Assembly: GCA_041749955.1 (NCBI GenBank)
Contig: JBGTAI010000146.1
Location: 7,751 to 71,750, forward strand
Length of the DNA: 64,000 bases
Direction: 5' to 3'
Origin: Pirellulaceae bacterium
Lineage (GTDB): Bacteria; Planctomycetota; Planctomycetia; Pirellulales; Pirellulaceae
Shown: positions 1-64,000 of the stretch, piece after piece
How the letters are laid out: each line of letters begins with the position of its first letter
Position numbering within the stretch: position 1 is the stretch's first letter
Position numbers and translations under genes: made by a program
Notes under the pieces: generated by a model
The model's database searches: none
What the model was told of the DNA's origin: nothing
Seen by the model: only the letters and a program-made list of their open reading frames with translations

Positions 1-31
1 TCCCGGACAAACGGAAGTCGAAGTCGCCGAT

Positions 32-529
32 ATGACGGGCGATGATATGCGGTTACAGGCGGAAGCCTATATCCGCGGAGTGCAAAACGCGATCGTTGAC
101 CTGATCGCCATTCGCGAACTTCTTGGTGCTCGCGTTCGCTTGCGTCTCAAGAAGAGCGAAATGAAGGAAGCGGAGGAACTCTTGGAGTTGCTACGAGCGG
201 AGCCCACCAACGAGAAAATTGCTGATGATATGGGCAAGAAGCAAACGGATTATTTGAAGATTCTCGGTAACGGCAACGCAAACCAGAGAAAGATGATCGA
301 CCAGATGTTCACGACCACGCGTGAATTGCTTTCCAAGCACATCAATCCCAAAATGATTCGCGACCTCGAAGACGACTTCATCGCTGCGAAAAAGAATGGT
401 GGCAAACTTCCCGAACCCCCGCCGGAAGACGATGGCACCACTGTCACGAGACCAGCCACAGCAAAAGAACCCGCGGCAAAGAAAGCACCTGCATCAACGG
501 AATCCGCGGAGCCTGCACCGACTTCTTGA
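32..529 (+). CDS. Hypothetical protein. The frame is open back to base 2, so this may be the 3' part of a longer gene.
   Basis: 165-aa ORF with a charged helical N-part and a Pro/Ala/Glu-rich tail (KEPAAKKAPASTESAEPAPTS). There is no stop in the codons between base 2 and the first ATG. No family recognised. Confidence 0.45.
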   Translation: MTGDDMRLQAEAYIRGVQNAIVDLIAIRELLGARVRLRLKKSEMKEAEELLELLRAEPTNEKIADDMGKKQTDYLKILGNGNANQRKMIDQMFTTTRELLSKHINPKMIRDLEDDFIAAKKNGGKLPEPPPEDDGTTVTRPATAKEPAAKKAPASTESAEPAPTS

Positions 530-741
530 CAAATGACAATCGATCGAATGTAGAGTCGATCGAGCAGAGACGTCGGTAAAAGACTTGAGGCGTTAGAGGA
601 CCACTATTTTTCAACTCACCTTTTTCACCAAGCTCCTCTTCACCACGCGATCCGAAAGCAATCAAGCGCGGACCAATCGACAAACGTCAGTAATCGTAGT
701 GAAAGAACATCTTCTCGAGTGAGCCGTTAGCGAACAACAAA

Positions 742-1572
742 TCACTGCAGCCCCAACTCTCGGCGAGCAGTGCGGACGGCGGCTTCGACAGCTCGAAGCT
801 TGCGGTAGAAACCGCGGCGCGTTCGGAATCGCTCCAGTGAGTTCTGGTACTTCAAGAAGTACATGAACGTCTCGGCGAAGTCTTCGCTTGCCATCGTTGT
901 GGCGTATTCCGTGGCGAAATCGTTCAGCATGTGCTGACGAATCAACGCCTGCTGTTCATCCGTTTCGCCTCGCTCCCATTGGCGAACGAAGCCAGACGTT
1001 TGGAACTTGCGACGTCGCCAAGTTTCGAGCGGCTTTGGGTTCAAATTGATATACGAGGCACCAAACGTCTCGATGAACCACGGCCGCCGAAAGAAACCTG
1101 GCTCAATCCAATGCCACGCATGTGCGAACTCATGACGCAGGGTATCCAGCAACGTATAGCCAGGTCGGTAGGCTCGGTGTGGCACATTGAGCGGAAGATA
1201 GATCACTCCAGGCTTGTATCCCATCCGCGCATCCAGCCAGTTAACGCCTTGGTCAAAGATGAATCCCGCTGTTGTTGTGCTCGGCCATGATGAGATGCAC
1301 ACTTCGACTTTGCCCAGGTACTCGTCGCCAGCCAACAAACCAATGTTTGCAAGCTCGTGCCGAACTCTTCGAAAGGCGCGTTTCACTCTTGGCAAATTCT
1401 CTGCTAATCCAGAGAGACGTGCATACGCTGCCACCGACCGACGCATCGATATCGGCACGGACTGACGTGTTACTCGACCACCAACTGACAAGGAACGCTC
1501 TGCGGAGGACACGGAAATACTCGAGGAACAAAGACCAAAATGGACATCGCCAGCACCCATTTGCTGACCCAT
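742..1572 (-). CDS. Putative zinc metallopeptidase-like protein (HExxH motif)
   Basis: 276-aa ORF containing TLRHEFAHAWHW (HEFAH = HExxH). The overlapping antisense ORFs look like shadow ORFs. The start codon is uncertain. Confidence 0.5.
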   Translation of the reverse strand: MGQQMGAGDVHFGLCSSSISVSSAERSLSVGGRVTRQSVPISMRRSVAAYARLSGLAENLPRVKRAFRRVRHELANIGLLAGDEYLGKVEVCISSWPSTTTAGFIFDQGVNWLDARMGYKPGVIYLPLNVPHRAYRPGYTLLDTLRHEFAHAWHWIEPGFFRRPWFIETFGASYINLNPKPLETWRRRKFQTSGFVRQWERGETDEQQALIRQHMLNDFATEYATTMASEDFAETFMYFLKYQNSLERFRTRRGFYRKLRAVEAAVRTARRELGLQ

Positions 1573-1818
1573 ACCATTGTGATTGCTCGACTCTCGGAAT
1601 ACGTCACCGATTCACGCAACTTAACAATCCACCCAAAAGGGTGTGGTCTAAAAAGTCTCGTAAAAACAGGCCTCTGTCGCGTCTATCGATTTGCGTCGAT
1701 GAAAAAAAACTATTGAGAACAACCCGTTGAGGGGGGCGACTCGCTTCGGGCACTCAACTGGCGACGTACCGGACCAAGGACTTCGTGGAGCGATCGGACG
1801 TGGGGAACGACGAGCTGT

Positions 1819-2193
1819 TTAGCGCCAGTCAGGTCGTTTTTTACGTGCGTTGGGGTGATGCCGAATGATCAAATGCGGCGCGTCTCGCCCGGACAATTTC
1901 TTGCCATCGGGTCGCTCCGAACGATAGACACGCGTTGCGCGAAGCTTCTTATCCGTCTCAAACAGCTCGTCATCGATTTCAAATTCGACGAACATATCGA
2001 TTTCGGGACGTGAGTAGGGATCATCGCAACGATCCCAAACGGTTCGGTGAAAGAAGACATCTTCGCGGAAGTCTTCTGCCGTGATGAAGCCAAATTCGCC
2101 GTCTTCGCGTATGAAGCGAATGCGTCCCAACCGCTTCTTTTGAACCCGAAACGGTTTCTTTGGCTGGTCGTCGTCTTGAGTTACTTTCGGCAT
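1819..2193 (-). CDS. Cold-shock domain (CSD) nucleic-acid-binding protein with basic extensions
   Basis: GRIRFIREDGEFGFITAEDFREDVFFHRTVW resembles the CspA RNP1/RNP2 pattern (GxGFI...DVFVH). Both termini are basic. Confidence 0.6.
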   Translation of the reverse strand: MPKVTQDDDQPKKPFRVQKKRLGRIRFIREDGEFGFITAEDFREDVFFHRTVWDRCDDPYSRPEIDMFVEFEIDDELFETDKKLRATRVYRSERPDGKKLSGRDAPHLIIRHHPNARKKRPDWR

Positions 2194-2239
2194 CGCATGC
2201 TTAGCGGGTTCTGAGGTGGATCGCGAATACCGAGTTTAA

Positions 2240-2839
2240 TCAGTTCACTTCCCAAGCGTTCGGATTGTCGGATGTTCCGATCCAAGAAGCCACGGATCTT
2301 GCCGTAGAGCGGTGAATTAGCCTAGGCCACATCTCGCGATCATTGGAAAAAACAACTTCTGCGGTGGCTGGAACAACGTGCCACAGGCCATCGTCCAACT
2401 CCTGTTGAAGCTCACCTTCTTTCCAGCCCAAGTGCCCAACGATGAGTCGCATCGGACCATTGGGTTGGGACACGAGCCCTTCGAGGTGATGTTTTTGAGC
2501 GGCAACGTAAATTCCCGGACCCGTTTCGGCTTCCGCGAACTGACTGGCGCTATGGATTGCCACAACCGGTCCAGACAGTGGTCCGCCGAAGTGGACAGTA
2601 CCCATACCGTTGGGCAACGGCGATGCGGGCTTTGGAAGCCGGTTCTTTTCTGACGAATCGGAATCCTTGCCAAGCATTGCCAAAAGGGCGTCTGGGTTAG
2701 GAGCGAGCGGACGATTGAGCATCACACCAATGGCGCCATCGCCATCGTGATGCACGAGCAAACACACGCTATTGGAACGAACCGAGTCCTGAACCAGCGT
2801 GGACGCCACCAACAAGTTACCCGCCAAAGAATCGATCAT
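2240..2839 (-). CDS. YqgE/AlgH family protein (UPF0301)
   Basis: GAIGVMLNRP plus FGGPLSGPVVAIH and GHLGWKEGELQQEL match the family pattern. The ATG at 2839 (MIDSLAGNLLVA...) fits the usual N-terminus, and the ORF also extends in frame to 2899. Confidence 0.75.
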   Translation of the reverse strand: MIDSLAGNLLVASTLVQDSVRSNSVCLLVHHDGDGAIGVMLNRPLAPNPDALLAMLGKDSDSSEKNRLPKPASPLPNGMGTVHFGGPLSGPVVAIHSASQFAEAETGPGIYVAAQKHHLEGLVSQPNGPMRLIVGHLGWKEGELQQELDDGLWHVVPATAEVVFSNDREMWPRLIHRSTARSVASWIGTSDNPNAWEVN

Positions 2840-2960
2840 TGATTGTCCTAGTAAACACAAACACACTGCCACACTGGCAGTAAGTATTTCGTCACTCACT
2901 AGTAAGGCAAGCGGCGCGCCAAATTGCCTTCATCCGTGGCGGATTCCGAGGACTTGAGCA

Positions 2961-5474
2961 TCAAAGCATGTCGATCGGATCGATATCGACGACGTATTGA
3001 ATGTCGTCCTTCTCAGGAATCACAAAGTTGTCCGTTGCTCGACGGATGGTCTCACCCAGTGGCCCAGCCTGTGGCGACTGGAGCAGAACGTGAAAGCGGT
3101 ATTTACCTCGCAGCTTGGCAAACGGCGGCGGGGCAGGGCCCAGGATCCGAACCTCCGCGCCCAACGTCGTCCGCGCAGCCTCCAAACGCGTGACAAAGTT
3201 TGCTGCCGTCGCTTCAGTCAACTCCTCAGTCGGCCCGCGGAAAATGATTCTCGCGACGCTTCCCAGTGGCGGATAGCGGAACTTTTCCCGGTTGACCATC
3301 TCATCTTCGGCAAAACGAGTGTAATCGTGATGCGACGCGGCCTGGATCGCCGGGTGCTCGGGCGAGAACGTCTGCACGATCACGCGACCGCCGCGATCGC
3401 CGCGGCCCGTCCGACCAGCCACTTGAGTGACCAATTGGAACGTCCGCTCCGAAGCTCGAAAATCAGGGAAGTGCAGGGCGGAGTCCGCGTTGATCACGCC
3501 GACGAGCAGCACGTTGGGAAAATCCAGCCCTTTGGCAATCATTTGCGTGCCCAACAAGATATCGACCTCGCCAGCACGAAACGCTGCCAGCACGCGTTGG
3601 TGGCTGCCCGGTCGTTTCATGGTGTCGCTATCCATTCTCGCGATCACCGCTTTGGGAAAACGCGACTTCACTTCGTCCTCAAGACGCTGTGTTCCAAGGC
3701 CGCTGTAACGGATCCCGTCGAACCGACACATCGGACACCAAGGCGGCGTGGGAATCGTGAAGTCGCAAAAGTGACAAACTGCTTTTCCTCCGTCACGATG
3801 GTGCGTGAGCGGCATGTCACAATCCGGACAAGCCACGACGTGACCACACGAAGGGCACTGGATCGATGTTGCAAAACCTCGTCGGTTGAGCAGAAGTATT
3901 GTTTGTCCTTTCTCAGCCAACGTCTCGTTGATGGCAGTATGCAACGGACGACTGATCGAACCGCCCGTGCGATCATCACGAACTCGCAAGTCCACCAATT
4001 GCACATCAGGCATCGCACGATTTTCAATGCGACTATTCATACGAATCAGCTGTGCATGCCCCGTCCGACTGGCGTACCACGACTCAAGCGATGGCGTCGC
4101 ACTTCCGAGGACCAGCGGAATTTTAAGAGACATCGCGCGGGCGTGTGCGACACGCCGAGCGTGATATCGAGGCTGGGTGTCCTGTTTGAAAGACGCATCG
4201 TGTTCTTCATCGATCACGATCAAGCCGAGGCGGGGCAGGGGGGCGAAGATGGCGCTGCGGGGACCGATTACAACTTGGACCTCGCCGTCGCGAATCCGTC
4301 GCCATTGAAAATGCCGTTCCGCGGGCGTCATTTGACTGTGTAGCACTGCCACGTTGTCGAAACGACGTTCAAAGCGTCCGCGAGTCTGGGGCGTGAGACT
4401 GATTTCGGGAACCAACACGATCGCGCTGCGACCAAACTTGACCACGTGCTCGATCGCTTGAATGTAGACCTCCGTCTTGCCGCTGCCGGTGACACCGTGC
4501 AGCAACAACGCGCTGCCGGTACCCGCATCAATCGCCGCGTCGATCTTCGCGAGGGCATCGAGTTGCTCTTGCGTGAGTTCGTGTTTCGAATTGAGTTCAC
4601 CATCACCGGTTTGCCATCGAAGCGTGGTCGTTGACGAACTCATCTCACGACGCTGCTCGGGTATCAGCAATTGTTTCTTTCTCAACCGGCGAATCGGGTC
4701 CTCGGTACACTCCGCTCGAATCATCAACTCCGCTGCCGTGAGCGGTTGCTTGTGCTCGATCGCGAGCTGCATCACCGCCCGCTGTTTGGCCGGTAACGAT
4801 TGCAGTGTTTCGTCGCTACACGCGTTGGCATTCACATGCAAGTACGTTCGCATTCGAGTTCCCGCGTCCCCGCGGACGCTCGACGGAACGATCGCATCGA
4901 ACACATGCCCAACGGGAGTTTGGTAATAGTGGCTCATCCAAAGCACCAACCGCACCAAGGATGCATCGCATAGCGGCTCGTCATCGACGAGTTCCGCAAT
5001 AGGCCGCAAACCCGGCTTCGACTTAGCATCGAATTTCGTAGCGATACACCATCCAGGCATCAGTTTCTTGCGTCGCCCCAATGGAACACGAACTCGCATC
5101 CCAGGCTCCAATTGGTCCCGCATCTCCGACGGAATCTCATAGTCGTACGGCCCATGCGGCGCTTCGCTGAATACGATCTGGGCGGTCGCCGTGTCCTCGC
5201 CAACGGTCAACTCCCACGGGGGAGGTTGCGTCTCAAACAACTCGATCTGCGTCGAGTGAGCCGATTCCGCCGGCGCATCAGCATGTGCATCAGCGGCGGA
5301 ATCGTACCGATCCAACGGATTCGCCCCGAGTTCCTCAGGCAAATTGGCGTCCGGATCGCTGTACGGTCGACGAGGCTCACTTGGAGGCATAAAACAATCG
5401 CCTACCGGCAACGGGTCTCCGACCAGCTCGGGAAAACCGAGCGGCTGGGCTAATGAATCATTGCCTGTCACCAT
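2961..5474 (-). CDS. priA: Primosomal protein N' (replication restart helicase PriA)
   Basis: Walker A LLHGVTGSGKTEVY, DEEH box (VIDEEHD), Cys-rich zinc cluster CPSCGHVVACPDCDMPLTHH...CHFCDF...CPMC, and a length of 837 aa. Confidence 0.95.
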   Translation of the reverse strand: MVTGNDSLAQPLGFPELVGDPLPVGDCFMPPSEPRRPYSDPDANLPEELGANPLDRYDSAADAHADAPAESAHSTQIELFETQPPPWELTVGEDTATAQIVFSEAPHGPYDYEIPSEMRDQLEPGMRVRVPLGRRKKLMPGWCIATKFDAKSKPGLRPIAELVDDEPLCDASLVRLVLWMSHYYQTPVGHVFDAIVPSSVRGDAGTRMRTYLHVNANACSDETLQSLPAKQRAVMQLAIEHKQPLTAAELMIRAECTEDPIRRLRKKQLLIPEQRREMSSSTTTLRWQTGDGELNSKHELTQEQLDALAKIDAAIDAGTGSALLLHGVTGSGKTEVYIQAIEHVVKFGRSAIVLVPEISLTPQTRGRFERRFDNVAVLHSQMTPAERHFQWRRIRDGEVQVVIGPRSAIFAPLPRLGLIVIDEEHDASFKQDTQPRYHARRVAHARAMSLKIPLVLGSATPSLESWYASRTGHAQLIRMNSRIENRAMPDVQLVDLRVRDDRTGGSISRPLHTAINETLAEKGQTILLLNRRGFATSIQCPSCGHVVACPDCDMPLTHHRDGGKAVCHFCDFTIPTPPWCPMCRFDGIRYSGLGTQRLEDEVKSRFPKAVIARMDSDTMKRPGSHQRVLAAFRAGEVDILLGTQMIAKGLDFPNVLLVGVINADSALHFPDFRASERTFQLVTQVAGRTGRGDRGGRVIVQTFSPEHPAIQAASHHDYTRFAEDEMVNREKFRYPPLGSVARIIFRGPTEELTEATAANFVTRLEAARTTLGAEVRILGPAPPPFAKLRGKYRFHVLLQSPQAGPLGETIRRATDNFVIPEKDDIQYVVDIDPIDML

Positions 5475-5667
5475 AATCGTTTTTCAATCTTGAAGGGATT
5501 GGGCGGCTACCGGAACCTGGATCGGCAGCAGACCCTGTGGTTGGCGTCCGACCTTGAAGTGGGCATCCAAGCGAAAAATTCGGATCTATGGCTATGTTCG
5601 AGTTTTGGTGTGACACGTTTGGTCACTCCGAACTCAGTTATTTGAGAAAATTTGAGCTACGAAAGAC

Positions 5668-6294
5668 TTGAGGCAAAACTTGCAAATCGGCGTATTTGGC
5701 GGATCGTTTGATCCAGTGCATTTGGGGCACCTTTGGGTTGCCGAAGCGGCCGCAGAGTCGCTCGGCTTGGACCAAGTTCGATGGCTACCGACGGCAACAT
5801 CGCCACTGAAGCGAAATGGACCAATCGCTCCATCCGAAACTCGACTGCAAATGCTGAAACTCGCATTGGCCGGGTCGCCAGTTCACGTGGTTGACGACCG
5901 CGAATTGAAGCGAGGCGATATTAGCTTCACCGTCGACACGCTTGAGTCACTGCGAGAGGAGTTTCCGCAAGACGAGTTCGTCTTGATCATTGGAAGCGAT
6001 TCACTGGCAACGTTTGACCAATGGCGATCACCCGCACAAATCCTGACTCTCGCAAAACTGGCGGTCGTCCAGCGCGGGGGCGACCCGCCAATCGACTGGT
6101 CCATTCTTGATGGAATCTGTGACGCATCACAGCGCGACCCACAGCGATTGCTGAGCCTATCCGTTCCCGCGATCGAAATCTCAAGCAGCGACCTGCGAAA
6201 CCGACTCCGAGATGGCCGCTCCATCCGCTACCGAACACCACGTTCGGTGGAAGCCATGCTGGAATCCGAAAAGCTGTACCGCGCGGAAACGTAA
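5668..6294 (+). CDS. nadD: Nicotinate-nucleotide adenylyltransferase
   Basis: The N-terminal GVFGGSFDPVHLGHL (GxFxPxHxGH) is the nucleotidyltransferase signature, and ISSSDLR lies near the C-terminus. The start is TTG (5668, or the TTG at 5680). Confidence 0.9.
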   Translation: MRQNLQIGVFGGSFDPVHLGHLWVAEAAAESLGLDQVRWLPTATSPLKRNGPIAPSETRLQMLKLALAGSPVHVVDDRELKRGDISFTVDTLESLREEFPQDEFVLIIGSDSLATFDQWRSPAQILTLAKLAVVQRGGDPPIDWSILDGICDASQRDPQRLLSLSVPAIEISSSDLRNRLRDGRSIRYRTPRSVEAMLESEKLYRAET

Positions 6295-6349
6295 CCGAAG
6301 TCGCTGGCAGGAAACTTCCTGGCATGAAACTTAAAGACTGGTACGAAAC

Positions 6350-6943
6350 TTAAAGATTCGCGACAGCGTCAGCCAATCGCGTGGTTTCGTCGACGAGCTG
6401 ATCCACGCGAGCTTGGATTGCATCATCGGCAAGCTGACTGCCTTCGAATGCGTCTCCTGTGGCATAGATAAAACGTGGTACGATGATGCAACGAAAATCA
6501 AGCATCAGACTGTTCGCTAGTCCCATCGCAGACATGTAGCTGCCTTGGCCACCGGCCGCCAACATCATGGAGACGACCTTGCCGGTCCACGCTCGTCCAG
6601 TGAGCTCAACGGCATTCTTAGCAGCAGCGTTGACGTCGTAGTTATAGACGGGCGAAGCAACAAGGATGCCCTTTGCCTCGCGGATGAGCCGACCCAGCTC
6701 AACCACGTTTGGATGCGAGTAGGCAGATAGACCGTCACATGGCGGTAGGGGCGAAACGGCCAAGTCGAAAAGCACGCTCTCGCGACCGATTTGAGTCAAT
6801 CGATCATGACAAGCCGTGGCGAGAATCCGACTACGGCTGTCCGGATGCAAACTGGAGCTGAGGACCAAAAACATAACGTGGCTCGTTTCGACGAATTGGT
6901 TTGGATCGAACCCTACTGTGTTGGCTCGATCGTCATTACTCAA
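6350..6943 (-). CDS. NAD(P)H-dependent FMN reductase family protein
   Basis: MFLVLSSSLHPDSRSR...VASPVYNYDVNAAAKNAVE is the flavodoxin-like FMN_red pattern. The more likely start is the ATG at 6874. Confidence 0.7.
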   Translation of the reverse strand: MSNDDRANTVGFDPNQFVETSHVMFLVLSSSLHPDSRSRILATACHDRLTQIGRESVLFDLAVSPLPPCDGLSAYSHPNVVELGRLIREAKGILVASPVYNYDVNAAAKNAVELTGRAWTGKVVSMMLAAGGQGSYMSAMGLANSLMLDFRCIIVPRFIYATGDAFEGSQLADDAIQARVDQLVDETTRLADAVANL

Positions 6944-7003
6944 ATCGTCGCAAAAGCCATAGCGTCTGTCGAGGATGGTGTTGGTCGAGGAAGCGAACGT
7001 CGC

Positions 7004-7708
7004 TTACCAACGATCAGCAGCACTGCCTTCTTCGAGACCGAAACGATTTCGAATCACATTGAACTGATCAAAGTACTTTTCACTGCTGCTATGCACGTGT
7101 TCGGCTTCTGTGATGAAGCGAATGGACGGATCCGGATAGACGTCGTTTTCGATCAAGATCGTTTCGAACGGCTTGAGCGGCTGGCCATACATGACAAGCA
7201 TCTTGTGTTCGTCGAGCTGGACTTCTTGGCGTTTGGATGGATTGATCACGGCAACGCCGGTACAGCCATCGTTGACGATCAGATCTTCGTATTCAAGCAG
7301 CAAGCTCTTGAGCACCGGCATATCGATGTGTTCGCGATACAAGTCTTCGTGCCGCGGCCCCGATTGGTGGCTGGTCTCGAGCACCACGTCCACGACGTCA
7401 CCGAGTGGCTCGATCAATTCGAGGAAAATATCGAACAGCTGGCGACGAGTCGCCGCCGCCATGATGACCGGAATACTCTCACCGGAAGTTTCATCCACGT
7501 ATTCGTCGTGTCGAAAACCTTGGCGTGGAACAATCTGAAGATCGTATGAGGGACGCACAGCATCCGTTAGCTCAAAGGCACCATAGGTTTTGATACCCAT
7601 GTGTGTCTGGAGTTCTTCGTCGGTCAACGACTCGAAGCTACCCGCAGCCAATTGGCGAGCGGTCTCTTCAGTTGGGTTACCGCGAAGGATTTTCTTGAGA
7701 AAGCCCAT
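7004..7708 (-). CDS. Hypothetical protein
   Basis: 234-aa ORF with natural-looking composition, co-directional with the downstream FMN reductase gene. Preferred over the overlapping + strand ORF 6791-7549. No family recognised. Confidence 0.5.
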   Translation of the reverse strand: MGFLKKILRGNPTEETARQLAAGSFESLTDEELQTHMGIKTYGAFELTDAVRPSYDLQIVPRQGFRHDEYVDETSGESIPVIMAAATRRQLFDIFLELIEPLGDVVDVVLETSHQSGPRHEDLYREHIDMPVLKSLLLEYEDLIVNDGCTGVAVINPSKRQEVQLDEHKMLVMYGQPLKPFETILIENDVYPDPSIRFITEAEHVHSSSEKYFDQFNVIRNRFGLEEGSAADRW

Positions 7709-8178
7709 GAGCGAATCTCGGTCTCGTGCTGGAAAGGTGGGGTGTTCAATTTCAGTTAGGCCGATGCCTTGAGACTTTGCTTAAAATCTCGATTACACCC
7801 AACGTTAGGTCACCGAAGAATCGCAGGCCGCGCCGACCTAGCGCCCTACATGTTTCCTGAGCAAAAGTACCGTCGCAGCCTGCTACAGTCGCCCTAATCG
7901 GCATTTCCGTTAGATTCCAAGCAACCAGACGCCGTCCCAGTACGTCCTATCGAAAAAGGCCCTAAGCTCCAGGCTTGATGCCGGATATAATCGGAAAACC
8001 GGCGTTTTGAGCGTGTTTTTGAAGACATTTGACTTCGCAACCTTGTCGAACCAGCGGCCAAATTCCATGGAAGCGATTGGTTTGACGGTGTGTTGACGAA
8101 AATTCGACCCATTTCTTCAATCACGTTCAATTCACATTGCGAGCTGGAAACTATCCCAAGTGACGTCCAATTGGTTAC

Positions 8179-9831
8179 ATGAATTTGCCTCGTCCGTTGT
8201 CGATTCTCCTTCTCGTCAGCATCGTTTTGCATGCTGGCTGTGACATCCCCAAACGTCCACCGCTGACCGAGCGGTTGGAGCGCCCGCGATATGACTCTGA
8301 GGACCTAACAGCGCCGGCGACACTCCAATCGGACACCAACCCAGTCGCCCCCACGTTCGAGCCTCCTGAAGCACCGCTGGTCGATAACTGGGAAACCTGG
8401 AACGCTTACTACAGCGATGGTAAGCACATTGGATTTGGGCATATCTCCGCAAAGCGTCTGAGCGATTCCCCAAGTGCAGACACCCCGCATGCAGATGTCC
8501 AATACACCATTAAAGACCATCTTCTACTGAGCGTTGGCCAGTCCATTGTTCAGCAAGTGCTTCATCACGAAAGCATCGAAAGTTCGACCGGACAGCTAAA
8601 GGGATTTAGAGCAAGCCAAAGTGTTGGTCCGCTGGCGACTCAATTCACCGCATCAGTCGAGAACAACGAACTAACAGTCGTGACTCGACGTGGCTTCACC
8701 GAGTCCACACAAAAAATCAGATGGGAGCCAACGTATCGAGGCTTGGTCGCGGTTGAGCAATCGCTCAATCGTTCGCCGATGAAGACCGGCGAAGTTCGCT
8801 TGCTCCAAACGCTGCTGCCAGTCCAACACCGAATTGCCACAGTTCGACTGGTTGGCGGCACGAACGCTTCCGCACCGCTCTTAGGAGGTAAATCGAGCGA
8901 ACTACTTGAAATTTCTGGCCAAATCTCAGTCGACGAAAACTACTCGGATATCGTTCTTTGGACCGACGACTCTGGGACCATGCTCAAAAGCTACACGGAA
9001 GCTTTAGGGCTATTGGCGTTCCGCACCGACGAAGCAACAGCGACAGCGGATATCCAACCAATGTCGGGCCCGGCTTCGGGAGTCACACTAAGCGTTACTG
9101 GAATCATTGAACGTCCCAACGAGGCAAAGCGAACCGCGTTCATCATCAAGAAACCCAAGCCGAGAAGATCACGAAAACCGATCGACGCTGTTTCAACGCT
9201 GGAAATTGCGATGATCCCCGGCCAAGCCCAGCGAAGAATTTCTGACGATACGTTGCAAGTCTTGGTCAGCCTTGATTCCGCAGCAAACGTGCCCAATTTT
9301 GTTACCGCAGATTTAGGGGTTTCCGATTCAGACACACGCCCCAGCGCTTTGATCGATTTCCAGTCAGCGTTAGTTCGTCGCTTTCAATCCGCCGCTTCGA
9401 TAACTGGACTGAACGAACGAGAGACGGCCCTCGAAATGGCTCGTACCGCAAAGGGTGTGCTTGAGATGTCGCAGCAGTGCTTGGGGCTCACAAAAGCGTC
9501 GGAAGTTGCCCAAGCTGGCGTAGCAGACTCTACGGGACACGCCGTGCTGCTGGCGGCGTTGCTTCGAGCGAGCAACATCCCAGCGCGCATTGTTGGAGGC
9601 TTGATCTTTGACGATGCAAAGTCAACGACGATGAAGTACCACGCTTGGACACTTGCTCATGTGAACGGTACTTGGATACCACTGGATGCGACGCTTGGTG
9701 GTGAAGCGCCATCCAACCGAATCGCGTTAATGAACAGCGACTTCAACGACAAAAACGCCGAAGCGGATATCGTTGCCTTGATACGAAAAATTGGCGAACT
9801 GCAAATCGAGATCGCTCGCTCTCAGTACTAA
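8179..9831 (+). CDS. Transglutaminase-like domain lipoprotein
   Basis: Lipoprotein signal MNLPRPLSILLLVSIVLHAGC. The C-terminal transglutaminase-core pattern is ...DSTGHAVLLAALLRASNIPARIVGG...YHAWTLAHVNGTWIPLDAT, with His and Asp retained and the nucleophile position occupied by Ser. Confidence 0.7.
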   Translation: MNLPRPLSILLLVSIVLHAGCDIPKRPPLTERLERPRYDSEDLTAPATLQSDTNPVAPTFEPPEAPLVDNWETWNAYYSDGKHIGFGHISAKRLSDSPSADTPHADVQYTIKDHLLLSVGQSIVQQVLHHESIESSTGQLKGFRASQSVGPLATQFTASVENNELTVVTRRGFTESTQKIRWEPTYRGLVAVEQSLNRSPMKTGEVRLLQTLLPVQHRIATVRLVGGTNASAPLLGGKSSELLEISGQISVDENYSDIVLWTDDSGTMLKSYTEALGLLAFRTDEATATADIQPMSGPASGVTLSVTGIIERPNEAKRTAFIIKKPKPRRSRKPIDAVSTLEIAMIPGQAQRRISDDTLQVLVSLDSAANVPNFVTADLGVSDSDTRPSALIDFQSALVRRFQSAASITGLNERETALEMARTAKGVLEMSQQCLGLTKASEVAQAGVADSTGHAVLLAALLRASNIPARIVGGLIFDDAKSTTMKYHAWTLAHVNGTWIPLDATLGGEAPSNRIALMNSDFNDKNAEADIVALIRKIGELQIEIARSQY

Positions 9832-9877
9832 AACGCTGACGCACACATACGATTTGCGACCGCGATTCAACGGACAG

Positions 9878-10357
9878 CTAGAGCTTCCAGTGTTCCTGAA
9901 CTGCCGCAAGTAACGGATCAATCGTCTGGGACTGGATTTGGTGAGGCGGATTCCAGTCAAACCAAGTGAAGCCGTCGTGCTCCGTCAGCGTCAACGCAGG
10001 TATCGACTCCAAGTAGCCCAAGTAGTATCGCACAACTTTGTTGAAGACGCGGGAACCGGTGCTTCGATACGTCACCGGATACGTCATCTCAAACTGAAAA
10101 ACTTCATCAACCACGATGCTCCCAGGAGGAATCCCAGTTTCTTCTTCTGTTTCTCGCATCGCCGCTTCAAGAAACGACTCACCCTCTTCGCAATGCCCTT
10201 TTGGCAAATCCCAACGCTTGGGGTGTCGAAGCAACAGAAATTTTGTTGACGGTGTTCGGCAAACCAACAACATCCCAGCGGCTCGGACGGTCGACACGTT
10301 TTCATCAGTGGGTGCAGGCAATGAACTGTCTTGAAAAATGAAGATGCGAGAAAACAA
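9878..10357 (-). CDS. NUDIX hydrolase
   Basis: Complete Nudix box GHCEEGESFLEAAMRETEEETGI (Gx5Ex7REUxEExGU). Confidence 0.85.
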   Translation of the reverse strand: MFSRIFIFQDSSLPAPTDENVSTVRAAGMLLVCRTPSTKFLLLRHPKRWDLPKGHCEEGESFLEAAMRETEEETGIPPGSIVVDEVFQFEMTYPVTYRSTGSRVFNKVVRYYLGYLESIPALTLTEHDGFTWFDWNPPHQIQSQTIDPLLAAVQEHWKL

Positions 10358-10481
10358 TGCTTACAAGACAAGTTTTCCGATGACGACTTGCCGACGATTG
10401 CCAACACTCTACAAAAGTGGAGTCAAATATCGACCACCCTTGCATCCATCCGTACTCACAAGCCATCTCAAAAGACTGCCC

Positions 10482-11033
10482 ATGAAGATTTATACACGCA
10501 CCGGCGATGCGGGAAGCACCGGACTCTTCGGCGGCCCTCGCGTCGCCAAAGACGACGACCGAATCGAGGCCTACGGTACGGTTGACGAACTCAACGCTTG
10601 CCTTGGGACCGCCCGATCGGCTGGCGTCTCAGCCGTCATGGACGCTCAACTGGACCAAATCCAACACGAGCTGTTCTCGATCGGCGCCGAATTGGCGACT
10701 CCTGAACCTGATGAGCACGGATTGCGAGTGATCGGCCCTGAGCATATCGCGCGACTGGAGCAGTGGATCGATAGTCATGAGACTGTTTTGGTACCGCTAA
10801 AGCACTTCATCATGCCTGCGGGAGCTCCCGCAGCCTCGCAGTTGCATCTTGCCCGGGCTATTTGTCGGCGAGCGGAACGACGTGTCGTGACACTGGTTCG
10901 CCACCACGAAGCCAATATCTCCGAAGACCTCATGATTTACCTGAATCGGCTCAGCGACCTGCTTTTTGTCCTCAGCCGCGTGGCAAACCATGAGGCTGGA
11001 GTACCTGAAATCCAGTGGATTCGCCCCACTTAG
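10482..11033 (+). CDS. PduO-type ATP:cob(I)alamin adenosyltransferase
   Basis: MKIYTRTGDAGSTGLFGG...DDDRIEAYGTVDELN is the canonical family N-terminus. The ORF track's start at 10338 adds 48 atypical residues and overlaps the divergent Nudix gene. Confidence 0.9.
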   Translation: MKIYTRTGDAGSTGLFGGPRVAKDDDRIEAYGTVDELNACLGTARSAGVSAVMDAQLDQIQHELFSIGAELATPEPDEHGLRVIGPEHIARLEQWIDSHETVLVPLKHFIMPAGAPAASQLHLARAICRRAERRVVTLVRHHEANISEDLMIYLNRLSDLLFVLSRVANHEAGVPEIQWIRPT

Positions 11034-11202
11034 CGCTGCCGATTGGTTGCGTCTCATGCCCACTGGGGACAAAAAGCTTCGATTTCCACAACATGACCGA
11101 GTCCGCGGTTGCCCGCTGGCTTGAGCCGGTCCCAGGTGTACAATGCGTGCCAACGTGAATCGGCGATAGCACGTGAAATACAAGCGAAACCGCGAGTGCT
11201 GA

Positions 11203-11550
<348 letters not shown>

Positions 11551-11562
11551 GAGCCTCTCGGA

Positions 11563-14199
11563 TTGTCCGCCACCACGAATCTTCGCGCCGTTGTACTTCG
11601 ATGCCGTGAGCGGCTGCGCGAGGGCAGAATCAAGATCCGCGAGCAACATGATTCCGGATCTGCTGGGATTCAAGTCTCAACCAGAATCGCAGATCTATAC
11701 GACGAGATCGTTCTTGATATCTGGAACGAAGCGACCAAGGCTCATCTGGGTGACATAAAACACAATGGGCTTGCATTAGTGGCCCACGGTGGATTTGGGC
11801 GACGCGATTTAGCTCCGTACTCTGACGCGGACATCATGCTGATCGCGACGCGCGATAACACCGCGTTAGCGTCGAAGATTGCCGGCACTCTTTCTCGTGA
11901 TCTTGTTGACGCAGGACTCCAACTTGGATTCTCCATTCGCACGCCCAGCGAAGCGGTCACCTTAGCGTGGAGCGACCCGATAATTTTCTCGTCCCTTACC
12001 GAGTCGAGATTTCTCGCCGGAGGACTCCAGGTCTACAGCGGGTTCTTTCAAAACCTGCGTCAAGGAACCAAGCGACGTCGCCAACGCATCCTACGAGACT
12101 TGATCAATGCGCGTCGCGAAGAACGACACAAATGGGGCGAAACCAATTACCTTTTGCGACCCAATGTAAAACGTTCCTTGGGTGGCTTGCGAGATATCCA
12201 ACTGATTCGCTGGATCGGTTTCATCAAGTATGGCGAAACAGATCTAGAGCGTTTGCTCAAACTTGGCGCCCTTCCGAGCGAAGACTATCGACTTGTGCGT
12301 CAAGCGTTCTCATTCATGCTGCGCCTGAGAAACGAACTCCACTTTCGCGAGAATCGCAGCCAAGACATTCTCGATCGCCCAACACAAATGCTGATCGCGG
12401 AGGCATGGGGATACAAGGGCACCGAAGGTGTACTGCCGGTCGAACAGTTCATGCAGGCGTATTTTGAGCACACCCAGAATGTGCGTTGCGCTGCGTCGTT
12501 CTTTGCGGATGATGCACATTCGCGTCCTCTTATCTCTCGTGCGTACGAGCGGGTGCTTTCGCGCGAGATCGAAAAAAACATCCGAATGGGCCCAACGCAC
12601 ATTTGGGTGACCGAGTCTGCGCTGCATGAGTTTGCTTCGAGTTTGCCCGACGTCATGCGGCTGATGAGCCTCGCAAATGAACATCGACGTCGAATCGATC
12701 AGCCGACTTGGCATGCGATCCGCGAAGTGATGCTGAAGCGACAACCCGCGCCACCCGATAACGAGTCGATCGAGGCTTTCTTGTCACTGCTGAGCCGTGG
12801 CAGCCGTTTAGCGGATCTGCTGCGTCGATTGCATGAATTGCGTGTACTCGAGCAACTCATCCCCGGATTCAAACGCACGCGAGGCTTGCTTCAGTTCAAT
12901 GCCTATCACAAATACACTGTTGACGCACACTGCATCCTCGCCGTCGAGGCAGCATGCGACTTTGAACAGGGATCATCGGCAATCAGTCGCCGCTACCGCC
13001 GATTGACGGACAAACGTTTATTGCACTTGTCACTGCTCATCCACGACCTCGGTAAAGGCTGCGAGGGAGACCATGAGGATGTAGGCCGTGAGATTGCGCT
13101 AGATACAGCTAAACTGTTACATCTCGACGAAGAGTCGACCGATACGCTTGCATGGCTCGTTCACAAACACTTGCTCGTGAACTTGATCGCATTTCGTCAC
13201 GACTTAAACGACTCGGAGATCGTCCACCGATTCGCAGCCGAGGTCGGTTCGATTCGGCGACTGGAGTTGCTTATCGTCCATACGGTGGCTGACCTCACCG
13301 CAGTCGGTCCTGGCGTTTTGACTGACTGGAAAATGAACCTGATCGAAGACCTTTATCTTCGAACGCGTCGCTACTTCGAGACAGGCGATCTTCCCGGCGA
13401 CCAAAACCCAGAAATTGATGCCATACGTGACGAGGTGCGAAAACACCTGGACTCGTCTGAGTCGTACGACACATGCCTGGAACTACTGAACGACCTGCCG
13501 CTATCGTTGCTGCGCCGTGGCGAGCCCAAAGAGCTTGCGGGAGAACTGGCTAAGATCGCTGGCTTTCTCGGCGATGGTCCCCAAACGTATTGCGCAAGTC
13601 GATTCGATCCAAGCATGTCCGCGGTCCGCTACACAATCGTCCGACGTGAAGGCGAACAGACCATCGGCACGTTCGCTCGTGCAACCGGTGCGTTAAGTAC
13701 GGCTGGTCTCGCAATTCTCCGTGCCGAAATCGAGACGGTCGGTGACTGGCTGGCATGGGACGACTTCTGGGTTACCGACCCAGATTTCCCCGACGAACCG
13801 CCCGAAGAGCGACGCAACGAGATTTCTGATCGCATTCGCCACTTGCTTGATACGCCAGATGCTCCGTTGCCACCGCATCGCAAGACTTGGACGCGTCAAG
13901 GCAGTAAAGAACCGAAAAGCGTAAACGTGTTACCGACAAAAGTCATGTTCGATAATGACACGTTTCGTCGTTACACGATCTTGTCGATTTTTGCGTATGA
14001 CCAAGTTGGCTTGCTATATCGAATCGCTTCGACGCTAGCTCAACACCGCGTTGTCTTGCACTTTGCGAAGATTGACACGCACCTCGATCAAATCGCGGAC
14101 GTATTCTACGTTTCCGACATCGACGGCCAACCAATCCTCGATCTGTATCGACAAATTGAAATTCGCGATGCCCTCTTGGCAGTCGTTTCGAGCACTTAA
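11563..14199 (+). CDS. glnD: [Protein-PII] uridylyltransferase/uridylyl-removing enzyme
   Basis: 878 aa with a nucleotidyltransferase N-domain (GGFGRRDLAPYSDADI), an HD domain (LSLLIHDLGKG) and ACT-like C-terminal repeats. It starts 12 nt after the glnB stop, with a TTG start. Confidence 0.9.
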   Translation: MSATTNLRAVVLRCRERLREGRIKIREQHDSGSAGIQVSTRIADLYDEIVLDIWNEATKAHLGDIKHNGLALVAHGGFGRRDLAPYSDADIMLIATRDNTALASKIAGTLSRDLVDAGLQLGFSIRTPSEAVTLAWSDPIIFSSLTESRFLAGGLQVYSGFFQNLRQGTKRRRQRILRDLINARREERHKWGETNYLLRPNVKRSLGGLRDIQLIRWIGFIKYGETDLERLLKLGALPSEDYRLVRQAFSFMLRLRNELHFRENRSQDILDRPTQMLIAEAWGYKGTEGVLPVEQFMQAYFEHTQNVRCAASFFADDAHSRPLISRAYERVLSREIEKNIRMGPTHIWVTESALHEFASSLPDVMRLMSLANEHRRRIDQPTWHAIREVMLKRQPAPPDNESIEAFLSLLSRGSRLADLLRRLHELRVLEQLIPGFKRTRGLLQFNAYHKYTVDAHCILAVEAACDFEQGSSAISRRYRRLTDKRLLHLSLLIHDLGKGCEGDHEDVGREIALDTAKLLHLDEESTDTLAWLVHKHLLVNLIAFRHDLNDSEIVHRFAAEVGSIRRLELLIVHTVADLTAVGPGVLTDWKMNLIEDLYLRTRRYFETGDLPGDQNPEIDAIRDEVRKHLDSSESYDTCLELLNDLPLSLLRRGEPKELAGELAKIAGFLGDGPQTYCASRFDPSMSAVRYTIVRREGEQTIGTFARATGALSTAGLAILRAEIETVGDWLAWDDFWVTDPDFPDEPPEERRNEISDRIRHLLDTPDAPLPPHRKTWTRQGSKEPKSVNVLPTKVMFDNDTFRRYTILSIFAYDQVGLLYRIASTLAQHRVVLHFAKIDTHLDQIADVFYVSDIDGQPILDLYRQIEIRDALLAVVSST

Positions 14200-14490
14200 T
14201 CAGCGTCTCCCAAAAGTCTCCGTAACCAGCTCGATCCGGATGCTCAGCAAACTCTTTTGGTAAGCCTTGCCGACAAATTCAATTGGGCCGCGCTCCTGAA
14301 TGCCAAGCCAGCCAGTTTCCCGGTTCTTCGGTTGCGAAGTCGCCGAAGCGCTGGCATGTTTGCTTAGTTTTGGCCTCATGCACTACGCCTACCGAACACC
14401 CCTGCGATAACCAACTCGCAGTGAATGTGGTTTATTTTACCACACATTATTCGGACACCTTTCGGTGGGGTTGGTGCTTCAGGTATTACG

Positions 14491-14521
14491 GCCGCCGTTT
14501 CACATCAGTTGAAACGGCGGC
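14491..14521 (+). promoter_or_regulatory. Perfect 12-bp stem / 7-nt loop hairpin in the leader of the downstream gene
   Basis: GCCGCCGTTTCA-catcagt-TGAAACGGCGGC. It lies about 290 nt after the glnD stop and 81 nt before the ATG at 14602. No U-tract follows. Confidence 0.4.
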
Positions 14522-14601
14522 CTGGACGGACCAAAACACCCGTCAGACTCTGGGGTTGCGGCTCGTCCCTTCCCACCTCCAATAACAAGGAAGTTCGCGC
14601 T

Positions 14602-15270
14602 ATGTTAAGAATAACTTTGGCGGCTGTGGCATTGATCGCCGCCTCTCTCTATAACCACGCGATTGCGGATCAAGACCTTGATTCTCTACTCGGCGATTTG
14701 ACGTTCGGTGACTCGAACCAAGAAATGGTGTCTTCCGTGCTCATGCCGGAGAATCCGCAAGAAGATGAATTAGCACCAGCACCAAGCCAGCGCTTAACCA
14801 GCACTCAAGACGACGCCGTTGAGTACGGGATTCAAAATCCCGCCCAACCGCTCAACCCGTCATACATTCAAGATATTCCACATCCGATTGTCGCGACGCC
14901 ACTTGCTGAACCGACCGTCAATTTCAATCAGTACTTCGCTGCCGGTGGAATGGGTGACGCTTGTGCCGGTGGATCGTCATCAGCAACGTCTTGTGCATCG
15001 TCCTCATCGTATTGCGATGCTCCCGTGGTATGTCGGCCGCATCAAGCTCCAAATTTGCCTCCGCCATCGTCGATGCTCCAGTACCTCCAGTCAGACAACT
15101 GCTATAGCAATATCTGGTCCGGGTATGCTGCTGAACGGCAAAAACGCTGCGACCACCTGCATAAACACATCCATGGAACTTGCGACTGTTTCACGAAAGG
15201 AAAGAGTCACAGCGGATGCCAAAGTCACCATACGTGCCAAGCTGGCTGTGGGTGCGGCCACGCACACTAG
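14602..15270 (+). CDS. Secreted Cys/His-rich protein of unknown function
   Basis: Signal peptide MLRITLAAVALIAASLYNHAIA, with AAGGAAG 8 nt upstream of the ATG. The C-terminal third contains many Cys/His residues and ends CDHLHKHIHGTCDCFTKGKSHSGCQSHHTCQAGCGCGHAH. Confidence 0.6.
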   Translation: MLRITLAAVALIAASLYNHAIADQDLDSLLGDLTFGDSNQEMVSSVLMPENPQEDELAPAPSQRLTSTQDDAVEYGIQNPAQPLNPSYIQDIPHPIVATPLAEPTVNFNQYFAAGGMGDACAGGSSSATSCASSSSYCDAPVVCRPHQAPNLPPPSSMLQYLQSDNCYSNIWSGYAAERQKRCDHLHKHIHGTCDCFTKGKSHSGCQSHHTCQAGCGCGHAH

Positions 15271-15474
15271 TCATGTGCTCAAGACCAACGAATTAGCATC
15301 AAACTCATACCAATCGTTAGACTTCGAAATGATTAAGCCTCGAGCGTGAAGCTTTCCAAGCGGATCTGGCACCAATCAAAATTTCGCTAACGAGCCGAGC
15401 TCACTCTGCCGATACCATTTGTACCATGGATTGGGAGGGTGAAACGATCGGTGCCATCGTTTCAGCTGAAAGAT

Positions 15475-15522
15475 GGGCCATGGTGAGGCAGGGAGGGCTT
15501 CACCATGGCCCTTCTCTTTTTT
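15475..15522 (+). terminator. Rho-independent terminator
   Basis: GGGCCATGGTGA-13 nt-TCACCATGGCCC (12-bp perfect stem) followed by TTCTCTTTTTT. Confidence 0.75.
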
Positions 15523-15524
15523 CA

Positions 15525-15567
15525 TGAAAAAAGCAGAGAGCGTTCAATCGCCCTCTGCTTTTTTTGT
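15525..15567. terminator. Bidirectional terminator hairpin between convergent genes
   Basis: AAAAAA-GCAGAG..CTCTGC-TTTTTTT. An 8-bp stem (AAGCAGAG/CTCTGCTT) is flanked by an A-run and a T-run. It lies 36 nt from the stop of the minus-strand DUF1501 gene. Confidence 0.7.
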
Positions 15568-15602
15568 ATCTCGATGGAATGCCGCGGCTGCTTTCAATTA
15601 GC

Positions 15603-16907
15603 TTAGCTAAAAAGCTGCTCAATTACCTTCCCGTCTCGAACAAGCGTAATTGGACGACCGGTGTTGGTTTGGTACTCGATGGTAGAATCAATTCCTAGGT
15701 TCCAATAGAAGCTTGCCGCAACATCATCTGGGGTAATGGCTTCGTGACGAGGCCCAGCGGCCGTATCATCGCTCTCGCCAATCACTTGGCCACCTCGCAC
15801 ACCGCCACCAGCCATCAGCATAAACATGCAACGAGGATAGTGATCTCGGCCGCCCTCAGCACTTCGATCATTGATCTTCGGAGTTCGCCCGAACTCGCCC
15901 GTGACCATAACCGCTGTAGATTCGAGCATGCCTCGCATTTCCAAACCTGCGAGAAGCCCACTTAAACCCGCATCAAGCTTTGGCAATTGAGTGTCTTTGA
16001 GCTTCGTGAAGTTATCGGTGTGTGTGTCCCAACCACCAAGCTGGACGCTTACTAATCCAACGCCCGATTCCACAAGTCGCAAAGCCATCATGCAGCTTTG
16101 CCCAAATGAATCTTCGCCGAACAACTTTGAGAAGCTAGCAGGCTCTTGGCTAATATCAAAAGCCTTGCGAGCACGTGGCGATGTGATCATCGAGTAGGCT
16201 TGTTCGCCGAAACGATCAAGACCATCAACAAGCCCGCCAACTTCTTCGAACTCAGCAAAGCGTCGGTCTAGTTTTTTGAGCAATTGCTGTCGGCTCTGGA
16301 CTTCGTCCACACCGATTCCCGGCGACAGCGAAAGCCCTCGCACCGAGTAGGGTTGCCCAAACTGGGGTGTCGAGTTTGTCTCAAGCGATGCATACCGAAT
16401 CCCCAAGAAGCCTGGACCGTGGCCAGCTTTCGGAACAGCAACTTGGCTTGGAATGTCATCTTCACCAGGACGTTCTTTGGACAGCACAGCGCCGTAGCAC
16501 GGATACTCAAGCGACGGAATGGGTCGGCTTCCTGTATTCACATACTCACGACCTAGTTGGTGGGCCGCCAGTGTATGGCTAACACCTCTCAGAATCACAA
16601 ACTTGTCTGCCACGGCAGCCAACTTCGGAAGGTGCTCTGAAATCTGAATCCCTGGGACATTCGTTGAGATTGGCTTGAACGTACCACGAACGCTGTCAGG
16701 AGCGTCGGGCTTCAAGTCAAACGTGTCCATGTGTGAGGGCCCGCCCGGCAACTCGATAAAGATGGCTCGCTGGGCACGATTTGCGCTAACTTGTCCGGCG
16801 TTGGCCAGGCGAGCGTACTGAGACAGAGTTAATCCGCCTAAACCGATGCAACCGGCCTTGAGCATGTCTCGACGACGTAGTCCGTCGCATGTCGTATGGA
16901 ATCTCAT
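15603..16907 (-). CDS. DUF1501 domain protein (sulfatase/alkaline-phosphatase-like fold) with Tat-type signal
   Basis: RRDMLKAGCIGLGG twin-arginine N-terminus. GGWDTH, GEFGRTP and RDHYP motifs are typical of planctomycete DUF1501 proteins. Confidence 0.85.
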   Translation of the reverse strand: MRFHTTCDGLRRRDMLKAGCIGLGGLTLSQYARLANAGQVSANRAQRAIFIELPGGPSHMDTFDLKPDAPDSVRGTFKPISTNVPGIQISEHLPKLAAVADKFVILRGVSHTLAAHQLGREYVNTGSRPIPSLEYPCYGAVLSKERPGEDDIPSQVAVPKAGHGPGFLGIRYASLETNSTPQFGQPYSVRGLSLSPGIGVDEVQSRQQLLKKLDRRFAEFEEVGGLVDGLDRFGEQAYSMITSPRARKAFDISQEPASFSKLFGEDSFGQSCMMALRLVESGVGLVSVQLGGWDTHTDNFTKLKDTQLPKLDAGLSGLLAGLEMRGMLESTAVMVTGEFGRTPKINDRSAEGGRDHYPRCMFMLMAGGGVRGGQVIGESDDTAAGPRHEAITPDDVAASFYWNLGIDSTIEYQTNTGRPITLVRDGKVIEQLFS

Positions 16908-16990
16908 TGAACAAACCTCTTACACAAAGCTTGGGCTTGAAAATGCCCGTGGTTGGAATCTAGTGGTCAACAAACTGAACAAGCGAACTG

Positions 16991-19846
16991 TTAATGGCTG
17001 ATGATAAATTCTTTTGTATTGAGCAGAGCCCACAACAATGACTTGACTGCTTCACCCTTGGACGGGCTCTCTTGAATGAACGCAAGTGAAGTCTGCAACT
17101 CATCGGTCTCTGGCATTCGCGAAAGTGTCCTCAGGTAAGCATCTTCCACGATTGCCTCGAAAGACTCCGAGTTCGCGACTTTCGCATTCGACGAGTCCGC
17201 CACCGTGTCTTCGCTGGACAACAATTTCGGGTTCTTCAAAAGCCGGGCCAGCGGTGGCAAAGTCTCACCGACTGCCTCGAGTTGCTTGGAATACTTCTCA
17301 TACTGCACGTTGAGCTTCGATCGCATTTGCTTTTGACGACTCTCCGCCATCTTATTGAACTCGATGATCCTGGACTGAATCACTTGCTTTTGTCGGGCAA
17401 TTCGTTCGTCCATCTCTTCTCTAGGTTTTTCACCCCCGCCACCCGCGGAAGTGATACCGAGCTTTCCACAGCTCTCGGTCACCCATCCACTGCGATCGGC
17501 AAGACGCTTGTGAATATCGATATCATTCCTTAAGTAGACGGACTGCAACAAACTCGGCGCATCGCTGCGATCACAATCACAATTGGATTCGCGTGCTGAT
17601 CGACCGAACACATCCAGCGCGAACACGCTGCCCTTTCCAGTGCCGTAGAGCGAGAGAGCGTCCGTGATCGCCATTCCATCGAGAGTCTCTATGACATTCC
17701 CTGCTTGCTCGTCAGACATTGTCGCTAAGAGCACCGCATCGTGGACAACTTCCGCAGGGTAACGACGCGGCACGTGTCGCGAAAAGTTTCTGCGATCCAA
17801 GCGGTTTGTTTCGTTGACGTCCGCGCTTCGCTGGTAGGTATCGCTCACCGTAATTTCATGATGCAGCCACTTGAGATCGAAACCATGCTTGATCAGTCCG
17901 TTCGCCAGGTAATCCAATACCGCTGCATTGGATGGCGGATTGGCCAAATTCATATCATCGGTCGGATTAACAATTCCAATACCGAAGTAGTTCGCCCAAA
18001 CACGATTGACGACAGCCTTTGCAAAATATGGATTGTCCGGTGAACGCAGCCAACGCATCAGCGCCAATCTAGGATCCTGATTTAGCTCCACCTCGTTTTC
18101 ATCACCCAGGATCTTTCCGGTCGGGATACGAAGGTCAACCTTCTTGCCCTTCTTCTTGGCCTGGGCTTCTTGCGCTTTCATTCGCTGTTGAATACTCGCT
18201 GTATTGATCGTCAATTCCCCGAACGGAACCGTTTTTCCCTCGAGAACAGACTCTGCTAGCTTCTTTCGAAGCAAGTTGCCTTTCGTGCCTTCATCCACAC
18301 CAAGGCTCGCGAGCATCATCTTCTGCTCCTCTTTGCCATCCTTCGAGACCGCACTTTGATTCATCTTGATCGGAGCGAAAAGCTTGGAAAACTCGTCGAA
18401 GTCGTTTTTGGACCACTGGTCGAACGGATGCTTGTGGCACTGGGCACATTCGATTCGGACACCCAAGAACGTGTAAGCAAATCCGATGGCTCGCTCAGTA
18501 GGCTGGCTAAAGTTTCTGCGCGCCCAATACAACGGCATGCCTTCACGCAGGGCGAATGACTTTTCCCCGCCAGGTCGACATGCTTCGCTCATCGCTTCAC
18601 AGTACGCTCCGTAATCTTCGTTCTCGTCGCGACTGTTCGCGGTGACGATACCTTCAACGATCTCGTCATACGAAACATTCTTTGCCAAACGCTCTCGAAG
18701 CCACTCATACCAAAGCTTGGAAGCAACATTGCGTCCTGGAAGCACATTATTCAACTCGGCTTCGTTGTTACCGGTCCAGTCCGACAAGCGTGTTGCCCAC
18801 CAAGCGGCGTACGCTGGTCGCTCCAGCAACACGTCAATGTAATGAGCACGCTTATCGCTTGACGTATCCGCAAGAAATGCACGAACTTCGCCAGGCGAGG
18901 GCAGGGTACCCGTAATGTCGAGCGAGACACGACGAACAAAGTCTTCGTCGCTGCAAACGGGCGACGGAACAACTCCGAGCTTGTCCAATTTCTGGAGCAC
19001 CGCGACGTCAATCGGTTTCGCATCGGGCTTGTGCTGAGTCACGCGTGGTGTCGCCACAGGTCGCAACACCATAATGGGGACAACAGCATTGTCGTAGTAA
19101 ACGACGACGTGCGTGTCTCCGGCTTCGCCACTCTTCACGTGCCCTGTTTCGTCGATCGCAGCGATCGCGTCATCGTTGCTGCTATACCGACATAGCTCAG
19201 TGACATCTTCCGATGAACCATCAGCCCATTGCGCAACCACTTTGAGTTGAACCGCTTCACCCGCTTGGCTGAATTGAATCTCGCGGGGTGTCACCACTAA
19301 CTCTTCAAGCTGTTCAACCTCCTTGGATTCAAATTTTGCCCCCCCGGCAATCCACGCACGCAGAATGTTGTATTGCCAACCGTCCTTCTCCATCCGCTTG
19401 CCGCCTTCATGCAGATCGGCATCAATCGGCTTCGCAAGAACCAAGCTTTCATCCACGTCATCGACATCGACTCGACCAGTGTTCTCGGCCAACAAGGCCT
19501 CATGGTCTGCTTTGAAGTCGTAACCAAAAAGCGACAAACGGAAATCACCGCGGCCTTGGAACGAACCGTGACAAGCCCGACCATTGCATCCCAAACGACC
19601 CAACAGCGGTGTAACGTGCTTCTGGAAATTCGGAACTTCGCTTGCATCCGTTGACGCGAAACGCTCGCTGGCTGGTTTGGATTCAACCGCCACAGCCGTC
19701 GAGGCAACGAGACTGTTCGCTAGTATCGCGACACCGCAAATTACGATACCGAGACATTGAGTTTGCGTAGCAACGCGTTTTTGGTTGGACCACTGCATCA
19801 GTCGACTCCGGGTAAAACGATCCAAAGTTAGTGCTCGATTTTTCAT
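16991..19846 (-). CDS. DUF1549/DUF1553 (PSCyt/PSD-type) protein with Big_2-like domain
   Basis: N-terminal LGRLGCNGRACHGSFQGRGDFRLSLFGYD (CX4CH), a bacterial Ig-like segment (VQLKVVAQWADGSSEDVT), the DUF1549 motif CAQCHKHPFDQW (CXXCH) and a DUF1553-like C-terminal half. 951 aa. Confidence 0.85.
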   Translation of the reverse strand: MKNRALTLDRFTRSRLMQWSNQKRVATQTQCLGIVICGVAILANSLVASTAVAVESKPASERFASTDASEVPNFQKHVTPLLGRLGCNGRACHGSFQGRGDFRLSLFGYDFKADHEALLAENTGRVDVDDVDESLVLAKPIDADLHEGGKRMEKDGWQYNILRAWIAGGAKFESKEVEQLEELVVTPREIQFSQAGEAVQLKVVAQWADGSSEDVTELCRYSSNDDAIAAIDETGHVKSGEAGDTHVVVYYDNAVVPIMVLRPVATPRVTQHKPDAKPIDVAVLQKLDKLGVVPSPVCSDEDFVRRVSLDITGTLPSPGEVRAFLADTSSDKRAHYIDVLLERPAYAAWWATRLSDWTGNNEAELNNVLPGRNVASKLWYEWLRERLAKNVSYDEIVEGIVTANSRDENEDYGAYCEAMSEACRPGGEKSFALREGMPLYWARRNFSQPTERAIGFAYTFLGVRIECAQCHKHPFDQWSKNDFDEFSKLFAPIKMNQSAVSKDGKEEQKMMLASLGVDEGTKGNLLRKKLAESVLEGKTVPFGELTINTASIQQRMKAQEAQAKKKGKKVDLRIPTGKILGDENEVELNQDPRLALMRWLRSPDNPYFAKAVVNRVWANYFGIGIVNPTDDMNLANPPSNAAVLDYLANGLIKHGFDLKWLHHEITVSDTYQRSADVNETNRLDRRNFSRHVPRRYPAEVVHDAVLLATMSDEQAGNVIETLDGMAITDALSLYGTGKGSVFALDVFGRSARESNCDCDRSDAPSLLQSVYLRNDIDIHKRLADRSGWVTESCGKLGITSAGGGGEKPREEMDERIARQKQVIQSRIIEFNKMAESRQKQMRSKLNVQYEKYSKQLEAVGETLPPLARLLKNPKLLSSEDTVADSSNAKVANSESFEAIVEDAYLRTLSRMPETDELQTSLAFIQESPSKGEAVKSLLWALLNTKEFIISH

Positions 19847-20526
19847 TCTGATTCGCCTTGATCACGTGATCGCTTCTTGATCGCCGAACCGTCGGCACTA
19901 CGACCGGCTTTACGGAGATAGTCGGTGTAGACGCTATCCAAACGCCTATCCAGATCACTCGATCTCTTGGACAAACGCGTCTGTGCGTCGCTAAGTTGCT
20001 CTTCAGTTCGCTGGAGCCGCTTTTCGATCGATTCGACCTCGTACTTTGCACGAGACAACTCAGCCGAATGCAGCTGACCTATCGTCCGTCGAAGCGAGTC
20101 ACGATCGGATTCGTTATCGCGAACCTTCAACCTCGCAACCAGCAAGCTGATCGAAGTGCGGGACTTCAGCAAATCCAATTCGAGAGAATAGAGTTTCTCA
20201 TCGCGAAGCCGCATGGACTCAAGACGCTTTGCCGACCGGCTAATGTCGCGGATCGCTTTCTCGTAATGTGATGGTGAGTCCGACCGCAACCGATCAAGAA
20301 CTCGACTCAATTGTGGCAGTTCGTCGCGAACTAGCAAAAGAGCAGCCGCCTCAGACTCATCGGCGCCAACCACTGAGCCATCAGCTACGGGATTGTCCTC
20401 AGCGAGCAAACGCGAGGCGAGTGCACTTTGTTTATCCGCGGCAAAACACCTGCGTGAGTTGGTACCAACAACAATCGCTACGAGCATCAAGCACAAACGT
20501 ATCCACGACAAGCGATAAGTGATCAT
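19843..20526 (-). CDS. Secreted coiled-coil protein, unknown function
   Basis: Signal-like N-terminus MITYRLSWIRLCLMLVAIVVG...AAD followed by Arg/Glu/Leu-rich heptad-like sequence. There are ATGA overlaps with both neighbouring genes. Confidence 0.6.
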   Translation of the reverse strand: MITYRLSWIRLCLMLVAIVVGTNSRRCFAADKQSALASRLLAEDNPVADGSVVGADESEAAALLLVRDELPQLSRVLDRLRSDSPSHYEKAIRDISRSAKRLESMRLRDEKLYSLELDLLKSRTSISLLVARLKVRDNESDRDSLRRTIGQLHSAELSRAKYEVESIEKRLQRTEEQLSDAQTRLSKRSSDLDRRLDSVYTDYLRKAGRSADGSAIKKRSRDQGESE

Positions 20527-21161
20527 AGTTTTTCGCTCTCCGACTCGCGATTCAATTGTCCGCCATCATCAAACGAAGCGTCCAGAAGCTCCGACGACTG
20601 ATCCAACGCGGCCAACATCCAAGACGGAACCGTTTCATCGCCAAAAGGACCGACGAAATCAAACGAGTCTGTTGCGACAAACTTCTCGGATGGGATCGCA
20701 TCGCCGTCATCCCGCATGCTTGACAACTCCGACCAAGTCGAATCGATCGCAGCCCAAGCTTCCGCAATCTCGGCATCATCAACAACAGCCGACTCATCAT
20801 CTTTGATCGACGTGAGCGACAAAACAAAAAGTAATCCCGCCGCGATTGCTGCGATGATTGACACATAGCGTTGCAGTGAAATCGAACGTTGCGGGACATT
20901 CGAAACTTCAATCACTTCGCTGGCGCCCGAAACAGCACAACCGCCAAGCAAAGTCAATCGTTTCGATTGTCGTTCGAGTTCTTCGGCAACTTCAGTTGAG
21001 GTCAGCAGTCGCTGCTCAAACGCCTCGAACTCGTCCGAGGCGAGTTCGCCGAAAAGATAAAGCAGGCATTGCTCGGCCAATTCATCTCGACTCGCACCAT
21101 CATCACAATCGATGTGATTGGTATCTGAATTTGGTCGCGGAGTATCTTCAGCAGTCATCAA
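20523..21161 (-). CDS. Putative anti-sigma factor (single-pass membrane protein)
   Basis: It sits directly downstream of the ECF sigma gene. It has an N-terminal anti-sigma-like helix (CLLYLFGELASDEFEAFEQRLL), one TM segment (IIAAIAAGLLFVLSL) and an acidic periplasmic part. Confidence 0.65.
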   Translation of the reverse strand: MMTAEDTPRPNSDTNHIDCDDGASRDELAEQCLLYLFGELASDEFEAFEQRLLTSTEVAEELERQSKRLTLLGGCAVSGASEVIEVSNVPQRSISLQRYVSIIAAIAAGLLFVLSLTSIKDDESAVVDDAEIAEAWAAIDSTWSELSSMRDDGDAIPSEKFVATDSFDFVGPFGDETVPSWMLAALDQSSELLDASFDDGGQLNRESESEKL

Positions 21162-21187
21162 ATTTCGTAATCAGTTCAAGTTCGTAA

Positions 21188-21790
21188 TCAATTCAAAGAT
21201 TCAAGTTCTTTTTCGAGCTTCGCCAACGCTCGGTGCATTCGCGAGAGCGCGGTTCCAAGCGGGATCCCGAGCTGTTCGGCAATCTGTTCAAAAGTTGCTT
21301 CGCTTTCCAGTCGCATTTTCACAACCACCTGCATATCTTCGGGCAAGCGGCTGACAGCTTGGCGAATCAGCTCTTGTGTTTCACGTCGATCCAGTGCGTC
21401 TTGCGGCTCCTCTCGTTCTTCGGTTTGGTCAGCGACTGACTGCAACACCTGTTGGCTTCGAGAACGTTTTCGCCAAACCATGGCGGCTTCATTCGCGGCA
21501 ACAGTGAACAGCCAAGCTCGAACCACGCGTCTGGGGATACCCTCGCGGTGCTTGATCCACTTCAACGAAACATTTTGCAAACAATCGTCAACATCACTAT
21601 CTTGCCCAAGCCGCGACTTCAAAAAACACCTCAAGCCTTCTCGGCATTGTTCAAAGTCCGCTTCGATCGGAGCTTCGACGGGTGAATTTATGTTCGAACT
21701 GGGTTCTAACCCTGGCTCCGCGCTTCGAGCGTTAACTCCGTCACCAACATAATCGCTGGGTCGTTTCTCTTCGGATGGCGAGGGAATCAT
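21188..21790 (-). CDS. ECF-type RNA polymerase sigma-70 factor
   Basis: Region 2 (WLFTVAANEAAMVWRKR) and region 4 HTH (TFEQIAEQLGIPLGTALSRMHRALAKL). 200 aa. Confidence 0.85.
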   Translation of the reverse strand: MIPSPSEEKRPSDYVGDGVNARSAEPGLEPSSNINSPVEAPIEADFEQCREGLRCFLKSRLGQDSDVDDCLQNVSLKWIKHREGIPRRVVRAWLFTVAANEAAMVWRKRSRSQQVLQSVADQTEEREEPQDALDRRETQELIRQAVSRLPEDMQVVVKMRLESEATFEQIAEQLGIPLGTALSRMHRALAKLEKELESLN

Positions 21791-21826
21791 GCGTCACACG
21801 GTCCTAGATGCTCGGCAAATGCCCGT

Positions 21827-21849
21827 TATTCCCAAATTCCCTGGGAATA
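21827..21849. promoter_or_regulatory. Inverted repeat upstream of the ECF sigma gene
   Basis: TATTCCCA-aattccc-TGGGAATA (8-bp arms), 37-59 bp upstream of the sigma start codon in the divergent intergenic region. Confidence 0.25.
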
Positions 21850-22011
21850 CTCGTAAAATCGTAGCTGAGCAATCGAGTACCAAAGGTCGGACTGGTGGGG
21901 TGGGGTGAAAACTCGGTGGGGTTGCCAGAGAATCTACCTTAGACTCTGTTTTGCCGGCCGTGTGGAGATGGAATCGAGTAACCGGATGAGCGGTGCTACA
22001 ACAGGTTAATT

Positions 22012-23016
22012 ATGGTTGCTGATGAAAAAAACGTCTGGATCGGGTTCGATCTCGGCGGAACGAAAATGCTCGCTGTGGCATACGATGATGATTGGAAGGA
22101 ACTTGGCCGCCGCCGACGCAAAACTCGTGGCAGGGACGGGGCCGAGTCTGGTGTCGAACGAATCGGCTCCACGATCGAGCGACTGATCGCCGAAAACGAA
22201 ATCGCGGTCGAAAATATCCGGGGCATTGGAATCGGGTGTCCTGGTCCAATTGACACGGTAAAAGGTCGCATCCTGGTCACACCAAACCTGGGATGGGACA
22301 ATGTTGATCTTGCTGACTTTCTAAAATCTCGATTTGGCTGCCCGTCCGTCGTTCTTAACGATGTCGATGCAGGAGTCTATGGGGAGTACAAGTTTGGGGC
22401 AGCCAAAGGGTCTCGCTGTGCCGTTGGCATTTTCCCAGGCACGGGAATTGGTGGCGGCTGTATCTATGAAGGCAATATTTTACAGGGTGCTGGAATCTCC
22501 TGCATGGAGATCGGCCATACCCGAATCAGCAGCGGAGCTCGCGGCAGCGCCCGGGGAATGTCGGGGACACTCGAATCAGAAGCCAGCCGATTGGCGATTG
22601 CTGCTGAAGCGGCGAAAGCTGCCCAACGAGGTGAGGCTCCGTCACTTTTCAAAGAATGCGGAACGGACATTGCCGAGATACGAAGTGGTGCGATTGCCTC
22701 GGCAATCGAGAATGGTGACACCGCCATTCGTCAACTCGTTCAAGATGCCGCTCACTCCGTTGGAATCGCTGTCGTCAACATCGTACACTTACTCGCTCCC
22801 GATAAAATCATTCTCGGTGGCGGACTCGTCGAAGCCATGGAAGACTTGATTGTTTCGACCGTCAAGAAAACGGCTCGCCAGAATGTAATGCCGGTCTATC
22901 GCGATCGATTTGATGTGGTCGCAGCAAAACTTGGTGACGATGCTGGCGCGATCGGCGCAGCAGCATGGGCAAAACGATCGATCACGAAGACGGACGACCT
23001 CGTCAACAATGCATAG
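22012..23016 (+). CDS. ROK family sugar kinase (glucokinase-like)
   Basis: N-terminal GFDLGGTKM ATP-binding motif, GIGCPGPID, the ROK-like segment GAGISCMEIGHTRI, and GGGL near the C-terminus. Confidence 0.8.
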   Translation: MVADEKNVWIGFDLGGTKMLAVAYDDDWKELGRRRRKTRGRDGAESGVERIGSTIERLIAENEIAVENIRGIGIGCPGPIDTVKGRILVTPNLGWDNVDLADFLKSRFGCPSVVLNDVDAGVYGEYKFGAAKGSRCAVGIFPGTGIGGGCIYEGNILQGAGISCMEIGHTRISSGARGSARGMSGTLESEASRLAIAAEAAKAAQRGEAPSLFKECGTDIAEIRSGAIASAIENGDTAIRQLVQDAAHSVGIAVVNIVHLLAPDKIILGGGLVEAMEDLIVSTVKKTARQNVMPVYRDRFDVVAAKLGDDAGAIGAAAWAKRSITKTDDLVNNA

Positions 23017-23057
23017 GCGATTCATGAGAAATCATTCACGAACGAAAGCCTTGTCGC

Positions 23058-23930
23058 TTAATCTTTTGGTCGAGTAAACCTCAGCAACAAGCGATCACCG
23101 AAACGTGGCAGGGCATTGCCGATCGTAACGAGCAGCCTCACATAGGCCGGCAGGATTACTTCCGGCAACCGCCGCTGGGCACATCGAACAACAGCTTTCG
23201 CGACGAAGGCGGGGTCGAGCCCCTTGAGTCTCGCGCCGCCACCAGGTGCTTTGGCTTGGTCGGGCAGCGACGCTCCAACGCGATCTTGGTATCGCGTTCC
23301 AGCGTCGTCACGACGTATCGGCCCAGGACATACGAGCCCCACATGAATGCCGTCTGCGATGAGTTCCAATCGCATCTGCTGGGTCATCCCCGCCAATGCA
23401 TGCTTGGCAATTGCGTAACCACCGAGATACCTCGCACCCACTTTGGAAGCCAACGAGCCAATGTTGACGATCGCCCCTTGGGATTGGCGAAGCATGGGCA
23501 ACGCGGCTTGAGAGCAGAGCAGGGCGGCATGCACATTGACTCGCATCAACTCATCGATACGATCCGTCGTTAACTCGCCTATCAAACCGCGATCGCTTTC
23601 ACCCACACAGTTGACCAAAACATCAAGGCGTCCAAACCTGCTCTGGCACGCCTGAAACACTTTGCCAACTGATTCCACGCATGTGACGTCGCCAGTCGCG
23701 AATCCAACTTGCTGGTCACCGACTACGTCTTCAAGCAACTGAGCCCCGACGGCTTCGAGCCTGTTCAACTCGCGCCCTACAAGAAAAACGTCGTAGCCGC
23801 ATGCGAGAAACTCACGGGCAATCGAACGTCCGAGCCCAGAACTGCTACCAGTTACAAGTGCGACACGTGCTATAGAGTTCAAGAAAACACCCGAAAGACG
23901 GTACAAAGGAAAGTAACGCGGCGTTGGCAC
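23058..23930 (-). CDS. SDR family oxidoreductase
   Basis: VALVTGSSSGLGRSIA (TGxxxGxG), NCVG, and the catalytic Y-x3-K (YAIAKHA). GTG start; a shorter TTG start near 23882 is possible. Confidence 0.8.
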   Translation of the reverse strand: MPTPRYFPLYRLSGVFLNSIARVALVTGSSSGLGRSIAREFLACGYDVFLVGRELNRLEAVGAQLLEDVVGDQQVGFATGDVTCVESVGKVFQACQSRFGRLDVLVNCVGESDRGLIGELTTDRIDELMRVNVHAALLCSQAALPMLRQSQGAIVNIGSLASKVGARYLGGYAIAKHALAGMTQQMRLELIADGIHVGLVCPGPIRRDDAGTRYQDRVGASLPDQAKAPGGGARLKGLDPAFVAKAVVRCAQRRLPEVILPAYVRLLVTIGNALPRFGDRLLLRFTRPKD

Positions 23931-24001
23931 AACGCGTAGCTTAGTCTCGCGGTCCCGACGGAACTAACCCACTAAACTTTTGTGCTTCTAACCAACGTCC
24001 A

Positions 24002-25477
24002 ATGAAACATCAATGGACGGCCAACGCAACCGATGAGCTTTCAATGTCTCGACCCTCACTCAACGATGCTTGCACGAAAATCGTGGCCACCGTTGGTCCC
24101 GCTTGCAGCACTCCCGAAAAACTTGCTGAGCTCATCGAAGCTGGGGTCGACGTGTTTCGCATCAACAGTGCTCACGGGACTCGTGAACAACATGCCGAAG
24201 CCTTGGCCAACATTCGCAAGGCGTCCGACGCTTGCGGTAACGCCGTCGGTGTTCTGCTCGATCTTTCCGGACCCAAGCTGCGTCTCGGACAATTGTCTGT
24301 CGATCCGCTTGTCTGCGAGGTCGGCATGCGAGTCACTTTTGTACGCGGCGAAGTGGCATCCGCCCCGAATGAACTGACGAGCTCCTACAAACGGCTCATC
24401 GATGAACTCGCGGTTGGAAACCGAGTGATGCTTGCCGACGGAATTGTACAGCTCAGCGTTGAATCAGTCTCGAAGGACCGCGCCGAGTGTCGAGTGATCT
24501 CGTCAGGCGAAGTCCGAAGTCGCCAGGGCATTAACTTGCCAGGTGTCAAATTATCACTGTCGGCAATGCGACCGGCCGACGTCGACAACGCAATTTGGGG
24601 TGCACAGAACGGCATCGACTTTATCAGCCTGTCTTTTGTGCGGTGTGCCGAAGACGTGCAATCGCTAAAGAATCTACTAACCAGCTACGATTCCAATGCA
24701 CTTGTGATCGCCAAAATTGAAAAACCCGAAGCGCTCGATCACTTGGAAGCGATTGTCGACGCTGCGGACGGTGTCATGGTTGCGCGCGGTGATCTTGGAG
24801 TCGAAATTGATGTTGCCGAGACACCTGTCGCTCAAAAACGCATCATTCGTGTTTGTCGCGAAAAGATGAAGCCCGTTATTGTGGCGACGCAAATGCTCGA
24901 ATCAATGCACCACAGTCGTCGACCAACTCGTGCCGAAGCCAGCGACGTTGCAAACGCGATCCTCGACGGAACCGACGCCTGCATGCTCAGCGGCGAGACG
25001 GCGATCGGTGACTATCCCGTCGAAGCCGTAGAAACCATGAATCGAATCATGCTCCACACGGAACGAGAACTACTCGGCAGCATTGCCGACGATGACAACA
25101 GCAACACTCGCGTGCACCCCATCACCACGGCTGTCACGCAAGCTGCGACCCAGATCGCAGACTCGATCGACGCCAAGCTGATCGTGATCGCGACACATAG
25201 CGGCGGAACAGCATGGGTTAAAAGTAAAAGCCGATCGCGTGTGCCAACGATCGGTGCGAGCGATAGCCCGGAGACGATTCGTCGAATGAATCTGCTTTGG
25301 GGTATCAAACCGTACTTCATTGCCCAGATTGATGACACACCAAAGTTCATTGATGAAATATGTGCGTGGGGCCGTAGCAATGGCGCACTGGTCAGCGGCG
25401 ATCACGTCGTGTTTGTTACTGGTAGCGGTGTGATGAAGAAGGCTCACAACTTGGTAGTTGTTCACACGGTAGATTAA
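24002..25477 (+). CDS. pyk: Pyruvate kinase
   Basis: TKIVATVGPA, FRINSAHG, MVARGDLGVE, VATQMLESM and ETAIGDYP motifs. The ATG at 24044 is an alternative start. Confidence 0.93.
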   Translation: MKHQWTANATDELSMSRPSLNDACTKIVATVGPACSTPEKLAELIEAGVDVFRINSAHGTREQHAEALANIRKASDACGNAVGVLLDLSGPKLRLGQLSVDPLVCEVGMRVTFVRGEVASAPNELTSSYKRLIDELAVGNRVMLADGIVQLSVESVSKDRAECRVISSGEVRSRQGINLPGVKLSLSAMRPADVDNAIWGAQNGIDFISLSFVRCAEDVQSLKNLLTSYDSNALVIAKIEKPEALDHLEAIVDAADGVMVARGDLGVEIDVAETPVAQKRIIRVCREKMKPVIVATQMLESMHHSRRPTRAEASDVANAILDGTDACMLSGETAIGDYPVEAVETMNRIMLHTERELLGSIADDDNSNTRVHPITTAVTQAATQIADSIDAKLIVIATHSGGTAWVKSKSRSRVPTIGASDSPETIRRMNLLWGIKPYFIAQIDDTPKFIDEICAWGRSNGALVSGDHVVFVTGSGVMKKAHNLVVVHTVD

Positions 25478-25885
25478 TCAATCATTTGCATCGCGGATCA
25501 GTAAAGCAACTTCGCCATCGAGGCAGGGCAGGGCGGCAGGGGGCCCCGTAAGATGCACTCGGAGACTGTTGTGGAGCTCAAGATACTTTGTAATATCCGC
25601 TTCAAACGGAGGACGAGCAATCAAGAGTTGATGCCCGTTGACGGAGATCTCCATCGCTTTGCCAATCCACTTTTCAATGCTTAGCAAGACTAACGTCTTT
25701 GTTTCCAATCCACTTGGCCGATTGAAACGCCTCTCGTAAACAACAACGTCTTCGCTGGTGGACGGCTGAGCCGAACCGTCCAGTTCACCAGCATTGACAA
25801 CGCTGTCCGGCACGCTGGTTCGACGCGTCTCTAATGAACCGCAGAGAGTTTTAGTCCATGGACCTCTCAAACGAATTCGATGCAT
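25478..25885 (-). CDS. Hypothetical protein (possibly a beta-sandwich, sugar-binding-domain-like fold)
   Basis: 135-aa ORF, MHRIRLRGPW...YERRFNRPSGLE...ISVNGHQL. The weak resemblance to jelly-roll sugar-binding domains is from memory only. Its stop codon abuts the pyk stop. Confidence 0.45.
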   Translation of the reverse strand: MHRIRLRGPWTKTLCGSLETRRTSVPDSVVNAGELDGSAQPSTSEDVVVYERRFNRPSGLETKTLVLLSIEKWIGKAMEISVNGHQLLIARPPFEADITKYLELHNSLRVHLTGPPAALPCLDGEVALLIRDAND

Positions 25886-25930
25886 ATTGGCTTCTCCCGG
25901 AGAACGAAAATGCGTTGAGCGACCAAATGA

Positions 25931-25965
25931 GAATCCCCGATCGAAACAACTTCGACCGGGGATTC
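25931..25965 (-). terminator. Strong hairpin downstream of the 1515-aa gene
   Basis: GAATCCCCGATCGAA-acaac-TTCGACCGGGGATTC (15-bp stem, one mismatch), 26 nt beyond the stop at 25991. There is no clear U-tract. Confidence 0.55.
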
Positions 25966-25990
25966 GCGTTTAAAAAGCTGGAGTACTAAC

Positions 25991-28900
25991 TTAGGTAATG
26001 GAGCTCATGATTTGGTCCACTAGATTGCGGAAGTTGGCAAACTCTTGTTGTATCAGAGCGGCGTCTGAATTGACGAACGTGAAGTCTTCTTGTCCGCCAA
26101 AGAACCGAACCGATCGACCATCAGCACTCGCAACAAAATGGTTGCTGTCCAGTCGGGCTGTACGTGCCACATTGTCTTGACCAATGATCGTCAACAAAGC
26201 CGCATCACGTGTCGCGTTCAAGGTAAACTCAGCAAACTTCACGTCAGTGAAACCTTCGCCCATGCTCACAAAGTCTTGAGTCCCGGTTGCACTAAGCGAT
26301 ACCGTCCCGCCTTCGCGACCACCATTGCTCATAGCCAAGATCTCCGCATTCGACGCGAGATAGCTCGTTGTCAAGAGATCAAGGTAAGCGATACCTGAAC
26401 CCGCAGCACCTGTGCTTCGAGTTCCATAAGCGGTGAAATTAATACCGCTCCTAGTCGATCCGCCTGGCTCAGCAATCGTGATGACCATACTGCCGTTTGG
26501 CGTGCCATCAGAACCAGCCGTACCAGCGATGTCGCGACCGTAAACAATGGTCTCAGGGATCACATAAGAGACCGTATAAGTACCAGGTGGCAGGTTGGTA
26601 AACTCATAGGAACCGTCCAACTCTGTAAACACAGTGCGACTGATCGTTTGGTTGATTGCGTTCGCACTCGCGGCAGACTCCAACCGAATTGCAACACCAC
26701 CGAGTGCTGTCTCATCAGCTGACTTGATTCCATCACGAACTGGTGTTGCTCCACCAATCACAGCCGAAAGATTCATGATCGTATCAAAGAATGCCGCACC
26801 GCGAATCGTCGATGGGTTGAAGTCTTGAACGTTCACTGTGGCAGTAGCCGTCGCCGTCGCACCACCAGCATCACGGATGGTATAGGTAAATGTCACCGTA
26901 CCAATAGCGCCGGCCGGGGCGGTCAAGTTTACGGCAGTACCATCCGCTGTCGGTGCAACAGTTGCGTTGCCACTGGTCAAGGTAGCCGCAGTTACGGTGA
27001 GAGTTTGGGTCTCGCCACCACCCGCGTTATCGTTGACAAGCACGTTCAAACGTGTCGTCGCACCCGCAAAGGCCATCAAGTTTGGATCATTCGTCGCCAC
27101 AGGAGCATCGTTGATGCCCGTGATTGTGATCGTGGCTGTGGCTGGTGTTGAGCCGCCATTGCCGTCTGTCACGTTGTAACCGTAAACAACAACAGCACTC
27201 TGTCCACCAGTCAGGGAGTTGTAAGCCGAAGGCGTGATGCTCAACGAGTTACCGTTTTGCACGATACCAGCGGCATTGCCAGAGGTGAGCGTGAGATTCG
27301 ATACCGCAAGAACGTCACCGGTATTTGGGTCTGATGCATTTGCGAGCAAGTTAACCGTAGTCGCAGCATCATCCTCAGTGACAGTACGAGTCACTGGCCC
27401 CGACACAACCGGTGGCTGATTCGTCACTGGAGGATCGGTGATCGTGCCAGTCGCAGCTGCCGCGGTCGAACTCACAACATAAACACCACTATTCGGGGTA
27501 ATTGTAAGAACAACGGTTTCATTCCCCTCAGTCAGAGTGTCCGCAGTAGGGTCCACAGTGACAGTCGCTGTGGCCGCACCCGCCGCAAACACAACACTCG
27601 TGCTTGTTCCGGTGTAGTCCGTACCAGCGGTTGCAGTACCACTCACTGAGTAATTAACCGTTAACGCCGAGGCATTGCTTCCGCCAGTTCGCGTGAAGGT
27701 ATAGACCAAGTTCGGCGTACCATTCTCAACAACGCTACTTGGACTGACTGCCACGCTAATCGTGGATGGTCCGAAATCGTCATTCGTAATCGTGCCCGTG
27801 GCCGCACTTGTTCCAACGGTGTAGACCGTAGCATTTGGGCTAATGGTCAAAACAACCGTTTCGTCACTTTCAACCACCGTATCTGCGGTCGGATTGACTG
27901 TAACAGTCACCGAGGAGGCACCCACCGGAATCACAACGCTTGTGCTCGTCCCAGTGAAGTCAGTGCCGGCTGTTGCGGTGCCGCTCGTCGTGTAATTGAC
28001 AGTCAACGCCGAAGTCGTGGCACCAGTTCTCGTGAACGTGTAAACCAAATTGGCCGCCCCGTCTTCGGTGACGCTCGCTGGACTAACAGCGACGCTGACC
28101 GATGGCAACGCTACGTCATCATTCGAAATCGTACCTGTAGCCGATCCTGCTGTTCCGCTTACAGCGTAAACACCGGCGTTGGCTGTGATAGTAAGCACCA
28201 CGGTTTCGTCTGGTTCGACTGTGGTGTCAGCTGTCGGATCGACCGTGACGGTAGCGGACGCTGAACCAGCAGGAATTACCACGCTCGTGCCAGTTCCGGT
28301 AAAGTCACTCGTCGCCGACGCTGTACCGCTAGTGGCGTAGTTAACCGTCAACGCGGAGGTTGTAGCACCAGTGCGTGTGAACGTGTAAACCAAATTAGTT
28401 GCTCCGTCTTCCGTCACGCTAATAGGACTGACAGCAACACTGATGGTTGGCAGCCCCTCATCATCCGTGATCGTTCCTGTCGCAACCCCGGCAGTTCCGC
28501 TCACCGTATAAACAGCAGTGTTAGCGCTGATCGTTAGCACCACGGTTTCGTCACCTTCGACGGCAACGTCAGCAGTCGGATCAACCGTGACGGTCGCTGA
28601 TGAAGCACCCGCTGGAATCACAACACTCGTGCTGGTCCCCGTAAAATCAGTACCGGCCGTTGCAGTGCCAGTCACCGCGTAGTTAATCGTCAACGCCGAG
28701 GTCGTCGCACCTGTTCGAGTGAAGGTGTAAACCAAGTTGGTAGCGCCATCTTCGAGCACGCTGGCTGGACTCACCGCGACGCTGACAGTCGGCAAAGCGA
28801 CCACTGCATCGTCATCCGTGATGGTCCCGGTCGCTGAACCGGCTGTCGTGCTCACGCTGTAAACTGCTGCATTGGCAGTAATCGCCAACACGACCGTTTC

Positions 28901-30538
28901 ATCACTCTCTACAGCCGTGTCAACCGTTGGATCGACAGTGACTGCGACCGAGGAAGCACCAGCTGGAATCGTTACGCTCGTGGAAGTACCGGTGAAGTCC
29001 GTTCCGGCGGTAGCCGTACCAGTCGTCGTATAATTGATCGTTAAAGGATCAGTCGTTGCGCCGGTTCTTGAGAACGTGTAAACCAAATTAGTAGCGCCAT
29101 CTTCAAGCACGCTGGCTGGCGAGACATTCACACTAACGGTTGGAACTTGGCTGACGCCAATTGCCGAGATTGTGAACGATCCAGTCGATGCATTGATCAA
29201 GACATCATCTTGAACGAGCGTTGTACCAGCACCACCTGGATACAACAAAATGGCTTCAACGTCTTCAGCCGGATTCAGCGAAATACTGAGGTTGCTGACT
29301 GGAGCGGTGAATCGCACGGGAATGCTGAATGCATCCACGGGCTCAACCAGAAAGTCGAACTGAGACTGGCCCGTGATACCGTCAGCAACCACGCGTCCCA
29401 GGACACCGACCTCGTTGAACGCGTCCGTCGTTCCATTTGGGTCAAACGTTCCAAAGCTACGTGAGTTGTAGAACTCGCCGTTCGTGTTCCCAGCATCATC
29501 AGTGAAATTCCGGCTGCGAACATCAAAGGACGACGGTAGCGCAGCACCGTTGATTGATCCGTCAGGATTAAATGGTGCAGCAGTTCGAACATCAACCGGG
29601 TCTGTCGTTCCACCAATCACAGGGTTAGGCAAATTCAATCCGCCCAAGTTCAAATCGCGATAGGCGATCTGGAGAATCGGTTCAGCAGGTGGATCACCAG
29701 CAGCCACCGTACGTGTCAGATTCGTGACGCGAAATTGTGACGAGTTATATCCAAGTTGAATCAGAGCTTGAGAAACCTCGAAAACACCACGGTTAAAAAA
29801 GTTGTTCCGCGTGATCGTTACTGGTGCAGGAATTGTTGTTTGACCCGGCAAAGGAGCATCTAAGCCGAATGTGAACGATCCCGATTGGCCAGACACATTG
29901 AACGCAGAATCAAACGTCAATGTCTGCAGCTCAGTCAACACAGGCTGAAGAACGCCAGACTGACTCAATGTGATGTCGGTTGAAATTTGGAACGCACCTA
30001 AAGCCTGGCTATCGGGCGTACGCAAGTCAGCGTAGGAAAGCTCCAAGTAGAAAATGTCGCCGACATTAACCGTGTAATCTCGGATACCTGCGTTGGTTCC
30101 AGTTGGCGTGATGGTTGTATCGGTGGAGCTTCTTGGCTCCAAGAACAGCTCAACCTTTTCGCCAACTCCTTCGCCCAGGTTCATCGCATTGATGACGGCT
30201 AAGGCATCGGCAGCTGTAACAACGTGGTCAGCATTCACATCGACCATCGCAGAAACGCCCATTCCCTGAGTGATCCTTGTTCCGCTTCCATGCAGATTCA
30301 AGAAGTTGATCACCGCCAATGCGTCATTCGCAGTAATTGCACGGTTTTGGTCAACGTCCTCCGCGTCCAAATAATTGTGCGCCAATGCAATATCGCCAGC
30401 GAGCAACTGTCGCTTCTCCAAAGGCTCGCCCCGAAGTCGTCGCGACTTGTCTGAGCGGCTTTTTTGGCTGTTTCTGGTTCGATTTGAATCGGAACTCAGC
30501 CATCCAGAGCGACGAAGTAATTGGCGCAGATTTTTCAT
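25991..30538 (-). CDS. Large extracellular protein: basic LExR leader, N-terminal dockerin pair, 5x Calx-beta, cadherin/VCBS-like region, SdrD-B/CarboxypepD_reg-like domain
   Basis: 1515-aa uninterrupted ORF. Motifs: RRLRGEPLEKRQLLAG; DVDQNRAITANDALAVINFLN and DVNADHVVTAADALAVINAMN; five repeats of the type VSPASV.EDGATNLVYTFTRTGATTSALT.NY...GTATAGTDFTG; GINDAPVATND; DGSYEFTNLPPGTYTVSYV. Confidence 0.9.
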   Translation of the reverse strand: MKNLRQLLRRSGWLSSDSNRTRNSQKSRSDKSRRLRGEPLEKRQLLAGDIALAHNYLDAEDVDQNRAITANDALAVINFLNLHGSGTRITQGMGVSAMVDVNADHVVTAADALAVINAMNLGEGVGEKVELFLEPRSSTDTTITPTGTNAGIRDYTVNVGDIFYLELSYADLRTPDSQALGAFQISTDITLSQSGVLQPVLTELQTLTFDSAFNVSGQSGSFTFGLDAPLPGQTTIPAPVTITRNNFFNRGVFEVSQALIQLGYNSSQFRVTNLTRTVAAGDPPAEPILQIAYRDLNLGGLNLPNPVIGGTTDPVDVRTAAPFNPDGSINGAALPSSFDVRSRNFTDDAGNTNGEFYNSRSFGTFDPNGTTDAFNEVGVLGRVVADGITGQSQFDFLVEPVDAFSIPVRFTAPVSNLSISLNPAEDVEAILLYPGGAGTTLVQDDVLINASTGSFTISAIGVSQVPTVSVNVSPASVLEDGATNLVYTFSRTGATTDPLTINYTTTGTATAGTDFTGTSTSVTIPAGASSVAVTVDPTVDTAVESDETVVLAITANAAVYSVSTTAGSATGTITDDDAVVALPTVSVAVSPASVLEDGATNLVYTFTRTGATTSALTINYAVTGTATAGTDFTGTSTSVVIPAGASSATVTVDPTADVAVEGDETVVLTISANTAVYTVSGTAGVATGTITDDEGLPTISVAVSPISVTEDGATNLVYTFTRTGATTSALTVNYATSGTASATSDFTGTGTSVVIPAGSASATVTVDPTADTTVEPDETVVLTITANAGVYAVSGTAGSATGTISNDDVALPSVSVAVSPASVTEDGAANLVYTFTRTGATTSALTVNYTTSGTATAGTDFTGTSTSVVIPVGASSVTVTVNPTADTVVESDETVVLTISPNATVYTVGTSAATGTITNDDFGPSTISVAVSPSSVVENGTPNLVYTFTRTGGSNASALTVNYSVSGTATAGTDYTGTSTSVVFAAGAATATVTVDPTADTLTEGNETVVLTITPNSGVYVVSSTAAAATGTITDPPVTNQPPVVSGPVTRTVTEDDAATTVNLLANASDPNTGDVLAVSNLTLTSGNAAGIVQNGNSLSITPSAYNSLTGGQSAVVVYGYNVTDGNGGSTPATATITITGINDAPVATNDPNLMAFAGATTRLNVLVNDNAGGGETQTLTVTAATLTSGNATVAPTADGTAVNLTAPAGAIGTVTFTYTIRDAGGATATATATVNVQDFNPSTIRGAAFFDTIMNLSAVIGGATPVRDGIKSADETALGGVAIRLESAASANAINQTISRTVFTELDGSYEFTNLPPGTYTVSYVIPETIVYGRDIAGTAGSDGTPNGSMVITIAEPGGSTRSGINFTAYGTRSTGAAGSGIAYLDLLTTSYLASNAEILAMSNGGREGGTVSLSATGTQDFVSMGEGFTDVKFAEFTLNATRDAALLTIIGQDNVARTARLDSNHFVASADGRSVRFFGGQEDFTFVNSDAALIQQEFANFRNLVDQIMSSIT
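27434..29143 (-). repeat. Five tandem in-frame Calx-beta domain repeats (aa 466-1035, period about 112-117 aa / about 345 nt)
   Basis: Repeat starts are at aa 466, 583, 697, 812 and 924 (PTVSV/PTISV/PSVSV/PSTISV). By eye the nucleotide copies are diverged, not identical. Confidence 0.85.
30176..30358 (-). other. Dockerin-type repeat pair (aa 61-121 of the 1515-aa protein)
   Basis: Two 22-aa EF-hand-like repeats of the form DVxxxxxxTAxDALAVINxxN. Confidence 0.7.
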
Positions 30539-30805
30539 CTGGGGTCTCGGAAAGATGAAGTCGGGTGAGGGTGTACTTATTGCCGAGGACGCCCAGAGGC
30601 ATTCACGGACTTGAAAACAAGGTCCGAACGAAAATTCAGACGAACAGACCAGCTGGGAAACTCGGAATAGTCGCCCTATCTTATCTCAAACGCCTCGTTT
30701 ATCAACGATTTCGGAAAAAACGTTTTTCGAGGCCATTTGGGGCGGTCTTTAGACCTCGTTTTCGCTTGAAGGTTCCGTATTTTCCGCATTTAGCACCAAA
30801 AAGGC

Positions 30806-33412
30806 TTAAGTCGATAAATCCGGCGCCAACGGTTGTCCAATCTTTTTATGGTTCAAGGAACCAATTTGTTTTGCGGATCGGCTACCACGCCAGTCCGTTT
30901 CGCCATATCGGTCAGGATGAATTGACCCGGTATCCCCAACAGCCAAATTCTTAAAGGAGCCACTCTTAAGCCTCCATCTGGTTGTATCGGGTGTTGGCTC
31001 CACGTTACTTGCAGACCCAAAGCCATAAACGTCAGGGTCACCCCAACCCGCCAAGACAACGTCACGTGACGGATTAGTTGTGGGGGTCATCGAAAGTACG
31101 GAACTCGCATAAGCGGCACCACTTCCGAACTGCTCGCCGCCAATCTGGCCGCCGCCTGAAGCGTCGTTCAGATTCAGCCAATTGACAACGGTGAGCGCAT
31201 CGAGCGCGCTAACACGACCATCGTTATTTACATCGACAAGCGAGGTCGGAACTTCATCGTGACGGATAACGCGAGATTCATGCAGATTCAAGTCGAGAAT
31301 CACACCGAGGGCATCAGCAGCGGTGATGGAACCGTCTCGGTTAACGTCTTCGGCTAGTTCGGTATTGTGAAACGGACTGTCCACGCTCCGTATGGAAATC
31401 GGCGTTAGAACAGTGGCAACACCGGTAACATCGAAGGAGATGGTCGAAAACTCAGGAGCCTGAGTGACGTTCTCAGTGACGATCGATAACTGATACGTTC
31501 CCAACGGAAGGTTGGGAAACCGAAAAGTGCCCTCAGCACCCGTTGCTACAGTCGCTGTTGCGCCGAAACTAATTTCGCTAATCGCAATCCGCGATCCGAT
31601 ATGACCAAAAACTTTAACGGACGAAATTCGTCCCTCTGGGTCGGAAATGCTTAAACGCGTGGATTCGCCTGGAAGTAACCGATCCGAGGTCACTCGTTGG
31701 ATCAAGTCTCCATTCAGGTCGTAAGCTTCGATTCTTCCATAACTGATTGGTGATAACCCTGAAACTTGCAGCCCTACGTTTCCGAGCGGGGAATCGAAAT
31801 CTGCAACAAAAGCAAGCGATTCAGTAAAGGCATCGGTGAATTCACCGGTTCGATTGTCGAAACCTTTGAATACGCGTCTTCCATCAAGCGACGATGACGC
31901 GAAAGAGAAAATAGGGGTCCGCAATCCTTGTTGACTGACGGAAGCAAGGGTTGCACCACTGGTGTTTTGAATCTCAACATCCCCGAATTCGGCTGCGTTG
32001 ATGTTGCCGCCAATTAACGGTGATCCATCGGCAGAAGCCAGCTTCAACGTCACGCCCGCAAGTATGCTTTCCACGGCATCACGAAAATCGTCAACGTTTG
32101 CGTCGAGGTAGGTAAAGCCAAGTATGCTAGCGGACGTCATGGCTGGTGTTGTTGGCGTGCCTTCAAGCACTTCACTGGTGATTCCCGTCACAGCATCAAT
32201 CACTCGCCAACGTATCGAGTTGAACTCTTGCACAGAAACAGACACGTCGAACGAGTCGACGACTTGGGCATCCGGTGACTCGGCGACCTGCCAAGGACCA
32301 TTGTCCAAACTGTATTCGATGCGGCTGATGCGATTGAGCGTGATATCGCTCTGATTACCAGCTGAATTTTGATTAATGAACGGTACGGCGGAAGCACTTC
32401 CACGCAAGTGATACGTCGATGTGATGGGATCAAAAGATCCAATCGCTTGCAAATCCAGCGGCACGTCGGCGAGGTCAAAAACTCCATCACCATCACTGTC
32501 TTGCCAACCGAGCATCGCAAGTGTTGACGCCGGACTCGTGTGAGCCGCATACGCTTCTTGCAACGGACCGCCGCCGCGCATGATACTGATTTCTTGCGTA
32601 AATCCAGGCGTCGGGTTGTCAGCCGCATTCGTATTTTGCGTATCGTAATAGCCACGACGCTCATCCCAGGAACTGCCGCCCGGATACTCGTCACGCGCCC
32701 AGAAAATGTGGCCTGTTTCGTGCGTGATGGTCGATGCGGGTCGAGTCGAGGGCATCACAATGAACTGACCACCGGCATAGGCAAACGCACCGGAGAACGC
32801 ACCGCCACTGGCGAATGTACCATCAGGCTCGTCTGACGCGTCGGCTACAAAGATCGTATAGGCCCAATCGGCGTTGTATTTCTCTCGTTGTGCATTGTTG
32901 AATAGATAAACGGCATCCTGGAAGCCTCGAACACCTTCGAGTCCCTGGGCATCAAGAAAGTCTCGTCCATAAAGCAAGAAACCCTCGCTACTACGATCGA
33001 TCGGCTCGTACTGCGTTTCGAATGGAGTTGTCGCAAACGAGGAATCAATGAAAAATTCGAGCTCGTGTCGATCCGTAATTTGGGCCAGTGTTTCGGACCA
33101 CCAATCGGTCGCCTCGACAACTTTGACCAAGAAATCGTCAATCTCCGACGCGGACCAATTTTGAGTATTGTCGTCCAGCGACCCGTCACTCTCAAAGAGA
33201 ACCGGCGTCACCACAACTCGCCCGAGCAAAAACTCCCCTGTATCGGTGGGAGTAACACCAAGCGGATTAGCCGCCATCATCGCACGTGATTCCAGACACT
33301 CAGTAAACAGTCGTCGAGAACGACGATTGCGAGTCGCGAGCCGTTTTGAAAAGCATCGAAACATGCGTCGAGGTATTTTCCGGATTAAGGAAAGGTAGCG
33401 TGTATCCATCAT
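30806..33412 (-). CDS. Secreted zinc metallopeptidase-like protein (HExxH...DEY) with C-terminal dockerin pair
   Basis: ITHETGHIFWARDEY (HETGH at 32708-32722), GTFRFPNLPLGTYQL, DVNRDGSITAADALGVILDLN and DVNNDGRVSALDALTVVNWLN. The leader is RRSRRLFTECLESRAMMAA. I prefer the ATG at 33412; the track's 33448 start is a TTG. Confidence 0.85.
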   Translation of the reverse strand: MMDTRYLSLIRKIPRRMFRCFSKRLATRNRRSRRLFTECLESRAMMAANPLGVTPTDTGEFLLGRVVVTPVLFESDGSLDDNTQNWSASEIDDFLVKVVEATDWWSETLAQITDRHELEFFIDSSFATTPFETQYEPIDRSSEGFLLYGRDFLDAQGLEGVRGFQDAVYLFNNAQREKYNADWAYTIFVADASDEPDGTFASGGAFSGAFAYAGGQFIVMPSTRPASTITHETGHIFWARDEYPGGSSWDERRGYYDTQNTNAADNPTPGFTQEISIMRGGGPLQEAYAAHTSPASTLAMLGWQDSDGDGVFDLADVPLDLQAIGSFDPITSTYHLRGSASAVPFINQNSAGNQSDITLNRISRIEYSLDNGPWQVAESPDAQVVDSFDVSVSVQEFNSIRWRVIDAVTGITSEVLEGTPTTPAMTSASILGFTYLDANVDDFRDAVESILAGVTLKLASADGSPLIGGNINAAEFGDVEIQNTSGATLASVSQQGLRTPIFSFASSSLDGRRVFKGFDNRTGEFTDAFTESLAFVADFDSPLGNVGLQVSGLSPISYGRIEAYDLNGDLIQRVTSDRLLPGESTRLSISDPEGRISSVKVFGHIGSRIAISEISFGATATVATGAEGTFRFPNLPLGTYQLSIVTENVTQAPEFSTISFDVTGVATVLTPISIRSVDSPFHNTELAEDVNRDGSITAADALGVILDLNLHESRVIRHDEVPTSLVDVNNDGRVSALDALTVVNWLNLNDASGGGQIGGEQFGSGAAYASSVLSMTPTTNPSRDVVLAGWGDPDVYGFGSASNVEPTPDTTRWRLKSGSFKNLAVGDTGSIHPDRYGETDWRGSRSAKQIGSLNHKKIGQPLAPDLST
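31169..31348 (-). other. Dockerin-type repeat pair of the metallopeptidase-like protein
   Basis: aa 701-760 (numbered from 33448). Two DVNxDGxxxAxDAL repeats. Confidence 0.7.
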
Positions 33413-33578
33413 CGGTTGACGGAAGTCGCACAATCCTAAGACTCCCAAACTAGTGAGATGTTTCCCGTAATCGGCAAAAACTTGCCAAACGGTAACGCCG
33501 CCTAGTTATCTTACGTCCCGCGACGCAACGGTGACGGAAAAATCACCGCTGCCGAAGTCAGAATGTCGTGCCGAAGCT

Positions 33579-36500
33579 CTACATTTGCGAGAAAATTGCA
33601 TCGAACGGATTGAGCTCTGAATCGCTGGAATCCGCCCCTAAACGAGCACTTGCATTATCCTCAGCGATCAAATCCACAATCGAATCAAGTTCGATAATGG
33701 CTCGAGGGTCAAAGACGCTCGATTGATCAATTGCCTTTTTCGGCGCGCTCTCACTTGGAAGCGACACTTCCTCTCGCAGCAAACCATCGGCGCCCGATGA
33801 ACCATTGATCAGTGCGTCGCCGATGAGCGTTGCTTGTGACGCAAGCACACCGCTTGCTGTGCGGACAAAACCAGTCGTGAGCAACTCACCTTCACCTGAG
33901 GCACCATTCGCGTCAGCCTGATTCAAAATCTGGATCACCGCCAACGCATCGGCCGCCGAAATTTGGCCGTCACCATTGACGTCCGGGAATACCGGCAAGA
34001 CGAACCCAGGAGGCAACGGATCGCTTAGATTGATGGTCCTCGCATTGGGATCAACCGACTGGTACCGATTCAAGACGTTAATGATCTGGAGTGCATCAAG
34101 CGGCGTCGATGCACCACTATTATTGACGTCACCCGGTCTCACCGGATTCGTAAACGGATTGTTCGTGATAAACAACGAATAATCTTCTACTTCACCGCTG
34201 GCGGCGTCACCAGTTGGCCCAAGCAAGACAGCAAGACCATTAGCATCAAAAACCGGTTCGCTCAATCGGAACCTAGCGTATATCTCACCTGTGGCGGCAT
34301 CGGCGGGCACGGTTACGGGAACAATATTCACTCCGGTCGAAAGCGGAATACGTCCAGTACCAGCTGATCCATATCGAATCACTTCATTGGCATCGAACAA
34401 CTTGTTGCCGTTCCAATCGAACCAGGCGTCAACGTAGAACGCACGACCAGCCACACTATTCACATTAATCGTCAGCTGGCTTTGGAATCCGGCACGCATG
34501 GAAACAGGAATGCCGATTCCATCGTCTTCATCTGCGTTGGGCACCAATGCGTCAGCATCCGGCGTTACCGTCGCACCAAGAGTGAATGTCGGATCGATTG
34601 CGTGTCGTGGACGTAAACCAGATGCAAGCGACTGATACGGTGCTGGCGCGTCTCCGAAGTCGAAACCATTTCCGATGAAGATCGTCAACTCGGTCTTACC
34701 GTTGGACTGGTTGCTTTGCAAACGATTACCAACCAAGTCAGCAACTACCGCGGAACCAACCGCTCCCACACCGCTTATGCCATTCGTGCCTTCAACAAAA
34801 ATGCGATCATTGATCAACGACGTCGTCACGCCTGCAAGACTGAGAGATTCAATAACGCTTTGAATTGAAGCGGCAACACTTGCACGGCTCTGGTCGATCT
34901 GAATCGTGATCGGAACCGTCGCAACTTCGCCCGCAATGCCAACTTGTGTCAACACACTTGCTGTAACGTCAACGGAGTAATTCGCATCTCCTCCGAGGAA
35001 TACCCTACCAAACCCGACATTGGATGGGCTCAAACCCAGACCTGTACCACCCACCGCACGAACGATCTCATTTGCAATGTCGTCAAGAGTCGACACCGCA
35101 CTGAAGCGAATTGGGATTGCTCCCGTCGTTGAAATCACATTGTCGTTATCAAACTCAAACGTGAATGCTGTTCTGGCTCCACGACGAACCACGAAGACTT
35201 GACCATCAACAATCGTGTCAGCTGGCCGAGCACCATCGGCTGGAATCTGAAGGCCGAAACCAATTGCCGTTCCGACGGCTCCGGATACCGCAGCAAGCGT
35301 ACTGCTTGAAGTTACTGAGGCGAGTGGATTCGCTCCGAGCAACTGTATATTCGAGCCATTGGTAACGGCAGTCAAAGTTAAGCCGCCAGTTGCATTAATC
35401 GCCGCTGCGATGCTTGCCCCGATCTCTTCAACCGTTGGCAACCCGGAAACGTCCACTGGAATACTATCGACACCGGTAATTCCGTTATCATCCAGCTCGT
35501 AAATCACCGTATTGACGCCATCGAAAACCTCAAGAGTCAATCCATCCGCTGCACCGACCGTTTGCAGAATCGTCGAAAGTGCAATCGTAATCCCAGTTTC
35601 ATACTCAAACGTTGTTGTTACACCGGACGAATCGATGACACTCAATCGCGTTCCATCGAAGTAACCAGATCCGTCCGAAGCAGAGATAACTGCATCGCTT
35701 GAATCGATCAACCGAATTACATAGGTTGCCTCGCGAGCGAAGACGCCCGCGATCGGTGTCAATCGAATGACATTCGTACTTGGGTTATATCCGAATCGAT
35801 AGTCGATCCCTTCAACCAAAGGCACATTGTCTTTGAACAACAAGACGGAGCCGCTCGTTACGGTTCGATCGTCGATCCCAGTCCCGGGCGTTACGTCCGC
35901 TGGAGCAAGACCATCAAGTAGCTGAATTTCAAATGCTCTTGGTGCCTCACCAAAAACGCTCACGACACCCGCGCTCAAACCAAGATCCGGTGCGGTTGGT
36001 GAAAGAAGAACGGCTCGAGGTCCAAAGAGGTCACCACGATCCGAGGCACCACGATCTTTGAATACTCGTTCACCCAAACCACTTGGCGTTTCAACATTCG
36101 GATCGTCGATTCGAAGCTGACCGTTAACGTCCAAACGTGGAGCGAGGATCGGCGAGGTCGGCAAACCTAACGGATTCTTGACTGCGGTCAAACTCGATCG
36201 GTCTTCCACCGAGTCAATTGAACTATCGATAATTCGAGAACCAGCGGACGGCGAAAACACAAGTTCAGCTGGTGCAATGAATACCGACTCACTGCTCGTT
36301 AACTGCTGAGCAAACTGGCCAATAGAAGCCCCTGCAGGAACATCCAATGTGTTGCGATAAAACGCGTTTCCACCAACGATCGGCAAAGTGCTTCCCACCG
36401 GCAATACGATACCGACATCCGAATTAGCAACAACATTATTGAGGAGTGCTGGGGCCGCTTGGCCAACAACATTAATTCCGTTACCTCCGGCCGTGTACCG

Positions 36501-39500
36501 ATCAACCGGCACTGTCGTTAGAGCTCCGATTGCATCGATGTCAGCACCAAGCGAAGAACTGGTGGTGCTGCCTTGACGCAAATCGGTCAACCTAACGAAA
36601 GCGAATCGATCTTGCGGTCCAAAACCTGCCGCGTCCAAGTCAATCTGGTTAGTTAATCCACCGAGAATTCCTACCGTAAAGAAGGTGATTCCGTCACGAC
36701 TGACTTGAACTTGCACCGATTCAACATCGCCCGTTTCAAAAACGATTAAGTCTGGACGCGAATCTCCGCTGCCGGTCAGCAAGTTGTCGGTAAACTCGAC
36801 GACGAGCGAACCACCCAACCCGAGCGAGACAGTGAACTGACCGTCCACGGGTTCCGAACCGCGGCCGAGACGGTCGGGAGCCCCCAAAGCCGTCGTCGCA
36901 TTTTGGAAAATCGATGCTGGTGGCCGGCCGGTCGCATTGGGTGTGTAGGATACAACCGCATCCGCGAATGAAATCGCACCGCCCGGGAAAAATACTCCTT
37001 GGAATGTTTCCGATGGCGCAGTAAAGCCAGCTGTGATTGAACCGCCAACAATGGTGTTATTGACGATTCGTTCGAAAGGAATTGGATCACTTTGTGTCTC
37101 GCCAGCAGCTTGCAATCCAGCGATTTGAATGCCACCGTTTCCGTTGTAGGCAAAAATATTGCTCTGGACCACGACCCCTGGAATGATGCTTTCAGAATTC
37201 AACTCGACGAGATTGCGAGGGTATCGCAGGATCGAATTTGTATCGACGCCAGCCACATTCGCCGTCACATCGTGCGAAATATCCACACCATAATTTGTGT
37301 TAAACAGGAATCTTGTATTCTCAATTAGAATCACTCCCTGGCCATCGCGATCACGATTGGTATCGCCACGACGTGTGCTGCGATCGATTGACTCAAACGC
37401 ACCCGAATCGTCCACGACGACAATATCACCAGCCAGGTTAATTCTCGCGTCTGTGTCCGAATCAACACCGCTTGCCAACAACGCAGAAACCGCGAGAACT
37501 GAAGCGACGTCACTACGATTCACTGCCGCAACCACGCTCGCTGCAACTTCCGCAGCCGTCTGTGGTCGAACCACACCTGTTCCAGCAATCGGCAAGCCAG
37601 TTGTTGCATTAATTCGCTGAGACCCTGGGACTAATGCTGAAAGAGTAAACGGCACAGCAACATTGCCTGGGGTGACTCCGGTACCCGATTCAGTCAAATC
37701 AAATTCAAATACGACCGTCGCTCGACCATCGGTAATCTCAAACGTTTGTCCATCTCGAATTTGATCAGCACCGCGTACGACAACGCTTCGCGAATCAGCA
37801 AGCCGATCGTTGGTATCGAATGTGCGGAACGCCGAAGCGGTCTGCGAATTCAAGTACTCACTGGCGTCACGGATTTCGACTTGGTACGAGCCTGTGTTGA
37901 GGCTGCTCGTTGGATCAGCTGGCGAGGGGAACTGTGGTCGCAAGTCCTGAACAAACGGCGTGTCAACGACATTCGAGCCCGTTGCGATCTCACCTCGCTC
38001 CGCAAACCCGATGATGAAGTCATCAAGATAAACGCCTTCAAAATCGTTAGCGATGGCACCGCCGCGAACACCACTAGCAAACTGATCCCCCCAACGTTCG
38101 GATTCATCAACGAACGGACCAACATCATCAATCGTAAGTAACGGCAACCGAAGCGATGCTCCATCGATCGGCAACACGCTGACGTTTCCATTTGTAAATC
38201 GATCCGCCACGACTTGACGTAAAGCGCCCGCAACCTCATTGGCGGACATGAATCGGCTTACTGGTACTGGAATACCAAGCACATTTGATTGACCCGAAAT
38301 CGAGAACAAGCTGGAAGGCGATGCTTGAACATTTGCCAATCCGCCCAACTCAATCGCGTTGCTATCAGCCTGAATTGACAACGGCAAGTTCACAGCAACC
38401 GAAGCTTGGTACTTGCCAATTTGACCTGGCGATTGGTTGGTACCAAATCGCGGATCGTATGCGGTGTTCGGCTGACCGCTAATCCCAATGAATACTGTTC
38501 CCGACGAAGGAACTTGAAGCGTTGCCGAATTCGTATCAAGAACTGATGCTGGTATTTCGATTCCGAACTCGTCGAAGAAGCGGATCGTGCCTTGGATTGG
38601 AATCGAACCGACTGTGCTCAAATCCACCTTGAGAACGGTACCAGCAACAACTTCGACCCGTAGCATGTCCACGTCATTCGTGTTGACCACGTCCAACGCG
38701 AGAATCCGTGGATCGTCGAGATCTCCAAAATTCCGATCGTTGCCTAGCTGACCTACGCCTACAAACGTCATATTTCCGCCGCTATAAGGCAGAGCAATCG
38801 CTTCGAACGTTCGGTCGTTACGACCTCCTCCGGCGTTCGGGTCCGCGTCTTGTGCATCACTAAACAGCAACCCTGAAACAACCGGATTGGTGGGTGGGCT
38901 GATTCGAATCGCATCAGTCACAATCGCTGCAATCTCGGAAGCCGAAAGTGCTGCGAGCGATGTCCCCGCAGGTAATCCACCAAGCAACGGAATAGAAATT
39001 TGCCCGTTACCAATCACTCGTCGGCCATCATCGAGTACATACTGCTGACCATCCACCGTAATCGTGGCGGTCGCGTTCGGATCCGAGTACAAGTTCGCAA
39101 GTTGGGCGCCGGTTGGCAAACTTACGGTAGGCGCGAAATCGATCGAGAAGGTTTCTCCTCCGATCACGAAGCTCTGACCTTCAACCAGTTGGTCACCGGC
39201 CTTAGTTCGCAACGATGCACTACCTGTCTGGGTCGTTCCGGCAGTTGAAAATTCGACTCGCAGGCTCAACCCAGGCATTCCCGCGAATTCGCCAAGAGGA
39301 ACTCGTGCTTGACGCCAAGTGTTGGTGCTTGTGAATAGCTGCTGAACGTCAACATCGATGTTGTCATTGTACTGCCCAACTGGCGTCGGATCGTCAAACT
39401 CATCGTCAAACGCACCTCCACCGCGAGCCGTCTTATTGCTCGAAACCAAGTGTTGTGCACCGTCTTGAGTGACAACGTAGACACGGAGAGCATCACGTCC

Positions 39501-42500
39501 AGCGATGTTCCCGCCAGAATCAAGTTCTGTACCGTCAGCTTCGAGGAAGTAGTTGAAATACAACACAGGTTCATCGGCGGCTGCAAAACCCTCTAGACTG
39601 AACGCATTGCTTTGAACCACTCCCTTTGCCCCACCGGGGAAGTTGTAATGGTCTTCGACCAATGTCCCGTCAACTCGTGGATTTGATACAACTCCGTTGC
39701 CCGTGAAATTAACGGGTTGCTCTGCTGAACTTGGGTAGTTTCCAAAAAACGCATTCGCTTCATAGGTAAATGCCAAACTGGAGCCGCCGAGAACCGTCGT
39801 GGTCGAACCATCAGCAGCAACGCCTCGAGATCCCGTTCCCGTAGCATTAATACCGTGACCAGGGTCGGCACCACGTTGCCCCGTAACATGGAACAAGTTG
39901 TAGCTAAGCGTGCTAAAGTCCAAACCTCGAGCACCACCAATTCCTGTTGAGATCATTGAGCGACCACCAGCAAAAATGGGCTGCAATTCACCCGCAGTGT
40001 TAAACGCGTAGATGTCGCCATTAGCAGTCATGCCAAACAGTGTTTCTCGAAGTTCACCGTCGTTGTAGCTGACCGGCCCAGATCGCAAACTTGTGAAGTT
40101 GAGACCAATTAGGTCCGTTGCTGTACGAACGTAAGTTCCAACCGAACCATCACGGACCGTTCGCAGCTCGCCTGCGGATACGCGGAACAAATCACCTGTA
40201 TTGGTAATCGCATAAAGCGAAGTCACTCCGTTTTCGGTCACCAACTCGGCACCGGTCACCGTTCCACCCACTGCACCACCGGACGGTATGCCGCCAGCGA
40301 CAAGTGAATTATTTGGCGAAAAGACATTGCTGATGAAGCCACCAACAATACTCAACGACTTTCCGCTTGGCTCAACATTGGCTGATAATGTGCCACCACC
40401 GTTCGCTTCGATCGCAGCTGCCATTCTCGCAGCAACAACGGCTTCAGTGTCACCAGGGAAAATCAGAATTTCGATGCTACCAGGGTTTGCAAGACCGGCC
40501 TGGCCGGTAACGCTCAAGCCACCACCAACTGCGGGATTAACCACAACGGTTTGTGAACTCGGAAGAGCTAGTTGATTGCCATCCGAAACTACCGATATCC
40601 CTTGACTGCGAATCGCGGCGGCGAGTCGACTAACCAACAGTTCGGCGCTAATTGTTTCCGAAACATTCACACCCACCGCGCCAGGAGTGGTTATTTGATT
40701 GTCGCCTAACGTCGAGATGCCAGCACCAGTAACTGTCAACTGTGGAGTAACGGGTCCCGTGAACACAACCTGATCAAGAACAGATCTCGCATTAATTCCG
40801 GTCATGAGCAAATTGATATTCGCGGCTAGCGAGGCAGCGACTTGGTCCCCTGTAAGCGGCTGACCAACATTGTTGAGCGTCTGAATCGCCACATTGCCCA
40901 AACGAGCCGTACCCGTCCGAACAAACTCGAACGTTTGAACTTGCCCGTCGAGCCCGACAACCCGAACCGTCGAACCCTCGGTCAGCGTTCCAACCGGCTG
41001 TGCGGGGGACAACTGCAAACGCTCGCCCGTGTTGAATTCAAAGACCGTGTTGTCGATCGTCACGGTTTGTCCGTCGAGAATCGGATTGAGACCATCCGCA
41101 GTTAACGTTAGCCCCGAATTGAATTCGAATGTAACCGAGTTGTTGTTATTGTCGGTAAGGGTAAAGCTGTCCTCGTCGGAGAGACCGGCAACGCGTTGGC
41201 CAGCAGCGTTTGTGACCGTAGGAGCCTTAATACCCAACTGAGTACTTAAAGTCTGTTGAGTGCCTGTGAAAATCTGGCCGACTTCTTGAACACTTGTGCC
41301 AGCACCATTGAGCCGAGTGAGAAATACGTTTTGCGGGCCGTTTGCTATGCCCGACTGGGGAACAAACTGATAAAGAATGTTCGTTGTGTACTGCGATCCT
41401 GCGTTACTGTTAATTAGATCGAATGGTCGATTGGCGACAAAGAACCCGCGTTCAATTCCATCAAATGCTGCGATCGTTGTCGCTTCGACGTCGAGTCCCG
41501 TATTGCCAACTCCGACCGTAAACACGTTGTTCACCGCGTCGAAAACCGCACTAAACGTATTGATATTCGCACCGGTGCTGAGCGGTGCACTGAGTGCTGC
41601 CGTACCGGTATCAATCTGGTAGTAGAACCAGTTATTGTCCGAACGCTGACGATTCCCGAAACCGCTGTACGAGAACAACTCACCATTGCTTCGGAAAGCA
41701 ATTTCCTCAATCTCTTCTCCGTTAGAGAACGTCCCTACCGAGCCATAGTTCTCTCCCGTGAATGGGTTCACGATGAACAGACTCGATCCAGTGTTCACGT
41801 ACAACAATTGATCATCGAAGCTGTATGGGATGATCGAGTTGTCATCGAACAGTAACGGAATCGTCGGGTCACTCGCCGTGCCACCGCCAGACGAACCAAT
41901 TCGGTCTTCAGCAATTCTTCGAACCGAGTCAATCGGTTCCAAACGCAACAGCGGGTTCAGCGATCCAGCATTGAAGAACTGGTCAAGCGGCAATGGCACC
42001 TGCTGTTGGTTGGCGACAGCGACGAAATAGGTACCTTCTCTTAATTCAGCAGCACCAATATAAGGATCTTGAGTACCGGCACTACCGCGAGACAAATCAG
42101 TCGAATCATTGCTGCCGGCTTGACCGGATTGGTCATCAGCCACATTGCTGTCGCCTCCAACGAGTACCAACTGGCCAGCTTCGTTGAACACATACAACGC
42201 CATGTCAGCACGAGCGAAGTTATCTGCATAGTCAAGGTCAAAAACCGTTGACAAATACAAGGCCGCGTTATCCCGTGTGATGTTGTCATACGAAATCGTG
42301 AATCGGTACCAATCGACGTCCGTTAGCGAATTGAGTGAGCCAGCGAAAGATTTGGCCAGTTGATCGCTTTGAAGTGGCCCCACGGCAATCGCATTCGCGT
42401 CATTCGCAACACCAAAGAAGCCTAATGGTTGCGCAGTAGCGAGTGAATCGTTCGGTGCAGCAGTCTCATAGTCTTCGCCCAATAACGGCGAATGTAGCGG

Positions 42501-45500
42501 TTGGCCAATCACCTGGATGCCATTTACCGCGTAGCGAATATCGCTCAAACGCACTTGCGTGCCCGGCGACTCGTCGGCTTCCTGCAACCGGATCTGCAAC
42601 TCGTACCTTCCAGATGTCAAACCGTCGCGGACTCGGCTCGCATCGACAATTGCACCAAAATTGGTCGAATTCGTCGTATTACTGCTACGCACACGAACGT
42701 GATAGATATTGCGAGTGCCCGCTTCCCCTGGCAACACGATACGCATACCAGCGTCTTTCGCGTTCGATGAATAGGCGTCCTGCAGTTGCGAAGTAAACGT
42801 GATCGCCGCTACCGTTGGATTCGGAATTGTAATTCCGAGAACACCAGTCGAATCGACACGCACTAACGGAGCTTGCCGACCGACAAAGAAGTCTGCGTCA
42901 AACCGCAACTCAATTACAAAGTCATCGCCCGCACGCAGTACCACTGCTGAATTATTGGGATCCGTCACGCGTGCGTCGCGACGTTGTAGCGTCGCAGTAA
43001 CAGGACCAAGTTCGGCTCCGAATTGAGTCTCGAGTGCTGTCTCAATCGCCAGAGCAGGATCCGCCAAGAAGGTATCCACTCCGATGGTTATCGTATCCAA
43101 AGACCCAGCGATCGAAAGGGTCAGAACTCCGCCCGTTGAATCAACGATCGTCTCGTTAATTGTGATGCGTTGCCCTTGAAGCCGCTCCGCGACAACCGAT
43201 AGCGGTTGCGCAATGTCAACATCGACACCTGCAACTGCGGGGAAGTTTGCATTCGGATAAAGTCCCAACGAACTCGATTCACCAGCAAGTGAATCGTTGG
43301 ACGCAGCGAGAACGCGACCGTTCACATCGATCAACTCAACAATTGAATCCAATCGATTGCTCGTGCGGTCGATGTCCAACCACACTTCCGTACCGCTTTC
43401 GCCGATGAACGAATAAACGTCAATGTCATCATTGGTCGCGATCACGCCATCGACAATGAAACCAAGACGACGGTTCTCGTCACCGCTCTGCTGGTTTGGT
43501 GCAAGTTCGCCTAAGAACTCAGATTGAGTCGGAATCGAGTTTGTATCAACGACACTCGTACGAGTCGGCTCCTGCTCAGTAAACGCAGCAACATTACGAT
43601 CGTCGGCGCCTTCGCGAATCGTGACACCGTTCCAATTGCCACCCGTCACCGAATTTGGGACCGTTCCAAAAGTCTCAGCGATTACCTCCAAATTCGTAGT
43701 GATCGTTGCCGACGTTGCGGTAGGATCAATCAGCCAAGCCAATGCAGACGTTAGAATACCAGGACCGTAATTAGGGTTGGGAAACCTAGCGTCATTCAGC
43801 AGCGGGACACCAGCAGCGATGGTTCCATTCGGGACAAACGGCAGATTAAACACCGGCGGCGTAATGAGCTGGGGGAAATCATCCGCAATCCAACCTTCAT
43901 AGGATGCACCATTCAGCCCTGGGCCACCTGTAAACGCACCATACTGGCGGAAGCCGATTTCTTCTGGCCCATCCAAAACTGTTATTCGGAAATCATCAGC
44001 TCCAGGTGTACCCTCCGTGAAAAGGATGTCACCCGAGTCCGTTCCAATGATAGGATCGTAGTAGTTGATAAAGCGTAAGTTACCGAGCGGCTGATCGCTG
44101 CTAAAGGTGACCTCCGAGACTAAATCTGGTCGTCCGTCTTGGAAAGACTGTGTCATCACCCAATTGATTGTGCCGTTTGCTCCCGCGAAGGAACCTGTGC
44201 TGACAACACGGTCGTCGGACACAAGTGTCGGCTGTTGCAAAATCGTTGTTGTGTCCAATCCTACTGCAGCGCCGTCTGCACCAACATCAATAAAGAACCC
44301 ATAATCAAACAACGAAGTTTGGTTCGTGAAGAGTTGTGTCAATCCTTGAACGGTTGTCGTGGCTTGCTGGAGAACACCACCAGGTCCGGGTGAAAAAGAG
44401 AATGAGCCTGCAATCAGTGGATCAACGTCGTTATCAATCAAGGTACCGTTGTTAACTTCTGGTCCGATCGGAAACAATGGACCTTGGCTGCCCGCAAGAT
44501 CGCCACCAACAATTCCGTCATTGTTCGTGTCCAGCTGAGGACGGCCATCGAGTGTAAATCCAGCTCCCGCAAAATCGTCTGCAAGCGTAGTGAGGACAAC
44601 AGGAAAATCGGGGTGACCGATAATCTGAAGTGAGCCGCCAATTCGGTCGGCGATGTCGCGGAATTGATCACCGGCACCCAACAGCGAACCACCAACAACG
44701 ATACCTGCGGTTTCACCTGGTGCATTTTCAAATTTGACAACCAAACTTCCGCGACCGTCGCTTCGGAGTCGCAACCCTCCGTACACGAACTGATTCGGAA
44801 TTTCGATCGACTCGGTGACCACGTGGACAATATCCACATCGTCCCAAACGCCCGCCGTCGCGAGTTGGCCACCGCGAACTTGTAATCCGTTGATGCCATT
44901 GTTGGTGAGCGAGTTACCCAAAATGAATGGGCCGGAGTTTCCAAACACGTCGGTTCGATCGATCAGCCCGGTTGAGCGTCCTGGATCAGTCACTTCAACC
45001 GATGAGAGTGAGTTCACATCGAAGGACAATGCTGGGCCAACTCCGCCAATGAAGTTGTTGTCGATCACGACTGGCGTCGACGCACGAACAAACACGGTTC
45101 CGGAAGCGTTATCACCACGGCCTACACGAGTATCGTTGGTGGCCCCTCGGCCATCCGCATTAAATTCGAGCCTGCTATTGGCAATACGAAGCGTGCCTTG
45201 GTGCAATTCAACCGCGTTAAATGACGCGAAGCCGCCTTCGATACGAGTCGTTCCACCACCGCCAGCCACGACGACATTGTCTAGGCTTGCTGCCGAACCG
45301 ACACCAATGTAGATGCCGCCCCAATCACCACGGAGATCTTCGGGTGCGGGAGCTGCTTCAACACCGACATTATTGGTGTCGAATGTTCCGCCGCCACCGT
45401 AGCGTTGATCTTCGAGACTGGTGAAAATAATCGGATTTGACGGTGAACCTTCGGCGAGCAAATTAGCTCCGAAACGAGCCTCAATCCGAGCACCGTCAAT

Positions 45501-48500
45501 TTTCAAAACAGTGCCTGGATCAATCGTCAAACTGGAGTCGAGTCGACTTCGGAGCGAAGCGCCTGTGCTTGAAAGCGGTGTGGTTCCAACAGCGAGTCGA
45601 TCGACAAAACTCGTGCTACTCGCATTAAGCTGAGCGACCAACAGGAATTGGCCGGGCAAACCATTGGTATCAACAGTCGCTCGATACAATCTTCGCGATA
45701 CGAATCCACTACCCGACGCTGGAGTAGGCAACTGAGAAAGTTGAACTCCTCCAACCGTAGTCAACGTGACTGGCAAAGTGGCCTGACTCGACGCAGATTC
45801 GATACCTGATCCATCAACGTTGGTGATGCGGTAGACGTATGTGCCGACAGGAACACTTCCAGCCGTTGTCACGGCTGAACGAACGAGCAAAGACGATGGC
45901 GCGGAGGATTGGATGATCGGTCCACCAGGCGTACCGTCAATGACCAAATTTTCAGTCAATATGTGCGGAATGTCAGTATCGTCAAACCGTGCCGTCGTGC
46001 CGATCGTTTCGAGTTGATTACCAGTTCGGGTGAGCACGCGAATGAACAAACCATTCAGGCTATTATCAATGACGGTATTGCCGTGAATTTCAGGACCGAC
46101 ACGGTCATAATCTGGAGTGAACGCGCCGCCCGCTTGGAAATTGGCTTCTGTGAATCGTGTTTCTGCGAACGTGTCTGGCGAAGCAGACATTGCGGCGTCC
46201 GCACTCAACGAGATTTGTGAGTTGATAATCGTTGGGCGTGTGACGGCCATGTCAATTGGCGAGATAGGAACCTGGCGTCCACCAATCGAAACCGCACCGC
46301 CACCGTAACGCATATCAGCGAACTGGATGTGGTTGAGGAAGACGCCTTCGTCTTCGCGGTTGCGTCGAAGCTCATCGGCAGTATCCAAGTCACCGCGGAA
46401 ATCGATCCCGCCCCAGTCACCAGGCTGCGGCGTCGGAGTGAAGGCTGGTGCGTTGCCAATACCAACCGTGCGATCATTGACACTTGTAAAAATAACGCTT
46501 CCGGGGATAAGTGCATTCGTAGCGTCACGAGCTGGCAAACCCGTTGAAGTAATAATCGTAGGTGTACCAAGCACTTGCAGCGCACTGTCGCTGTGATCCA
46601 CCAATGGTGACGTGCTTCCCACGCCCAGCCGAGCCCGGCTAAATTTCAAAATGGCGCCGGAGTCGATCACCATTCGAACGCCCTGAGGCAAGTCGATCGT
46701 CGAACCATCTTCCAACGGAAGGCCGTTATTAGCGAATCCGATGTTATAGGCGAGGTTGTCGACTAAGGTTTCGATACGATTGTCTGCCCCACCATTTCCA
46801 ACCACACGAATCGTATCACCAGGCCGCGCTGCGGCGATCGCTAAATCGATTTCACGATAGGGATTGGCGACCGTACCGATTTGTCCGCTGGACACAGCGC
46901 TCGCAGCCTTATCGACATAGAGCGTATTGTTTGCATCTGCAGGCACGAACCAAAAATCAAAGACACCGCCGGGGCGTCCGTCACCATCACCGTCCAATGC
47001 AACGCCCGTCGTGTCACGCAATACATTTCCGACGCTGGGGCGGAAATCCAATCGCAACTCATATTCACCTTCGCTGCGACCACCGAAGCCAGTACCGCTA
47101 ATCGACGGATCATAGCTTGTGTTGCCTTTCGCGCTGACACCGACGACATAGGTGCCTGCTTCAACCTGAACGTCAATCAATGAGTCATTGCTGAAATAGT
47201 CATCGTTGATCGCCAGTTCAGTGCTGCTTCCATCAGCATTCAAGCGATAGAGCCGTAGCGTTGTATCAAGCAAGCTCGGCGCACCAAGTCGCTCAGCAAT
47301 CGTTTCAATCGCCAACCGCCCCGAGGAATCCAGCGTGAACTTATAAAGGTCCACGTCGATGCTATCAGGTCGGAACAGATATTGGCCATTAACAATATCG
47401 GCAGCACTCGGGTACGACGGTTCACTTTCCGTTCCAGGAGTAAAGATGAACGCAGTGCTTTGCGTAACCGGCTGGGTCAAATCATCTGCATATCCGTAGC
47501 CGAGCAACTGGCCCACGACAAACATGGCTCCGCGAAAGAACTCGCCACCGAATTGGTCATCAATCGACTCATCAAAATCTTGGAAGTCCAAAACACCCAA
47601 ATCTTGAACTCCGTCGCCATCGCGGTCACGAAGCGCAACAGCAATGTTATTGGGATCGTTCGGATTGTTGGGGTTGAACGGCCCACTATTAACAGCAGTC
47701 TCACCTGCTTCGACGGTTCCGTACAAATCGCCCACCGCGATTGAGAAGAAGGCATCGCTTGTGAACTCACCTTCGACTTCAACAAATTGCACACCGAGGT
47801 ACTCGCTGTACAGTTGCAACACTTCTCGCACACGCTGGCGTTGCTGCTGGCTAATGACGTTAAAATAAGTCGTGTCAGCAATCACGCCAGGACGACTCGG
47901 GTCATCTCCAAGCCATGAAGACGCAAAGTTGTATTGAATAACCGAAATGCCATCGATCACATCCGCGCCACCACGCACGTAGTCCAACGGCACCGTCCGA
48001 GTGAGTCGCGATGGATCGTCGGGGCGGATGTTGCGAGTACCAGCCAAATCAGGCCCCGGAAGGTCCAATCCAAATGGCGTCGGATTAAAAATCTCACTGC
48101 TCAGTCTCGCAGACTGAGTCGCCGAGGCACCAATGTTCCACTGCGTATTGAGATCAAATGCGGTACTGAAACTGTCACCAGGCTCAATTGGGTTACTTGG
48201 GTTCGCGTTCAGATTTACCAACGTCGGCGGGGCAGGCAAGTTCTCGGTTGTACCGACTCTCAAACGTGCCGAACCCGTCAAGAATTGCCCCGGTGCGTTC
48301 GGGTTTGGAATTCGCGAAAGCGGGCGACCAAAGTCGAGAGTCGCCACATTGGTGATGCTGTTGTAAGTAACGCTCGTCGGTCTCAAACCGGGTGTATTCA
48401 GACGAGTAAAGTCGTCAAGATTTGTCGCCGTGTCGTTCGTCATAATCAGCTGATAGAAATCAGGATTCTGAGCTAACGTGGGATCCAAATCGTCGTCGTT

Positions 48501-49823
48501 GAAGTGGACTTCGATCTTACCAACATCTGGCGAAATTGAACCATTGGCATTACGACGAATCGGCTCTGGGACGACGGCAACGACTTGTGGCCCGAGGTTC
48601 AAGTTGAACTGACGCGTGAAGCTCACTCCGTCTTGGAAAAGCTCACCATTCACATTGCTGAGCGCCAACGGCCCACTACCCAAAATGTCGATCTGGTAGG
48701 TGTCGTCCGGTAGCGGCTGTGCAAATCGGAAAACAACCTCTCGAGGCGAGTCCCCCAAACCGATGAACCCTGGCTCAACGACAATATCGCCGACACCACT
48801 TAGAGTCAGCGGCGAGTAGTTTGATGGCAATTCATTGCCGATTACCGTATTCGCGCTGCCCACTTCGACAGCAGCACTAATCAAGCTCGATGCATCTGGA
48901 TTGTTTTGGATCGCCGTCAAGAAATCAGTAACGGTGGACTCGTTTCCAGGTGAACTGTTGAGCTGAACACGAATCGTCTTGTCAGTGACAACAACGACTG
49001 GATTAGCGACACCACCAAAATTGCGCTGCTCAAACGTGAGCTGAATGCCACGACCGTCTGCACCAGGCAATTGGGACGTCAAACGAACACGCACTTGTCC
49101 GCCTGTACCAAAGTCGGTCAATGCTTCTGCGGCGTTCGCTCCTTGAAGCGTTAACGTTGTTCCCGAAGTCACCGTTGTCCCGATGACTGCTTGCGACGCG
49201 CCACTGACCTGAATGACTTCGATGAGCGAGTTTGCCGCAGCATTGTTTGCTACCGCTGAAAGCAAGTCGGCTACGCGCGTCGGATTCTGGCTTGTCGGAT
49301 TGACGCTTCTATTGGCGCGATTGACATCGATGTTGACCGTACGTCCGGAAACCGTGATGCGTGCGGACGGATCATTTCGGTCGGACGTTGTAAAGACAAC
49401 CTGAATGCCGTTGCCGATCGTTCCAGACTGCTTTGCTCGGAACTCCAGCAATACTTGTCCACTGGTACCAAGATCCGTCGTTGCTGATGCTGACTCAAAC
49501 GCGTTATCGTCGCCCGCACGTGTGATACGAATCGCCGATAGAGTTGCTTCGTCAAGCGTCGTATCATCGTCAAAGCGAAACACCAACTCATTCGGCGCAA
49601 CGTTGAGTACGGTCACACCAGTGGCGTTGAGATTAGGCTCAAACAGTAACTGACCTTCATTGGGTTGAATACCAATGAGCTGTGGCCCAGCCATGAGGTG
49701 CCGCGTTTCGAGCGACTCCAAAAGCGAACGACGATCTTGACGTCGCTTCTTTCTCAATCGATCACGCAGGCCCCATAGGCTTGAACTGAATTTGGACTGC
49801 GATTGAGGTTTGCGGAAGGTCAT
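33579..49823 (-). CDS. Giant extracellular multidomain protein (5414 aa): LExR leader, Ig-like modules, degenerate metzincin-like module, PPC-like domains, parallel beta-helix regions, repeated FEF-type modules, GEVED domain, C-terminal dockerin pair
   Basis: Single uninterrupted 16,245-nt ORF with an ATG start. Motifs are listed in the sub-features. PPC-like signatures: DVDLYKFTLDSSG, DIDVYSFIGESG, DVDWYRFTIS. Beta-helix-like repeats: NTRFLFNTNYGVDISH, SNIFAYNGNGGIQI. Confidence 0.9.
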   Translation of the reverse strand: MTFRKPQSQSKFSSSLWGLRDRLRKKRRQDRRSLLESLETRHLMAGPQLIGIQPNEGQLLFEPNLNATGVTVLNVAPNELVFRFDDDTTLDEATLSAIRITRAGDDNAFESASATTDLGTSGQVLLEFRAKQSGTIGNGIQVVFTTSDRNDPSARITVSGRTVNIDVNRANRSVNPTSQNPTRVADLLSAVANNAAANSLIEVIQVSGASQAVIGTTVTSGTTLTLQGANAAEALTDFGTGGQVRVRLTSQLPGADGRGIQLTFEQRNFGGVANPVVVVTDKTIRVQLNSSPGNESTVTDFLTAIQNNPDASSLISAAVEVGSANTVIGNELPSNYSPLTLSGVGDIVVEPGFIGLGDSPREVVFRFAQPLPDDTYQIDILGSGPLALSNVNGELFQDGVSFTRQFNLNLGPQVVAVVPEPIRRNANGSISPDVGKIEVHFNDDDLDPTLAQNPDFYQLIMTNDTATNLDDFTRLNTPGLRPTSVTYNSITNVATLDFGRPLSRIPNPNAPGQFLTGSARLRVGTTENLPAPPTLVNLNANPSNPIEPGDSFSTAFDLNTQWNIGASATQSARLSSEIFNPTPFGLDLPGPDLAGTRNIRPDDPSRLTRTVPLDYVRGGADVIDGISVIQYNFASSWLGDDPSRPGVIADTTYFNVISQQQRQRVREVLQLYSEYLGVQFVEVEGEFTSDAFFSIAVGDLYGTVEAGETAVNSGPFNPNNPNDPNNIAVALRDRDGDGVQDLGVLDFQDFDESIDDQFGGEFFRGAMFVVGQLLGYGYADDLTQPVTQSTAFIFTPGTESEPSYPSAADIVNGQYLFRPDSIDVDLYKFTLDSSGRLAIETIAERLGAPSLLDTTLRLYRLNADGSSTELAINDDYFSNDSLIDVQVEAGTYVVGVSAKGNTSYDPSISGTGFGGRSEGEYELRLDFRPSVGNVLRDTTGVALDGDGDGRPGGVFDFWFVPADANNTLYVDKAASAVSSGQIGTVANPYREIDLAIAAARPGDTIRVVGNGGADNRIETLVDNLAYNIGFANNGLPLEDGSTIDLPQGVRMVIDSGAILKFSRARLGVGSTSPLVDHSDSALQVLGTPTIITSTGLPARDATNALIPGSVIFTSVNDRTVGIGNAPAFTPTPQPGDWGGIDFRGDLDTADELRRNREDEGVFLNHIQFADMRYGGGAVSIGGRQVPISPIDMAVTRPTIINSQISLSADAAMSASPDTFAETRFTEANFQAGGAFTPDYDRVGPEIHGNTVIDNSLNGLFIRVLTRTGNQLETIGTTARFDDTDIPHILTENLVIDGTPGGPIIQSSAPSSLLVRSAVTTAGSVPVGTYVYRITNVDGSGIESASSQATLPVTLTTVGGVQLSQLPTPASGSGFVSRRLYRATVDTNGLPGQFLLVAQLNASSTSFVDRLAVGTTPLSSTGASLRSRLDSSLTIDPGTVLKIDGARIEARFGANLLAEGSPSNPIIFTSLEDQRYGGGGTFDTNNVGVEAAPAPEDLRGDWGGIYIGVGSAASLDNVVVAGGGGTTRIEGGFASFNAVELHQGTLRIANSRLEFNADGRGATNDTRVGRGDNASGTVFVRASTPVVIDNNFIGGVGPALSFDVNSLSSVEVTDPGRSTGLIDRTDVFGNSGPFILGNSLTNNGINGLQVRGGQLATAGVWDDVDIVHVVTESIEIPNQFVYGGLRLRSDGRGSLVVKFENAPGETAGIVVGGSLLGAGDQFRDIADRIGGSLQIIGHPDFPVVLTTLADDFAGAGFTLDGRPQLDTNNDGIVGGDLAGSQGPLFPIGPEVNNGTLIDNDVDPLIAGSFSFSPGPGGVLQQATTTVQGLTQLFTNQTSLFDYGFFIDVGADGAAVGLDTTTILQQPTLVSDDRVVSTGSFAGANGTINWVMTQSFQDGRPDLVSEVTFSSDQPLGNLRFINYYDPIIGTDSGDILFTEGTPGADDFRITVLDGPEEIGFRQYGAFTGGPGLNGASYEGWIADDFPQLITPPVFNLPFVPNGTIAAGVPLLNDARFPNPNYGPGILTSALAWLIDPTATSATITTNLEVIAETFGTVPNSVTGGNWNGVTIREGADDRNVAAFTEQEPTRTSVVDTNSIPTQSEFLGELAPNQQSGDENRRLGFIVDGVIATNDDIDVYSFIGESGTEVWLDIDRTSNRLDSIVELIDVNGRVLAASNDSLAGESSSLGLYPNANFPAVAGVDVDIAQPLSVVAERLQGQRITINETIVDSTGGVLTLSIAGSLDTITIGVDTFLADPALAIETALETQFGAELGPVTATLQRRDARVTDPNNSAVVLRAGDDFVIELRFDADFFVGRQAPLVRVDSTGVLGITIPNPTVAAITFTSQLQDAYSSNAKDAGMRIVLPGEAGTRNIYHVRVRSSNTTNSTNFGAIVDASRVRDGLTSGRYELQIRLQEADESPGTQVRLSDIRYAVNGIQVIGQPLHSPLLGEDYETAAPNDSLATAQPLGFFGVANDANAIAVGPLQSDQLAKSFAGSLNSLTDVDWYRFTISYDNITRDNAALYLSTVFDLDYADNFARADMALYVFNEAGQLVLVGGDSNVADDQSGQAGSNDSTDLSRGSAGTQDPYIGAAELREGTYFVAVANQQQVPLPLDQFFNAGSLNPLLRLEPIDSVRRIAEDRIGSSGGGTASDPTIPLLFDDNSIIPYSFDDQLLYVNTGSSLFIVNPFTGENYGSVGTFSNGEEIEEIAFRSNGELFSYSGFGNRQRSDNNWFYYQIDTGTAALSAPLSTGANINTFSAVFDAVNNVFTVGVGNTGLDVEATTIAAFDGIERGFFVANRPFDLINSNAGSQYTTNILYQFVPQSGIANGPQNVFLTRLNGAGTSVQEVGQIFTGTQQTLSTQLGIKAPTVTNAAGQRVAGLSDEDSFTLTDNNNNSVTFEFNSGLTLTADGLNPILDGQTVTIDNTVFEFNTGERLQLSPAQPVGTLTEGSTVRVVGLDGQVQTFEFVRTGTARLGNVAIQTLNNVGQPLTGDQVAASLAANINLLMTGINARSVLDQVVFTGPVTPQLTVTGAGISTLGDNQITTPGAVGVNVSETISAELLVSRLAAAIRSQGISVVSDGNQLALPSSQTVVVNPAVGGGLSVTGQAGLANPGSIEILIFPGDTEAVVAARMAAAIEANGGGTLSANVEPSGKSLSIVGGFISNVFSPNNSLVAGGIPSGGAVGGTVTGAELVTENGVTSLYAITNTGDLFRVSAGELRTVRDGSVGTYVRTATDLIGLNFTSLRSGPVSYNDGELRETLFGMTANGDIYAFNTAGELQPIFAGGRSMISTGIGGARGLDFSTLSYNLFHVTGQRGADPGHGINATGTGSRGVAADGSTTTVLGGSSLAFTYEANAFFGNYPSSAEQPVNFTGNGVVSNPRVDGTLVEDHYNFPGGAKGVVQSNAFSLEGFAAADEPVLYFNYFLEADGTELDSGGNIAGRDALRVYVVTQDGAQHLVSSNKTARGGGAFDDEFDDPTPVGQYNDNIDVDVQQLFTSTNTWRQARVPLGEFAGMPGLSLRVEFSTAGTTQTGSASLRTKAGDQLVEGQSFVIGGETFSIDFAPTVSLPTGAQLANLYSDPNATATITVDGQQYVLDDGRRVIGNGQISIPLLGGLPAGTSLAALSASEIAAIVTDAIRISPPTNPVVSGLLFSDAQDADPNAGGGRNDRTFEAIALPYSGGNMTFVGVGQLGNDRNFGDLDDPRILALDVVNTNDVDMLRVEVVAGTVLKVDLSTVGSIPIQGTIRFFDEFGIEIPASVLDTNSATLQVPSSGTVFIGISGQPNTAYDPRFGTNQSPGQIGKYQASVAVNLPLSIQADSNAIELGGLANVQASPSSLFSISGQSNVLGIPVPVSRFMSANEVAGALRQVVADRFTNGNVSVLPIDGASLRLPLLTIDDVGPFVDESERWGDQFASGVRGGAIANDFEGVYLDDFIIGFAERGEIATGSNVVDTPFVQDLRPQFPSPADPTSSLNTGSYQVEIRDASEYLNSQTASAFRTFDTNDRLADSRSVVVRGADQIRDGQTFEITDGRATVVFEFDLTESGTGVTPGNVAVPFTLSALVPGSQRINATTGLPIAGTGVVRPQTAAEVAASVVAAVNRSDVASVLAVSALLASGVDSDTDARINLAGDIVVVDDSGAFESIDRSTRRGDTNRDRDGQGVILIENTRFLFNTNYGVDISHDVTANVAGVDTNSILRYPRNLVELNSESIIPGVVVQSNIFAYNGNGGIQIAGLQAAGETQSDPIPFERIVNNTIVGGSITAGFTAPSETFQGVFFPGGAISFADAVVSYTPNATGRPPASIFQNATTALGAPDRLGRGSEPVDGQFTVSLGLGGSLVVEFTDNLLTGSGDSRPDLIVFETGDVESVQVQVSRDGITFFTVGILGGLTNQIDLDAAGFGPQDRFAFVRLTDLRQGSTTSSSLGADIDAIGALTTVPVDRYTAGGNGINVVGQAAPALLNNVVANSDVGIVLPVGSTLPIVGGNAFYRNTLDVPAGASIGQFAQQLTSSESVFIAPAELVFSPSAGSRIIDSSIDSVEDRSSLTAVKNPLGLPTSPILAPRLDVNGQLRIDDPNVETPSGLGERVFKDRGASDRGDLFGPRAVLLSPTAPDLGLSAGVVSVFGEAPRAFEIQLLDGLAPADVTPGTGIDDRTVTSGSVLLFKDNVPLVEGIDYRFGYNPSTNVIRLTPIAGVFAREATYVIRLIDSSDAVISASDGSGYFDGTRLSVIDSSGVTTTFEYETGITIALSTILQTVGAADGLTLEVFDGVNTVIYELDDNGITGVDSIPVDVSGLPTVEEIGASIAAAINATGGLTLTAVTNGSNIQLLGANPLASVTSSSTLAAVSGAVGTAIGFGLQIPADGARPADTIVDGQVFVVRRGARTAFTFEFDNDNVISTTGAIPIRFSAVSTLDDIANEIVRAVGGTGLGLSPSNVGFGRVFLGGDANYSVDVTASVLTQVGIAGEVATVPITIQIDQSRASVAASIQSVIESLSLAGVTTSLINDRIFVEGTNGISGVGAVGSAVVADLVGNRLQSNQSNGKTELTIFIGNGFDFGDAPAPYQSLASGLRPRHAIDPTFTLGATVTPDADALVPNADEDDGIGIPVSMRAGFQSQLTINVNSVAGRAFYVDAWFDWNGNKLFDANEVIRYGSAGTGRIPLSTGVNIVPVTVPADAATGEIYARFRLSEPVFDANGLAVLLGPTGDAASGEVEDYSLFITNNPFTNPVRPGDVNNSGASTPLDALQIINVLNRYQSVDPNARTINLSDPLPPGFVLPVFPDVNGDGQISAADALAVIQILNQADANGASGEGELLTTGFVRTASGVLASQATLIGDALINGSSGADGLLREEVSLPSESAPKKAIDQSSVFDPRAIIELDSIVDLIAEDNASARLGADSSDSELNPFDAIFSQM
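33921..34130 (-). other. Dockerin-type repeat pair of the giant protein (aa 5232-5301)
   Basis: DVNNSGASTPLDALQIINVLN and DVNGDGQISAADALAVIQILN. Confidence 0.75.
34167..34664 (-). other. GEVED-type domain (aa ~5054-5219)
   Basis: FDFGDAPAPYQS ... EDDGI ... YVDAWFDWNGN ... ARFRLS ... SGEVEDYSLFI. Confidence 0.6.
34785..35657 (-). repeat. Cluster of three FEF-type modules (aa ~4723-5013). Further copies are scattered through the protein.
   Basis: DGTRLSVIDSSGVTTTFEYE / DGLTLEVFDGVNTVIYELDD...TVEEIGASIAAAINATG / DGQVFVVRRGARTAFTFEFDND...TLDDIANEIVRAVGGTG / SRASVAASIQSVIESL. Confidence 0.45.
47109..47381 (-). other. Pre-peptidase C-terminal (PPC)-like domain (aa ~815-905)
   Basis: DSIDVDLYKFTLDSSGRLAIE...LRLYRLNADGSSTELAINDDYFSNDSLIDVQVEAGTYVVGV. 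Confidence 0.5.
47424..48026 (-). other. Metzincin-like module with the zinc-binding motif apparently degenerated (aa ~600-800)
   Basis: VREVLQLYSEYLGVQFVEVEGEF..FFSIAVGDL resembles the N-part of M10/serralysin-type domains. FVVGQLLGYGY (47490-47522) aligns with HExxHxxGxxH, with G/L/G/G kept but H, E, H and H replaced by F, V, Q and Y. Confidence 0.3.
48789..49478 (-). repeat. Two tandem repeats of about 115 aa near the N-terminus of the giant protein (aa ~116-345)
   Basis: TDLGTSGQVLLEFRAKQSG..GNGIQVVFT...RTVNIDVN...RVADLLSAVANNAAANSLIEV aligns with TDFGTGGQVRVRLTSQLPGADGRGIQLTFE...KTIRVQLN...TVTDFLTAIQNNPDASSLISA. Confidence 0.6.
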
Positions 49824-50057
49824 CCAAGGGCCTCTTCATAAGCTGCCGGGAGGCCGTACAGCTCAAGGGTCTAGGGAGTTGTGAATTGTTGGACTGGCTG
49901 AAAAACCAAGTTGAACTAAACGTCGGTAGCTCAAGCTCGGTTAGACACCCACTGTCGTGTAAAAGTTTTCGATAAGCCTGGAAGTCTAGGCAAAATGCAC
50001 AAACAACTGGTTTCGAAGTGTAATTGAAGGGTTGCGTGAAGCAACGAAAATCGTCTC

Positions 50058-50171
50058 TGGGGCAGGGTTTAGGTCGTTTTGGCGCGATTGTAACACTGAT
50101 ATCGACCGAGGCACTGCGCGGTCGCCTTTGACGTTATCCGTCGCTGGAAAGTTCCGTTGGGGCAAGGTTTA
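50058..50171 (+). promoter_or_regulatory. Two copies of TGGGGCARGGTTTA exactly 100 bp apart, upstream of the giant gene
   Basis: 50058-50071 is TGGGGCAGGGTTTA and 50158-50171 is TGGGGCAAGGTTTA. The second copy is preceded by GAAAGTTCCGT (50147-50157). Related words occur at 30738-30751 and 30768-30778, upstream of the 1515-aa gene. Confidence 0.3.
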
Positions 50172-50376
50172 CGGTTCCTCTCTTGCGAGGTTTACCGTTT
50201 GATTGCTACGGTCCGCTAGCTCAACATTTCGCCAGACCCAACTCCCCACACCTCCTTTTGGGGGCTCAACTCGGGCGGTACTGTTTTGCCAACAGTTACA
50301 ACCAGTAAGGAAGAGTATCGGCTTTCAAGGGGCCGGAACTTTTCACGCGTTAACACCCGTGTCAGGATGACCGACC

Positions 50377-51129
50377 ATGAATCGCCAATTCCCCCAGCAA
50401 AATTTCTTGGGATGGGTAGTGTTTACGCTCGGGTTCGCGTCTTTGACAGCACTTTCGGGGGGATGTCAGTGGGCGGCGAGCGGCCAAAATGCTTCGGGAG
50501 CAAGGCTTTACGAGCAAGGCCAATACACAGCTGCACTCCAGCAGTTCCAGCAGGCAATTGCGAGTAACCCACAAAACGCTGACGGTTACTACAACCTCGC
50601 GGCGACAACCCAGCGATTAGGCCAACAGCGGGGTGACGCAAAGTTGATTGAACAAGCCGAATCGCTTTATAACCAGTGCCTGGACCACGACCCCAACCAC
50701 GTCGAGTGTCACCGAGGACTTGCCGTACTGCTGGTCGAGTCTGGTCGGCCCGACCGGGCTTTCGCTCTGATGAAGAATTGGGCATCACAGAACCCACAAT
50801 ATTCGGAGCCCCGAATCGAGCTGGCCCGCCTGTATGAAGAACACGGCGAACCAGCGACGGCGCTTAAATATCTGGAAGATGCCGTTCTGCAGGATGCCAA
50901 CAATCCCCGAGCATGGCTCGCGTTGGGGCGTCTTCGCGAGAAGTCAGGCGAATTGACCCAAGCCCTGCAAAACTACCAGCAAGCGTTGGCACTCAATGGC
51001 GCCCAGCCTGCGGTTTCAGAGCGAATTGCTGCTCTGAGTCGTCAAATCAACTCGAATATCGACGCCTCGCGAGCTCAGGGCGGCACCCAGATTGCCACGC
51101 CGCTCGGTTACGGCAATTCCCGTTACTAG
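50377..51129 (+). CDS. Tetratricopeptide-repeat lipoprotein
   Basis: Lipobox LTALSGC after a hydrophobic N-terminus, followed by several TPR-like units (AxxxYxxAlxxxPxxxxAxxnLA). Confidence 0.75.
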   Translation: MNRQFPQQNFLGWVVFTLGFASLTALSGGCQWAASGQNASGARLYEQGQYTAALQQFQQAIASNPQNADGYYNLAATTQRLGQQRGDAKLIEQAESLYNQCLDHDPNHVECHRGLAVLLVESGRPDRAFALMKNWASQNPQYSEPRIELARLYEEHGEPATALKYLEDAVLQDANNPRAWLALGRLREKSGELTQALQNYQQALALNGAQPAVSERIAALSRQINSNIDASRAQGGTQIATPLGYGNSRY

Positions 51130-51233
51130 GGCGACTTGCCCAGCCAAACGCGGTGCAACCCTCGCCGCGCGAGCGATAAATCTCTACATTTTCGCTCTCC
51201 AGCCGAACACCCTTTGTTTGAAAAACGCCTGCC

Positions 51234-52844
51234 ATGAAATCGATGGACAAGATCGTCTCGCTCTGTAAACGACGCGGATTCCTTTTTCAATCTAGCGAAA
51301 TTTACGGCGGATTGCAGGGCTTTTGGGACTACGGTCCGCTTGGCGTCGAGCTCAAACGCAATGTGAAGGAGGCTTGGTGGCACGACATGATCGCTGGCCA
51401 CAACGAGCTGCTTCAGGCCGCCGGCGCCCCCACAACTTTCGAAATGGTGGGCCTCGATTCGACGATCATCATGCACCCCCAGGTCTGGAAGTGCAGCGGT
51501 CACTATGACCTGTTTCACGATTACATGGTGGATTGCCGCGAGTCAAAAAAACGCTACCGCCACGACCAAGTTCGCGGCCGATTCGTGGAGCATGGCGACG
51601 TCAAAATTTTTGTGACGACAATGGCTGAAGCGGAACAGGAACTCGACGAAGTCACTCGTCGAGGCATGAAGTTCTTCAAGCTGCGTCCCAAGGATGCGGA
51701 CAAAATCACGGTCGGTACGGAGTCCATTACCCTCAACAAGTTGGATTCGTTCGACAACGTTCTCGCCCCCGATTCCAAGACGCTCGGCACGCTGACAGAG
51801 CCTCGTGAATTCAACCTGATGTTCAAAACGACCGTCGGTGCACTCGCGGGCGAAGAAGGCACCGCGTTCCTGAGACCAGAAACCGCTCAAGGCATCTTCG
51901 TCAACTTCAAGAACGTGCTCGATAGCAGCCGCGTTCGCGTCCCGTTTGGTATTGGCCAAATCGGCAAGAGCTTCCGCAACGAAATCACACCTCGAAACTT
52001 CACGTTCCGATCACGTGAATTCGAACAGATGGAAATCGAATTCTTTTGTCACCCCGAACAATCTCACGAATGGTACCGATACTGGCGCGATCGTCGTCTG
52101 GCTTGGTACACCTCGTTGGGCCTGTCGAGCGAGAACCTGATCATGCGTGAGCACCACGTTGAGGAATTGGCTCACTACAGCGTCGGTACTGCGGACATCG
52201 AATACGCATTCCCGTTCCTACCAGAAGGCGAATACGGCGAACTCGAGGGAATCGCACACCGAGGCGACTTTGACCTTCGCAGCCACATGGAAGGCAAGCT
52301 CGATCCTTCAACGCGTCCGATGGTTCTCGAACTCGATGAAAACGGCAAACCAAAGCACCGAGGCAGCGGCCGTGATCTGACCTATCGCGATGACCTGACG
52401 AACGAGAAGTTCATTCCACACGTCGTCGAACCTTCCGCTGGCGCCGACCGTGGTGTGTTGGCTTTCCTCTGCGAAGCGTACACCGAGGACGAAGCACCGG
52501 ATGAAGACGGCAAATTGCAAACCCGAGTCGTCATGAAGTTCCACCCACGTTTGGCTCCCGTCAAAGCGGCCGTTTTCCCGCTGGTGAAGAAAGACGGTAT
52601 GCCAGAAGTCGCAATGGAAATTTATGGTGAGCTGAAACGCGACATGGCTGTCTTTTACGACGAGAAGAGTGCGGTCGGACGTCGCTATCGTCGCCAAGAC
52701 GAAGCCGGCACACCGTTCTGTATCACGGTCGATGGTGAATCACTAACGGACAAGACCGTCACGATTCGTGACCGCGACACACTCGAGCAAACACGCGTGA
52801 AGATCTCGGATCTTGCCACAGAACTGAAACAGCGAATCGGTTAG
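51234..52844 (+). CDS. glyQS: Glycine--tRNA ligase (homodimeric GlyQS type)
   Basis: MDKIVSLCKRRGFLFQSSEIYGG...WDYGPLG, class II motifs (FRNEITPRNFTFRSREFEQMEIEFF; PSAGADR), and an anticodon-binding C-terminus. 536 aa. Confidence 0.93.
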   Translation: MKSMDKIVSLCKRRGFLFQSSEIYGGLQGFWDYGPLGVELKRNVKEAWWHDMIAGHNELLQAAGAPTTFEMVGLDSTIIMHPQVWKCSGHYDLFHDYMVDCRESKKRYRHDQVRGRFVEHGDVKIFVTTMAEAEQELDEVTRRGMKFFKLRPKDADKITVGTESITLNKLDSFDNVLAPDSKTLGTLTEPREFNLMFKTTVGALAGEEGTAFLRPETAQGIFVNFKNVLDSSRVRVPFGIGQIGKSFRNEITPRNFTFRSREFEQMEIEFFCHPEQSHEWYRYWRDRRLAWYTSLGLSSENLIMREHHVEELAHYSVGTADIEYAFPFLPEGEYGELEGIAHRGDFDLRSHMEGKLDPSTRPMVLELDENGKPKHRGSGRDLTYRDDLTNEKFIPHVVEPSAGADRGVLAFLCEAYTEDEAPDEDGKLQTRVVMKFHPRLAPVKAAVFPLVKKDGMPEVAMEIYGELKRDMAVFYDEKSAVGRRYRRQDEAGTPFCITVDGESLTDKTVTIRDRDTLEQTRVKISDLATELKQRIG

Positions 52845-52893
52845 AAACGGACACACGTGATCCGCCCAGAACCATTCGCCCAGTGCCATCCTC

Positions 52894-55374
52894 TTAAAAC
52901 AACGAGGTTTGTCTCGGAGCGGATGGTAACTTAATCGCGACACGATCGATTGTCAGATGGCTGAGCAGAGTCCCAGCCATAGCGGAACCGCTCAAAAACG
53001 CCCCTTCGACTCGCGGCCCGCCACACCAGTCACCGCAAGCGCCAAGGTTGGTAACTCGATCCCACAAACACTCCTCTTCAAGTGGCTTGGTCGGGATCGC
53101 GTATCGCCACAGGTGCGCACGACAGACATCCACATGCTGGATGACTCGATTGGTGACTTGTGCAAAAACTGCCATCAACGTTTTCGTCACGTCTTCCGGC
53201 GAAGACTCTAAATGTTCGATCGACCAACTCGCTGATGCGTGCAGCATCCAAGTATTCACTCCGCTAGTGCGGCCAGGTTTCGAGCTGTTGCGAGCGATCC
53301 ACGAAAGTTCACAATCGTTAATAAATGCCCCGTCAAACAACGCGTCGTCGGCATCCGAAGTTTGCACCATCACCGCCCAACAGGGTTGCATCTCAACCGT
53401 CGCAATTTTCTGGACAAGATCACTGTGTCCGGCAAGCAAGCGATGAGCTTGCGGGGCAGGGCAGTTCACGATAACGACGTCACTCGTGTGCAGTGTCGCA
53501 CCCTTCGAATCAAGCAATTCCCACTTCGATTGATCCGTTCGCCGTATCGAACGAACTTCTGACTCTCGTGAAATCCGAAGATCATTCGCTAAGTGGCGGG
53601 CAATGTGGTTCATCGATGGCGAGCCCACGTATCGAGCCACGCTGCGTTTCTCACTTTGGACCGTTCCGTCCGGAGCCACTTCAACGATTCGCCCCATCCA
53701 CGGCTTCACAAGATCATCGTGTATCCAACTTTGGACGAACTTAGCGAATCGTGGATCGCGCGCCGTGAAGTACTGTGCTCCATGATCAAACCCCAAATCG
53801 AATTCCATTTCTCGCGTCGCCAATCGACCACCGACACCACGCGACTTTTCAACAACATGAACGTCGATCCCATGATCTTGCAAAGTGCGTGCGGCGATCA
53901 GCCCCGCTAAGCCCGCACCGATGATGGCAACGCTTGGAAGCTCCGCCGCGATGGGACGTTCGACGACACTCTGGTAGCGGCGATGATTGATTCGCCTGGC
54001 GTGCTCATCGATCGGTCGCGGCCGCACGGTACCGAGGACAGGCTGCTCCGGCTCGAATGGTCGATCGAACTGCCCGAGACACCACAGAATGCCGCCGTAA
54101 CTGCTCGGATCGCGACCATCCAAGGCATAACGGTGGTTCAAATCAATGATCATCTGCAGCGCACTTTGTGGCGATTCCGTCCACTGGAGCAAGGCCTTGC
54201 CCCAAGTCATCCGAAGGTTATTGTGCAGCTCGCCGTGACGCAGCAAGCTTCGCTGGCAATCATTCCAAAGGGGTTCACTTGAGTTACCGCGAGCAAGATT
54301 TTCCCAGCTGTAACTTTCGTCGCGAACGTCATTTCGATGTGCTTGGAGCGTCACTCTCGCCCAATCAGGTATCGCATCGAGCGAATCAACATCCCCGTGT
54401 CGATGCAGACAGTAGTGAAACGCTAACTCTCGCCATATCAGCAGCTCATCGAGAAACTTCTCTGCGGCTAGTTCCTTCGCTTCGCGAGCAATTCGAAACG
54501 GGCTGACCATGCCGTAGTGCAAGTACGCACTCATCCGGCTCACGCCATGATGCAACGAAGCGTCGTTCCTTTGTTTGGCGTAGGCCGCAAGTCCGTTCTC
54601 TTTGAAATCCTTCCAACGAGCGTAACCTGACCTCGATCCACCGGGTGTATCAGCGACCGGTCCAATCGAATGATCGATGCGGCATTCGGCAATTAGTTCA
54701 GCCAACGAAACGTCCTGCAAATCGACTGGCTCGAAGGGCAACCGAGATACGGCACCAGTCGTTTTAAACTGCAAACAATCGACCACCTGCTCCGCGTAAT
54801 CACATTCCACTTTGGAAGCATACAAGTGCTTCGTCACCTCGCGAAACTCGAAAGCCCGGGTGTAGCACTTCGGCACGAGACTGGGCGTGACGACGCACGA
54901 TGTGTCGACGCTGAGAATCGGTGTTGTGGTCAGACTGGCGAGTCGCTGGAGCCAACCAACGATCGGCTGAACGGGCATCTCCTCGGTAACAAGGACTGAC
55001 GCCGAACGAACCAAATCTCGCAAATGCGGACCGCGGTGACCATTGCGTTGAAGGTGAAACACGTAAGCAATGCCACGTTGGGACATCTCACGTTGAACAT
55101 CTCGAGCGCCTTGCAACATAAACGCGTGATGTCGATTGGACGCATACGGGTAGTCTTCGCCCAGCGCGTGATAGACCAAAAGCGGCAATTGATTTTGGCG
55201 TGCGAGACAGATCGCCACGTCAAGCGCCGGATTTTCGTGAGCTCGAACCGCATGATGCATCCAATACAGCACGTACGGCCCCGAACCGGTCGAGCGCGAA
55301 CTGGCTACTGCTGCCGACGGCTCGACCGCCACACGAACTCGCGGTTTCAAATGTTCGGGCAGCGAAAAGTCCAA
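52894..55374 (-). CDS. Fusion protein: class II CPD photolyase-like domain plus C-terminal FAD/NAD(P)-dependent oxidoreductase (COG3380/renalase-like) domain
   Basis: The N-part has YVLYWMHHAVRAHENPAL, MSAYLHYGMVSP, LNHRYALDGRDPSSYGGILWCLGQFDRPF. The C-part starts with the Rossmann motif VAIIGAGLAGLIAARTL...VVEKSRGVGGR. It is a single 826-aa ORF. Confidence 0.8.
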   Translation of the reverse strand: MDFSLPEHLKPRVRVAVEPSAAVASSRSTGSGPYVLYWMHHAVRAHENPALDVAICLARQNQLPLLVYHALGEDYPYASNRHHAFMLQGARDVQREMSQRGIAYVFHLQRNGHRGPHLRDLVRSASVLVTEEMPVQPIVGWLQRLASLTTTPILSVDTSCVVTPSLVPKCYTRAFEFREVTKHLYASKVECDYAEQVVDCLQFKTTGAVSRLPFEPVDLQDVSLAELIAECRIDHSIGPVADTPGGSRSGYARWKDFKENGLAAYAKQRNDASLHHGVSRMSAYLHYGMVSPFRIAREAKELAAEKFLDELLIWRELAFHYCLHRHGDVDSLDAIPDWARVTLQAHRNDVRDESYSWENLARGNSSEPLWNDCQRSLLRHGELHNNLRMTWGKALLQWTESPQSALQMIIDLNHRYALDGRDPSSYGGILWCLGQFDRPFEPEQPVLGTVRPRPIDEHARRINHRRYQSVVERPIAAELPSVAIIGAGLAGLIAARTLQDHGIDVHVVEKSRGVGGRLATREMEFDLGFDHGAQYFTARDPRFAKFVQSWIHDDLVKPWMGRIVEVAPDGTVQSEKRSVARYVGSPSMNHIARHLANDLRISRESEVRSIRRTDQSKWELLDSKGATLHTSDVVIVNCPAPQAHRLLAGHSDLVQKIATVEMQPCWAVMVQTSDADDALFDGAFINDCELSWIARNSSKPGRTSGVNTWMLHASASWSIEHLESSPEDVTKTLMAVFAQVTNRVIQHVDVCRAHLWRYAIPTKPLEEECLWDRVTNLGACGDWCGGPRVEGAFLSGSAMAGTLLSHLTIDRVAIKLPSAPRQTSLF
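52897..53934 (-). other. FAD-dependent oxidoreductase domain (aa ~481-826)
   Basis: GxGxxG dinucleotide-binding motif at the domain start. GDWCGGPRVEGAFLSG near the C-terminus is typical of amine-oxidase-fold flavoproteins. Confidence 0.7.
53965..55278 (-). other. Photolyase-like domain (aa ~33-470)
   Basis: Class II photolyase-type motifs as listed for the parent CDS. Confidence 0.7.
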
Positions 55375-55448
55375 GATCCACTCCGTCTAGGAAAACACAA
55401 AAAGCGAAGGTAACGCACCGATAGCATAGCGCACTCGGCAATTGTGAA

Positions 55449-56573
55449 ATGCCCGGCAAGACGTACACATTCAACGAGAACGTGCGAATCGCATGCATGT
55501 TTCACGAGTTTCACCGAACTATTCTCGACAATCTTTCTGAATTCGCTCAAGAAAGTGCTTCCGAACCAGATCAGTCTTTCGGTAAGCGCGGGGGTTGTTT
55601 TATCCTCGCCAGGGCACAACCGCTGGTTGAGTTTCATCCAAGGAAGGACAGTAAGTTGATTCGGTTCGTTTGGCTCGTATTGATGTGCGCCACCAGCATC
55701 GGGATTCCGATGCCTGAGGTCGCTGCGCAGCAAAATCGCGGCACTCTCGAAGGCGAATCGCTCGACATGCTCGGCTTTGGCAACTCTCTCGGCGTGGAAA
55801 CGTCTGGAGGTTCAGCTCCGTCGCTTGTTGAACGCCCCGCTTTCAAACTGCCATCCGATTCGCTGGACTTCATCGCGGGCGGGCCTGAGGAGTGGACTAG
55901 CCCCGAAGGCCTCTCAAGCAGCCTGCAAGTCTTGCTGCTACTGACAGTATTAAGTCTCGCTCCAGCCGTGCTGCTGATGACGACGTGTTATGTTCGCATC
56001 ATCATCGTGCTTGGACTGCTGCGCCAGGCGATCGGTTTGCAATCATTGCCGCCTAGCCAAGTCATGACCAGCATTTCACTGTTCATGACGATGTTCGTGA
56101 TGACACCGGTGTGGACTCGCGTCTATGACAACGCCATCGAGCCCTACACGAATCCTGAAATCGAGATGAGTCTCGAAGAGGCCTACGACGCGGGGTCGCT
56201 TCCCATTCGCGAATTCATGTCGCATCAAATCGACATGGCCGGAAACGTTGATGACGTGTTCCTGTTCTATGACTACATGGATTCCGATGAGCCACTGCCA
56301 ACCACGTACGCTGATGTTCCCATTCGCGTTCTGTTGCCGGCGTTCATTTTGAGCGAACTCAAGACCGCATTCTTGATGGGCTTCCAAATCTACTTGCCAT
56401 TTCTAATTGTCGATCTTGTCGTTGCCAGTGTGACGATCTCGATGGGCATGATGATGTTGCCACCAGCCGTCATCTCACTCCCGTTTAAGCTACTTCTGTT
56501 CGTACTCGTGGACGGTTGGCGATTGGTTGTCGAGATGCTGATGAACAGCTTCGGCACGATGGCTGGTTCCTAG
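55449..56573 (+). CDS. fliP: Flagellar type III export apparatus protein FliP (with a long N-terminal extension)
   Basis: The core is LLLLTVLSLAPAVLLMTTCYVRIIIVLGLLRQAIGLQSLPPSQVMTSISLFMTMFVMTPV ... ELKTAFLMGFQIYLPFLIVDLVVASV. About 110 extra residues precede the core, and the start codon is uncertain. Confidence 0.88.
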   Translation: MPGKTYTFNENVRIACMFHEFHRTILDNLSEFAQESASEPDQSFGKRGGCFILARAQPLVEFHPRKDSKLIRFVWLVLMCATSIGIPMPEVAAQQNRGTLEGESLDMLGFGNSLGVETSGGSAPSLVERPAFKLPSDSLDFIAGGPEEWTSPEGLSSSLQVLLLLTVLSLAPAVLLMTTCYVRIIIVLGLLRQAIGLQSLPPSQVMTSISLFMTMFVMTPVWTRVYDNAIEPYTNPEIEMSLEEAYDAGSLPIREFMSHQIDMAGNVDDVFLFYDYMDSDEPLPTTYADVPIRVLLPAFILSELKTAFLMGFQIYLPFLIVDLVVASVTISMGMMMLPPAVISLPFKLLLFVLVDGWRLVVEMLMNSFGTMAGS

Positions 56574-56625
56574 CTCGCACGCATCCAACGACTCGCTCGA
56601 TAAACCCGTTGCAAGGAAAGTTACT

Positions 56626-56892
56626 TTGATCGACTCAGCAGCAGCTCTTGATCTTTGTCGCACGACGCTAATCGCGGCAGTGATACTCGCTGCGCCGTTG
56701 CTGCTCGCCGGAATGGCTGCCGGATTGATCGTCGGATTGCTGCAAGCGCTCACTCAAGTCCAAGACCAAACCGTTTCGTTCGTGCCCAAGGTCATGGCGA
56801 TGGCGGCGGTTATGGTGGCTTGCTTGCCTTGGTTGATGTCGCGGATGGTTGAATTCACCCGCACCGTGTTCGAGAACGCCGGGTCACCGTAA
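56626..56892 (+). CDS. fliQ: Flagellar export apparatus protein FliQ
   Basis: 88 aa with two TM segments, LIVGLLQALTQVQDQTVSFVPK motif, and a TTG start preceded by AAGGAAAG. Confidence 0.88.
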   Translation: MIDSAAALDLCRTTLIAAVILAAPLLLAGMAAGLIVGLLQALTQVQDQTVSFVPKVMAMAAVMVACLPWLMSRMVEFTRTVFENAGSP

Positions 56893-57671
56893 TGCAACCG
56901 CTTGCCCAGTGGCTGATTGAGAACATCGTTCTCGCGATCCTTGTGCTAACGCGATTGAGCCTGTTGCTCACTGCGATCCCAGCGATCGGAGCGGGCGTGC
57001 CCAAACGCGTGCAGGTTTTCTTGGCGGTTACCATGACAGCCTTACTACTTCCGTCGATCGCCGACACGCACGATCCAGCAACATTACCGCAATTTGACCA
57101 TCTCGCTGAGTTAGCAATCGCTGTCGCTCGCGAAGGCATGATCGGGTTGCTGATCGGATCCACCATCCAGCTCATCATTACCGGTTTGCAACTCGGCGGA
57201 GAAATGATCACGAGTACTGGTGGCATGCAACTTGGTGATGCCATAGACCCTTCGACGCGAGCGAGCATGCCAGCTCTCGCGAAATTCGTGGGATTGCTTG
57301 TCAGCTCAGTCATGCTTGCGGTTGGCGGTCACCGGATTTTGCTCGGAGTTCTGCTTGACAGTTTTACGGCACTTCCACCGGGACAAGTCGTTTTTCACGA
57401 CTCGATGATGGAACTGGTGATTGTCCAATTAACGGCGGGGCTAGCGGCAGGTGTCCGTGTCGCAGCACCAGTCGTCGGTGCGTTATTGCTTAGCAATCTC
57501 ATCACGGGACTCGTCAGTCGCACATTGCCTCAAATCAACGTTCTGGCGATTGGACTGAGCATCAACGCACTTGCACTTCTAGTCGTGTCGGCCTTGACCC
57601 TTGGCTCCGCTGGCCTCGTGTTCCAAGACGAACTCGCTAACGCAGCAACTGCACTAGGTGACTTGTGGTAG
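56892..57671 (+). CDS. fliR: Flagellar export apparatus protein FliR
   Basis: 259-aa polytopic membrane protein. TAATG overlap with fliQ, and the position between fliQ and flhB supports the call. Confidence 0.85.
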   Translation: MQPLAQWLIENIVLAILVLTRLSLLLTAIPAIGAGVPKRVQVFLAVTMTALLLPSIADTHDPATLPQFDHLAELAIAVAREGMIGLLIGSTIQLIITGLQLGGEMITSTGGMQLGDAIDPSTRASMPALAKFVGLLVSSVMLAVGGHRILLGVLLDSFTALPPGQVVFHDSMMELVIVQLTAGLAAGVRVAAPVVGALLLSNLITGLVSRTLPQINVLAIGLSINALALLVVSALTLGSAGLVFQDELANAATALGDLW

Positions 57672-57728
57672 CGAGAAACTTGGTTGACAACGTCGAACCC
57701 GTAAGCAATCTCACCGAGATGAGAAACG

Positions 57729-58805
57729 ATGTCAGATAGTGGTGGTGATAAGAAACATTTCGCCACGGAGCGCCGCCGTGAAAAAGCGCGCCAGCAAGGC
57801 CAGATTGTTCGCAGCCAAGACCTCAGCAGCGCAGCAATGCTGATCGCCGCACTAGGAGTCCTCTACACGTTCGGGGGCAGCGCAGCCGAAACCCTGGCAC
57901 AAACGATGGCCGAGGCCTTGTCGTCCAGCACACTGATGTCGACCGACACGGGTTCCGCATCCAATTATCTCCTCCAAACAACAACGCGACTTGCCGTTGC
58001 CATCGTCCCGATCATGTTGTCGATGATGGCAGCCGGAATCCTGGTCAACGTGACTCAAACCGGCATCATCCTGTCGCCTGAACGGCTGATGCCAAAACTC
58101 AGCAACATCAGTCTGCTGTCGGGCGCGAAACGAATCCTTTCGCTGCAAGGCGTCGCGAGACTGGGGTTTGGACTATTCAAACTGCTGATCATCGGCAGTG
58201 TCGCCTACATGGCACTCATGAAGTATCGCCAGCCGATCCTCAGCATGCCCAGCATGAGCGTGCCCCAGATCGCAAGAGTCTTGTTTGAGTCCTTACTTGG
58301 CACGGGCCTTTGGATTGGAATCGCACTGTTGATTCTTGCGCTACTCGAGTACGGGTTCCAGAAATGGAAACACGAGCAAGACCTGATGATGACCGATCAA
58401 GAAGTTCGCGACGAAATGAAGGAGTCCGAAGGCGACCCACAAATCAAGGCGCGCCGCCGCCAAGCACAGCGAGCGATGATGATGCAGCGAATGGGTACCG
58501 AAGTCCCTAAAGCGGATGTCGTCGTCACCAATCCAACGGAACTTGCAATCGCGATCCAATACGACCCAGTGACCATGCCAGCACCGATTGTGATCGCCAA
58601 GGGTGCTGGAGTGCTGGCCCAGCGAATTCGTCGACTGGCTCTGGAAAACGGGATCCCCGTCGTCGAACGTAAACCGCTGGCCCAGATTCTTTACAAGACA
58701 GTCGACGTCGGCGGCATCATCCCCACCGACCAGTACACCGCCGTGGCGGAAGTACTTCGCTACGTCTACCAGTTACAAGGCAAGAAGATTCCGACCGCAG
58801 CTTAG
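57729..58805 (+). CDS. flhB: Flagellar export switch protein FlhB
   Basis: N-terminal EKARQQGQIVRSQDL, four TM segments, MTDQEVRDEMKESEGDPQIKARRR, and the autocleavage region VVVTNPTELAIAIQY (NPTE in place of the usual NPTH). Confidence 0.9.
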   Translation: MSDSGGDKKHFATERRREKARQQGQIVRSQDLSSAAMLIAALGVLYTFGGSAAETLAQTMAEALSSSTLMSTDTGSASNYLLQTTTRLAVAIVPIMLSMMAAGILVNVTQTGIILSPERLMPKLSNISLLSGAKRILSLQGVARLGFGLFKLLIIGSVAYMALMKYRQPILSMPSMSVPQIARVLFESLLGTGLWIGIALLILALLEYGFQKWKHEQDLMMTDQEVRDEMKESEGDPQIKARRRQAQRAMMMQRMGTEVPKADVVVTNPTELAIAIQYDPVTMPAPIVIAKGAGVLAQRIRRLALENGIPVVERKPLAQILYKTVDVGGIIPTDQYTAVAEVLRYVYQLQGKKIPTAA

Positions 58806-58873
58806 TGTAGAATTCGGGGCCCACGAGAACGACTTGAGATTCTCGTACTCCCTCAAAATTCTGGTTGAGTACA

Positions 58874-60274
58874 ATGCGAAGCTTCTTCACCTCCGCCACG
58901 TTACTGCTGGCCTGTTTGGCAACCGTGTTCGGTCAAAACTGCAATGCAGACGACCGGCCCAACGTACTCTTCATCGCCGTTGACGACCTCAACCACTGGG
59001 TTGGCTACATGGGGCGCAACTCGCAAACCAAGACTCCCAACTTGGATCGTCTTGCATCTCGCGGTGTCGCGTTTCATCAAGGCCACTGTGCCGTGCCCGC
59101 ATGCAATCCGTCTCGCGCCGCACTCATGACCGGACTGCGTGCTTGGAACACCGCCTGTTACACCAACAACGATTTCTGGAAAAACCACATTCCTGAAGGG
59201 CTGGGATTGAGCAAACAGTTTCTCGATGCGGGATACCACGTCGCGGGTTCCGGCAAAATCTATCACAGCGATTCTTACTACGAATCGGAGTGGTCTGAAT
59301 ACATGTCCAAAGACGGCCTATCCGCGACCGGTAAAGGAGTGGACAAGAACGAAGGCTTCCATGATCCCTTGGTCCACGATTTAAAAGACGAAGACATCTC
59401 CGACTACCACACCGTCGATTGGTGTGTGAAGCAGATGAATCAAGCTCGTGACAAGCCACTGTTTCTTGCCTGTGGCTTACACAAGCCACACCTACCGTTC
59501 GCAGTGCCACGCAAGTACTACGAAATGTTTCCGCTCGAAAGCATTGAGTTGCCGCCCTATCAAGAGAACGATCTCGACGATCTCTCTGAGGCTGGAGTGA
59601 AGATGGCGGGCCCGAATGGTGATCATGCCAAATTCCTGAAGTCAGGCCGATGGAAGAACGCAATCCAGTCTTACTTAGCAACGGTTGCGTATCTCGACAT
59701 GAACATCGGCCGCTTGATCGACGGGCTGGACAAAAGCCCGATCGCCAAAGACACCATCATTGTCTTGTGGGGCGACCATGGATGGAGCTTCGGTGAGAAA
59801 CAGCACTGGCGCAAGTTCGCGTTATGGGAAGAAGAAACGCGAGCCCCGATGATTTGGATCGCGCCAGGAGTGACCAAGCCAGGAACACGTTGTGATACGC
59901 CAGTCGATTTCATGACCATCTATCCGACACTTTGCGAATTAGCTGGAATCGAAGTTCCCAAGCATGTGGAAGGCAAAAGCATCACGGGAATTTTGCGTGA
60001 CCCAGCAGCCGCAACCGATGGGATCGCGATCACCACCCACGGCTACCAAAACCACGCCGTCCGCAGCGACCGCTGGCGCTACATCCGCTATGCCGACGGC
60101 ACCGAGGAACTCTACGACCACAACGCCGATCCCTATGAATGGACCAACATTGCGTCCAACCCAGAACACACGTCGGTGCTAGAAACCCATCGGGCACTGT
60201 TACCCACGAACAACAAGAAACCAGCAAAGTCTCCAGCCAAATCGAATAATAAGAAAAAGCAAGACGCGAAATGA
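58874..60274 (+). CDS. Formylglycine-dependent sulfatase
   Basis: Signal peptide MRSFFTSATLLLACLATVFG, PNVLFIAVDDLN, sulfatase signature CNPSRAALMTG (CxPxR), and GDHGW. The track's start at 58865 is a TTG. Confidence 0.88.
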   Translation: MRSFFTSATLLLACLATVFGQNCNADDRPNVLFIAVDDLNHWVGYMGRNSQTKTPNLDRLASRGVAFHQGHCAVPACNPSRAALMTGLRAWNTACYTNNDFWKNHIPEGLGLSKQFLDAGYHVAGSGKIYHSDSYYESEWSEYMSKDGLSATGKGVDKNEGFHDPLVHDLKDEDISDYHTVDWCVKQMNQARDKPLFLACGLHKPHLPFAVPRKYYEMFPLESIELPPYQENDLDDLSEAGVKMAGPNGDHAKFLKSGRWKNAIQSYLATVAYLDMNIGRLIDGLDKSPIAKDTIIVLWGDHGWSFGEKQHWRKFALWEEETRAPMIWIAPGVTKPGTRCDTPVDFMTIYPTLCELAGIEVPKHVEGKSITGILRDPAAATDGIAITTHGYQNHAVRSDRWRYIRYADGTEELYDHNADPYEWTNIASNPEHTSVLETHRALLPTNNKKPAKSPAKSNNKKKQDAK

Positions 60275-60436
60275 CACGGTTCCGACCGTTGACTCCAGCG
60301 GCGGTTTGTGTCTAGGATACGGACATGAAAGCTAATACATCGCTCCTGAGCCTCCTTCTACTTCGACGCCTAACGGGCGGGCGATGAGGGTATGTCAGGA
60401 TCGTGACTAGCGATCAGCTTTAAAAAGACATTCAAA

Positions 60437-60466
60437 CCCGAGTCGCCCAGCGACTCGGGTTTTTTT
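60437..60466 (+). terminator. Rho-independent terminator after the sulfatase gene
   Basis: CCCGAGTCG-cccag-CGACTCGGG followed by TTTTTTT. Confidence 0.8.
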
Positions 60467-60511
60467 GTATCCACTCCTAAATTTGCGTAGTTTTGAAACC
60501 AAGGGTTTGTG

Positions 60512-62092
60512 ATGTCGCAACATGTGACCGATGCCGACGGCCAGAGCAATAACGACTCCGCCGCCAACCAGAGAACGATTCGAATTTTCGACACGACGCT
60601 ACGCGACGGCGAGCAATCACCGGGCGCGAGCATGAATCATGCTGAAAAACTCGAAGTGGCGCAAGCTCTCTGTGACCTCGGCGTGGACATCATCGAAGCT
60701 GGCTTTCCGATTGCCTCGCCAGGCGACTTCGAGTCCGTGCGCCAGATCGCACAAACTGTTCGCGGTGCGACGATTTGCGGCTTGGCCCGGTGCGCCGAAA
60801 AAGACATTGACCGCGCCTGGGAAGCACTCAAACAGGCTGCTCAGCCTCGGATTCACGTCTTCTTGGCGACCAGCGCGATTCACCGCGAGTTCAAGCTTCG
60901 CATGTCCACCGATGAAATCGTCGAACGTGCGATCGCGGGTGTCAAACGCGCAGCCGGGTACTGCGATGACGTGGAGTTCTCCCCCGAGGATGCATGTCGA
61001 ACGGAACACGACTTCCTGTGCCGGGTCGTGGAAGCTGCGATTGATGCAGGTGCGACGACGATCAACATTCCAGACACCGTCGGCTACGCAACACCGAGTG
61101 AAGTCTTTGATCGAATCCGTATGCTTCGGGATCGCGTGCCAAACATCGATCGTGCCGTCATCAGCACACACTGTCATGACGACTTAGGAATGGCGGTAGC
61201 CAACAGCTTAGCTGCGGTGGCCGCAGGGGCTGGCCAGATCGAATGCACGATTAACGGTATCGGCGAACGTGCGGGGAATGCTGCACTCGAAGAAGTCGTG
61301 ATGGCGATGCGAACACGTGCCGACTTTTATCACTGCTCGACAAGAATCGACACGAAGCGATTAGTTCCGATAAGCCGTTTGGTTTGCCAGATCACGGGAC
61401 TCAATGTCCAGCGAAATAAAGCAATCGTTGGACGCAACGCGTTCGCCCACGAATCGGGCATCCACCAAGACGGCATGCTGAAGGAGCGGTCGACGTATGA
61501 GATCATGTCGCCCGAAGATGTGGGTGTAGCCAAGACAGATTTGGTGCTGGGTAAGCACAGCGGACGAGCCGCTTTGGCCGATCGAGCCAAGAGTCTGGGG
61601 TACACGCTCACTGGGGAGCAATTGCAGTCGGTCTTTGACAACTTCAAGACGCTTGCCGACAAGAAAAAAGAGATCTACGACGGTGACATCGTGGCACTTG
61701 TCCAGCAACAAATCAGTGGCAGTGTTGCTCAAGAGTGGACACTGGTTGATTACGAAGTCACGAGCAGCAAGTATCGCACCCCAACGGTACAGCTATCACT
61801 CAAGCACGGTGAAGAGGTGCGTACCGAAAGGGTAGAGCAGGGCGATGGCCCGATCGACGCCGCGTTTTGGGCCGTCGAGAAAATCACGGGCATCGAACTC
61901 GTTTGCAAAGACTTTCATGTTCGAAGCGCCACGTTGGGTCGTGACGCCATCGGCGAAGTGAACTTGGAAGTCGAGCACAAGGGCAAGAGCTATCGCGGGG
62001 TCGGCGTGAGCACCGACAGCGTTGAAAGCACCATTCTAGCGATGCTCAATGCCATCAATCGAATCGTCGCTGAGAAGAACATCCGGGGATAG
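60512..62092 (+). CDS. leuA: 2-isopropylmalate synthase
   Basis: [32 protein letters not shown], and a LeuA dimerisation/regulatory C-terminal domain. ATG at 60512 (the in-frame GTG at 60509 is in the track). Confidence 0.93.
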
Positions 62093-62107
62093 GCGTTTGA
62101 GACTCGC

Positions 62108-62142
62108 GTGCGGGCTGTTGGCACTCATCCAACAGCTCGCAC
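62108..62142. terminator. Hairpin between convergent leuA and the acidic-tail gene
   Basis: GTGCGGGCTGTTGG-cactcat-CCAACAGCTCGCAC (14-bp stem, one mismatch). There is no U-tract on either side. Confidence 0.45.
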
Positions 62143-62154
62143 CACCATGAAACT

Positions 62155-64000
62155 CTACTCTTTGCTGTCTTGGTTAGAATCCGATTTCGACTTCTCTTCG
62201 CCCATCAAATCGCTCAGATCAGCAAACCAATCGTCGTCGTCCATCGGCGCGGCTGACGGGGCATCCGATGGATTGATATCTTCGGAAGAGCCAATCACAT
62301 CATCGATCTGGTCCTCGTCGATGTCCCATTCGTCGACATCATCAAGACCTGCTACAGGTTCTAGAGCCGCACTAGGGGAATCAGCGTTGCTGTCCGTGTC
62401 GACGGGAAACACCAATTCACCGGTACTCGGGTCGGACGTCATCTGCAACGAGTCTTCATCCGGTGAAAACGACTCTTCACCGCGAAGCATCCGAATCTCA
62501 GGGTGAACGGTAACTGATTCAGATTCATCGCCCATCAAGTCGCCAACATCCAACGGCTCTGATTCCAATTCGGCTTCAATCTTCTCAGCATCTAAACCGA
62601 CGAGTTCCGCGGCGTAGTCACCGAGCACGACGTCATCGAGCGGCAGTGCTTTCACCTCGTCATCATTGGGGACGGAATCGAGATCGAGCGTGTCTTCCAA
62701 GACGGGCGTTTCAGGCACATCATCGGGTGCATCGACTGGCCACATTGTCTCTTCGATTGCAGGCCATTTTGCCTCATCAACATCGACTTCTTCTTCGATG
62801 ATCGTTTCAAAGGCGCCGAACGTGTCAGCACCAGAATCAAGATCGTCACTGAGATCTCCCGCCGACGCGATGCCAATCGGCTCGGTCTTGCCCAAGTCGA
62901 CGGTATCTTCGAGAGATACCAAGTCCTTTGGTGATTCAACCTCCTCGATTGCGTCGAGTGTCTCACCTAAAAAGTCATCGTCGCTGAGACTCTCGACCAC
63001 AGTCTCCATGGCCCCCGGAATCATTTCTTCCGAATCAAGATCAAGCGGATCCGCATCGATGACCACGTCATCCGCGAGTTCCACGTCATCTGAAAAGTCA
63101 TCTGGGATCAACGTCTCAAACGAACTTGCAGAGTCCTCGACCGAGTCCACAGCAAACTCTTCGACGTCACCAACGGTCTCGATCTCCGACGCAGGAGGCA
63201 CAAAATCGGTCGCTGCGTCGTCCTCAAGTTCGCTGCCAGGTTCGATCATCAACGTTGCGAAATCGTTATCTTCTGCGATGTCGACATCATCGACGTTGCC
63301 TTCGCTGTTGGAGGATTCGCCTGCATCCAATTCTTCAATGACTGTCGCAGCGTCCGAGAAAGTCTCGTTATCGTCAAACAGAGTGGATTGCACATCATCA
63401 ACCAGTTCGACTTCATCGACTTCACTTACGTCGCCGAATTCCGGCTCCAAAAACTGCTGCGCGGCAAGGGCAACACCTGCAACGCCCGTTGCCGCAGCGG
63501 CGTTTGACAGCTTGGTGGGCTCACCAAAGGCCTCGAGCGTGTCGACACCAACTTGCTCCGCCGCCGGCCGAATTCTGGAAGTGTCCGGTCGCGGGAAAAT
63601 TTCGTCGACATTTGTGCGAAGCACTTGGCGGCCCAACTCGACGGCGCGTTCTTCGCTCCAACCGTTGGCCTGGACAAAGTTGTTCGCAAGCAAGTTGGCG
63701 AGGGTCCGCCGATACATATCGAATTTGGGCCACACGAATTCGAGCTTGTACGCGTCGCTGTAATAAGCGATCTGTTTCGTTTGTGGGACGGCCTCCAAAC
63801 GGACAGCGGCGTCGCGAGCGATAAAGGACGGCGTGTTGCTGTACCACCAGTGTCCGTTGGTGATGACGTTCGGAAAAATCCAAGCGTAGCTAACGAGTTC
63901 CTGGTTGGTGACGCTTGCGAGCACCGAGATCGGGAACTTCACGTCGGGAAAGGCGTTGAACAATTCGCGATATTGGATCAGCGATACACGGCTGTCGTAG
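62155..64000 (-). CDS. Glucuronate (uronate) isomerase-like protein, 5'-truncated by the window edge, with a polyacidic C-terminal tail of about 480 aa
   Basis: The frame is open to base 64000. NGHWWYSNTPSFI...YYSDAYKLEFVWPKFDMYRRTLANLLANNF resembles the UxaC C-terminal region (G.WWF...DSRSFLSY.RHEYFRRILCNLL). From about 63591 down to 62158 the protein is Asp/Glu-rich low-complexity sequence. Confidence 0.6.
   Translation of the reverse strand, partial: YDSRVSLIQYRELFNAFPDVKFPISVLASVTNQELVSYAWIFPNVITNGHWWYSNTPSFIARDAAVRLEAVPQTKQIAYYSDAYKLEFVWPKFDMYRRTLANLLANNFVQANGWSEERAVELGRQVLRTNVDEIFPRPDTSRIRPAAEQVGVDTLEAFGEPTKLSNAAAATGVAGVALAAQQFLEPEFGDVSEVDEVELVDDVQSTLFDDNETFSDAATVIEELDAGESSNSEGNVDDVDIAEDNDFATLMIEPGSELEDDAATDFVPPASEIETVGDVEEFAVDSVEDSASSFETLIPDDFSDDVELADDVVIDADPLDLDSEEMIPGAMETVVESLSDDDFLGETLDAIEEVESPKDLVSLEDTVDLGKTEPIGIASAGDLSDDLDSGADTFGAFETIIEEEVDVDEAKWPAIEETMWPVDAPDDVPETPVLEDTLDLDSVPNDDEVKALPLDDVVLGDYAAELVGLDAEKIEAELESEPLDVGDLMGDESESVTVHPEIRMLRGEESFSPDEDSLQMTSDPSTGELVFPVDTDSNADSPSAALEPVAGLDDVDEWDIDEDQIDDVIGSSEDINPSDAPSAAPMDDDDWFADLSDLMGEEKSKSDSNQDSKE

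Follow-up and report, generated by a model that had tools for sequence, protein, structure and literature searches.

Organization of the locus

The window, a stretch of 64,000 nt of DNA from a Pirellulaceae bacterium, contains three neighbouring and co-directional genes on the minus strand, referred to as C, B and A from upstream to downstream. All three open reading frames (ORFs) are intact and together span 23,833 bp, corresponding to 37% of the window, and the ORF list agrees with an earlier reading of the sequence alone (hereafter the sequence-only reading) on their succession and on the gaps between them, with 267 bp from the stop of B to the start of A and 130 bp between C and B when counted from the TTG of B, or 166 bp from its first ATG. 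Since the orthologues of B begin with MFRC/LF, B would comprise about 852 aa with a C-B gap of 214 bp, and the start of B is probably at position 33364 (MFRCF) according to this alignment.

The intergenic gaps of 130-267 bp could house separate promoters. Pattern scans for promoters and terminators gave results at or below shuffle expectation and were uninformative on operon structure, and neither Rfam nor tRNA scans gave a match in the window. The stem-loop following A is predicted to fold at -29.6 kcal/mol (z -4.4), with none of 200 shuffles folding as well, and looks like a terminator, but its U tract is weak. The coordinates of all features are collected in Table 1.

Table 1. Features annotated at the C-B-A locus, in positions of the window
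Feature	Position	Strand	Basis
Stem-loop, perfect 15-bp, 26 nt past the A stop	25931..25965	-	Sequence and RNA fold
Gene A, adhesin-like	25991..30538	-	ORF, 1515 aa; Pfam
A aa ~476-1341: five Calx-beta, Cadherin_5, Big_9, SdrD_B	26516..29113	-	Pfam 132.4, 56.8, 62.5, 35.4 bits
A aa 121-480, conserved domain	29099..30178	-	tblastn, about 40 loci
A dockerin pair, aa 60-121	30176..30361	-	Dockerin_1 33.2 bits
A leader motif (SRRLRGEPLEKRQLLAG)	30389..30445	-	Planc_extracel 24.3 bits
Gene B, metzincin-like domain and dockerin	30806..33448	-	ORF, 880 aa from TTG
B dockerin pair, aa 700-760 of 880	31169..31351	-	Dockerin_1 42.5 bits
B beta-sandwich region (Ig-like, CBM-like jelly roll, SdrD_B / CarboxypepD_reg "X-module")	31385..32458	-	Full-length model, Foldseek, Pfam
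B N-terminal alpha/beta domain, 296 aa	32393..33280	-	AlphaFold model and invariant residues
B invariant motif (HETGHIFWARDEY)	32684-32722	-	Orthologue alignment
B leader motif (RRSRRLFTECLESRAMMAA)	33263..33322	-	Planc_extracel 20.8 bits
Gene C, giant	33579..49823	-	ORF, 5414 aa
C dockerin pair, aa 5232-5302 (DVNNSGASTPLDALQIINVLNR ... DVNGDGQISAADALAVIQILNQ)	33918..34130	-	Dockerin_1 38.7-42.6 bits
C GEVED domain, aa 5130-5217	34173..34436	-	Pfam 43-48 bits (cut-off 24.4)
C PPC domain, aa 823-898	47130..47357	-	Pfam 28.8-34.3 bits (cut-off 25.9)
C matrixin (M10)-like domain, aa 580-812 (AMFVVGQLLGYGY; family AMHEIGHLLGLGH)	47388..48086	-	Family alignment and profile
C leader motif, aa 29-47 (RRSLLESLETRHLMAG)	49683..49739	-	Planc_extracel 20.3-21.9 bits

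Dockerin pairs

Each protein carries one dockerin pair, N-terminal in A and near the C-terminus in B and C, as had been described from the letters alone. Pfam Dockerin_1 (PF00404, gathering threshold 22.9 bits) matched above threshold in all three proteins, and a dockerin match was also obtained in 22/22 orthologues of B. The Ca-ligand positions 1, 3, 5 and 12 are kept, as each of the six repeats conforms to D-x-[ND]-x-[DNS]-...-D, including those of A, in which Gly6 is replaced by Arg and His while the ligand positions are intact.

The repeats are of one flavour, (S/T)-A/P-x-D-A-L-x-V-I-N. A strict dockerin-repeat pattern matched only A, B and C within the window, with 0 matches in 20 shuffles; applied to 1.43 Mb of related Pirellulaceae DNA, it gave 226 matches on one strand, confined to the A, B and C families. 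No further dockerin gene was found in the flanks of 80 loci.

Leaders and composition

The three proteins share a leader, as the sequence-only reading had noticed. Its description as unusual does not stand, because it appears to correspond to the known planctomycete motif RRLxxExLExRxLLA of Studholme 2004 (PF07595, Planc_extracel), as cited in PMC8567305. A motif of this type is visible near the N-terminus of A, B and C, with PF07595 scores of 20-24 bits that are slightly below the cut-off of 25.5 bits, and 18/22 orthologues of B match the family with E-values down to 4.6e-6. The leaders are basic and lack a hydrophobic core, and the first 90 aa of C are devoid of any hydrophobic run of at least six residues. 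PF07595 is considered to direct export, and in T. immobilis proteins bearing a related motif were recovered with envelope fractions (PMC8567305).

Cys accounts for 0.01-0.05% of residues in the A, B and C families versus 1.46% in the other ORFs of the window, with none among the 5414 residues of C and none in A. The mature proteins are acidic, with a pI of about 4.1-4.3 and 0.2-1.2% Lys.

The giant protein C

The order of elements in C is leader, matrixin-like domain, PPC, about 4,000 residues without any Pfam domain above threshold, GEVED and dockerin; a second, weaker PPC-like stretch was detected at aa 2134-2184 (18.9 bits). The PPC and GEVED calls of the sequence-only reading were thus borne out by Pfam, whereas its view of C as a plain beta-helix/Ig adhesin had to be given up, since Beta_helix scored 14-16 bits, below threshold, no Ig match was obtained, and the matrixin-like and PPC domains are present. 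BLASTP of C versus itself revealed no internal repeats. Sequence searches against the PDB, carried out with two halves of C and with a 16-sequence profile of its last 3,500 aa, gave no match.

The family profile of C aa 580-812 matched MMP-1 (966c_A) in the PDB at an E-value of 9e-7, along with MMP-12, serralysin and karilysin, and Peptidase_M10 (PF00413) was matched by 15/23 members of the C family, with a best E-value of 1.2e-9; the region from C itself had no Pfam match on its own. At the zinc site, C has FVVGQLLGYGY where 12/23 relatives have HEIGHLLGLGH, so that F, V, Q and Y take the places of H, E, H and H in HExxHxxGxxH and all zinc ligands as well as the catalytic Glu are lost. In a comparison of motif states across 54 relatives, many were found to retain HEIGHxxGxGH, which makes this copy of C a predicted pseudoprotease. 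By alignment, C aa 580-812 is homologous to the M10 catalytic domain, as a putative pseudoenzyme rather than an active member. The active site was lost in several different ways within the family, and the degenerate motif xxGQLLGYGY is itself kept in about ten related representatives.

The family is large. The N-terminal 1200 aa of C recovered 1713 representative homologue clusters at E <= 1e-3, mostly giants of 4-7.9 kaa, and 752 representative clusters (50% identity) belong to the C family at E <= 1e-30. Orthologues of 5.2-5.5 kaa are 45-62% identical to C over their length with hundreds of invariant columns, and that of Rubripirellula reticaptiva has 5371 aa.

The metzincin-like protein B

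B has more than 740 homologues across Pirellulaceae. It is the only one of the three proteins with an HExxH motif (HETGH), and the extended motif HExxHxxWxxD is invariant in 120 homologues. About 36 residues past the motif lies a Met-turn-like S-I-M, with the Ser invariant and I-M at least 90% conserved.

As Foldseek results with a full-length model were swamped by CBM and jelly-roll matches, the N-terminal domain was remodelled alone (mf6d5b5530e23; pLDDT 90.5, pTM 0.87), giving a predicted topology of a beta-sheet with backing and active-site helices, followed by a C-terminal helix. The top Foldseek matches of this domain in the PDB were ADAM17/TACE and MMP9, with E-values of 0.09-0.5 and TM scores of 0.3-0.4, none of which reaches 1e-3. 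The sequence matches were likewise weak (M6dom TIGR03296 at E 0.074; Reprolysin_5 in 3/22 orthologues at E 0.04), and no significant Pfam, NCBIfam peptidase-family or PDB match was obtained for the domain. The motif, the model topology and the non-significant Foldseek matches weakly suggest a divergent metzincin-like domain and a candidate peptidase. Of the earlier designation of B as an HExxH peptidase, the motif thus holds, and membership in a Pfam or NCBIfam peptidase family does not.

Downstream of this domain, the full-length model (m06ca913e6ac4) has a pLDDT of 85-94 over residues 319-676 and matched CBMs and the Kgp adhesin domain in Foldseek. The GxYxFxNLPxGTYxV module, which had been proposed as common to A and B, was recognized by Pfam as an SdrD_B / CarboxypepD_reg beta-sandwich, scoring 35.4 bits in A, above threshold, and 22-25 bits in B, below threshold, with matches in 20/22 B orthologues. 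The profile of B also matched the X-module-dockerin chain of scaffoldin ScaA from A. cellulolyticus in its complex with cohesin (4wi0_B, 4u3s_B) at positions 602-733 with an E-value of 3e-4.

The adhesin-like protein A

The Calx-beta assignment in A was substantiated by PF03160, which scored 132.4 bits over five stretches, above threshold, and the Na/Ca-exchanger (NCX) CBD was matched in the PDB at an E-value of about 1e-5. RTX nonapeptide repeats (HemolysinCabind) gave no Pfam match at E <= 0.01 in A, B or C.

The conserved domain at aa 121-480 had no Pfam match in the 32 orthologues scanned and no PDB match in a profile search. Its sequence pattern had suggested a cohesin. This candidate was rejected, with both Pfam and PDB negative and an hhalign probability of 0.2% against CipA cohesins, for which the alignment was thin (three close CipA sequences).

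Conservation of the trio

The trio is syntenic in relatives. Synteny was one of three points on which the sequence-only reading had made its idea depend, and all three (dockerin HMM support, synteny, an uninterrupted 16-kb ORF) turned out in its favour. Of 67 related loci, 55 have C directly upstream of B, and in 42/60 loci an A-like gene follows downstream. R. reticaptiva has genes for 5371, 877 and 1399 aa in the same order, and conservation extends across the cultured genera Rubripirellula, Novipirellula, Rhodopirellula and Stieleria. The loci of relatives were examined with 10-kb flanks, and the matrixin-like domain of C is farther from B than this, at more than 13 kb upstream.

Close relatives also share the positions of a pyruvate kinase gene, an SDR gene and a small ORF, and to this extent the conservation is plain collinearity, but the C-B adjacency holds in 26 loci without pyruvate kinase within at least 7 kb of downstream sequence. 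In Pirellula loci, B occurs without C or A, flanked by unrelated genes; at one of them, the neighbours of stand-alone B (MoxR/DUF58, ATP-grasp and others) give no functional hint. C-B without A is found in Aporhodopirellula, and at one locus (L026) C and B retain their dockerins although A is absent. The trio is therefore modular and not obligatory, and a receptor would have to be encoded elsewhere. The cluster is more than a chance neighbourhood.

A proposed dockerin-tethered surface module and its alternatives

Pfam Cohesin was absent from the 36 window ORFs scanned, comprising every ORF of at least 250 aa and most of the non-overlapped shorter ones, in line with the earlier statement that no cohesin-like gene is recognizable in the window; co-assembly through the dockerins is therefore what we infer. 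The LTD domain was likewise absent from the window ORFs scanned. No GH, PL or CE domain was found in A, B or C, the nearest signal being the CBM-like folds in the model of B.

The reading that we favour, at about even confidence, is a conserved Pirellulaceae module of giant, peptidase and adhesin, in which three exported cell-surface or extracellular proteins would be co-displayed and tethered by their dockerins. A, B and C would leave the cell by one shared route and be displayed together on its surface, with the dockerins as a common Ca-dependent tether whose receptor would be encoded elsewhere in the genome. B would provide proteolytic activity, and the binding of substrates or surfaces may fall to A and to C, the latter by means of its long body and dead protease domain. 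A more elaborate version is decidedly doubtful, namely a cohesin-independent dockerin-tethered surface machine, with C as a fibre whose dead matrixin decoy captures substrate, B as an active new metzincin-like enzyme, A as a Calx-beta adhesin, a PF07595 route selecting against Cys and Lys, and a non-cohesin receptor.

The leading alternative, possible but somewhat unlikely, is that the proteins are secreted independently, the dockerin being a generic retention or export-associated module and the adjacency stemming from ancestry, shared regulation or collinearity with no complex. It fits the solitary B among unrelated genes in Pirellula, the C-B pairs of Aporhodopirellula, the collinear pyruvate kinase, SDR gene and small ORF and the lack of a cohesin in the window, and also the dockerin identities, which are higher between each dockerin and its orthologues (59-68%) than across A, B and C (52-58%). 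Dockerins of different proteins are about 2-4 points more identical when they come from one genome than when they come from different genomes, a small excess that gives weak evidence for co-evolution with a single receptor. The C-B adjacency in the loci without pyruvate kinase speaks against independence, as does the lack of other dockerin genes in the flanks of the 80 loci, which means that three in a row are not expected from commonness.

It is quite improbable that C is a scaffold, with cryptic cohesin-equivalents in its roughly 4,000 residues (or in the 360-aa domain of A) binding the dockerins of B and A, and with the dockerin of C serving as an anchor to the cell. Such a role would agree with the bulk of C being below Pfam thresholds, with the lack of PDB matches to its C-terminal 3,500 aa, with the C-B linkage, the tightest of the module, and with the fact that scaffoldins typically have a dockerin of their own. 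Against this, no piece of C matched Cohesin at E <= 5, the tandem cohesins of scaffoldins have no counterpart in C, which is free of internal repeats, and the hhalign result argues against the domain of A. Moreover, B retains its dockerin where no C-like gene is nearby, and C and B retain theirs where A is absent (L026).

The dockerins might also be structural Ca-binding EF-hand stabilizers of large extracellular proteins with no protein partner, to which we give a slimmer chance still. The SdrD_B module binds Ca in staphylococcal SdrD, and other Ca-binding modules are abundant in the trio (Calx-beta, GEVED, SdrD_B); weak EF-hand Pfam matches overlap the dockerins, and the missing cohesin suits this account too. 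A stabilizer would be scattered or repeated, whereas here exactly one terminal pair per protein is found, of one flavour across three unrelated architectures and with an adjoining X-module in B, which resembles a targeting tag. Finally, a decaying pseudogene or assembly artefact, as the degenerate protease motif of C might suggest, is effectively refuted for the 16-kb ORF, which runs through 5414 codons without interruption and has orthologues of equal size with many invariant columns, the degenerate motif itself being conserved, which indicates selection and not decay.

Giant genes and numerous dockerin modules are a known trait of planctomycete genomes. In a 2025 review of the phylum, dockerins are unmentioned and the roles of giant genes are called only apparent (PMC12673574). 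New here are the pseudo-matrixin domain of C, the HExxHxxWxxD domain of B and the acidic, nearly Cys- and Lys-free composition of the trio. The trio offers a testable handle on planctomycete dockerins and giant genes in cultured genera. Each of its products bears a dockerin tag, B is a candidate active peptidase outside the classified families, and C is a giant predicted pseudoprotease. The locus also adds a large family of giant proteins in which the matrixin site is variously lost. If the surface-machine version were true, the locus would be a genetically defined "planctosome" for the capture and degradation of macromolecules or for attachment.

Comparison with known systems

The locus resembles the clostridial cellulosome, with its type I/II dockerins, in that every subunit bears at one terminus a single Ca-binding dockerin made of a duplicated 22-residue unit, and B resembles A. 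cellulolyticus ScaA (4u3s, 4wi0) in the beta-sandwich X-module directly before the dockerin. It differs from the cellulosome in that it stems from a Gram-negative-type planctomycete, encodes peptidase-like and adhesin-like cargo and has a dockerin flavour of its own, and the window is without a cohesin, a tandem-cohesin scaffoldin, a CAZyme module and an SLH or sortase anchor.

The planctosome, a dockerin-based peptidase complex, has already been hypothesised for planctomycetes and is experimentally untested (Andrei et al. 2019, ISME J, PMC6461901). What it has in common with the present locus is the idea that peptides are degraded by a cohesin/dockerin assembly whose dockerin-bearing Zn metallopeptidases are tethered at the cell surface (PMC6461901); B, with an intact HExxH...D motif and a dockerin, may be compared with these. 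The planctosome model applies to freshwater Nemodlikiaceae, in which the signal peptides are classical, the cohesins are identifiable, an LTD protein serves as anchor and the peptidases are of the M12B and M14 families (PMC6461901). The present locus, in contrast, is from Pirellulaceae, neither a cohesin nor an LTD domain turned up in the window, and the module comprises an unclassified putative peptidase domain, a 5.4-kaa pseudo-matrixin giant and PF07595-type leaders. The giants of Omnitrophota are likewise extracellular PVC proteins with dockerin/EF-hand elements and a proposed role in attachment and surface-polymer processing, but they are longer than 30,000 aa, abound in repeats, among them many of the dockerin and TSP3 kinds, and possess C-terminal membrane anchors (bioRxiv 10.1101/2023.11.21.568195), whereas C, with its single dockerin pair, lacks both internal repeats and a predicted anchor.

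With matrixins and serralysins (MEROPS M10) that bear a C-terminal PPC, C shares the homologous aa 580-812 followed by PPC; it differs in the replaced zinc site and in the placement of the domain inside a 5,414-aa protein. Metzincins of the snapalysin M7 type use Asp as the third zinc ligand in HExxHxxGxxD. The HExxHxxWxxD of B has identical spacing with the S-I-M downstream, but Trp takes the place of the conserved Gly, and the domain of about 290 aa is fused to CBM-like modules and a dockerin. A is comparable with giant Calx-beta/cadherin-like adhesins, given its five Calx-beta, Cadherin_5, Big_9 (tandem-95) and SdrD_B domains and its acidic, Cys-free composition; RTX repeats and a T1SS signal were not detected in it, and it is set apart from these adhesins by the N-terminal PF07595 leader and dockerin and by the unique conserved domain of 360 aa.

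Organization and conservation of the trio

Three consecutive minus-strand ORFs, encoding the giant C, the middle protein B and the adhesin-like protein A in order of transcription, span 23,833 bp or 37% of the window, and the ORF listing bore out the coordinates and sizes that the sequence-only reading had given them (see table). The intergenic gaps are 267 bp from B to A and 130 or 166 bp from C to B; because the closest B orthologues begin MFRC/LF, B probably starts at 33364, giving a protein of ~852 aa and a C-B gap of 214 bp. P0001, the 824-aa database copy of B (100% identical), is called from a later Met (MMAANP), which removes the planctomycete N-terminal leader (RRLxxExLExRxLLA type, Planc_extracel, PF07595), and the orthologues P0072, P0075 and P0091 in the alignment are likewise called without it. 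Annotation of these genomes probably undercounts proteins with this leader.

A perfect 15-bp hairpin after the A stop codon (-29.6 kcal/mol, z -4.4) forms the 3' boundary of the trio. A small leaderless ORF comes next. It occurs in this place in 29 of 55 loci and belongs to no Pfam family, its sole signal being a weak NCBIfam match to a glycosylhydrolase-like jelly roll (E 0.036). The window neighbours are housekeeping or typical planctomycete genes, including those for pyruvate kinase, SDR, ROK, an ECF sigma factor, PSCyt2/PSD1, DUF1501 and TPR proteins, and further a class II aaRS, FliP/FliR/FlhB, a sulfatase, LeuA and PriA. No cohesin was found among the window ORFs scanned with Pfam, as had been claimed, and Rfam and tRNA scans of the window gave no matches. 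Among the neighbours, fliP has an N-terminal extension of ~160 aa, the photolyase/amine-oxidase fusion is unusual, and the putative Peptidase_Mx protein is unrelated to B.

Features of the trio and its surroundings (window positions)
Feature	Position	Strand	Remark
Gene A	25991..30538	-	1515-aa ORF
Gene B	30806..33448	-	880 aa if from TTG
Gene C	33579..49823	-	5414-aa ORF
Small ORF	25478-25885	-	135 aa, just downstream of A
Leader region of B	33280-33448	-	absent from P0001 gene call
C-terminal tail of B	30809-31168	-	
C-terminal tail of C	33582-33917	-	
Split module of B	~31380-32160	-	aa ~430-690
PGxxDEPGHR(D/E)I motif of C	~48030-48060	-	aa ~588-598
Co-directional run	15603-21790	-	typical planctomycete gene set
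ECF-type sigma factor	21188-21790	-	within run
Two ORFs	19843-21161	-	within run; no Pfam matches
PSCyt2/PSD1 protein; DUF1501 protein		-	both within run; former 951 aa
Fusion ORF	52894-55374	-	826 aa; DNA-photolyase N-terminal plus flavin amine-oxidase/NAD-binding domain
fliP, fliR, flhB	55449-58805	+	flagellar export; then directly the sulfatase gene
Putative zinc metallopeptidase	742-1572	-	276 aa; Peptidase_Mx below threshold (23.1 vs 27 bits)

More than 740 homologues of B, annotated no more precisely than as 'dockerin type I domain-containing protein', were found in Rubripirellula, Novipirellula, Rhodopirellula, Stieleria, Pirellula and many MAGs. Fetching 80 loci around them, one genome per species, and searching with A, B, C and the neighbours by tblastn revealed a C homologue directly upstream of B on the same strand in 55 of the 67 loci where 3 kb or more of sequence preceded B, and an A-like gene downstream of B in 42 of 60. 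Pyruvate kinase was present in just 16 of 55 loci and C occurred without it in 26, which indicates that the C-B linkage outlives local collinearity. In Rubripirellula reticaptiva (SJPX01) gene order and Pfam content are identical to those of the window: the called genes encode 5371, 877, 1399 and, for the small ORF, 131 aa, and pyruvate kinase and SDR come next. Novipirellula sp. SH528 (CP197418) and Stieleria bergensis (CP036272) also carry the module. The three genes are syntenic in relatives. The full trio is not always kept: unrelated genes follow C-B in Aporhodopirellula, a single MAG has just B-A, and in Pirellula loci B stands alone amid unrelated genes.

Dockerins, leaders and composition

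The dockerin pair proposed for each protein exceeds the Pfam Dockerin_1 gathering threshold in A, B and C, and the flavour is indeed the same in all three, D-V-N-x-D-G-x-V-(S/T)-A/P-x-D-A-L-x-V-I-N. Within the window the strict repeat pattern matches A, B and C only (0 of 20 shuffles). All 226 strict repeats in the 1.43 Mb of fetched loci lie on B's strand inside C, B or A homologues, and with dockerin genes so sparse, three in a row are not explicable by chance. Dockerin identity is 59-68% for orthologous pairs and 52-58% for cross-protein pairs, the latter only 2-4 points higher within a genome than between genomes. After the dockerin, both C and B continue with a G-E-G-E-like stretch and an acidic tail of ~110 aa that is predicted to be disordered (~115 residues of disorder in B); the C tail ends in the conserved motifs VSVFD... 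and ...DALFAxL, and B orthologues frequently end (I/L)-S/P-E-P-F. These tails may be a sorting or anchoring signal.

PF07595 matches the leaders of all three proteins at 20-24 bits, just under the 25.5-bit cut-off. The leaders contain 13-15 K+R within the first 60 residues. Hydrophobic runs of at least 6 residues are absent from the first 90 aa of A and C, and the sole such run of B (LGVLGLC) sits upstream of its probable start. PF07595 has been described as a putative planctomycete export signal, and envelope-enriched fractions of Tuwongella contained proteins with a related motif (PMC8567305). The mature proteins have a pI of 4.05-4.28, 0.2-1.2% Lys and no Cys, the three Cys of B all lying in or before its leader. 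Measured over hundreds of kilobases of orthologous protein, the Cys content is 0.010% in C orthologues, 0% in the conserved A domain (aa 121-480), 0.02-0.05% in B and 0.032% in 106 giant representatives, against 1.46% in the other window ORFs. Such Cys and Lys depletion may reflect secretion of unfolded proteins or a demand of the extracellular environment.

Protein B

Among the three proteins HExxH is present in B alone, where it forms part of H-E-x-G-H-I-F-W-x-x-D-E-Y, with H, E, G, H, F, D and E invariant in 120 homologues and I, W and Y at least 90% conserved. A S-I-M triplet follows ~36 residues downstream, its S invariant and its I and M at least 90% conserved. The HExxHxxXxxD spacing matches that of metzincins whose third ligand is Asp, and the triplet resembles a Met-turn. 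The conserved N-terminal 290 residues are covered by no PDB sequence, Pfam or NCBIfam family, the weak signals of M6dom (E 0.074) and Reprolysin_5 (3 of 22 orthologues) being insignificant.

The full-length model of B was mediocre over this domain, and its Foldseek matches were CBM-like sandwiches. A model of the domain by itself, built with 120 sequences, had a pLDDT of 90.5 and a pTM of 0.87, with its elements in the order beta-strand, long helix, strands and helices, HExxH helix, Met-bearing loop and C-terminal helix. Foldseek against the PDB returned nothing at E <= 1e-3, the best cluster being ADAM17/TACE (many entries) and MMP9 at E 0.09-0.5 and TM 0.3-0.4. The model and motifs together indicate that B begins with a divergent, unclassified metzincin-like domain, probably a catalytic one; of the 'HExxH peptidase' proposed earlier, the motif stands, and no match to a known peptidase family reaches significance. 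Downstream lie well-modelled beta-sandwiches, including directly before the dockerin a SdrD_B/CarboxypepD_reg module that is below threshold in B and common to 20 of 22 orthologues. This module is seemingly split by a CBM-like jelly-roll insertion of ~150 aa into an N-terminal half (FxYLDxNxD...E..L.GV) and a C-terminal half (GxFRFPNLPLGTYQL).

Giant C

C shows no internal repeats, and PDB sequence searches with each of its halves, as well as with a profile built from 16 orthologues over the C-terminal ~3,590 aa, returned no match. Its Pfam domains above threshold are PPC (823-898), GEVED and the dockerin only; two matches to Beta_helix and one further PPC-like stretch stay below threshold, which lends the earlier description of a 'beta-helix/Ig' adhesin little support. 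An exhaustive search with residues 1-1200 gave 1713 representative clusters, 752 of them at E <= 1e-30 and most with lengths of 4-7.9 kaa, placing C in a large family of giant proteins.

Preceding PPC, the profile of this family over C aa 580-812 matches MMP-1 (E 9e-7), MMP-12, serralysin and karilysin, and the matrixin family PF00413 was matched in 15 of 23 relatives, the window's own sequence being without a match. The family consensus is AMHEIGHLLGLGH..DLP, in place of which the window C and its nearest relatives have AMFVVGQLLGYGY. By this alignment the matrixin-like domain of C retains neither the two His of HExxH nor the third His, and its catalytic Glu is likewise substituted. Since the degenerate version is kept in about ten representatives of the family, it is better explained by selection on a pseudoprotease than by decay; other branches have lost the site in different ways. 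In the relatives P0121-P0270 an intact HEIGH is mostly accompanied by an intact PGxxDEPGHR(D/E)I motif ~170 residues before the zinc site; the motif is altered (DLAGTR, DVPGVR) in the clade without the zinc site, although several degenerate-site relatives keep it. It tends to vanish together with the zinc site, and may serve as a prodomain 'switch' or belong to the active site.

Protein A

In A the leader and an N-terminal dockerin are followed by a 360-aa domain, conserved in about 40 loci, that has no relative in Pfam or among PDB sequences. A cohesin-like sandwich, suspected from its pattern, was rejected at an hhalign probability of 0.2% against CipA cohesins. Word-index searches with the domain, as a single sequence or a 32-sequence alignment, gave no match despite the exact A being in the collection; as tblastn finds ~40 orthologues, this empty result is not evidence of absence. 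The rest of A comprises five Calx-beta domains, in agreement with the earlier assignment, cadherin-like domains including Cadherin_5, Big_9, SdrD_B and a conserved C-terminal region of ~170 aa. C and B retain their dockerins in genomes lacking A (locus L026), hence A cannot be their sole receptor.

A proposed linked extracellular module

The trio is a conserved, modular gene cluster, whose products have a common leader type, dockerin flavour and unusual composition, and which comprises a candidate active zincin (B), a pseudo-matrixin giant (C) and a Ca-binding adhesin-like protein (A). The three proteins would be exported by a common route and displayed on the surface, where their dockerins would tether them to a receptor encoded elsewhere, with B responsible for catalysis and C and A for binding. 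We regard this whole picture as evenly poised between right and wrong. The main rival, that the dockerin is a generic tag and A, B and C act independently, seems rather unlikely to us; loci with B alone favour it, the C-B linkage and the confinement of strict repeats to the trio's homologues speak against it, and the small within-genome gain in dockerin identity is weak evidence for co-evolution with one receptor. Within the whole picture, the claim that the three form a functionally linked extracellular module is much firmer than the claim that dockerins join them in a physical complex. Of the sequence-only reading, the observation is confirmed and the interpretation, a co-assembled surface complex, partly supported.

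Dockerins in planctomycetes and the PF07595 motif have long been known. In a literature search of incomplete coverage, neither the Pirellulaceae trio nor the giant's pseudo-matrixin domain nor a domain of the B type was found described. Giant genes are present in every planctomycete genome examined, with adhesion and calcium-binding roles predicted for some (PMC5177795, PMC12673574), and dockerin-type giants have been described in Omnitrophota (bioRxiv 10.1101/2023.11.21.568195). For freshwater Nemodlikiaceae a peptide-degrading cohesin/dockerin 'planctosome' has been proposed, and never tested (PMC6461901). The profile of B spans the X-module and dockerin of the A. cellulolyticus scaffoldin ScaA (4wi0_B, E 3e-4), and B resembles this scaffoldin in its X-module-dockerin arrangement.

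Follow-up and report, generated by a model that had tools for sequence, protein, structure and literature searches.

A Planc_extracel leader at the start of three adjacent genes in a Pirellulaceae genome: a known motif and a candidate planctomycete targeting tag

The RRLxxExLExRxLLA or 'Planctomycete extracellular' motif was put forward as an export signal by Studholme, Fuerst and Bateman in 2004 (PMID 15251216), and the hypothesis has been in print since then; the 2004 paper is cited here by way of PMC8567305, PMC3343278 and PMC1569441. It is modelled in Pfam as Planc_extracel (PF07595), a 20-position HMM with a gathering cutoff of 25.5 bits, which is also used in PMC10952558, where it is set beside YSIRK, TAT and ESPR. 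A 2021 proteomics paper treats the motif as a cell-surface signal specific to planctomycetes: in Tuwongella immobilis it is found on eight of the ten longest proteins and in 52 genes, 20 products of which were detected, eight exclusively in the SDS fraction and 12 not exclusively there, and motif-bearing proteins fractionate with cell-envelope (SDS-soluble) material (PMC8567305). Such SDS fractionation of carriers does not prove surface exposure. A literature search found no study of the pathway or the processing of the leader; the view, taken when the locus was first read, that experimental characterisation is lacking therefore holds for pathway and processing, but overlooks the fractionation proteomics (PMC8567305).

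ESPR, YSIRK and double-glycine leaders are likewise short conserved N-terminal motifs that steer a subset of exported proteins. ESPR and YSIRK come with a normal hydrophobic signal peptide, whereas the Planc_extracel leader stands in its stead. Double-glycine leaders have no basic run, a near-invariant Gly at position -1 and an adjacent C39-ABC exporter, and the leader described here shows none of these features. Here, we describe three adjacent minus-strand genes, P1, P2 and P3, within a 64-kb stretch of DNA from a Pirellulaceae bacterium (the window), whose translations all start with RR[L/S]xxExLExRx[LM][LM]A[GA] after a very basic stretch. Their features, taken from the ORF list and its translations, Pfam and PF07595 matches, are as follows.

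25991..30538, minus strand: P1, 1515 aa; leader, Dockerin_1 (residues 60-120), five Calx-beta, Cadherin_5, Big_9 and SdrD_B domains (ORF list, Pfam)
30395..30538, minus strand: P1 leader, residues 1-48; core RRLRGEPLEKRQLLAG, residues 33-48, nt 30395-30442 (translation, PF07595)
30806..33364, minus strand: P2, 852 aa with the revised start; leader, HEMGH zinc-metallopeptidase-like domain, beta domains, Dockerin_1
33269..33364, minus strand: P2 leader MFRCFSKRLATRNRRSRRLFTECLESRAMMAA; core SRRLFTECLESRAMMAA, residues 16-32, nt 33269-33319 (translation, PF07595)
33579..49823, minus strand: P3, 5414 aa; leader, PPC, GEVED and C-terminal Dockerin_1 (ORF list, Pfam)
49686..49823, minus strand: P3 leader, residues 1-46; core RRSLLESLETRHLMAG, residues 31-46, nt 49686-49733 (translation, PF07595 at 26.0 bits)

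The sequence-only reading had proposed that one leader is common to the three proteins and that the domains downstream of it are of extracellular type. Both points hold: the leader sequences it quoted are found in the translations at these coordinates and are matched by PF07595, and Pfam places Calx-beta, Cadherin_5, Big_9, SdrD_B, PPC, GEVED and Dockerin_1 domains across P1-P3. P1 has no Cys, no TM segment and a net charge of -94 after residue 50; P3 also lacks Cys and has a net charge of -321 after the same residue. In P2, H215-E216-x-x-H219 is invariant in 44 orthologues, and an AlphaFold2 model (mean pLDDT 74) finds its best Foldseek matches in the pappalysins PAPP-A and PAPP-A2. Judged from such features, P2 is probably a zinc metallopeptidase, P1 a Calx-beta/cadherin protein and P3 an adhesin-like giant.

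The leader consists of a Met and about 15-30 Arg-rich residues, kept in composition but not in sequence, followed by a conserved core, [RK][RK][L]x[L][EQ]xLExRx[LM][LM][AST], directly C-terminal of which the acidic, Cys-poor mature part begins. Over the first 50 residues the N-region carries a net charge of about +6 to +9, and K and R together number 13-14 in P1, P2 and P3. The consensus of 20 leaders is identical to the published RRLxxExLExRxLLA. In a Pfam search with 80-residue N-terminal fragments, PF07595 matched P1, P2 and P3 with E-values of 9e-7, 2.5e-5 and 7e-6; P1 (28.7 bits) and P3 (26.0 bits) score above the gathering cutoff and P2 (24.2 bits) 1.3 bits below it, and within the full-length proteins the scores (24.3, 20.8 and 20.1 bits) all lie below it. 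A precomputed PF07595 match is present on several P2 and P3 orthologues. PF07595 is the sole signal-type Pfam family that matches these N-termini, as TAT_signal, ESPR, YSIRK and N_methyl gave no match at E-values up to 10; neither NCBIfam nor PHROGs has a model of it. When the 1291 six-frame segments of the window were searched with a strict regular expression of the core, the leaders of P1, P2 and P3 were the only three matches, and about 2-2.5 matches are expected from composition alone. The count is not enriched relative to shuffled sequence, and the significance of the leader comes from the Pfam E-values and from position, in that each of three neighbouring genes has its core within its first 50 residues (P ~4e-9).

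The P1-P3 leaders share with Planc_extracel the consensus, the N-terminal position, the phylum and the kinds of cargo (Calx-beta, cadherin, giants), and there is no essential difference, with scores at or near the gathering cutoff. The shared N-terminus is therefore the Planc_extracel leader. The original observation is correct and already known, because the motif is that of PF07595, published in 2004.

The ORFs of P1 and P3 allow no extension upstream, and the start of P2 needed revision. It had been placed at ATG 33412, but the closest orthologues begin MFRC(L)FSKRL..., a start equivalent to Met17 in the P2 ORF as first read, the sequence upstream of Met17 is not conserved, and in a related locus, L001, the listed ORF of the P2 orthologue begins at the equivalent of ATG 33364. 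For these reasons the start is most likely ATG 33364, as far as sequence comparison can tell, giving a protein of 852 aa with the core at residues 16-32. The deposited P2 gene call is shorter still (824 aa, starting MMAANPLG), with the leader clipped, and many public gene calls begin inside or past the motif and lose it in the same way. Such calls are what speaks for an annotation artefact, in which the true starts would lie downstream, as in the deposited P2 call, and the 'leader' would be untranslated 5' sequence. This explanation is hardly credible, since in each of the three families most orthologues have an open frame and a Met whose distance is conserved, the amino-acid motif is kept while the DNA varies, and codon-position pattern and synonymous excess show translation. 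Between the window and L001, third codon positions hold 25 of 45 nucleotide differences in the P1 leader and 25 of 41 in the second comparison, and 19 synonymous codon changes compare with 13 and 11 non-synonymous ones. Because of this codon-position pattern and surplus of synonymous changes, the leader is, by the measure of sequence comparison, translated and under purifying selection.

Orthologues of P1, P2 and P3 all keep the leader, and the three genes form a syntenic cluster across Pirellulaceae that is present in L001 and a second locus, L002, with syntenic P3 giants of 5406 and 5865 aa; the orthologues that carry a genus name belong to Novipirellula, Rubripirellula and Rhodopirellula. 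The commonest distance from Met to LE is 23 residues, found in 22 of the 67 non-redundant P2 orthologue leaders whose called start lies 18 or more residues ahead of the motif. In the P3 family, the leader sits right before a conserved (D/Q)LIGIQPNEG in 39 of 44 homologous N-termini.

Like a Sec (type I) signal, the leader is N-terminal, has a positive n-region, a length of about 32-48 residues and small terminal residues, and precedes extracellular domains and a propeptide; it differs from one in that it is without an h-region and has a sequence-specific motif with conserved charged residues in its core. Hydrophobicity was assessed by Kyte-Doolittle scores and uncharged stretches, which serve as a proxy for SignalP or DeepTMHMM. 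The best 12-residue window in the first 60 residues reaches at most 1.25 in P1 and P3, and the longest stretch in the first 80 residues drawn from A/V/L/I/M/F/W/C/G/S/T/P, a set that omits charged residues and N/Q/H/Y, is 6-8 residues in P1, P2 and P3. The single hydrophobic patch of P2 lies C-terminal of the motif, within a folded domain. Genuine Sec and lipoprotein signals of the same window (8179, 19843-20526, 50377 and 58865) score 2.0-2.9, and no TM-like segment is found along the whole length of P1, P2 or P3. With Kyte-Doolittle values of at most 1.25 before and around the motif and no TAT_signal match, the proposal that these N-termini have no Sec or Tat h-region is borne out. The leader cores have a negative mean hydrophobicity and a hydrophobic moment not above that of shuffled versions, and residues 1-38 of P2 are disordered (pLDDT <50) in the AlphaFold2 model. 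Taking the negative hydrophobicity, the shuffle-level moments and the modelled disorder together, recognition of the leader is probably not physico-chemical.

The Tat signal (S/T-R-R-x-F-L-K, then an h-region) resembles the leader in one respect: the leader core is often preceded by an Arg pair with Leu after it. P1-P3 all have this pair, yet it is not invariant, R standing at its two positions in only 19 and 15 of 40 leaders (about 40-50%); charged residues rather than an h-region follow it, and giant multi-domain cargo is implausible for Tat. The start of a DUF1501 protein of the same window (15603-16907), an RRR run ahead of an uncharged hydrophobic stretch, reads by eye as an ordinary Tat-type signal. 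Nor do P1-P3 resemble a type IV prepilin, with its G|F-T-L-x-E motif ahead of a hydrophobic helix, as their N-termini have no N_methyl match and no such helix.

An atypical Sec signal, with an over-long basic n-region and a 12-14 residue LxLExLExRxLLA that replaces the h-region inside SecYEG, would account for the geometry of the leader, namely a positive n-region, a core of about 14 residues, a terminal small residue and a total length of about 32 residues. It is also in keeping with cargoes of the unfolded-export type (Cys-free and acidic, with Ca-binding domains) and with the lack of dedicated machinery near 36 carriers or in the window. We nevertheless regard it as unlikely, as the core holds two conserved Glu and one or two Arg, is of negative hydrophobicity without amphipathicity and has the sequence-specific invariants L-E-x-L-E-x-R, which are foreign to Sec signals, and as ordinary hydrophobic Sec and lipoprotein signals are used by the same genome. 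In this reading L-x-A or L-A-A would be a signal-peptidase-I site (-3 and -1): the L-L-A or L-A-A(G) ends of P1-P3 are compatible with small residues at -3/-1, but the position that follows varies, and a small residue at the end is not a constant feature of the phylum. The residue after LLA is A in 11, V in six, T in five and G in three of 40 leaders, and the motif variant of Tuwongella (Gemmataceae) ends in P (PMC8567305); this variability and the Pro ending argue against a simple conserved cleavage site, and cleavage after A-G/A-A, as first suggested, is a possibility at most.

The leader appears on a range of cargoes. Among the best 126 representatives of the P2 domain family with an alignment reaching the N-border of the domain, the strict motif is found in 90, the gene call is truncated in 21, and the other 15 show, for the most part, degenerate motif variants. 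The leader remains extreme N-terminal even where the P2 domain lies 60-867 residues further in. It is, judging by these architectures, an independent N-terminal module. Other cargoes include a haem peroxidase with dockerin, PKD domains and cadherin/GEVED/dockerin proteins. At one locus (L063), the leader (20-39) is followed by an FTP propeptide (118-168) and an M36 catalytic domain (308-695), an arrangement in which, going by the domain order, the leader takes the place of the signal peptide in a prepro-M36 peptidase. A hydrophobic signal was found in 0 of the 126 best P2-domain representatives, and no Sec-bearing homologue of these cargoes was found, which is why interchangeability with a signal peptide rests on a single M36 architecture and published domain lists. 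The P2 domain family seems restricted to leader-using organisms.

These cargoes also bear on whether the leader might be a retention or anchoring module, comparable to LapA, in which the poly-Arg tail and the motif would hold the N-terminus of a giant in the envelope and export would be specified elsewhere in the protein. Many carriers are giant and adhesin-like, they are enriched in envelope fractions and not reported as free secreted proteins (PMC8567305), and so high a positive charge could let the leader bind anionic polymers of the envelope. Yet small enzymes carry the leader as well, as does a prepro-peptidase at the 'pre' position, no C-terminus is common to carriers, and P1-P3 have no other recognisable export signal: GGxGxD repeats and HemolysinCabind matches, as in an RTX/type I substrate, TM segments and Pfam-detectable C-terminal sorting domains are all absent from them. 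We therefore consider anchoring improbable.

A scan of genomes with a degenerate DNA pattern for LExLExRxLLA gave at least 120 matches. Among the matches listed, 34 of 46 in Planctomycetota are N-terminal, preceded by Arg and followed by a long ORF, and six of 74 outside this phylum are leader-like by the same criteria (Fisher P 6e-14). Three of these six are nuoF antisense artefacts and one is from an unclassified bacterium; the non-planctomycete pattern matches, most of them in the nuoF antisense frame, were discarded. Among the matches listed, the leader is thus N-terminal almost only in Planctomycetota. The sequence-only reading had suggested similar N-termini on planctomycete and verrucomicrobial giants. 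The verrucomicrobial half of this is not supported, the three Verrucomicrobiota/Kiritimatiellota matches, a small sample, not being leader-like.

The window neighbours of P1-P3 include DUF1501, PSCyt2/PSD1 and sulfatase genes. As had been supposed, no candidate machinery for the leader was found in the window, where the only secretion genes are those of flagellar export, FliP, FliR and FlhB. A flagellar type III route through these genes, 5.6 kb away, was rejected, as the conserved motif and giant cargo do not fit it and flagellar genes show no synteny with the cluster in L001 or L002. A census of the 99 neighbouring ORFs of 36 other leader-bearing genes brought up no secretion or peptidase gene, but only Ser/Thr kinases (five), ECF sigma factors (three) and further Ig/cadherin proteins, which are probably genomic background. 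There being no co-localised partner gene, a dedicated receptor is something that we purely infer.

Export in one step by an ABC-type (type I/PCAT-like) exporter, with the leader cut by an associated leader peptidase, would make the leader a counterpart of double-glycine leaders, whose consensus is LSxxELxxIxGG. If it were cut after A-[AG], L(-12), E(-8), L(-4) and the small residues at -2/-1 would align with this consensus, and the leader is non-hydrophobic and, in the AlphaFold2 model, disordered, with conserved Leu/Glu spacing and small terminal residues in P1-P3. Against this, P1-P3 end in A-G or A-A instead of Gly-Gly (or G-A/G-S), the -1 residue is variable across the 40 leaders, as given above, the strongly basic N-region is absent from double-glycine leaders, and no C39 peptidase or ABC exporter is found in the window or the 99 neighbouring ORFs. 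PCAT substrates, moreover, are small peptides and not 5000-residue proteins, and such an exporter is very improbable.

The leader is, as first proposed, a distinct N-terminal tag, neither Sec-like nor Tat-like, on extracellular-type proteins, which matches PF07595 and is read in the literature as an export or surface signal. We think it rather probable that the Planc_extracel leader is a Planctomycetota-specific N-terminal targeting tag that works in the following way. The basic tail would be held at the cytoplasmic face, while a specific protein, either a receptor or a leader peptidase, would recognise the invariant L-E-x-L-E-x-R core by its sequence and not via its hydrophobicity. From this protein the cargo, still unfolded, would pass to a translocon whose genes lie in another part of the genome, and the leader might, speculatively, be cut off at or right after LLA. 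After export, P1, P2 and P3 would probably dock on the surface via their type I dockerins. That the leader marks a Sec- and Tat-independent, Planctomycetota-wide export route, with a dedicated reader of the L-E-x-L-E-x-R core, a receptor or leader peptidase, that passes very large, acidic and Cys-free proteins on to a translocon encoded apart from the substrates, is a more tentative suggestion, which we regard as possible.

The question of how the leader works is about twenty years old, and to it the window contributes clean examples and a conserved cluster of three genes, with no new handle on the machinery. If the Sec- and Tat-independent route is true, it would be a new bacterial protein-sorting system. 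The surface proteomes of Planctomycetota are systematically under-predicted, because standard signal-peptide logic misses the leader and gene callers often clip it. Dozens of proteins per planctomycete genome are tagged with the leader, most of the largest included, and the tagged adhesin-like giants, peptidases, peroxidases and dockerin proteins shape particle attachment and digestion by abundant aquatic bacteria.

Three adjoining genes for giant surface-type proteins, P1, P2 and P3, each begin with the same N-terminal leader, composed of a basic stretch and a conserved core of about 16-17 residues. Their open reading frames (ORFs) are the following:

25991-30538, minus strand, P1, 1515 aa
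30806-33448, minus strand, P2 as first listed
33579-49823, minus strand, P3, 5414 aa

Translation of the 5' ends gave ...KSRRLRGEPLEKRQLLAGDI for P1, ...NRRSRRLFTECLESRAMMAANP for P2 and ...KKRRQDRRSLLESLETRHLMAGPQ for P3, which recovers the leaders quoted in the sequence-only reading, whose nucleotide ranges correspond to the 16-17-residue cores. The cores share the pattern RR[L/S]xxExLExRx[LM][LM]A[GA] and are preceded by 13-14 Lys/Arg, counted over residues 1-50; aligning 20 leaders (window and orthologues) gives the consensus RRLxxExLExRxLLAA. In Pfam, PF07595 (Planc_extracel, 'Planctomycete extracellular') scores 28.7 bits for P1, 26.0 for P3 and 24.2 for P2, the last below the gathering score of 25.5 bits, and TAT_signal, ESPR, YSIRK and N_methyl do not match the three N-termini, even at E up to 10. 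The leaders carry those PF07595 defining features that are checkable in silico. The shared leader is already known, and the finding rediscovers a motif that is catalogued and has a published interpretation: motif and export-signal hypothesis go back to 2004, the proteomic follow-up to 2021; the earlier proposal of an export signal agrees with that hypothesis, in which the function is putative. In Tuwongella immobilis, 52 genes have an LxLExLExRxxP variant, the species' ten longest proteins (4016-10566 aa) include eight with the motif, and 20 motif-bearing products were detected, eight of them exclusively in the SDS-soluble envelope fraction; motif-bearing proteins are enriched in envelope fractions (PMC8567305). 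Planc_extracel has also been placed among signal-peptide classes (PMC10952558), and Calx-beta and cadherin domains are named alongside these N-terminal export signal peptides (PMC3343278).

Across all six-frame segments of the window, a strict regular expression of the core matches three times, always at the P1, P2 and P3 sites. As composition alone predicts about 2-2.5 matches, the weight of evidence lies in the profile matches and in the position of the three matches, all of them within 50 residues of the N-terminus in three genes that lie side by side (P ~4e-9). The cluster (25991-49823, minus strand) is syntenic in Rubripirellula lacrimiformis CP036525.1 and a MAG (L001 1-16965; L002 1-17300), where gene 1 encodes a giant of 5406-5865 aa with PPC, GEVED and dockerin domains, gene 2 a dockerin protein of ~860 aa and gene 3 a Calx-beta/cadherin/dockerin protein of 1400-1500 aa. 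The leader is kept in orthologues of P1 and P2 and in 39 of 44 P3 orthologues, and indels between leader and mature domain occur directly after LLA(A/G/V), which places a module boundary there. A HMMER search with mature P2 returned 1574 cluster representatives; among the best 126 whose alignment reaches the N-terminal border of the domain, the strict motif is present in 90, 21 come from truncated gene calls, 15 carry mostly degenerate motif variants, and a hydrophobic signal is absent from all 126. The P2 domain of distant relatives lies 60-867 residues into the protein, with the leader still at the extreme N-terminus. All three cluster proteins bear type I dockerins, but the window yielded no cohesin; such a dockerin-bearing cluster recalls the 'planctosome' idea (PMC6461901).

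The start of P2 needs correction. Its nearest orthologues begin MFRC(L)FSKRL..., equivalent to Met17 of the ORF first listed, the sequence upstream of Met17 lacks conservation, and in a table of 67 non-redundant leaders from P2 orthologues, 22 share the commonest Met-to-LE distance, 23 residues. The start is therefore placed at ATG 33364 (30806-33364, minus strand, 852 aa) and not at ATG 33412, as had been assumed. The deposited call (P0001, 824 aa) begins MMAANPLG, so the leader is cut off. Loss of the leader is routine in gene calling: roughly one in four calls for P2 orthologues is shortened in this way, and in the R. lacrimiformis orthologue the leader MPRRCSPKRRQPVRRGRLEKLESRRMMAA lies directly upstream of the annotated start. 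Between the window and L001, 25 of 45 nucleotide differences in the P1 leader and 25 of 41 in the P2 leader fall at third codon positions, with 19 synonymous codon changes against 13 (P1) and 11 (P2) non-synonymous ones. These codon data contradict the view that the leader is an untranslated artefact, to which we give almost no credence.

The taxonomic range was assessed with a DNA pattern for LExLExRxLLA, scanned over one genome per GTDB species, with 120 loci among the matches listed; matches were called leader-like if they lay 8-70 codons from a start, after an Arg-rich stretch and before a long ORF. Among the matches listed, this applied to 34 of 46 from Planctomycetota versus 6 of 74 others (Fisher P 6e-14). 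The listed leader-like matches of Planctomycetota belong to Pirellulales, Planctomycetales, Gemmatales, Isosphaerales and Phycisphaerae, and the ORFs that follow in Planctomycetota extend up to >2376 codons, running off the contig; a Brocadiaceae MAG provides one further example, on an 8-kb stretch that ends 70 codons into the ORF. Outside the fixed core, R occupies 25-45% of positions -23 to -3 in the leader-like matches listed, and LLA is followed by a weak preference for A/V/T/G, after which conservation stops. The suggested occurrence in Verrucomicrobia was not borne out, as none of the three Verrucomicrobiota/Kiritimatiellota matches among those listed is leader-like. About 30 of the listed non-planctomycete matches were rejected as leaders, since they come from nuoF, read antisense through its conserved FMN-binding block (L003, L010, L015-L017, L021, L026, L030, L032, L042, L059, L060 and others); in high-GC genomes this antisense yields long shadow ORFs reading ...LALEALEQRxLLAADVGA.

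Kyte-Doolittle windows and uncharged-stretch lengths bear out that no hydrophobic h-region, the defining element of Sec and Tat signals, lies before or around the motif in P1-P3. In the first 60 residues of P1 and P3 the highest 12-residue window is <=1.25, the sole hydrophobic patch of P2 is downstream of the motif, and runs made up of A/V/L/I/M/F/W/C/G/S/T/P alone reach no more than 6-8 residues within the first 80, while four other window proteins with ordinary Sec or lipoprotein signals reach 2.0-2.9. No TM-like segments were found along full P1, P2 and P3. An atypical Sec signal, whose geometry would fit the leader and whose expected core would not be charged as this one is, is an unlikely reading. 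RTX, double-glycine and prepilin leaders also differ, P1-P3 failing the defining features of each system. If the cut came after A-[AG], several positions would align with leaders of the double-glycine kind that serve ABC exporters; with a variable -1 residue and no C39-ABC gene nearby, we consider this reading very improbable. The cores have a negative mean hydrophobicity and hydrophobic moments (100 and 170 degrees) not above those of shuffled versions, and recognition must therefore be by sequence rather than amphipathicity. Beyond the leader, all three proteins are strongly acidic (net charge -94 in P1, -60 in P2, -321 in P3), and cysteine is absent from all of P1 and P3. At about -6 per 100 residues, P1 and P3 stand in sharp contrast to their own +9 leaders.

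As proposed, the window encodes no candidate export pathway for these proteins, its only export genes being flagellar:

55449-58805, plus strand, flagellar export-apparatus genes FliP, FliR and FlhB, 5.6 kb from the giant-gene cluster

In neither L001 nor L002 are they syntenic with the cluster, and nothing points to a link. The window otherwise consists of housekeeping and typical planctomycete genes (DUF1501, PSCyt2/PSD1, ECF sigma factor, ROK, SDR, pyruvate kinase, TPR lipoprotein, class II aminoacyl-tRNA synthetase, sulfatase, LeuA). DUF1501, with what looks like a Tat-type signal at its N-terminus, forms with PSCyt2/PSD1 a typical planctomycete pair (15603-21790, minus strand) beside two unannotated small ORFs and the ECF sigma factor. 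The 99 ORFs surrounding 36 other carriers include no recurring secretion or leader-peptidase gene; Ser/Thr kinases (5/99) and ECF sigma factors (3/99) are the families seen most often there and are probably genomic background.

The cargo is of extracellular type. In a prepro-type M36 fungalysin (leader 20-39, FTP propeptide 118-168, catalytic domain 308-695, then PPC), the leader fills precisely the 'pre' position. Other carriers include PKD proteins, a cadherin/GEVED/Big_9/dockerin protein and a peroxidase from a MAG labelled only 'bacterium', probably an unclassified planctomycete:

L085 4390-6855, minus strand, animal-type haem peroxidase (An_peroxidase, E 2e-148) with Planc_extracel leader and N-terminal dockerin

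P2 is itself probably a zinc metallopeptidase: all of 44 orthologues keep H215-E216-x-x-H219, part of an invariant AHEMGH...DEY motif. Its AlphaFold2 model has a mean pLDDT of 74, and residues 1-38 score <50 and show no secondary structure. In Foldseek the model best matches the pappalysins PAPP-A and PAPP-A2 (E 5e-7 to 3e-6), with TM-scores kept low by the multi-domain make-up of the proteins. A weak NCBIfam M6-domain match agrees with this assignment. The family (1574 cluster representatives) has no Pfam or PDB sequence match; it is probably an undescribed group of zinc metallopeptidases with dockerins, found, as it seems, only in organisms that use the leader.

The leader is translated, under selection and modular: a phylum-specific N-terminal tag on cargo of extracellular type, at the position of a signal peptide. 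By the positive-inside rule, basic segments stay cytoplasmic, and the basic tail would remain on that side while a specific factor may read the L-E-x-L-E-x-R core and pass the protein, unfolded, to a translocon whose genes lie elsewhere. Leader removal at or just after LLA is plausible; the variable residue that follows and the Pro-ending Gemmataceae variant argue against a single conserved cleavage site. A role as a retention or anchor module seems improbable. To the published motif, the present analysis adds the corrected P2 start, the clipping of leaders by gene callers, the conserved three-gene dockerin cluster, statistics on modularity and taxonomic specificity, and negatives on co-localised machinery and verrucomicrobial occurrence. 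A Sec- and Tat-independent, phylum-wide export route is a tentative possibility, and the window, while no new lever otherwise, offers good substrates for probing it.
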